38,726 nt of DNA from Neolecta irregularis DAH-3 (taxonomy: Eukaryota): assembly GCA_001929475.1 (NCBI GenBank), contig LXFE01000294.1:1-38726 (forward strand). The letters run 5' to 3'. The position numbers and the translations under genes are program-made. Positions 1-38,726 of this stretch are shown piece after piece. The first letter of the stretch is position 1. Each line of letters starts with the position of its first letter. Below the pieces are notes generated by a model. That model ran no database searches and was not told where the DNA came from. It saw only the letters and a list, made by a program, of their open reading frames with translations.

Positions 1-245
1 GCCAAGAGACAGTCGCGGCAGCCGCTGGACGCACCAATCCACGCCGAGCCGCGGCCGCACGCACACGCCTCGGCCCCCGCCGGCGATGTTTCCTGCTGGC
101 ACTTTGCAATCATCTCCACCACCGGGCCGCACTTGCACGCCGCCAACACGTGCGGGCCCACTGCCTGCTGCGGCTGCGGAGGCCCCTGGTTGGCGCGGGC
201 AACAGCCGCCGCTGCGAGGACTTGGACGAGGAAGCTGCAATGCAT
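1..245 (-). CDS. 5' part of a secreted cysteine-rich protein (runs off the window)
   Basis: Not in the ORF track. ATG at 245 reads MHCSFLVQVLAAAAVARA-NQGPPQ...ACKCGPVVEMIAKCQQETSPAGAEACACGRGSAWIGASSGCRDCLL. It has a signal-peptide-like N-terminus, 7 Cys in the visible mature part, GC-rich codons and TATATAAA about 70 nt upstream. Confidence 0.7.
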   Translation of the reverse strand, partial: MHCSFLVQVLAAAAVARANQGPPQPQQAVGPHVLAACKCGPVVEMIAKCQQETSPAGAEACACGRGSAWIGASSGCRDCLL

Positions 246-660
246 AGTCAAAGAGCGACAGAGATCGAGAACGAGAACGAACGAAGGTGGCCTGCAATCC
301 GGCGACACGGCCTGCTTTATATAATCCAGAGACCTTCCCCGCGCTGCAACACGCGCATTCGTCTCGAGCGAGATCATCCCATGCAACCCGAATCACTTGC
401 TCCATTCGGCTGTACCCGCACCTCAATCACGCCTAAGCCGGATCGGATTATCCTTCCCACAGCGTGACAAGAAGAATCTAGTCCAAAAATGATGGTTCCG
501 TGCGGCCTACCTCCAGGTGCTGGGGATAGATCCTTTCACAAAGCAAACACAATAATATGGCGGGTTGCACATCGATCACGAATAGTATTGAAACCAACAT
601 TAATTCCGTGCACAGGCCTAGAATACGAGATGGCCAATTGGAATTCCTGCCAGACTTTCC

Positions 661-2937
661 TTAATCAATCTTAACATGCCTAGCGTCAGCAACACTAAAC
701 ACATTCATACCCATATATGTTCAGTACAAACTTCCACGCGGCGAGAAACCCAACTGTCCCGGTAAATACTCCCCAGACCACACACAGCAGAAATGACTGT
801 CCCACAAAAATTATGCTCGACACAAATCCAGAGGCAAATCCTCCACGCGAGAGAAACCAATACAGAGAATACCCAAAAATATAGATACTCGAACTTCCCC
901 CCACGAAAAGAGCGTTCCACCACCAGTCGTAATCTTCATACAAGAGTGTCAAATACGTCATCACTATCGTCAATTCAGATATCGTGATCAGTAGCAGAAT
1001 GAACGACACCGCAAAGAAGCCAAACAGATAGTAATACCCAGACTGTGTCTGCCACAGCGACTTTAAAATGAACAACAGTTCAACAAATATTACTCCAAAC
1101 GGCACAATTCCAGATAACAACAGTCTGCACATAAGTTTGTTGCATCATAGTGCAGTACTTTGGGACTGTCCTCAAGAATCTTGGCTGTGCAGGAATTTGG
1201 CGCGCAATCTGGGCCGTTCGCGTCGGCGCTTCTACCCCATTTCTCCCGCGGACCACGAATGCACCCATATGTACTAGCGGCAGCGAAACTAAAATCCAAA
1301 GCGACAGTATTTTTAAGAATGTCGAAAATGAAACTGCCATCGACGATTGTTTGGCCCAGAGGAAAAGGTTCAAGGTTAATGCTGCTATCAGCATGAACCC
1401 AGACGGAAGAAGCGATGTCTGAATCGTTAAATAGATCCGGCACGCACTTACTATCAATGCATTTCTCCGCCACCTAGACCCTTTGAACGTTTTATAAATG
1501 ATCTGTGAAACGTAACCGGAAAAGAAACTACCCGTCAGTTTTACAAGCAGTAACCACACCTTGCAAAAACGAATAAAATAACAGCAAAACTGAGAAATCC
1601 TCCCTGAGAACTCGGACCCAACACTCCAATGCACGAGAAGCCTATCCCGCAAAAGTAAGAACAGAGACATCCCAAAGACCGGGTGTCATACACAACAGCG
1701 TCACCAATGTAATTAATATTTGTATTCCAGTTCCAATAATTGGAGCAAATAACCCGGCTAAACCTGGCGGTCGGAAAACATCGCCGTGGAGGAGCTTCCA
1801 GCCTGAAAGATCATCTTCATTATTACCATCCTTGCAGAGTCAGCATAACCTAAACAAGACAGATACGTTTCTGCTGTGGTCGATTTGGATATCCTGACGC
1901 AACGTACGGATCATAACTAAAGCAACCAGCAGACTGAGAAACAGTACGATTATAGCATTATTAATAAATCTAACTTGGCGTCAGTATTGCAGAAATAAAA
2001 AGGAGAGACCCACCCTAGCCAATGAATGGTCGGATTCGAATCAATGAGATACGGATTCCACCGTTCCGACCACTGAAGAGATTGCTCCAACTTCCAAAAA
2101 ACAGAATATGTATACGTGATTTCATTAATTTCTCCAGTCTGGTTAAAAATATCAAGAGTGGAAAGAGTGTTAAGGGGGACTAGCGAGGGACACCGACCAT
2201 TTGTAATGTTTGTCCTAGATGCTCAGAAACAGGCAGGGATAATTAAACGTACGATCGTGGAATCCCTTCGACGCCAATAATTACTAGCTCTAGGGACACC
2301 GGGGATGCGGGTTGATAGTAGATTACTAGATCTATATGATTGTATAAAAATAGAGCCTATCCCATGCTTCAGATTGTTTTTTCGGAAGTAATACCTTCTT
2401 TTCGCCCTCCTTTTCACGGGCACCGAGCGGAAATCCTGGAATCCGCGAGATATTTCTTCCCTGGTCGGTTGAAATGTACCTTGTAGCCACAGGTAGATCA
2501 TCGAGAGTCCTAATATAAATAGCCATACAGACAGCAAAAATACCAGTCCACTACATATTGGTTTTCAATCAGTTCAGCGGCCCAACCAAGTGACTTTGGG
2601 TCCACTTTAGCTTGACACAAGACCCGACATTTAGCGTCTTCTCGAAGGAGCAACTTTTCCGATTACTATTTTTTGGTAAAGGATTGCGTGCCTTGTAATC
2701 ACTAGTAGTCATTCGATTGCCTCGAAGTACTTGGCCAATGTTGAGCGTCCTGTAAACAGGAGCAGACGGTTTACAAACAAATGGAAGCGAGGTGTACTCA
2801 TAAGGAATCTGAGTAACTTCACTGCGGATTTTGTTGAGATACAAAGGGATTTGCGATGTCGTATTATATGTCCGTGGAAAATAGCCCGGTATGTTGAATA
2901 CAGTCGTCAGGAAAGACAGGCCGTGATAGAGAAACAT
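661..2937 (-). CDS. Transmembrane 9 superfamily (Emp70/TMN) protein, about 12 exons
   Basis: Motifs YEYTSLPFVC, NIGQVLRGNR, GWKLLHGDVFRPP, SGIVPFGVIFVEL, EDYDWWW and C-terminal YGHVKID*. 11 introns of about 31-50 nt; the first is GC-AG (2654-2691). Confidence 0.95.
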
Positions 2938-3451
2938 TTGGATGGAGGTTATCAAGGAGGATAATTCATAAATTGACAATGCGGATATTGCTGTAAACAA
3001 CAAATATTCATCTTGGCATCCTGGCTCAAATCGAAAGATATTGGTGCGAAATTTCAGATATGGAACCCCGATATAAAAGAATTCTAAACAAGAGTAGTGA
3101 CCCGTAGTGCTTGAGATATTTGTAGAAAATCGGAAAGAGACAATGGCAGTGCCAAGGAACCCTTGTTGTCATCCTTCCATATTTATAGACAAGACGCAGG
3201 AGAGCACACGCTAAAAGGCTGCTAGATCAAATTTCGAGTTAATGTCAAGCAGGAATGGATTTCAGACTTGTGAGAGTAGGGAAGAAACAATCAAATGTGC
3301 CTTGTAAGACACGTTCTCTTTAGACCATCTTCCTTGGTCATTTATAGGATTACTCAACATTGCAATATTGAAAGACTAGCAAAGACATTCTTCAAGAGCG
3401 TGAAGAGAAACAACTCAATTCCGCACAATTTGCTCTTCTATATAGACACAT

Positions 3452-4399
<948 letters not shown>

Positions 4400-4618
4400 T
4401 CTGGGAGACGGGATGAGAGGGAGAAGGCAAGTGGCAAGCAGGTGGTGGTGAGCCAGCCTGAATTCCCTTTCCGCCAGTGATAGGCGAACTCGCCTTAATT
4501 AACGGTCTTTCTTCAGAATCATGATCCTGGAAATACACTCACTCGGACAGTCGTTTTATCAATAATAACCATTCGCTCTAAAGGATGGAAAAATCCCATA
4601 ACACCACCCGCACTTTTC

Positions 4619-6806
4619 CTAAAAGACTTTATAGCTTCTTGCTAATAGACAGCTAAATACGGCGAATCCCACAAGACAACCCACTATACTAAAAAACCAA
4701 ACCAAAGTAGGATGATCCTCTACTTGTCCTGGTACCAAGACATTCATGCCCCATAATCCCGTTATGAGGTTCATTGGAATGAGAATTGTTCCCAGGACCG
4801 TTAATCGGGAAAGAACTTCGTTTGTATCATTGTTTGCGCGGGCCATGTCAATGGAAATTTGTGCGAGGTAATCTGAGTTTTTAAAAGATGAAAAGTGAGG
4901 GGTCATACTACTATGCGAACGAGACAATATCTTCTCATAGTGATTCAGATTTTGAACCATGGTAACAATATGATCTACAGTCAATTTCCAGATCTTTTTT
5001 GAAGAAACTACCCTGGATATCGCCCAAATAGAGGCCAATTTCGCTTCGGGGTGCAATATCCCATTTTTCATTGCATCTTTTACTAAAGCCCTTGATAACA
5101 TCCGCCTTGCTGCCCAACAATCGTAGCAACCCCATGACTTTCTTCCGAACCACGCCAATTCTTCGCAGCATGTTGTCATCTTGAGTTACATACAATACTG
5201 CGTCATCGATTGCATCGACTTCGTCCTCAATGCGTTGAATTAAGGGTCCAAACCCGTCCGTTATGTCATCAATTAGAGCATATGATATCCAATCAGATGA
5301 GACGCTAATATAATCTTTGAGTTGTCTTATTCGACGGCGGACATTGGCAGGATGTGATGTTTCGCTGGAATGGAACTTTCTAGTTAGATATTAAACCATA
5401 GACAGTACATACAGAGAGAACACAGTCTCGGAAAACGACAAAATACATGTTTACCGGCTCCAGAAAGTTTTCGCTTGATGGATCTTGATCAAAACTACGG
5501 AAACAAACAAAGTAATAATTTCGGAACAATTCAACTTTCTCCCGAGTTTCCTCCATCGAAATATCTTCAGTAGTGAGTGGATGGATCCCAAAGGCCTAGG
5601 GAGTCAACGTTCATTTATGTGAAATGTAAACCAAGGGATACCTTTGAGATCATTTTCATCTCTGCATCCGTAGGATTGTTTACATCCAACCAAAACATTT
5701 CACCCTTTGTAAACAACTCGTTCCAGTTAGAGTTCTCGGGACATAATTCAGAAAAGGTTTGACTATGTATTGTACTAGTGAGTTCATCCGAGAAGTATGT
5801 AAATCGATAAGGTCGATCATCCTCATTCTGTCGACATAAGTGTCGTTAGACAAGACGTTCGTACCTTGCGATTAACCCATCGCCCATTAACCCGATATCG
5901 TCCATCAATTAGAGTAGGTTCATGTATTTTCCTCTGTCCTAATTTTCGATCGTATCGAATTTCCTCGTTCAACTCCTTCAACTCGTGTTTCGTCCATTCA
6001 TTAAAAACTTCAAGGTCAGGCCAGGAAATGCCCTCAGTTTCGTCAGGAACAGCTGGAAAACAAACATCTTCCTCCGCGGCCCGACTTTGCGTTCGATGGG
6101 TCTTGGGAAGGCGTGGAGTTCTGACTGTATGATCCAGCGAATCACTCAAATTGGTGGGCGAACAACGGTGAAGTATTTCATGTGGGGATCCGCCCCTCGT
6201 ATCTGAAAGGTTACTGGGCAGAGGTGATGAGGAACCATTTGCATGACTGTCAACAGCCGGGAAATTTCCTTCATCGTTTCTGGGATAGTCCCCAAGCGAC
6301 AAAAGGGTACTGTTTAAGTGAGCAATTGATCCCTGTCCACTTTCGAGAGATGGACCAACATTAAAAACGTCGACAGTCCCTGCTCGCTTGCGAGACGAAT
6401 GTCGTGGTCTGTTTTGGGATGGTAATAATTGGGAGGATTCTGTAACATCGAGACCGCCTTCCTCTTCCTCTTCGCCTGACGAAGACGACAGACTGCCCGG
6501 CAATGAAGAGTTTCCAGGTGGTTTATTGGGGGTTTTCTTTTTATATCTAAAGAATCCGGGATGGGAAGCAAGCGAGTGGGGTTGCTCTCTGTGATCCAAA
6601 AGCGTAGTTGAGTCTACAGATGTCGATGAGTGTAACTGTTGTGTATAAACCTGATTTGACGATTGAAAAGATTGTCTTCGAGGTCCCGGCGATGTAAATG
6701 CTCGAGGTGGGGTAGCTATTCGCGTTATTGGCCACGGATCCGAGAGATTCTCTTTCGTCCCATCGTTAGTTTCAGACTCCTGTACTGTAGAGTTTGTAGA
6801 AGGCAT
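4619..6806 (-). CDS. MNR2: CorA-family magnesium transporter (Mnr2/Alr1-like), 6 exons
   Basis: FWLDVNNPT, AFGIHPLTTEDI, REKVELFRNYYFVCFRSF, HSNYLAQISI and the GLWGMNVLVPGQ (GMN) signature, followed by 2 TM helices. Long disordered N-terminus. Confidence 0.92.
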
Positions 6807-6962
6807 TTTATCCGAAGAAATTGGCTTTTCGGGGCAAAATTTTTGAATGCAGATGGATGAGTAGGAACGGTAGGTGAACCTGACTAGGCGAGATTCGGTG
6901 GCACGTGGGAATCTGAACACGAACAACGTCCGTCACCTTTGCCACCTAATTCATTTACAATC

Positions 6963-7439
6963 ATGTCCTCCAAGCTTAAGGACCTTACTATTAAGACAGG
7001 TACTTCCCATTTATATCGACAGACTTATCATGAGGCGTGCTGAAGAGATTGATCAAAGAAGAAGCATCGTACTGGAAAGAAGTCGAGAGGGAAAAGCGAC
7101 GTCTTGAGAAGGTAAGGGCTGATGCGGAAGAAGACCTCGAAATAAGACTAAGGAAGCAAGTAATTGCTCCAGGCGAGTTGGAAGCCGGGCTCATCCTCTA
7201 GAATGAAGTAATAGAAGACACAAGACAGATGATACCTCATGTCCACAAACGTCTCCTCAAGTCACTACAGGATTTAGAAGATTTAGTGGTACGTGTACAT
7301 TGCTTACATTGAGTAATGAATTTTGTTATAGGCTACAGAGGATCCAGAATATGAAGGCTCAGCCGAGATCGAAGAGGCGAGAAAATGGATTGAGGAAGGC
7401 CGGAAAGCGCAAAATATGCCTGAATTTAACGGGGTTTGA
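6963..7439 (+). CDS. RBL2: Tubulin-specific chaperone A (cofactor A), 4 exons
   Basis: Spliced: MSSKLKDLTIKT/GVLKRLIKEEASYWKEVE...LRKQ/NEVIEDTRQMIPHVHKRL...DLEDLV/ATEDPEY...EARKWIEE*. Matches the TBCA pattern IKTGVVKRLxKE...ExxxMIP. Confidence 0.9.
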
Positions 7440-7689
7440 CCATTTATCGGATTTTGTTTGTTGAGTTGCATATGTAGATTTCCGAAATTACACATCAATA
7501 GAACTGCTTGGGAATAATTTTACACGTTTCAGTTCTTAAAATGGAAATGCGACGACTGCTTGATCCTCGCGTCCACCAAGGGCCTCCTCGAGAGGAATGG
7601 CTAAATATAGACAACAGATCAGGATCTTCCGGCTCGGGGGCTTTGAATTGAATTCAGAATGAATAGAGGACGGACAGTAGAACGAAATA

Positions 7690-8095
7690 GTCACTCCTAA
7701 ATCCCGCTATCTTTCGTCGCGACAAGAATCGAAAATAATCCACTATTTTGAAGAAACATTGTTGAAAAGATCACGTAAATTTGCGAAAATGTATGTCTTC
7801 TATACTTGCAGTTGAGGTTGACATGATAGATCAGAAGAAGACAGTTATCAAAACCTTTCCGAACTTATCATCCAAGACTTTCTCCCAACAATTAATCGTT
7901 CTTCTAGTTCCCCCATGGATTAAAGTCCAACATCTTCTGCAAATGACAGGCGACCTGTCCGATTATATCTTTTCTTTTCCATCAGACGGTGAAGTCACGT
8001 TTGACACTCTTAATCATCTCGATGCGATTCTCGTTGACGCAATCCTAACCCTAACCCCTGCATTGGTGTGGTGTCGAGATATGAACTATAAATAG
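7690..8095 (+). pseudogene. Tfb6-like (TFIIH subunit 11) fragment, apparently frameshifted and truncated
   Basis: SRQESKIIHYFEETLLKRSRKFAK / intron 7791-7829 / SYQNLSELI..., then in another frame KVQHLLQMTGDLSDYIFSFPSDGEVTFDTLNHLDAIL. This resembles fungal Tfb6 from memory. No clear start or C-terminus. Confidence 0.45.
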
Positions 8096-8524
8096 ATTTT
8101 AACCATATTAGACACGTGTTAAATTTGTTCCGCGCGAAATGTAAAATCCGCGAAAGGGAAATAACCACCGCCACCACCCCTACTCAAAGCTTTGCTTATA
8201 CCCACCTAGATGCCTGTTATCCGCGATCCACCTCTAAGAGAACCACCAACACTATTCACAGACAAGACTATTAAAGCATTTGAGCGGTACCTTGAGAATT
8301 ATGTGGCCAATTCAAGGAACCCAATCCTTTTGATCAACTGTGGTACAATCGCAACAAGCACTATACAATTCCCACAAATCAATAATGAAGGGTACCATTT
8401 ACATCTTTCAATCAGCACCTCTTAAAAAGGTATCAAACACAGCATATTTTCATTTTTGGTCATATATTATCATAAGAATGTCTAGTCTACTAACTGTAGA
8501 CTACTAATTAGTTTTTGACTTAAA

Positions 8525-8642
8525 AGATACATTACCCAGGATTCGCACATGGTCAACCACCGCAATACTAACCAGGCTTTGCTGGGCTTAACTTTGCAAA
8601 TCGGACGGGATGCAGTGCTTTGCCGGAGATATGAACGCATCT
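8525..8642 (-). rRNA. Dispersed 5S rRNA gene (118 nt; variant or pseudogene)
   Basis: AGATGCGTTCATATC...CATCCCGTCCGAT...AGTTAAGC...GGTTAGTA...GAATCCTGGGTAATGTATCT. The terminal helix AGAUGCGUU/AAUGUAUCU pairs, and a T-run Pol III terminator follows. Confidence 0.9.
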
Positions 8643-8660
8643 GAAAGCCAATGGCGAATC

Positions 8661-8672
8661 TTAATTATAAAG
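8661..8672 (-). promoter_or_regulatory. TATA-like element upstream of the 5S gene
   Basis: CTTTATAATTAA at about -19 to -30 from the 5S start, as is typical for dispersed fungal 5S genes. Confidence 0.55.
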
Positions 8673-9010
8673 GCAGTTTCTAACTACGAATATTAATTGA
8701 AAAAGTTTATTTCCAGAGTAGGCAAGAGTGCAAAAATTGGTGCATTTTCTAAGCAGAAACCTAAATGTGACCATTGACAGTATTAATCCTAACCCAAACC
8801 TTGCCCCAATTCCCATCGGGAAAAAATCAGGTCCAAAATATTAGCATTGTGTAACTTGGTTTGATATATCCAGGCTTATTGTAAGGTTCCCATCTTCATC
8901 TTATTATTCCCATTCCAGTTGAATCAAGTATACCATGAATGACGTTAAAAATAAAAGTTCATTGTCACGTCATTGGTAATTCTTACTGTATACAAAAAAT
9001 CTGTGTTTAA

Positions 9011-10099
9011 TTACTGATTTCCATAGGTTCGTTTAGTCAATTTTCCATTTGAGCAAGTGGTCCCGGGTGCTACCCTTCCCATATCAACATATACATCATT
9101 TGTACAAAGCGCCCAGAGCACATCTGAGATACATTTAATAGAATTCCGAACACACGAAGAGGCCAAATAGCCAGCACTTGCATTAAATGTAGACGGGGTG
9201 GGGGGAATAAATTCGGTTGAATATCTTGAGCTGTTCGAAACTGAAGAACTCCTAAGAGGACTCCGAGGTAATGCCGTTGAACTTGTGAAAGAGGAGCTAG
9301 AGGACCTCGATGGTGAGGACGCGCTGCTAGAACCTGAGCCAGAAGATATGTTATTGTCATTTGAAGAAGGACATCCGGGCAGATTTGCGCCACTCGAACG
9401 TGAACTCGGTGAACCGCCGTATTCAACACTATCTCCTGGATTTGGAAATATGATGTCCTTGTTGTCAGGGGTATTACACGTCCCCGAGCCAAATATGTTG
9501 GCTTCGAAAATAGCAGGAGCGGTGAATCCAGATCCAGATCCCGTAACTTTGACCCGAGCACAATTCATATACATTTCTCTGTTTCCGATTTCATTAAACC
9601 ATGTCCTAATGTTGTTTATTATATGGTTGCAAAGGATAGTATATACCATGCGAGCAATGCCTGACCACTCTGTGGAGCATCTGAAGGGACCGTGAATTCG
9701 TAAGAGAGAGGTAAGGGACATCCCCCAATCATGCTATGAATGACTTGAAAAGATTCGCCGTTGTTGTATGACAGTGAGATTTGACACGATCCACCTCCAT
9801 GAACGGCAGTTCCAGCAAGCCTGTTCTCATTAATAAAATCAAACGTAGGATGATTGGACATACTGGATTGTGTATGAGGACCCAGCAGCATAAGTAGCAA
9901 CAGTATGAGTGATGGGATCATTTTGATATCCTTTACAGGGAAAATCGCTACCATCCAGTGTAAGAGGGTCGGTCATACTATAATCGATAGATGACGATTG
10001 TGGATCATATTTACTTCTCAGAGGAGGAGGACTGATCATTTGAACGTGAGCGAAAGACATCAGAACCAGCTGAAGAAAGATTGCGAGGAACCAGGTCAT
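9011..10099 (-). CDS. Secreted lytic polysaccharide monooxygenase, AA11-like, with Ser-rich linker and C-terminal 4-Cys module, 3 exons
   Basis: Signal peptide then His1 ([12 protein letters not shown]), [43 protein letters not shown] (His-brace plus Tyr). The tail reads CVRNSIKC...LCTND...[10 protein letters not shown]. Confidence 0.88.
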
Positions 10100-10509
10100 A
10101 GGTTCGGCCTGTGAAAAAAAACAATTGAGGGATGTTACAAGAGGAGGAAGGAGATTGCAGAAAGAAAGCCAAAAGTCTTCCTACGCTCAACTGAGGTGTG
10201 CTGCACTCTAGAGTGGCTTAAGAGGAAATATATAGAGGTATTCCAGAATTCCTGCAAGACCATTTTCTTTCAACAGGCCAGCATTGTCATTTGAGAATTG
10301 AGATATATGACGGATGGGACAATGTGTAAGGTACGTGTGAGAAATTGTTCAACTTCCCACCCATCTACGGGATCTATCTCTTTTCGGTGATCTCCGAAAT
10401 ACGTGGAACTATTTCTTTTTTCTGGCTTTTGTCGGATTGAAACAAAGGACCAAATCCAAGACATAGAGACTTAAAGTTACATGCGCTTCCCGGTAGAACC
10501 TTTAGCGAA

Positions 10510-10705
10510 CGGCAACGAGACTCAAGAGGTGTACGGCTCTTTGCCGAGCAAAGTCATCGATAAACACGAGGCGCATACTAAAAGAGACTTCAACAGGACC
10601 ACGGGTCAATGCGGAACAAAGTTCTCGATACACACGAGGCCACTCTAAAACGGACTTCAATAGGTCAATGGCTCATTGCCGAGCACAACAAACTTTTCGA
10701 TCGAC
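10510..10705. repeat. Degenerate tandem repeat, period about 67 bp, about 3 copies
   Basis: CAAAGT..TCGATA.ACACGAGGC...CTAAAA..GACTTCAA.AGG recurs, ending at 10597 and 10664. GGCTC.TTGCCGAGCA recurs near 10535 and 10670. Confidence 0.75.
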
Positions 10706-11043
10706 AAGTGCAATCTACCAAAAAAACAGACTTTCAAAGGGGAAGCTTGATGGAATATGACATGGCAGGAAAGAGGAAGAGACAATTAGTCTTGAACTGC
10801 CGCTGTATCAAAGTTCTAGAACGCACGCAATACTCTACAACCGAACTTCTATGTATGCAACCGAAACTCCTTTGGATCAACGGACATGCCTTCGCCAAAA
10901 GAAATTGAGAAACAGAAAACATAAGAAACAGTGGTGATCAAGTTATGTCATCATCATATCATCCCCAACATTTCGCATTTCGATATTGGATACGCCATTA
11001 GCATAGTGGTTTGTATTGACTTGAGGGGTCGAACTCATCATGA

Positions 11044-11851
11044 CTATGGAACATTAGCAGATAGTAGAAGCATAGAGTAAGAACAGTTTTCAAATAAATC
11101 GAGAATATCCAATGCGCCTACGGATGTGAATATCTATAATTGTTCAAACAGGGCGTATACCTCGTCGACGGTAAACAAAAATGAACTCGGCCCCAGGCAG
11201 ATCATGCCTGTATTGAACGTCGACAGTTTTCCATTGGGCACTTGACTTCTCTCGGATAGGTCCAAGTCTTGGAATAAAAAGATTATTCAATGGTTAAGGT
11301 ATGTTACCCTGATCGACAGCTAAGACCAAGGGCATGGGCTTGGTCGTCGAGAGTAAAGTCTTCTTTCAGGTCCTGAAGATTTGCCGCTTCTTCGGCTCCC
11401 ACAATTCTCACAAAAGAGATTTTGACACGGATAGTTCCAACGGCATCATGCACATTATCTGGATTATATCCAACGCCTATTGTTAGCGATAATTCCTCCA
11501 TACATTCACCATGGGGATTTGTCTTATTGAACATCAATGGCCTGAACAGGTTGTTTCCAACCATTTTTCCGCTGACAGTGGTTTTAATCTCGTGATCATA
11601 TAATACCGGGCTGTAGAAATGTATTCCGTCTAGCATGATATCGGCGCACACAGGTTGAGAAGCCGTCTTGTGGAGTTGAACACTGAATTCAGCTCCATCT
11701 TGAGGATCTATATAAGCAGTTACGGTATCTCCTGGAAAGGTCAGCACTTATCGCTTGAAATGTAGAGGGTACCCTCTATACTAGAATGATACTCCTGCAA
11801 AGGACAACCGTTGATGCAGATAGCAGCGCTAAGGCTGTTGAGTGTAGGCAT
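11044..11851 (-). CDS. Uncharacterised fungal protein (DUF7918-like), about 5 exons
   Basis: MPTLNSLSAAICINGCPLQEYH..E/GDTVTAYIDPQDGAEFSVQL...VCADIMLDG...RPLMF...VGTIRVKI...AEFIFVYRRR/. Typical 'PL.EY...YI....G..F' start and 'F.F.YR' end. Confidence 0.6.
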
Positions 11852-12588
11852 GACAATAACTGGGTTGAGAAGATCCGAGTTGTTAGAAGAGAAGAGACAG
11901 GAGCAATCTGGTGGTTTACGGAACACGCAATGGATTGAAGCAAGCTTTGTGAGATCAGCTGGCTCTTATCGGCGGCGGTCACGGGGTGTCGAAGCCAAGG
12001 TGTCATAGCTGGCCCGAAATTGTTCCGCCCGCATTGCCTCTTGACCCCTAGTTAGCTTGTAGAAAAGATCTTGAGTCCCCACGATCGTAAGTCTTTTTTA
12101 TTCTAAAATTACTGTGAACACAATCCCAATACCTTTGTCATCTGGTATTTCCACTTGAGCTTAAAGGTACTAGTGTTCGTGTATAAGTCTGTGCACAGAA
12201 TTGGAAACAAAGGAAGATTTTAGAAAGTGACCCATGGCGCCTACACAATGGAGATAGCCCAGGGAATATACTGGCACCAGGTATTAACTAGTCATGTATG
12301 GTGTCGCCTGTCCTTTAGATATTTTAATGAGCTTGCATCTTCAGGTCGACCCTTCGAAGACACAGAGTCTAATGATAAGAACGTGATCACAGGCTTGAAT
12401 GCACCAGATCTTGACTATTTAAAACTCAAGTCCTTGACTTTGGGAGTAGTTTGCTTCGACTACAGATATTTGTAGAAGATAGTCGTAAATATGAATCCAG
12501 TAGCGGAAGTTTAAACATTTGGGCAACTGATACTTTAAAATGCAGCAAGCTAGATAGTGTCTCAAGCATTTTTGTGTAAACAAACCAT

Positions 12589-14230
12589 CTATTCGATTAT
12601 CCATAAACTCCATAATGCGCCACTCAAAGATACGATTGCCATGATCCACCAAACGAGCCATCCAATTTCAGACGTTTCGCCTAAACTAAATAGGAAGCCA
12701 GTGAGTAATGGTCCAATTGCGCGACCAAAGGCTGAAAGCCCCTGTGCAGCGCCGTTTATTGTACCTAAAACTTCCTTTGACGGCGCTGCACTAGACATGA
12801 GTACGACTGAACATGGAAACGCGACACTCCCAAGGATATATCGCGAACAGACTGATAGCACAATTAAAGGCCAGGTCCAATGAGACTCTGAGGGAATGCA
12901 CCTGAGAAAAGGCACAAGAAGGCAAACTATTGGAAACACAGATAATGAAACTCGAAGACATCTAGTTGTGCCATAACGTTGATGTAGAATCGGAAATCCA
13001 AAAATTTGCACGAATAAAGATAGTCCTCCTGCGATTGACATAAGTGTCCCAATTTGCTTTTCGGAGAACCCTAGGCCCCCGGATAAATGAAACAGAGAAA
13101 AAGATTTATTTTTTCCCGGTGCGAGTGATAGAAACATTGGAAATATTTGATCAATCGAAGCGTAATAGAGCCCTAGAATGATATACACACCAATGCAATG
13201 ATTTACTTGCCGAGTAAACACTGCCTTTTTCTGTTGAGACAGACAACTGGGTACAGGATTTTCAATTGTGCAAGCTCCATATGTCGCTGTTGGCTGGTTG
13301 AAAGATGCGTTGTTAGTAAGCAGTTGTTCGGACTCGACGTTAGCTGTATCGACTTTTCTAGGTCCAATATTCGATGATCTCGATAAGAAACATGCGATTT
13401 TCCTCCGAATTTTCCTACCGCTGTCTTCCTTCTCTCGAAATTTTGAGTGCGTTTCTTGAATGTAGAAAAACCCTACAGTCCCTCCGATGATTGTGAAAAT
13501 TGAGATTACGACATTGGGTAAAGCATAAGGATATTTTCGAAATAATTCACTTGACTCAAAAATCTTGGGGTATGCTTTCACTGGATCTGCTAATCTGGTA
13601 TATCAGTAATTTCTGGGACAGTGATGAAGGCATACAATCCACCAATAATAGGCCCAATGATACAACCCAAAGTCCAAAAAGCAGGCATGTATGAGAAAGC
13701 ACGAGCCCGGTCCTTTGGAGAGCTGACTAATTCCGCTACCTCCCAGATCAATGTTAAACTTTTCAAGTTTTTGGTACCACAGTTCGTATCACACCGACAT
13801 TCCCATTCAATAATCCAGCCAGTGATCTCGCAATGATAATCATTGTAAATGATCTACTGAAACCGAACCAGAGAACACTAATACTTGTTCCACATAATCC
13901 AAGTATAATAATGCATTTTCTTCCATATTTATCACTGAGACGACCCCATATCACGCCTGCAGAATTGAATTAGATCTTTGAGATCAGATCTGATATACTC
14001 GATAAACATTCACTGAAAGCAAAAGAAGATGACACGATTCCAGCATATTTCTATGCTGATCAAAACGCCACCCAAGCAAGTTTAAATACCGCAATCTGTG
14101 CTTCATCTTCCGTGATTCCAAAACTTTTGATCATGAAGAAAATGTAAGGAGATATCGAAGTGATTGCAATCGGTTCCGCTAATCGACAAAATCCCAACAA
14201 AAGGATCTTTTTAATTGGAAATGACGGCAT
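12589..14230 (-). CDS. MFS transporter (ZIFL/YCR023C-like, DHA type), 5 exons
   Basis: RLAEPIAITSISPYIFFMI, WGRLSDKYGRK (motif A), ARSLAGLLNGNVGVIRT, IIGPIIGG, LGTINGAAQ..SAFGRAIGP. Confidence 0.93.
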
Positions 14231-15001
14231 CTTGAAGGACTCAAGGGAAACTCAGGAGCTAGGATCCACGTTTGGCAAAAGCGCAGAGAGAGGGACTGTT
14301 GAAAGGAAAAACAGGGGGACGAATATAAATTGAGAAAATTCCACAGACTGGAAATTCAACAACGTGGAAGTGATGGTCATCGCGTAGTAATCATTGATCA
14401 ATTAGAGCATTTCTGATTTTTAGATTTAGGATGATCTTTGATTACCAAAAGTAAGGCAAAGAGTATTTCTATGAAGAATATTCTAGTCCAAAGTTGAGCC
14501 ATTTAATTCTATATTTTACTGATAAAGATTGCACAGAGCGTAGCATCGTTTCATTAGCGGTAGCCTTTAGACGAGCAACAGACAAATAATAAACAATGGC
14601 TTACACTGTAACGTCTTGGGCGGGATCAGCTGAAAGTCTTAAGTCGATGACGTGAGGAGTTAAATTGGATGACATATGACGAGTCAGGTCGGTTTACGGA
14701 CATGTCCGATACCACCACTTGCAAAATAACCGAATATGAGTATGAAACCACATTAAACATAAATATAAGTAAACCAAATAAACTAGAGACCTCTCCAAAG
14801 TAAAAGAATGAACCTACCCCATTTATTAATAGAATTAACTTGAAGAAAAAGTTCTACGTGCATATATGCGGCAGTTGTGGTAGGGATATTCCAGTGAACC
14901 GAGCCGCAGACTGGTGAAGCGTTGCAGCAACCTAGACCCTACTATATACGCAATCTAAACTAACTATGCAAAACCAAGAACCCTATATGCAAAATATAAC
15001 A

Positions 15002-16823
15002 CTACTCAGCTTGTCTAATGAAAGCCTCAATAACGGCTTCATAACATAACACAAACTGCCGTAATGTTTGGACCATACTAATCCGTTTTTCTCGTAGCTC
15101 TAGAACTGTTTTCAAGATCAAGTCTTCTTCGTTATTGGTTGAATCGCGGAGCATAGAAAGAACTGTATCGACTGTGCAAAATGCGCCTGTACGGCCGCAG
15201 CCAGCGGAACAGTGGACGAGCATTGGGCTGGTGGTTGTTGAAGCGATATTTGCCTCGTGAATTAGTGAGAGGAGACTCGAGGGAGCGACAGGGACGCCAA
15301 AATCGGGCCATTCTGTGTACTGGAGATGAGTAACTTCCCGGATGGAGGTGAAAGGGTAATCTGTGTGTGATAGGCTAAATCTTCGGCATATGATCGTGCC
15401 GTTTGCGACTATGTTGGTAGAGATGTTGCGTATAATAAAACACCCCATTTTTTCATCGTTCCAATAATTATGACATTTTATCTTTAGTTAGTGCCTTGAG
15501 AGGAAGAACAAGATTACTTGTCCGGCTTCCTCTATTGTTGTCAACATTACGATGACCCAAACGCGTTGATCCCAAACAATTCTCCAGAAATCTTCGAAGG
15601 TTGAAGGAAGGGGACCCTGCGTAGCGATGTATCTATTTTTCCCGTCTAATGCGTGGCAAAAACTTGCATTGACGTAATCATCTCCGTCTTTAACGAGTTT
15701 GACTCTGGAATGGTCGTATGGCCAGATGTTATTGTACCGATTTTTATTACCTCGCTCGAGGCCAGCGGAGATACTAAAGCCGTCGACAATATTGGGATTG
15801 AGCGCTTTCTGGAGTCTTTTTTGTTCAGTCTTTTCGATGCCGTAAAAAGACTCAGCGAGTTTCTGGGGACCGGAGGGCGAACATGCTATTCGCTTGAGCC
15901 AATTTGGTAGTGCTGACTTTATGGAATCAGAGAGATTGTTTAACCGAAGTGGGATCGGATCGCCTACACCGTTTGCAAGCTCAGTATTTTGACGAATGTT
16001 TGTGAAGAAGGGACAAATGGGCGAGGAGTTTTTAGGAATTTGACACTGTAGTGTTAATGTTGGTCTGCTTGGCAGTGATAGTGACGAAGCGGAAGTTGAA
16101 GAGGATATGGGCAAGGTGTCGATTAAATCTCTGTTTACGCTTGAGAAAGTCTTGAAGCCGCCTAGAAAATTCACATGTCGATAGACAATGACAGGCCATA
16201 CCCTTGAGGTAGAAGACTCTGAGGGCCTGACTGTCACAAGACTCGGTTGCGAATTTCTTTGCGAGCTGTTTACCGGGCCATGAGTCTGTGATGTTTGCAC
16301 AGTCAGCGTCATAGATGACGATGAGGCGTGCGCGTTTGTAGGACGTGAATTTGGAGCGTTGCCCGGTGTCCGGGATTGAATCTGAGATTCTGGCGAGGGT
16401 GAAGCTAGGGCGCTTGAGCAGGGTAGAGGGCACTGAGATGTGGACCGCGGAAGCGATGCGGGCGTCTTCGTAGGCCGAGTGCAGTCGCACATCAAGGATC
16501 AGCAGCGGCTCGCGGCTGCAGCGCAGGAGAACACGCAAGTCTGCAGGCTGCAGTGGAAGCAGACTAACAGGAGTAGGCGCCAGTGCAGGTGAAAATGCGG
16601 GGGTAGGTGTAGAGGCGAGTGAAAACACGGGGGTAGGCCCAGGTGCGAATATTGGCGAGCGAATAGATACTCGCCGCGCTGCCTGCGGCGGCGGCTCTAC
16701 CACTGGGGACTGCCGAGAGCACGGATCTTCTGCGCTAGGCGGTCGTGACGAATGGTCGTTGCACTCGCCAGCCAGGTCAAAATACGAAAACGAGGGAGCG
16801 GCATTATGCAGAGCTACGTCCAT
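15002..16823 (-). CDS. Tyrosine-protein phosphatase with N-terminal rhodanese domain (Pyp1/Ptp2-Ptp3 MAPK phosphatase type), 3 exons
   Basis: LILDVR...[12 protein letters not shown] (KIM/rhodanese), [54 protein letters not shown]. Confidence 0.93.
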
Positions 16824-17778
16824 GGTGGCACACTCAACGTATGCAGGCAGGAACAAACGATGCGGCAATGCCCAAACAGCGTTGCACACAGAGGAGGAAA
16901 AATAGACCAAACCGCTGGTGGAGATTTCGCGGGTGGTGGTGTAGCTTTATACAGATCGCCGCAAAAGCGTAGGGAGGCAAATATCAGTCAGCGGTGGTGT
17001 TCCTGACCGAGACCAGTCGGTGGCGCACATTTTAGCTCCTATGACGTTGTCGCCACTCTCCACCATCTGCGGCTGTCGCCCCAAAGCCCATGTCCTTTTT
17101 CTACAGGGGTCGTTAACAGGATCGTGCGGCCATCTCTACACGCTTCCAGCTGTTCCCTTCAAGATGGGAGAAGGTAGTTCGATCAGTCTGCCTTTCGTGA
17201 TTTGCCAGTATAATTATGGAAATCGATGACGTAATTCTTTAAAGAGCAACATTTTCTTTGCGCTTATCCAAAGCGAGCCGGGACTCGTCTTCGTCATAAC
17301 CATCAGTCAACCCAGATAGCCATGTCAGCTCATTTCTTATCTGGAAATATAACCGCCCGGTCGCTTGCAACCATAGTCTAAGCCACACTTGTCGGAGATA
17401 TCTGCATTGCCGATGTTTAAAGTACTGTTATGATTTACTGTCGACAGGTTTAACCTGGTGAAACATATATCGATCCTGATACACCCGCAAGTCTGAATCC
17501 TAGTATACACAATATACAATAAACCTACTACACAACTAGAATACTTTTCTAGTCATATTTAAATATTCAAAAGCACTTGTCACCCGTTTCTTCGAGCCAT
17601 CGATATCTTCCGTCCGATATAACGACACTTGCGTCACAAGTTCCCCACTTTTTTTCCACCATAGTCTTTTGAAACTGCCCTCCGTTCTTCGCCTCGTTTC
17701 TTCGAGGGTAGTGGTTCACACAGTCCCCCAGGATCTATGTCAATGACCTCCTAACCAATTGAGGGAAGAACTGAAGCT

Positions 17779-18929
17779 ATGTCTTCTTGTATCCTCGAAC
17801 GACACGTAACTCAGTCAACGCTCTTCTTTCTCCCATCGTTTCTCTCTGTTATATCAAGCTCTGAAGGATCAAATGCTATTCTCCAGCAAACCCGTTCAGA
17901 GCCTATCATTTCTTCCAAGCACTTGTTTTCCGAACACATCAGGAGCCATTCTGCACCTAGTTTCTCAGAATTCGAAGAACGTCAGAACAGGGAAACAAAA
18001 CGAAGACATATCATTGAGGAGCTTGTTTCAACTGAAGAAGGGTATGTGAATGATCTGAAGTGCCTAGTTGAAGTATGCAATATCCTAGGCTATATGCTGA
18101 TCGAAGATCTACTTTCGAAGCCTTGCTCGCCAATCTTGGATTTCCCAGTCCGATCTACTCGCGTTGCGAAGAAATATTACGGCAATCCTCGATCTTCAGA
18201 TTGCCATTCTCGAATCCATGAAGAGAGACTTTCCAAGAGAGGCAACTGGTCTTCGAATCGCTGCAGTTGCCTCTAAAGTGTTGACTGAAAAGGTTGAAGA
18301 ACAGTCTCTGGAATATATGCTGATTACAACAGGGGAACAGGTTTATGGTATACCAACAGTATTGCTTGGAACATGACGATGCCTTGCAAGTAATCCATAG
18401 ACACTACAAATCCAGGGAATGGCAAGCCTGGGAACGGGTGTCTTCTTCCTTGTTTGCTGTATCCTAACAGAGTCAGAGCTGTTGGACAATCGCTGAACAT
18501 GATACTGCAACATCAAAAAGGGCTATGCGATTAAACGATCTTATCGCAAAAGTATCCACCTTTGCCTTGCAAGTTGACTAAGCAAAGCCCATTCAGAGAC
18601 TCTGCCGATACTCTCTAATTTTGAATGACCTTTTACTTAACACGCCAATTCAAGATGATTACGAAGCCCATCATAACTTGAAAGACGCTCATCTTCAAAT
18701 GACGAACATTGTAAGTGAAATCAACGAATCTAAGCGACATCGACCCAATAAACGGACTTACTCGCTTCACACAGTTGCTTCCTCAATATCCAGCAAAACT
18801 AGTCTTTCTAGACCGAGTAGTCTTTTAAAGAAGAGCAATTCATGGACAGAAAAGCTAAGCGGGCGATGGAAGAGAAGAATCGTCACACCCGGGTTGGTAA
18901 AACTTGACATCGAGCCTAAAACTGCATGA
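17779..18929 (+). CDS. Dbl-homology (RhoGEF) domain protein, at least 5 exons (start may lie further upstream)
   Basis: KRRHIIEELVSTEEGYVNDLKCLVE/IYF...FMVYQQYC...LNDLIAK/PIQRLCRYSLILNDLLLNTP. No PH domain visible. Confidence 0.85.
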
Positions 18930-19128
18930 GAGAATGGTGTATATTGGTTTTGTGAATCTCGTCCATATATAAACTATATTGATACTAGCGGGAATATGGG
19001 CATGGGAAACTATCGTTATTAGATGTAACTAGTCTAGAAACTCTGAGCTGTGGAGTCATGAACGTCACTTTTCCTCATTGTAACGTGACGTAATACACCA
19101 CTCAACCTCCCTTTCTTCGCCTGTAACC

Positions 19129-19622
19129 ATGAGATCTGGTGCTGTAGCAACCCTTTCCCATAGGACACTTTATTAACTACTAGCACACAAAAGTCGTCTA
19201 CAAAAACTTTATAGTCTTTGTCCAGTCGGAGGAAATTGTAAAGAAGTGGAAAGATGCTGAACACAAAAAGATGAAAGCAACTTTAGAGGGAGATAAGTCA
19301 GTCGGAAATTCAGTTGCACTCGTAGATGTCCTTGATGGATGGAAGATCTTTACTACTCATAGTCAAGGCCCTCAAGGTGTGCTTGGAACTCCCGCGCACA
19401 GTGAGCTAGAGGTTTCTTTAGTCGTATTCGGCCGTGGCTGACATTACAGAATGAACTTGGAGTGAAAAAGGAGGATGATGCTATTCGCAAGATTTTATTA
19501 GAAGGAAGTATTCAGTCTACCAAGTCTGCTGAGAAACTTGGGTAAGCCAGTAGAAGACACCTGGGTTGACTTGCAATAGACATACGAACCTGTCCAATGG
19601 AGCTGGAGATGGTGGTAGATAA
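19129..19622 (+). CDS. RTC3: Rtc3/SBDS N-terminal domain protein, 4 exons
   Basis: Not in the ORF track. Spliced: MRSGA/HTKVVYKNFIVFVQSEEIVKKWK...VALVDVLDGWKIFTTHSQGPQGVLGTPAHSELE/NELGVKKEDDAIRKILLEGSIQ...GR*. Confidence 0.85.
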
Positions 19623-19792
19623 GGATTTTGTTTGTTAATGAATGCACCATTATATCGATACATTGAGAAGATTTGGTGGGGCAAATTTTATTAAGTTATA
19701 CAGAAAAACAAAGAACCGTTTACAATGTGCATGAAGCACAACTTCCCAGCAACACCCAAAAGATTTATCTACATGACAAAAAGAACAACCAC

Positions 19793-22700
19793 CTACCACT
19801 CTGCGATCAGTCCCTCTCTCTGGAGAAACCGAAGAATATAATCATCCACATGTCCTGGTTCATTCTGATCTTCGGTATCTTCCACGTTCGACTGAGAAAC
19901 TTGTGGGTCGTCTTCCTTTACAACTTTGGAGTTCTCATCAAAGTCAATGGCATCCGCATCAATTTCTCCTTGCGCAACGCGAGCAGCAGTTGCATCCTCG
20001 TCGTCCTCAGCGGCAGCCAATGCTTTCTCCATTATGGGCCCTGAGGCTTGATGTCGTTCATCAAGGTTGAACTCAGGTCCAAACATATCTCGCCAATCAA
20101 CTTTGTTGAAATAATCCGTAGTAAATTGACCTTCTGTGATAACCATATTATCAAGCAAACGCTTCTGGTTTGCCTTCTTAAGCATATTTTCTTCGATCGT
20201 GTATTCAGAGACCAATCGATAGATATGAACATCTCGAGTTTGTCCTATTCGATGGCACCTATCGCGTCAATCATCATTCCAAAGAGAGAAGACATACCGA
20301 TCTTGACATTGTCGATCCATGCACGGATTCCAATCAGAGTCATAAAAGATAACGGTATCAGCACCAGTCAAGTTGATCCCCAATCCACCGCTTCGACTAG
20401 ATAAAATAAAAACAAAGATCCTTGGGTCCGAGTTAAACCGCTCTGTGAGAATTTGCCGCTGTTCAATTTTGGTAGAACCGTCTAAACGAGCGTATAAATG
20501 ACCATGAATATTAAGGAATTGCTCTAGTATATCTAGAACACGGGTCATTTGTGTAAAAATTAATACTCGATGATTTTCGGCTTTCAGTTCCCGAAGGAGT
20601 GCATCTAGTCGCTGTAATTTTCCACAATCAAACTGCAACAGTCGTTTGTCAGGGAATGCGATCGATAATCGTACTGCAGCTTGATGTAATGTACTATCTT
20701 CACGATGTGGTTCCAAATATTCTTGGCTTATACCAGAAAGGGACAATGCAGGCATATCTAACGCCACGACCTTTGGTGTCACGAATGCAAATTTCTGAAT
20801 TATCAGATCCAAGTCCTCTGCTCGTTCTTCGTTTGTCCAAAGAAGATCGCGAAGACTAGTTTGATTCCACAATGCATCGTAAGACTCATCGAATTGCTTA
20901 ACCATAGCGGATAATCCAACATCCGCTTTAGAAGGTTCCCGGCACATTTTGATCAATCCGGACCCATAAATCGGAACTTTTTGGGTCCTTTGGTGGTTGA
21001 GATACAAGGAATGTCGCAGCCTTCCTAATAATTCTAGCCTTGTAAGCATTTTACGAAATGATCGATGTTTCTCGAGGGTTTCATAGCCTGGAGTCATTGA
21101 CCAATCAATGGTACTTTGAACTTTGTTCAACTCTGTTGCGATTTGATAATCGCAGCTAAGTTTAACTCTATCGATCGCCGAGAAGAAATCAAGATCCTCA
21201 TTTTCTGTAATGACGAGATTTAGAAAATCTAGATCTAGTTTATCGCTCGAGTCCTCCATGAGGAGTCTTCTTCGAATAAAAAGACTGTTAATCTCAAAAT
21301 CTGCCACCACTGAGCGACTCATCGCAAGCGACGTGACAATGGGTCTTGTCTCGAACAAGTCCGGATGATTGCAAACTTTTCGAAGCTGCATCAGGCAGTT
21401 GATGATACTCAGATAATTCCCCGACTGAAGAGTTTCTTTGGTTTGTCCACGATTTAAGAAATCATCGTATAAAAACCTTTGACGTTTGGATAGACGGCAG
21501 TAAACTACGTGTTCGTATTTGGCAGGCATTTGTTTCTCGACATCGGCTTTGAGGCGGCGAAGGAGGTATGGACGAAGCACTTTGTGCAATTTTGCGACGG
21601 TGTTTTTCGATTCTTCGTCCATCTCCGATTCATTTTCAATCATCTTGTCAACCGGATGAGCAAACCATTCTTGAAATTCCTTGAGGTTTGCAAAACCTGA
21701 GGGCATTCTCTTGGATAACCCCTGTGGCATTAAGAAATATAACAGAGACCACAATTCGACGAGATTGTTTTGGAGAGGTGTTCCCGTGAGAAGCAGACGA
21801 TGTACGGTGTTGAATGACAGTAGCGTCTGCCATCTTTGTGATCGAAAGTTTTTAATGTTATGGGCCTCGTCAAGGATAAGATATTCCCAGCGTTTCCGTT
21901 TAAGCTGGGCCTGATCCTGGAGACATATTTGATACGAGGTAATACAGACGTGCCAAGTATCTTCTTTGTTCCAACCTTTTCGTTTTTCCCGACGTTGATT
22001 TTGACTTCCGTAATACGTGAGAATCTTGAAACCCGGTGCAAATTTCTTGAACTCCACTTCCCAGTTAAGGATAACGCTTGTTGGAACGACGATAAGATGA
22101 GGACCCCAAATGTGCTTTTCGCAAGCCAAATAGGCGAGAAGGGAAATTGTCTGGATAGTTTTCCTAGTTTTGAGTTCAGAACGAAGAAAGAACTCATACC
22201 CAAGGCCCATTTCATCAGCCAAAATCCCATTTGTATCACTATTATGGAGTCCAGCGAGCCAATCAAGACCAATATGCTGATATTCGCGAAGTGTTCCTCT
22301 CAACAAGTGGGGAATACCCGTTTTAAGCGCAGAAGTAGTCGTCATCATGTCTTGATTTGGAGTCGATATCTTCGAATCTGAAACTTGAGGAAATTGATTC
22401 TCTAAACTTGGAGAAGCCGGGCAGGAATTTTCGTCGCCTTGAGTTTGAACTTCCAAAATATGCGGGTCTGCGGTTGTTGAGCCGCCGTAAAGATAATTTA
22501 ACCCTGGTGCATCGTCGCTCATATAGTCAGGTGTATCAGCTTCCGAATCCATAGCCGATGATTGGTCAACTTCCTCAAGGTTTTCGGTGGATGTATGCGA
22601 TTTTAGGCTTTGCTGTATAGCATTTTCATATAATGCGGCGAGTCCTCCAACCTTGTCACTTTCAAGATCAACATCAACATCTGCCGAGTCCGTATGCGCT

Positions 22701-25090
22701 TCGTCTTCATCATCAATCGTACGTTGAGATTTGCTATCGCTGACTTGCTTGGGACTCACAATAACACTTTGCTCCAAAACAACTGCTTTGGTCATTACCA
22801 AAGGCCGATCGTCTTCGACATCGAGGGTTTCTTCTTCCATAGGCGTGTGTACGTCTGGAATTTCCGAATATTTTCGACGTAGTTCTTCCGTTGTCAATTG
22901 GTCATCTTCATGTTCCGATGTCACTTCAATTGAATCATCTGAAAGCTGATCGTCAGGGAAGCTTTCTACTTTGTCCTCCTCCTCTGTCATTTCTTCCTCT
23001 TCACTGACCTCTCCCGACCCATGCTGCGCAGCAAGAAGAGCTTCACTCCTTTCCAAAATTTGATTGAGATGTTTCTTCCCTTCTTTTCTTTGATGCTCTT
23101 CTATCTCAGCCATTCGCAATCGTCTGACCTCCTTATCAACCAGCTTCCATTTCCTTCTAACTTCAAACGCAGTCCGCCTCGCGAGTTGCTTCATTCGACG
23201 CTCCAGCTCCTTCTTCTCCTTCTCATCAGCTCCTTCAAGTCTCTTGAAGTGATTTGTGACTGTATTTGATATCTTTCGGCACTGAGAAATACCGAATTTG
23301 CGGTTATGCAAATATACCTTTCCGGCCATGGTAGCTTGTGAAACAAGATTGTCATATAAATCGGGCTCACGAGGGATCTCAGGCTCCTTCTTCAATACTG
23401 ATATGTCTAATCGATCCTCTGAAAGCCAGCCTTTCGATTTAGCAATTCGTATACGAATATGTGTATGCGCTTCTTTCTCCACGCGAGACTGCGCTTCTTC
23501 TGGCGACAAATCATCGTCTAACGCGATATACGATTCGAGAAAGTCATTCAGAGTGGCAAACTTCTTTGCCTCTGGGACTTGAACGGGGTGTGTAATGATA
23601 GGTTTTGAAAGAGTGAACAAGACTTTGATTCTGGGACGCACAAAATTTTCGCTGGGCGGCTCTTCATGCAAATCTGGGCCGGGGAGTGTACTTACTGATA
23701 GCAATGAGGAATGCTCGTCTTCGGAAGTCTCTTCGTCCTCTTGCTCAGATGTTTCAACAGGGTCTAGAGGGTTGACACCCGTACAATATAATCAACACAA
23801 ACCTGGATTACGATCCTTTGTGGCCTTAACTGGGAGTTTAGAACCTCTGTCTACAGGATATCTGAAAGACTCGACAGGTATATTGTTGACAGAATGGGAG
23901 TCTATATGTCAGTTCATGACGGAATTAAATCATTACATGTTTCTGAGTCAACCGAGATCTTTAAACGACCAGGCCTACGCGTCGTAGGCACGGATGTTGC
24001 AGATCCATCGGAAGGTAAAATGCCGATAACTATTTGGTCAAGAAATCATCGTTTTGAAAAACCGATACAGCCAGTAACAATATTCTCCTTCATTGTCGGT
24101 CGCTCACGACTCCGATTTCGAGGAGGATGTGCAGCTCCAATATCTTGAGATTCTTCAGATGCTGATTCAGATAATTCTTCGTCTGCTCTGATAAACATTT
24201 GTTTACAAACAAATCAGCAAAGATACCTGTATCCAGTACTCTCAAATTTTTTCTTGGTCTACCTGGTCCTCTCTTTCCTCTTGTCTCAGTAAGAGATCGG
24301 CTGCTTCCGTTGGTCCCCGGCGGTTTTTCAGCAGGTGGTGCATTTATGCCGTAACCTATTTTGGGTCGGCCTCGCCCGTGCTTCATAGCTTGTAGTTGGG
24401 ATTTCTGTAGGGGCGATGGTTGTACAGCTTCGCTGCGCTCTTTTTTCCGGGAGATTTCTGATATATGCTCAGACTGCAGGGATTTTCTAAGGCTTCCAGA
24501 TCTTTTTTTGAGTGGTTGTTCTGAGTCTTCAACCGTCATCGGATGTGACAACTGGGGAAGTAACACGATAGTCTGATGATAAGCCGAAATACCTCATTCA
24601 CTCTACCTGTGGCAACGATACATTTGATCCGAGGGTAGTCCCATTTACCAAACTTTTTCGTTGTGCATTGAGCATGCTTCTAGTTGGGCGAGTCCTCCCA
24701 CCCGATCTCTCATCCGCCAATCGTTCAAACATGTCATATCGAGAGGCAAACTGTTAAGTTAACTTACGGTTCTGCTGGAATGGAAAATACCTGTTCAAAA
24801 ACATCACTTTGGTCTTCTTTTGCAATGAGTGGGTTATAATCGGTGAAAGTAACAAATTTATCGGCATGAAATAACCTTCGGACTTGGTCATCCTGATCTT
24901 CTACAATTCTCTGTATCTCCCTTTGCTTATCTGCTATGGTATTCTGTCTAACATGATCGATGGTGGGCTCTTGAGCCGTTGTGTTTTTTGGACGCTTATT
25001 TGGTGGGAGAGGTAATTGAGGAATAACCCGTTTTGTCTGCACTGTGGATATTTCGATCCCATTTTTATGTACCGTGGGATCCAAGGGCAT
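19793..25090 (-). CDS. SWR1: Swr1 chromatin-remodelling ATPase (HSA plus split SNF2 helicase), about 9 exons
   Basis: LRGTLREYQHIGLDWL, GILADEMGLG/KTIQ, LILDEAHNIKNFRSQRWQ, FPDKRLLQFDCGKLQ, DWNPCMDRQCQDR/CHRIGQTRDVHIYR, EPGHVDDYILRF. The N-terminal exons are less certain. Confidence 0.96.
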
Positions 25091-25390
25091 TATTAAATCG
25101 ATTGTGGAATTCGAAGATATACAGCATCCATATAGTGAGGCGTTTTTGACGGGCAGGTAGGAGGTTAGAAATGACGATCATTGATAAAGACCCGACACCT
25201 GATCTGTGCTTAAGGCTAAGAATCGATCTGTTCAAAGCACTAAAAAGCAATCTATATCTTTTTCACAGTCATATTGAGGGTATATTTTGTGCTTGATCCC
25301 ATACTCATGAGATCAGCGTTCGCTTAAACTTAGCAGTTTGCGATGGAACACAGCTCAGCTTGCACTCACTGAGCTGTGGCAATGTTATCT

Positions 25391-26590
25391 CTATAGGCTG
25401 TGGTTTTCAGCGTACCCAATACAGCACTCTGTATTTCGATTCCTACGCATTAATAAACCCGCTACAAAAGCTATCCAGCTTCGATCTGGTGAGAATTGCT
25501 CTCGCAGAATCGTGAAAATACTCTCAATTGCATCGAGCTTCTTATGCATTAAATGAAACGAATCATAAAATTTCGCTCTGATTCTTAGAAGCTTGATGCA
25601 TTGTTCCATTGATGTTAAGGCGTAATAACTACAAAACGTCCTTAGTGTTATCTTAAACGTTACAGCAATCGCCTCGGAAATATTTAAAGGACTCCATTCC
25701 GATCAAAGAATGCTTTCTCTTCAGCTGCTGAAAACCGCCACGGCTCCGTTTCGAAGACCGGCTCGTCGTTCTTCCCCTCCAGTTCCACATAGCCATTTAG
25801 AGTAGTCATTTTCCTTCTCATAGACTTGATCTACCTCGCCTGCCGTCATTACTTTTTCGACTCTATGGATGTTGCAAAGCAAAGGTATTGTAGCAGTTGA
25901 TACCATTGCTTTTGACTTCATCTTTTCGAGTGCTTGGAAGGGTAGTTTGACATAGTCCCCTTTATACATTCTGACATTCGTCAAACCGCAATATTTTCTG
26001 GGACAGTTATCGTCCTTTCTTTTTTGGTTTCCTTACCTGGTATTTGTGGAATTTCATATTCGACCCTGACCATGTAGTGCTCGCAAATCCAGCTTCCAAA
26101 TCATGGTTGATTGTGTACTCCTGGCTAGTAATCGGTTCCGGTATTTCTACCCTTGGCGTTGGTTTATCTATCTGGTTCACTTCAGTCATTGGAAGAGAGA
26201 TATTTTCCAAGAACTTCGCTGCTCAGACCAATCAAACCATAATCACGCTTCAAGATAAGGTAAAGGTTACATCCTAACCTGAGAAGTGTTCCTGTTGTGG
26301 CTATTGGGATTCTACTTCGCCAATGTTTGTAATCAGCGTATCGTGTCCAGATATTCTAATCGCAAATCAACGAGGGGCCGTGTTGTTCCAATTACTGCCA
26401 ACGCTGATCTATTTCTTAACCAAGTGTTTACGACATCTAAAGATTTCGTTATTATATCTGCCTTGGCATTTCTGTGTTCAGCGTGTCTCAACAAGGAACG
26501 ACAAGTTGAAGAACCTTTTCGAACAATTGACCTAAAGACAGAAAGGGCGTGAACCAATTTATTTATCCGAACTGACCGCCTCCTATCATT
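25391..26590 (-). other. Fragmented coding-like region (multi-exon orphan gene or pseudogene)
   Basis: Successive short minus-strand ORFs (26333-26557, 26007-26210, 25721-25984, 25391-25609) are separated by intron-like 39-49 nt GT-AG segments. No recognisable domain and no complete model could be built. Confidence 0.3.
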
Positions 26591-27145
26591 TTATGTTCCC
26601 ATGGGAGCAGAGTCATGGTGTTTTATAATAAAGTTGCATCTTCTTCGTTAACATAAAGAATCAATCTGTTGGAAGCAATTGTAGATTCTTAAAATAAAAA
26701 CATCATCTAGCGAATAATTACTACAAATGAATTATATGAGTAGCAATCCACTACCTCATCGCTGGTGAGACCGAATCCGTTAAGGAGCGGGCGGACAAGC
26801 AAAGCATGAAAGGAAAATATATGGCTACAGAGTATATTCCCAAAATTGTTCTTTTATCTTGTAAACATTTAAAATTATGGGGCTTACTATTCAAGCGTTA
26901 CAAACGAGAAGAAACAGCGAGCTAAAGGGCGTAATCTTGAAATGGAAACTGCAACAGGTATTTTTGGTTTCTGAAGTCTCCGAGTGACAGAAATCCCCAT
27001 TATTACGTAGGAGGTTTCACAACATGGAGAAAAAGGCATTGAACTCGGGAAGATCTGCGAAGGATCTGATTGCAACTTGATCGAATCCCAAGTTAATAGA
27101 TATAAAACTCGCAATGGGTTGGCTACAGAAAGGCCTATTAAGAAA

Positions 27146-27761
27146 TCAGTTCGTACCAGCATTCTCTTCTCCCTGTGGAGCTCCCAGTGCATTGATCACA
27201 AGAATTATTCCAACAGGTAACATTAGGTGCCAGTACTTCTGGAAGAAGGTACGTTGTTCGATTTCTTCGATTTTACCTTCGGGATTGAGTTTTGTCGGCT
27301 TATTGAGGACGACGGCGGCGCCATTCACTGCTAGCGATTTCTTAATTACCGGAGAAGACTAGATCATTTAATTGATATATAAAATGGCGAATTACTTCAG
27401 TAACTGGTGGAACGAGCGAGTATTGGACATGCCAGGGACGTTCATCTTGATCTTCGAAAACCTCAAACTGTTCCGAAACTTCGTTTCTTTCAAGCCGTTC
27501 AAGCTGATCCTTAGAATGGTCAAAAACAGTATTTCTTAAAATACGTGCTAATAACGCATACGTCCCCTTTATCTGCCCATCATTCATCATCCCGATGCGA
27601 TAATTTCCACGATGAACCAGCGCTTTAGAGACTTCTTTCCATGATCTATTCTCTTCAATATAACCCCGTAGCCCATTTTCCTCTGACGACCGATGGTATA
27701 TGGCAATTTGAGTGGCAAGAGCAATTGGAAATAAAATTATCAAACGTGGAGGAAGTCTCAT
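27146..27761 (-). CDS. EMC10: ER membrane protein complex subunit 10
   Basis: Signal peptide, YRIG motif, and C-terminal AVVLNKPTKLNPEGKIEEIEQRTFFQKYWHLMLPVGIILV TM signature. Confidence 0.82.
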
Positions 27762-29113
27762 GGCTGACGTGCTGGGGGAAGATGATCACGTACCGCCATG
27801 TTTTTTAACATTTAAACCGATCTGCAATCACTTTCAACCCTTCACATATTCACTCTTCATCCCTGCTGTATAGAATCTTCCTGTAAATTTAACATGATCA
27901 CTAGCTTTCGCGTTGTTCAACCTAGTCAATAAAGCTAATATCAGCCCTTGGCGACATATGTCTTTGCAAATCTCGCCGTTTTGTTGGTTTCCGTGCTAAT
28001 TAAGTATGCAATCTACTTGCCAAAAGAATCATCAGGCATCAATATCAAGCTGCCCTATATTCTGTAATTTCCAAATACATTATTAAACCAAGTCCACAGA
28101 AAACCGGAATTAATTATTTGCTATATCTAAGAATGAACGCTCTGAAGAAATTGCAATGACATTATGTGTTCCTCACGAGGAAGCTGATTTGTCTATGAGT
28201 ATGGTGCATAGACTATGGACCTTCGTTTGTAAAACGATATGCTCTAGGTATGGTTGATTGGCTTGGAAACAAACTGAGAAAGTATTGCCGCTACTATCAG
28301 GATGATGAGGGAGAATCTGGAGATGTTTTGGGGGAAGATCTCCGAAATGGCTCTAGAAGACTTTTGAAAGCCTGGTGTATCTTTGGACTGGTTATGACTA
28401 CAATTCGTTCTAGTTTGCGAGGGCTTGTATTCTATATTCTCTTGGTTTCTCACTTGCGTTGCTCATAATGAAATAGCCGCATAAATATTTGGAAATTCAA
28501 AAAAGTGACTAGTAGCAGCAATGCATTCAAATCACCCTTCGTCAGATGCTAGCATAATTTTCTAGATGCGCGATATACTATTCACCAATATTTTTTAGCT
28601 ACTTTGCTTTCGATCCAAAACCTTTGAAAGGTTCCCAATATAGTCTTGTAAAAACTGGTTATCCAGTTCCAGCCGATCATGAGACGACTTAACGTCGTCG
28701 ATGCGATCGAGAAATTCTCGCAAATAAGCTTATAATAGGATGTTGAGTTGCTATGAAATACCTGCCAGATTGCCCTGAATCGCGAGTGTCTTCCTAGGAA
28801 CATTTAAGATAAAGTTGTCAAAATTCCATACAGCTCTAATTCCCTGCGTTTCTCATTCTGATCATTGGCAATTTGCCTATTGTCTTGCGATAAAACATGA
28901 CATATATCACCGTCATTAGCTACGGTCTGGGAAAATAACTCAAGCGATTCCGATTCCTTAGGATTTGCGTTGTCCATGGCAGTGGATATATCCAGGCTAA
29001 TCTGTGATGATCAATGGTTGGAGTTGATCGAGGTAACCAAAACTGGCAACCTAGTAACTTGATTTTACCTAAACATACATGTCCAACCTTTTCCTCTCGA
29101 TCACTAATTCCAT

Positions 29114-32100
29114 ATGAGTTCGAAAAGAAGAAAAGGCACTGCTGCCCGTCGAACTACCAGAATCGCAAGTGTCACTAATGATCAAATCTACGACTATACT
29201 CTGAAAGCTGCGTATCTCGCATATTTGAGTGATCCAGCGACAAGAAGGGCCATAATAGCTCAATCTGCTCACCGAATAACAGCCCCTAAAAGTCACAAAA
29301 GCACATATGTTTCTGCGGTTACAGATATTCTTCGAGATACCGAGAACCCCGGGAAAAACAAACTCCCCAAAGAATTAGTCAAAATACTCCGTGTGCAATT
29401 ACAGAACATATTCATGGGCCGACACCCAAATTACAACGATCCCCTTGTTCGTGCTACCTTCGGTGTTTTCTATGGTGCATATACAGAACCTCGGTTTTAT
29501 AAGCGCATAAAGGAAGATCGAAATGTGGAAGAACTTACCTTGATTTTTGTCACCTCTGCAACCAACGAGCTTCGCAAACGAGTAGAAGGAGATGACTGGA
29601 AGCCGATGATCGACCGACACATTGCTCTATTTCTTCGGTTGATACAGGACTGTATGAAACAGCACAATTTTGCGTCGTCGCATGCAGAATTAATGAATCG
29701 CCTCGAAGGATACGAACAAAAGCTTCTGAGAAACACAGGAGAGATTCTCGGTCAAGCACCTCAGTCGAACGATGAGAATATCCCGTTTGTTAGCTTCAAG
29801 GTGGTCGATATGCCATTGGTACAGCATGTTTTGACGATCTTTCAAAAATCTGCCCAGGTTGTGCAGAAATCCGTTAACTCTTTACGAGATAGGTATAACG
29901 AGCATGTATCTACCATTGATTTTATCGGCACTGAGAAAACATAGATATGGCTGCAAGATCTGAAACTATACGCCACCAAACTGAATATAAGCTCCCCAGA
30001 CCTCCCAAATGTCAAAGATTTCGAATCGGAAGAAGCATATATAACATGGAAAGAAAGAGAACTGCAAATTATATCGAGGTTGATGCTTCTCATGCTCCAG
30101 AATAATCCTTCTTTGAATCAAACCACACCAGGAGAAATTCGTCCGTCTTTGTTGTCATCATCTACTCAAGAACATTCGGATCCCAGACCCCGGTCAACAT
30201 CATATCCTTTGGATTTACTGAATCGAAATATCACACCACATCGAGAGAGAATGAGCATTCATACGGATTCTCCATCGGAAGCATTAGCAAATGATCCACC
30301 ACAAACCCCCGCGGAAAACTCAGTACTCTCACGATCTCAGCGATCACTAACTCCCAGATCAGCCCCACTTTCGCCTACATTCCGGATGATCCTAAGTCCT
30401 ACTATCGTCAACTAGTTGACATTTGCCTTTCGTATGACTTAACCCACGACCATATCGAGAGCCATCACGAGGGGTTGTTTACTCCACAGACTTCAACGCT
30501 CTTGAGCACCTGCGCTGAGACTTGGAGAATTCAGCCTCATACCCAACAAATCATCCTTCTCGATGTCCTAAGGTGCAAGTACGATGAAGCTGAACTAGAG
30601 AATCATCATATTCAAGCCGCTTTTGAAGATTTTCGATCCAGTGACTGGGATATGACGATATGGACAATTGCTGACACATTGATGTTTGGTCAAATCCTCG
30701 TACGTTTGAACGAAAGTCTTCTTCGAAGCTTGTATGATGTGCTTCAACATTGTTTTGAGGAGAAACCACCCCCTGCTGGGCCAATCCTTGGTATTTTGCA
30801 AGAGTTTATTCATCCAAATCCTCTGTTTCAGGAATCAGCTCCAGACTTGACTGGATATTGCGAACAGCTTAAAGAAGGTATTCAAGTACGAATTTGCCCA
30901 ATATGCTTTGCTGACAGGTCAGTCAAAAGCTACTGAAATCTATAACAGTCGGGTTGAGAAGGTTTGGGATGAACTAAACCTTGAGGTTATTCATATTTCG
31001 CAACTGGCAGAGGACATCATGACGGATATTTCTCGATTAGATAAACGCTACAAGAAAAAGGTCTTGGGGTAGGATGTTTGATGTAGGATTCTCGCTGAAA
31101 TTTAGACATGTAGATATTGTTGAGGCAATAGCTGACATGCTAATACCCCAATTTTTCAATGATGCTGATGAAATTCTCTCGAGGATTAAACCATATGTGC
31201 TTCTGGACGGAAAACTCATGACATCCCTTGAAGATATGTTTGAGTTGTATATGAAGATGATCGAAATTCGAATGATATACGAGAAAAAATGTCGAGCGTA
31301 TTGTCTTCCAGATTGTTTAGCTACTGATTGAGCAGGATGAAGATAAATTTTGACCTCGAAGCTTTCTTTCAATATGCTGTCCAGTCGTGGCTTGAGACGA
31401 CCGATGCAAAAACTTCTGAGTGGGTTGATCGGGCAATCTCCATGGATAAGGTGCCCTTCAATTGACTAGCATAGCACGAACACTAAAATGTAGTTCGTTG
31501 CTGAAGATGATGGGCAAGCACATTCTTCATCGGTAGTCGATCTTTTCGCATCTTTTACTCAAGCTGTTGGTACCATCAAAAATCTCCAGTGGAGAGATGA
31601 GTACATGAATGCTCGTTTCATGACAACTTTGTCAAAAGTATACCTCAATTCCTCAAAATGCGCTGAATTTAGACAATTGATAGAGCACTCAGCCAGTACT
31701 GCCGGATAATTGAAGAAATGTTTGCCACCGAGATGTTTCCACCTACAGTTGGCAGTCCGGATCAAGCACCTCATGAACGTTGGTTAAGTAAAGCTAAGGA
31801 TGTTTTCTCCCAAGAAAAGCTTGAACCATTCATTTTAACCCCAACTGTACTTTACCTTAGTTTTCATGCCCTCACAGACAGTCCTGCGTTCAACTAAATA
31901 ACATTGAATTCGCAAGAATGCAGCTCGATAACATTGAAAAGTCAATGGATGTTGACCATCAAGCCGAAATTATCCTTAGAAATACTACTCCAACAACTGA
32001 TCAAGCTCGGCCGGAAAGAATGGTATTTACAATCAAAATCGTCCAAGCGGAAGATCTCAAGCCCTGCGATCTCAACGGTCTAAGCGATCCTTACGTCGTC

Positions 32101-33403
32101 CTCAGCGATGAACATGGCCACCGTCTTGCTAAAACTCGAACAATATATGCGTCTCTTAATCCTAGATGGGAAGAGAGTTTTGATGTTATCACGGATGGTC
32201 CAATCTGGGTCGCAGCGACTGTCTGGGATCGAGACCGAATCGGTGATCATGATATTTGTGGAAGATGTCTTTTAAAACTTGATCCAAAATACTTCGGCGA
32301 TTACTTGCCGAAGGAATTTTGGTTGGATTTGGACACGCAAGGACGATTGTTGCTCCGGATTAGCATGGAAGGAGAGAAGGATGATATCCAGTTTTACTTC
32401 GGAAGAGCCTTTAGGAGTTTGAAAAGAGCAGAAAACGATATGACTCGTGTCATCGTGGACAAGGTAGATTGGATTCAAAAACATGCTGTTTATTAATAAA
32501 TTTAGATGTCGGATTACATCGGCTATTGGTTGTCGCGCAATATAATCAAGAAACTCCTAAATAAACCATTGATAGATATTTCTTCGGTTTCAAATCTATT
32601 CAACCGTACAAAACTTACGGCATCATTCGCTTATGGAGGATCATCAGTCGCCTTGTCGGATAACGAAATTGAGAACGCAATAGGTCCCTTGCTGGATTAT
32701 TTTGAGACCAACTTTGCCACATTGAGTGGCAATCTTAGCGACTCTGCATCGCTCATGGTCATGTCACGAGTGTGGAAGGAGATCCTGGTTACCATTGGTC
32801 AATCTTCATTTTTATCATATGCTGACGACAGAAGATATGATGATTCCCCCCCTCTCCGACCGACCATCGGATCGAAAACCCCTCGAGGAAGCGGAGGTTG
32901 ATGTTTTGTATAAATGGCTAGAATTCCTTCGGAATTACTTCAACGCAAATGGTGATGGAGTGCCCCTTGACGTTCTTCAAACAGCAAAATATCGTGAGAT
33001 CATGTCTTTAAGGTTTTTTTATGATCAGCAAACGCAGACGTTAATTCAGGAATGCGAACGGATAGCCTCTGAATCATACGACGTTTGGGATAACCAACAG
33101 AAGAATTTGCGAAATAAGTCCGTCCTCAACCAACGTAACTTGGGTACCATTAGAAGACATAAGCAAGAAAAAATGGTAGTTCAACAGCTGCGGCCGAATG
33201 ATGACGCATTGCTCCGGATTCTGAGAATGAGACCTGAAGCTGAGTTATATCTAAAAGAGCGCTTCAGACAAAGGTTTTGAGCCTTTCATAAGTACTATTG
33301 ACAAAGTAGAAGTCGTCTAAACTCTCAAGCAGTGATTGAGACCGGAATACGGAAGATTGCTGCCAAGCATGGCAATAAGAGAAGTCCCAAAGGTGAATTT
33401 TAA
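29114..33403 (+). CDS. C2 / Munc13-homology (MUN) domain protein (Ync13/YOR296W-like), about 12 exons
   Basis: YTLKAAYLAYL, AYIPDDPKSYYR, WVDRAISMDK/F...HSSSVVDLF, CVQLNNIEFAR, C2 domain FTIKIVQAEDLKPCDLNGLSDPYV...NPRWEESF, EGEKDDIQFYFGRAFRSLKR, LLRILRMR. Confidence 0.9.
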
Positions 33404-33546
33404 TGAGCACATTGAGTAGTTCCTTTTTTTCTTTTGTTTCTTTACATTTGTGATTCTGGAGATGGCGCAACTTTGGGAAATTTGTAATTGCATTGCTAAG
33501 CATATATGGACTGATACATCAAATCTGCTTCGATATTTATACTTGA

Positions 33547-34065
33547 CTAGTCACTTGATAATGCCTGATGTTTAGAAGATATAGTAGGAAACTACATTAC
33601 CGCTAGAGAAAATGCATCATCTGGCTTTGCGCCCAATTCTTTCATAAGACCGCCATATGGATATTTCCTGGGCGTCGCAATTGGTTCTGGTCTTACCAAA
33701 TAGAGTACACCAACAAAAGTACCTAGTACGATCCAGAAGTATAGGAATTGGCGAGCCGCGACTCCAGGTGGTACCATATCCATAGGATCTGGAGCGAATA
33801 TATTCAACACTTCATCTTGTTCGTGTAACTAGTTATTGTCAGAAATTCGAGAGGACCAAAAGTTTACAGTCTCCCCAGTGATCCTCCTGTTCTGTTGGTC
33901 ATCGTATTTAATGTGAGGATCTCGATATTGAGTATTTATGAATGGAATATTAGTGGGATAATCCCCAATCCCAGGATCTTTCTGCACATAGCTAGATGCC
34001 AGACGGAAGAAGGTAGAACGATAGGAGGGACGGGAAATGTATGTTATGGCTCTACGGATAATCAT
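33547..34065 (-). CDS. NDUFB8: NADH:ubiquinone oxidoreductase subunit NDUFB8 (ASHI), 3 exons
   Basis: Mitochondrial presequence, DPGIGDYP, QYRDPHIKYDDQQNRRITGET/LHEQDEVL, one TM helix, PRKYPYGGLMKELG. Confidence 0.9.
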
Positions 34066-34140
34066 AGAGATGAAGTGTTGCAGAGAGTAACAAATGTATC
34101 TGCACGTGAGGTTTAACCTGCGGAGGAAGCCTGGTGTGGT

Positions 34141-34247
34141 CAACCACCCGACCGACCCACCCACCCACCGCAGAGGGTGGGTGGGTAAGCACGTGCCAGT
34201 TGGTGGGTGGGTGGATAACCGAACCATCGGGTGGCACCCGGTGGTTG
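34141..34247. repeat. GC-rich nested inverted-repeat element
   Basis: Ends CAACCACC...GGTGGTTG. Internal perfect 12-bp stem ACCCACCCACCC (34155-34166) / GGGTGGGTGGGT (34175-34186), and further TGGG repeats at 34201-34214. Confidence 0.75.
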
Positions 34248-34659
34248 CTATCTAACTATTATGAGCTGCGCTTCTTGGTTTCGCCTTGGCATGGATTAAT
34301 TATCTGAGATGAATTTTATGGCTTGAAAGCTGATCTATCCTTTGATAGAGCCATTCAACAAATTTTAATCACACGAATAACGCTTTAGCTTCTTGAATAA
34401 CCAAGAGTCTAGAGCTCAAAAGTGAGATGAAAGGAACCCTTTGACGAATTGAGGCCCCCTATGTCGAATTATCTCTACCAGAACCAAAATCGGGATATTT
34501 AAACAATGAATTACATTAAATGCCAACAAAGAGATTATTGCGCAAAACAATGGAACAATTTCCCTCGCGCGAAATGCAATACAGTCCGTCTAGTTAAGCC
34601 AAAATGTACGATCGCTTTTGCATTTCCGAGCGTAAATAAGTATATGAAATTGCTGCAGG

Positions 34660-35349
34660 TCAACCGCCGCTATGGTACGGTGGCGGAAGTCTCGGTTCTT
34701 CTAGAGGAAGGAATGTCGACTGCTGTTGAATGTTAATCTCTTCCCGTTTGACCCAAAAAAACCGATTCGGATCTACCCGTTTCGATCCCCTTAACAACCC
34801 ATACGCAGGAGGAGGAGACGTTGTCGATATGTTATCTTCGCCGTCCCAACATATACTCTGTATAATCACTGGGTTCGTGTTGATTGCTACGATAGGCGGG
34901 CGAGATGATGGATCCAAGCTCCTTTTTGAATATGAAACCGTTGCAACTTGTCTCACGATAAGGAGTATTTCGAGTATAATGAGAGTGATGAAAGCAATAT
35001 GCGTTGAATCAGGTACCATTCTAAAAGCGATGAGGAGCGCATCTGTTAAGTTGGTTGGAATAATTAACTATAAGTGTTGCTTACATAGAAGTATCGTGAC
35101 AATGAACGCCAGCAAAGCAAGCATTGTAGTAATCAGGTTGAAAATTTGTGTTCGAGAGACAGCTTTTGATATTTCTCTCCGACTAGATGGACAAGGATGC
35201 TGCTCCGTCCCAGGGGTACTTCCACCTCGATGATTACCAGGACCTGCTGGCCCTGGAAGAATGCCTGAGTCGTGGTCAGTTCTCCCGGGTAGGCTCGTCG
35301 TAAGCCGTTTTAGGGAGAAAGCCACCGAAGTCCATAAACTGGTAGGCAT
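34660..35349 (-). CDS. Small fungal membrane protein with cytoplasmic PY motifs, 2 exons
   Basis: Two hydrophobic helices, then SPPPAYGLLRGSKRVDPNRFFW and LPPPYH. The GTAAGC...TTAACAG intron joins the two ORFs. Confidence 0.7.
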
Positions 35350-37705
35350 GCTAAGGACGCAAATTGACGCAAAATGAGGATGTTAGTCGAGATAAGGGCA
35401 GTAATAGAAGTTGAAAGTGGCAGACCGGCTGCGCTGCAGCAGAGTTTGCTTGCTCGTAATAGAAATCAGATGTCGAAAGATAGATTAGATCTTAGGCAGC
35501 GGTTCTCTGAGAATCAAGGGTGAATAAAGTGATGCGACTATTGAGGGTGGAGGGTGTTAATCCTTAGAAAAGCTAATAACATGGCACGGAGTCAGGTCAT
35601 ATTAGTGCAACTGGAGTAAAACTGAAAAGCATTGAGATTTTCGAGAAAACTTGAGATATAGAACCATGAATGCGTTGTTATTATTCCTCACTCTACGTAA
35701 ATCCTGTTTCACTGTCACAGTGAGTCCACAACATTCACTTTTTTGACAATAAGATCCAAAAAGAGTCGTACTAGTCCAGTTAGGTGCTCATGTAGTGTCG
35801 CTATTAAAATGCCTTAAATTTATCGATACTTAGTGTTAATGTTTAAGATTGTTAACTTTCGATAACATTAAACCCCCTGCAAAACGATTCTGAAGGTACC
35901 TAAGACAGGATGGATGGCATTATGAAGTCTGCATTAATTAATGAAATGAAACGCCGTGAAGATTTCCCGGGAGACGAAGCAAAGTGGAACTGTCTACTGT
36001 ATTCGAAGTATAGATTAGATATATTCAAACTACATATATTCTTGAAAAGCTCTGTTTGGTATGCCTACAGAATTTTGTTTGCATAAATACAATGTTATAA
36101 AAGGGGAAACCCCACAAGCGTAGACTTCGTTTTAGCCCTATATTGTTGAAAGGCATGTCCTATATAATGTGGTCTCCCCAAAAAGCCTGACCGCTCGTTT
36201 AACTCATATTTCTGTCGCTTGATCCGTTGCAAGTATCTCGACAGAGTGAAAATAAAACCAGGCTTATAGTATACTAGTCTAAGATAGTGAGTGAGTTTAG
36301 ACCATCCCATCTTCAAAGGCCACATTATTGCGCGCCACTTGCTGCATTGGTAAGATACACCTTTGGTATTTCTTCATAGTCTTGCATCTGTCCCATATTC
36401 TTTGGAGACCGTTATCATCACTAAACTATTGTTCATCGTAAGGTTAATTATTCTCTAATAGTTCATATGGTAGGTCAATTGGGCCAAGTTCTTTCAATGC
36501 ACCATAGCTTCGATGATTCTTAGAGCATGGACCAAAAGAAATCTCCATGAAAATTGAATGTAATCAGAACCTTCTAGTTCTCTTAAATTCTTTTGTGGTA
36601 TCATGACTGGGCAGATTCAAGCTTCCTATAATTCATTTACAAGTGCCACATGGGCGTACGAGGGTATTGTTAGCGACTCTTCTTTCGCCAGAGATTGTGA
36701 GAGCGTTGACAAATTCTATTCCTGTAGAAATCCCACATGCTAAGGTCAGCTGGGAACTGTCATATTATATGACTAGAGTGTTTTACTTCTACGGAGAAAG
36801 AGTTTTTGGAAAATCCGATCTTCTTCATCAACTCATCCTTTGATGATGAGAAATCTTGCAAGGGAATTCGTCAGAGTCAACCTGCTTTTTAAAAGTTGCG
36901 CTAAGTCCATAGCGAGAATTCCTAATTCGGAATATTCGAGCTCCTACATAATTTTCAACGAATTCTTACTCTTGACGTTTATTCTTGACTTCAAAGCATT
37001 TTTTATACGTTATCAAGTCCGTGGAGAATCTTACAAATCAGAGTACGAATGAGAAAAATGCCTACTTTCATAATATCAACCTGCCTTTACAGAGATTAGG
37101 ACCGATAAAATATTGTACAGGAGAACTAAAGGGTTTTCCAGACGTTCTAGCGTCTCAGCCTTCAGATCATGAAAATGGTGAGCATCCTGCTTACTCGCAT
37201 CAAGCTGGCATTCATCTTTCCTGTACCGAAACTACTGTAAAACTCTTCAATCTCAGAGCTTTTGGTCACTTTGACAAATCAACCATACAATGGCTACGAC
37301 CTACATCACTGGCCAGCATTGTTTACGTATTGCCGAGGTCGCTACTGCTGACAATTCACCGATTCTTCGGATATACTGCTTAAATCCCTACGAACACGAG
37401 TACCCATTCTGTTCTTAAAAGAATATGGGTGTAATCTGTATCCTTATTCGTCATTATATTATTGGTAAGAACGCGAGTAATTTATCAAACTAACTTTTCA
37501 CGCGAGTCAAGAAGGTCTTAGTCATTCGCCATAACTCAGAAGTGTCGAACAGTTGCGAATAAAAGCGATCATTATAGCTTCCTTCGGAGATCATCACGGA
37601 AAGGCTTCCTAGCATATCATGGGTTGCAATCCCAGCTCTCTCAGAAACCAGTTTAAAGACCCCGCCATTCCTATATCAAAGTCCATACATTCTGCTTCTC
37701 CAGTC

Positions 37706-38586
37706 ATGTCTTCATACCTAGTAACTGGTGCATCTCGAGGCCTTGGCGCAGAGTTTGTTCGCCAATTGGTCCTTTCACCAAAATCCACAATAGTTTACGC
37801 TGCAGCGAGGAATCCCCACTCTTCTGCTGATTTGAAAGAGATCAAGAAAATAGATAAAGACGGAAAGTTGGTTTTCCTCACAATTGATATCGATGATGAG
37901 GCCAGTATCACGGTAGTGTCTGCGACAAACCGTTGCTGAGACTTCAGGCTGCTGTTAAAGCGGTTGAACAACAGTCGGGAGGTCTTGATGTTCTCATTAA
38001 CTGTGCTGGCATAGCGTCTTTGCAAAAGATTCAAGACCTGTTACTTCCTTCTCATTCTATCGCTGATTAGTAAGTACCGGCGAAGAGCTCCTTCGACTTC
38101 TTAAAACTAATGTGGTCGGAACTCATCTTGTCACCCGAGCACTCCTTTCACTTATCAAGAAAGGGTCTGGAAAAAAGATCGTCAACATGTGTGCCCTTTT
38201 CTATTGCTCTTGGATTAACACATATAGCTCAAGTTATACCGGAAGTATTGGAGGAAGCAATGCTCTCCGTTGTGGAGGATACGCGACCTCTAAGACAGCA
38301 TTAAATGCAATTACTGTCGTAGAGAGACCGCGTTCGGCTCGCTACTAATATTTAGCGATGGGCCAAAGAACACCAAGATCTCGCCATATTTATTGTTCAT
38401 CCCGGTTGGGTAAAGACTGGTATGTGTATCCCTGTAAGTTTTCATTGACCTTCAGATATGGGAGGTTCAGATGCTGCGCTGGAAAAAGATGTGAGTATCA
38501 AGGGAATGCTCGAGGTTATTGAGAAGACTGGGCGAGAGGGAAGTGGTACTTCATTAGGTTACGACGGAAGCACTCTCCAATGGTAG
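37706..38586 (+). CDS. Short-chain dehydrogenase/reductase (CsgA/C-factor-like), 6 exons
   Basis: YLVTGASRGLG, LDVLINCAG, KTNVVG, KIVNISS, YATSK (YxxxK), VHPGWVKT/DMGG, terminal YDGSTLQW*. Confidence 0.93.
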
Positions 38587-38672
38587 ACTGTGCTTAGCGT
38601 AGACAGATATTGACCTACTTTTTTGAAAAGATATGTTTCACTGTAAAAGTCAGTTATAGTCAGACTTGCTAA

Positions 38673-38715
38673 CAAGTAAGCAAGTCCAATTCTGGACTTT
38701 GGACTTGCTTGCTTG
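38673..38715. repeat. 17-bp inverted repeat (hairpin) downstream of the SDR
   Basis: CAAGTAAGCAAGTCCAA, 9-nt loop, TTGGACTTGCTTGCTTG (16/17 matched, one G-U). Confidence 0.7.
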
Positions 38716-38726
38716 CATATTTCAGG

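Follow-up and report, generated by a model that had tools for sequence, protein, structure and literature searches.

The introns of this Neolecta irregularis DAH-3 contig are, with a probability that we put at roughly 0.7, ordinary major-type (U2-dependent) introns at an extreme setting: very short, uniform in length, provided with a well-placed branch motif, and strongly conserved at the donor (5' splice site) only in G|GTA. We curated 75 introns between positions 680 and 38455 of the window, which is the whole 38,726-bp contig of this intron-rich, early-diverging ascomycete. Their median length is 38 nt (range 29-59 nt, SD 5.2, n = 75), 71 of them measure 31-46 nt, and the longest are two introns of 59 nt (4235-4293, inside a composite skip of the spliced contigs described below, and 7000-7058, from ab initio prediction only). 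A preliminary description of the sequence had counted about 73 introns, mostly of 31-46 nt and at most about 59 nt, in good agreement with the curated set. For 49 introns (the supported set) there is support from spliced RNA-like contigs, from homologues, or from an annotated protein; the remaining 26 are ab initio predictions only, with a weaker consensus and probably some wrong calls. Short lengths and mixed donors are common to ~19 unrelated genes on both strands.

Curated Introns and Their Support

Within 400-20399, 45 short intervals are skipped by contigs of run X2 and none by the DNA run X1; X2 is recorded as "DNA?", not RNA, and we infer its RNA-like nature from these joints and from its uneven depth. 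The 15 of the 45 joints that are listed all lie in minus-strand genes, and their skips end in CT..AC (12), in CA..AC (1), or are composites enclosing micro-exons (2).

The spliced model of the TM9SF gene (minus strand) aligns with 10 homologues along its length. All 10 place introns at 1125-1158 (34 nt, GTACTG), 1419-1451 (33 nt, GTAAGT), 1528-1559 (32 nt, GTGTGG), 1642-1691 (50 nt, GTATGA), and 2510-2543 (34 nt, GTATTT); 7/10 place those at 2215-2252 (38 nt, GTACGT) and 2357-2394 (38 nt, GTATTA), the latter taken by 3/10 with the same donor and a nearer acceptor, and 6/10 place that at 1970-2013 (44 nt, GTGGGT), for which 4/10 took a 23-nt GC alternative. The 31-nt intron at 680-710 (GTATGA), already noted in the preliminary description, was found by 6/10 homologue alignments, the other 4 ending short of it. 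The intron at 1831-1866 (36 nt, GTATCT, with a 30-nt GTCTTG variant possible) comes from ab initio prediction only and removes an in-frame stop.

Further minus-strand introns are read from X2 joints in the CorA-type transporter gene (4873-4908, 36 nt, GTATGA; 4975-5011, 37 nt, GTAGTT), the secreted-protein gene (9606-9646, 41 nt, GTATAT; 9821-9863, 43 nt, GTATGT), and the DUF7918 gene (11044-11084, 41 nt, GTTCTT; 11118-11160, 43 nt, GTATAC; 11268-11307, 40 nt, GTAACA; 11477-11509, 33 nt, GTGAAT; 11732-11772, 41 nt, GTACCC), together with one in the upstream part of the DUF7918 transcript, probably 5' UTR (12093-12132, 40 nt, GTATTG). The joint at 11118-11160 replaced an ab initio call at 11134-11176, and the intron at 11477-11509 had escaped ab initio prediction, its length being divisible by three. 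X2 contig pieces that begin or stop at an exon edge agree with ab initio predictions in the CorA gene (5828-5864, 37 nt, GTACGA; piece beginning at 5865), the MFS transporter gene (minus strand; 13595-13635, 41 nt, GTATGC; piece stopping at 13594), and the RhoGEF gene (plus strand; 18073-18106, 34 nt, GTATGC; piece stopping at 18072). Two ab initio introns on the minus strand are flanked by ORFs that match adjoining parts of a Pfam profile: 5376-5412 (37 nt, GTATGT; CorA profile positions 24-84 and 85-181) and 15482-15517 in the tyrosine phosphatase gene (36 nt, GTAATC; Y_phosphatase positions 3-81 and 82-234).

For the Swr1 gene (minus strand), an intron at 20259-20297 (39 nt, GTATGT) is placed by 8/8 homologues and also by P0012, the annotated protein "Helicase swr1" of N. 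irregularis DAH-3. The six N-terminal introns (23764-23802 GTTTGT, 23902-23936 GTAATG, 24030-24068 GTATCG, 24186-24226 GTATCT, 24573-24606 GTAGAG, and 24751-24790 GTATTT) reproduce P0012 with 0 mismatches; a donor-neutral predictor returned five of them unchanged and, for the sixth, agreed on the donor but shifted the acceptor by 3 nt. Inside the GxGKT motif lies an intron of 36 nt, a length divisible by three (22164-22199, GTATGA); 8/8 homologues splice it, and the public annotation retains it, P0012 reading through it. The 11 introns of the Munc13-like gene NEOLI_001392 (plus strand; 29906-29944 GTATCT, 30323-30357 GTACTC, 30886-30922 GTACGA, 31069-31105 GTAGGA, 31298-31335 GTATTG, 31451-31493 GTGCCC, 31638-31672 GTATAC, 31847-31881 GTACTT, 32464-32505 GTAGAT, 32798-32831 GTCAAT, and 33274-33309 GTTTTG) reproduce its annotated protein, P0011, also of N. 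irregularis DAH-3, just as exactly (0 mismatches in 1303 columns), and 10/11 were given independently by the donor-neutral predictor. In all, 17 introns depend on the public annotation, which has two errors in Swr1, one false and one missed intron.

The other introns come from ab initio prediction only. On the minus strand they lie in the CorA gene (5596-5641, 46 nt, GTATCC), the DUF7918 gene (11945-11982, 38 nt, GTGACC), the MFS gene (13854-13884, 31 nt, GTATTA, in a provisional 5' part of the model), the tyrosine phosphatase gene (16046-16085, 40 nt, GTCACT, doubtful), three small genes (26019-26064 GTCGAA, 27123-27156 GTACGA, 27359-27395 GTAATT, 28729-28761 GTATTT, and 28794-28831 GTATGG), an NDUFB8-like gene (33829-33867 GTAAAC), and at 35068-35100 (GTCACG). 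On the plus strand they lie in a small coiled-coil gene of low gene score (7000-7058 GTACTT, 7160-7201 GTAATT, and 7289-7331 GTACGT), the RhoGEF gene (18304-18340 GTCTCT, 18438-18476 GTGTCT, and 18552-18587 GTATCC), an SBDS_N-domain gene (19144-19183 GTAGCA and 19421-19449 GTCGTA), and a short-chain dehydrogenase gene (37913-37947 GTAGTG, 38040-38074 GTTACT, 38319-38355 GTAGAG, and 38420-38455 GTATGT). The dehydrogenase model is probably one intron short, that intron having a length that is a multiple of three.

Noncanonical Ends and Micro-Exons

The Ran protein (minus strand) is intact in the spliced models, with exons that abut exactly on the solved Ran and Gsp1 chains. Simple X2 joints remove introns at 3475-3509 (35 nt, GTATGA) and 4121-4164 (44 nt, GTATTT), and the two composite joints enclose micro-exons of 11 and 12 nt. 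Joint 3945>4034, with 5 letters between its sides, resolves into introns at 3945-3989 (45 nt, GTATTT) and 4002-4039 (38 nt, GTATGA) around a 12-nt micro-exon (3990-4001) that matches the letters between the joint sides and completes the Ran frame. Joint 4236>4348, with 9 letters between its sides, resolves into an intron at 4235-4293 (59 nt, GTAGAC), an 11-nt micro-exon present in the joint letters (4294-4304; part of the P-loop, GDGGTGKTT in the spliced frame), and an AT-AC intron at 4305-4347 (ATATGC...CAC, 43 nt), whose boundary is made unambiguous by the flanking letters. A further X2 joint removes a GT-TG intron at 3718-3753 (GTACCT...CTG, 36 nt). This junction is confirmed to the residue by Ran homology, the exons abutting at residues 141|142 of 1i2m_A and 143|144 of 3m1i_A; the TG that serves as 3' splice site lies at the modal 8 nt after CTAAT, with the next AG only 12 nt downstream. 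The AT-AC and GT-TG ends proposed in the preliminary description are thus seen in X2 contigs, and its GC-AG ends are found by homology alone, in a TM9SF intron at 2654-2691 (minus strand; GCACGC, 38 nt; 10/10 homologues) that is not among the X2 joints listed.

Donor Consensus

We find G at +5 in 25/75 introns (33%), in line with the figure of about 25 from the earlier manual count. This overall value is likely a slight underestimate, because the ab initio-only set (+5G 5/26, -1G 9/26, +3A 18/26) probably includes some wrong calls; the best figure is about 40%, from 20/49 in the supported set (41%, 95% CI 27-56%). The supported frequency exceeds the G content of intron interiors, 17% (binomial p = 6e-5), and is far below 85% (p = 1.6e-12); a level of 85-90% in RNA-validated donors had been set beforehand as contradicting weak donors, and the junctions of the listed X2 joints have +5G in 5/17. 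A frame-compatible alternative donor with +5G and the same acceptor exists for only 3/38 non-RNA introns that lack +5G, so mis-called donors do not account for the low frequency.

The term "collapsed", as had been proposed, overstates the case: among the supported introns G still outnumbers every other base at +5, and the preferences remain canonical, aaG|GTAtgt (-1 G 32/49, +3 A 41/49, +4 T 27/49, +6 T 20/49). Strong conservation is confined to G|GTA. The information at +3 to +6 amounts to 1.31 bits, with 0.12 bit at +5 and 0.01 bit at +6, and the 49 supported introns use 35 distinct donor hexamers. GTAAGT and GTATGT together make up 3/49, whereas PMC4701394 gives them 50% of introns in S. 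pombe. Neither -1G nor +5G is present in 9/49 donors. We looked for the compensation that would be expected between exon-end and +5 contacts (a two-class pattern) and saw none (-1G versus +5G, Fisher p = 0.56, n = 49), so a simple U5-versus-U6 trade-off does not explain the weakest sites. The canonical residue suggests that the usual U1/U5/U6 contacts are under relaxed constraint, not that specificity has changed.

Ten unusual donors had been singled out previously. GTACCC (11732-11772) occurs in an X2 contig; GTGCCC, GTCAAT, and GTTTTG are present in the annotated Munc13-like model; GTTACT, GTAGCA, and GTAAAC were recovered by ab initio prediction only; and GTGGTC and GTTTCT were not recovered. 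The sole occurrence of GTTGAA was in a doubtful prediction of 98 nt, which was dropped.

Length, Branch Site, and Donor Choice

Of the 49 supported introns, 36 carry a yTrA branch motif at a distance of 5-16 nt from the 3' end, compared with 12.8 +/- 3.0 in shuffled interiors (maximum 23 in 1000 shuffles); the median distance is 8 nt (interquartile range 7-9 nt), and the context is yTrAy about 8 nt upstream of yAG. With the acceptor fixed, a setting favourable to length, and on average 5.9 GTs to choose from per intron (leave-one-out, n = 47), intron length by itself identified the correct donor in 41/47 introns; the full donor matrix succeeded in 33/47, positions +4 to +6 alone in 17/47, and length and matrix together in 43/47. 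This result is statistical and does not prove that a ruler mechanism operates. The earlier proposal that introns are defined mainly by length and branch position, not by donor pairing, is supported in part, as regards length, the branch motif, and the little information beyond G|GTA, with the qualification that canonical preferences remain in the donor.

Discussion

The proposed explanation is that each tiny intron would be recognised as a single unit (intron definition). Factors bound to the branch site and to the 3' end would stabilise, across the intron, a short U1 contact that spans -1 to +3 (about 4 base pairs). Constraint would be relaxed on the contacts that U6 and U5 make afterwards with +4 to +6 and with the end of the exon. 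Positional information would then reside mostly in the geometry from 5' splice site to branch to 3' splice site, not in donor pairing. We found no description of such an intron pattern in the literature searched.

It is possible, and in our judgement unlikely, that the machinery itself is specialised, through an altered U1 5' end, U6 ACAGAGA box, U5 loop 1, or splicing proteins (altered or extra U1C, Luc7, Prp8, SNRNP27K, METTL16, or Prp4 kinase targets), such that the branch site is the point from which the spliceosome measures distance, with +4 to +6 pairing no longer needed. Altered U1, U6, or Prp8/U1C-type factors had been predicted in the preliminary description. The scant information at +5 and +6, the better performance of length than of donor sequence, the TG used despite a nearby AG, the spliced micro-exons, and the donors lacking both -1G and +5G would all fit, as does the account in PMC10581693 that donor preferences in other fungi follow which splicing proteins are present. 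Across the 240 other fungal species studied there, shifts in preference accompanied METTL16 and SNRNP27K and not changes in the U6 or U1 sequence. Against specialised machinery, the U6 ACAGA box is given there as invariant among species with differing preferences, and had RNA specificity changed, a new and strong consensus would be expected, not the canonical one that remains. The 38,726-bp window contains no snRNA gene.

In published fungal logos, +5G typically lies well above 56%. That the contig is atypical, with genome-wide Neolecta donors only mildly weaker than in other Taphrinomycotina, is improbable: per-gene +5G does vary widely (TM9SF 7/11 versus Munc13-like gene 2/11), and with 49 supported introns from one contig the genome-wide value could lie anywhere in about 27-56%, but the unrelated genes are alike, and even the upper bound stays well below typical fungal values, as judged from such logos and from the "typical GTRNGT" wording of PMC2483917. 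Least probable, and already largely refuted, is an artefact of donors mis-placed in hand-made or automatic gene models, which the weakest consensus in the ab initio-only set, the call moved to 11118-11160, and the faulty public Swr1 model might suggest, but against which stand the junctions read straight from X2 contigs, the agreement of the junctions that homologues fix in TM9SF, Swr1, and Ran, and the scarcity of +5G alternatives.

Ordinary introns at an extreme setting also accord with what is known of intron-rich genomes. N. irregularis has 4202 introns in 1211 orthologues according to PMC7940399, and PMC2483917 describes weak boundaries in intron-rich and strong boundaries in intron-poor genomes; the weak Neolecta donors agree with this established pattern, in which 5' splice sites are weaker where introns are more numerous. 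The introns of this contig are an extreme variant of known intron-definition splicing, in which most of the splicing information seems to be carried by intron length and the branch site.

Evidence for Introns in the Window

The window, a complete contig of the early-diverging ascomycete Neolecta irregularis DAH-3, holds ~19 protein-coding genes on both strands, split into many short open frames, and Pfam recognizes among them genes for TM9SF/EMP70, Ran GTPase, a CorA-type transporter, an MFS transporter, a tyrosine phosphatase, RhoGEF, Swr1, EMC10, a Munc13-like protein (MUN and C2 domains), NDUFB8, and a short-chain dehydrogenase. We established introns by four independent lines of evidence: spliced contigs, homologue alignment, annotated proteins, and ab initio prediction. 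The spliced contigs come from X2, a run that was aligned, like the DNA run X1, to window positions 400-20399; there, the X2 contigs skip 45 short intervals, whereas the X1 contigs skip none and are collinear with the DNA. X2 depth ranges from 34 to 1,560 between genes, and X1 depth is mostly flat at ~360-460, rising locally to 744 and 1,339. Because of the skips and this gene-to-gene variation in depth, we treat X2 as a transcriptome in behavior, though it is recorded as "DNA?". The 15 of the 45 skips that are listed all lie within minus-strand genes; their ends are CT..AC in 12 cases, which reads as GT..AG in the direction of the gene, and CA..AC in one case, and the remaining two are composite, holding extra letters between their sides. 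Together, the 15 skips resolve into 17 introns. In addition, predicted boundaries at 5865, 13594, and 18072 are the exact start or end of three further X2 pieces.

A purpose-written protein-to-DNA spliced aligner, whose sole splice requirement was GT or GC plus AG, provided homologue backing for 10 introns in the TM9SF gene (each in 6-10 of the 10 alignments) and for two in Swr1 (8/8 each). In the nonconserved N-terminal part of Swr1, the homologue alignments proposed scattered and inconsistent "introns", one homologue each, which we ignored. Two annotated N. irregularis proteins, NEOLI_001392 (P0011, Munc13-like) and Helicase swr1 (P0012), were reproduced from the window DNA with 0 mismatches, using 11 and 8 introns, respectively. 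The ab initio predictor scored length, branch, and acceptor and was neutral to donor positions +3 to +6; it regained 10 of the 11 Munc13-like introns, placed the N-terminal Swr1 introns exactly in 5/6 cases, and contributed 26 additional introns elsewhere in the window. The curated introns are thus assigned to listed X2 joints (17), X2 piece ends (3), homologues (12), annotation (17), and ab initio prediction only (26), the first four forming the supported set of 49.

Several predictions were dropped: 4642-4684, 4494-4538, and 4235-4278, which would fuse CorA and Ran; 9324-9372, which falls inside a Ser-rich ORF; 10177-10274, of 98 nt; 2551-2586 and 31888-31916; and all antisense-strand predictions over known genes. 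Gene models are incomplete at 25.2-26.3 kb and at 35.5-37.6 kb, as well as in the 5' portion of the MFS gene and the C-terminal portion of RhoGEF, and the short-chain dehydrogenase gene probably holds one more intron beyond those modeled.

An Rfam search of the window retrieved a 5S rRNA gene alone (8524-8642, minus strand; complete, 83 bits), isolated between protein-coding genes, and no snRNA gene, and ARAGORN found no tRNA in the window. X1 depth is up about threefold nearby, at 7737-8403, and several contigs are broken or loose-ended at 8189-8647, a pattern suggestive of a dispersed repeat surrounding the 5S rRNA gene. At 400-1100, X1 is identical to the window, and an X2 contig shows four substitutions and three single-base insertions relative to it; these seven differences fall within 700 bp, upstream of the TM9SF gene and at its 3' end, so X2 comes from another haplotype or individual. 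The G+C-rich contig start (1-470), open in several frames on both strands and with no Pfam match, may be a repeat or a contig-end artifact. By far the highest X2 depth (~1,200-1,560) is over the genes for a secreted Ser-rich protein and a DUF7918 protein (9606-12132, minus strand), both spanned by a single X2 contig.

Short, Uniform Introns with Weak Donors

The 75 curated introns are 29-59 nt long, with a median of 38 nt, and 71 of them measure 31-46 nt; in the supported set, 47/49 fall in this range, and the SD of the length is 4.8 nt. Termini are GT-AG in 72/75, with one GC-AG, one AT-AC, and one GT-TG intron. Exons of the supported set most often end in A at -3 (26/49), A at -2 (24/49), and G at -1 (32/49), and introns start, after GT, with A at +3 (41/49), T at +4 (27/49), G at +5 (20/49; 95% CI 27-56%), and T at +6 (20/49). 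Information at +3 to +6 is 0.94, 0.24, 0.12, and 0.01 bit, summing to 1.31 bits. The 49 introns use 35 different donor hexamers, and GTAAGT and GTATGT together account for 3/49.

G at +5 occurs in 25/75 of all introns, 5/17 of the listed X2 joints, and 5/26 of the introns that are ab initio only, all counts being based on one contig, with 49 supported introns and 15 of the 45 X2 joints. A preliminary description from sequence alone had arrived at ~73 introns, ~25 of them with G at +5, and is reproduced almost exactly. Among the introns that are ab initio only, the consensus is weaker at each position, suggesting that some of these calls are wrong and that ~40% is a better estimate of the +5 G frequency than 33%. 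Fungal donors typically carry G at +5 in ~80-95% of cases; the 41% of the supported set is far below 85% (p = 1.6e-12) and exceeds the 17% G found inside introns (p = 6e-5). The donors are therefore without the GTRNGT and conserved +5 G that are a typical fungal trait, though not required of major (U2-type) introns. Choosing alternative donors cannot rescue the low frequency: a frame-compatible GT with +5 G for the same acceptor is available for 3 of the 38 donors that are neither RNA-seen nor G at +5, and two of these would make introns of 77-78 nt. The tiny introns and weak donors in the window are confirmed as an observation. The collapse of the donor that had been proposed is an overstatement: G|GTA is strong and the further, weak preferences are canonical, so the signal is not all lost. 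Real donors match CAG|GTAAGT at 3.06 of the 7 non-GT positions, compared with 1.60 for decoy GTs.

Information in Intron Length and Branch Position

Of the 49 supported introns, 36 carry a yTrA motif at 5-16 nt from their 3' end, and the other 13 have none in that range; with shuffled interiors the count comes to 12.8 +/- 3.0 and never exceeds 23 in 1000 shuffles. This predicted branch motif is most often 8 nt from the 3' end (interquartile range 7-9 nt), and acceptors are mainly TAG or CAG. The putative yTrAy-type branch upstream of the 3' splice site is consistent with major (U2-type) introns.

We compared donor selectors by fixing the acceptor and ranking, with leave-one-out, all GTs 20-120 nt upstream (5.9 candidates on average). 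Length alone ranks the true donor first in 41/47 introns, the donor matrix (-3 to +8) in 33/47, and the two together in 43/47; positions +4 to +6 only succeed in 17/47, and -3 to -1 plus +3 in 32/47. With the acceptor given, length alone finds most donors, and the window matches length-constrained tiny-intron systems in having a length range narrow enough to point to the splice-site pair. The length-guided interpretation proposed earlier, in which length and branch position outweigh donor pairing, is partly supported: it stands in informational terms, by the ranking of length over the donor matrix and by the frequency of the branch motif.

Noncanonical Introns and Micro-exons in the Ran Gene

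All RNA-seen oddities fall within one gene, Ran (3452-4399, minus strand). Its intron at 3718-3753 (minus strand) starts with GTACCT and ends in CTG, and the X2 joint there permits GT..TG or GG..CT only. Aligned to human Ran, the exons on either side cover residues 79-141 and 142-210 and abut at 141|142; aligned to yeast Gsp1, they cover residues 81-143 and 144-212, with zero residues lost or gained relative to either protein. A CTAAT branch motif lies 8 nt from the intron end, which is the modal distance, and the first AG beyond the TG acceptor is 12 nt into the exon. TG is a known rare alternative to the AG acceptor.

Two composite X2 joints reveal micro-exons: one of 12 nt (3990-4001, minus strand), seen as the extra letters of its joint and lying between 38- and 45-nt introns, and one of 11 nt (4294-4304, minus strand), which codes for part of the P-loop and lies between a 43-nt and a 59-nt intron. 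The 43-nt intron (4305-4347, minus strand) is AT-AC, with the start ATATGC and the end CAC, its boundary fixed by the flanking letters. Spliced Ran has 216 residues and an intact P-loop, GDGGTGKTT. Exact exon joining at the RNA level, as in major-type introns, is thus seen both in the X2 skips and in the abutment of the Ran exons. The AT-AC and GT-TG ends of the preliminary description are both borne out by X2 joints; its GC-AG end, in the TM9SF intron at 2654-2691 (minus strand; GCACGC), has homology (10/10 alignments) as its one line of evidence.

In minor (U12-type) introns, the 5' end is rigid and of the ATATCCTT type, and a TCCTTAAC-type branch site is located 10-15 nt before the 3' end. 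Intron 4305-4347, with the 5' end ATATGCCA and TTCTAAT as its only branch-like motif, does not match this consensus, and no convincing minor introns or minor snRNAs have been reported in Ascomycota, according to PMC10639083. A U2-type AT-AC intron is the best reading of it; it resembles that type in pairing a first-position A with a last-position C. The AT-AC and TG introns differ from known cases in being both constitutive in one housekeeping gene, beside 11- and 12-nt micro-exons. Noncanonical introns make up roughly 1% in fungi, and 2/17 of the listed RNA-seen junctions is far above this value.

Gene-Annotation Errors in Swr1

A 36-nt intron at 22164-22199 (minus strand) inside the GxGKT ATP-binding motif of Swr1 is spliced by 8/8 homologues and kept in the annotated P0012, which splices out 20397-20438 (minus strand), 42 nt that encode 14 conserved helicase residues. 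We excluded the latter annotated intron (donor GTTTAA), which has 0/8 homologue support and deletes conserved residues. Three introns of 33-36 nt with lengths that are multiples of three (4873-4908, 11477-11509, and 22164-22199) evade frame-based prediction, one of them also the public annotation, and further such introns may be hidden in long exons of the contig. Gene predictors are misled by this combination of loose donors and short multiple-of-three introns, and the errors in the Swr1 model imply that Neolecta gene models used in comparisons of fungal multicellularity may need reannotation.

Discussion

Ciliate and nucleomorph introns, at ~15-30 nt, have narrow lengths, a conserved GTA start, and a depletion of multiples of three; scarcity of stop-free introns of such lengths acts as an NMD safeguard. 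The introns of the window share the narrow length range and the GTA start, but those of ciliates and nucleomorphs are shorter, and the depletion is not clear here, where 12/49 supported introns are multiples of three vs. 33% expected, with phases assigned for only part of them.

S. pombe, which belongs to the same subphylum and splices by intron definition, likewise has short introns and a CTRAY-type branch near the 3' end, and the donors of both are more degenerate than those of S. cerevisiae (PMC4701394). The introns of the window are shorter and far more uniform, and whereas GUAAGU (29%) and GUAUGU (21%) make up 50% of S. pombe donors as reported in PMC4701394, they make up 3/49 in the supported set. 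Intron density is several-fold higher in Neolecta, with 4,202 introns in 1,211 N. irregularis orthologues vs. 862 in S. pombe (PMC7940399), and this count means that the intron richness of Neolecta is already known. The accompaniment of high intron number by lax boundaries is the relation described by Irimia and Roy (PMC2483917); weak-boundary introns there still favor "a more typical GTRNGT", whereas +5 G is in the minority in the window, where a weak 5' end furthermore goes together with a closely constrained distance from branch to 3' end, a feature that PMC2483917 ties to intron-poor species.

[quoted passage not shown] The supported set has both -1 G and +5 G in 12 introns, +5 G only in 8, -1 G only in 20, and neither in 9; the 20/49 with -1 G and no +5 G resemble the AG//GUNNN class. 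The set differs from the two-class scheme in that GTRAG occurs in 1/49, AG at -2,-1 in 18/49, and T is favored over A at +4, and -1 G and +5 G are not anticorrelated (Fisher p = 0.56, at low power with n = 49). Three features stand out in the window: how weak the donors are for a fungus, how tightly the branch is spaced from the 3' end in the same introns, and the missing compensation between -1 G and +5 G. Intron-definition splicing is already known, and the system is an extreme form of it and not a new kind.

Altered snRNAs (U1, U6, or U5) or splicing factors (Prp8, U1C, or Luc7) had been predicted to underlie these donors. Where specificity has changed in other lineages, a strong consensus of a new form is seen, for example GTGCGTG, as quoted in PMC2483917; here G|GTA is strong and the further weak preferences are canonical, so ordinary snRNAs under relaxed constraint explain the donors better than changed specificity. 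In 240 other fungal species, donor shifts followed METTL16 and SNRNP27K with the U6 ACAGA box invariant (PMC10581693), and weak sites in S. pombe rely on Prp4 kinase (PMC4701394), which makes differences at the protein level the likelier place to look.

We give roughly one chance in five to a more specific reading: that in Neolecta a near-minimal 5' splice site (G|GUA, about four paired bases) and a branch-anchored geometry define the intron, overriding sequence rules, and that the tolerance comes from a lineage-specific change in proofreading. The geometry would place branch A ~29 nt after the donor and the 3' end a further ~8 nt on; TG would be accepted at the modal distance, the AT-AC pair tolerated, and 11-12-nt exons joined. 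The change would lie in proteins or snRNA modifications that proofread the 5' splice site at the U1-to-U6/U5 hand-over.

According to the N. irregularis genome paper, both DNA and RNA were sequenced and the gene count is 5,546; the words "intron" and "splice" occur nowhere in its main text (PMC5309816); titles, abstract openings, and some passages of the literature on Neolecta and introns yielded no account of its splice signals. How a 5' splice site is chosen under weak U1/U6 pairing is mostly addressed in animals and plants, in which the analysis is complicated by long introns, exon definition, and numerous regulators. For this question, far greater natural simplicity would be offered by a compact fungus whose introns number in the thousands, measure ~38 nt, have ~40% +5 G, and include RNA-seen AT-AC and GT-TG cases. 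Neolecta would add a useful data point on intron number vs. splice-site strength and, if the near-minimal 5' splice site reading is true, would be a natural fungal model of donor choice without +4 to +6 pairing.
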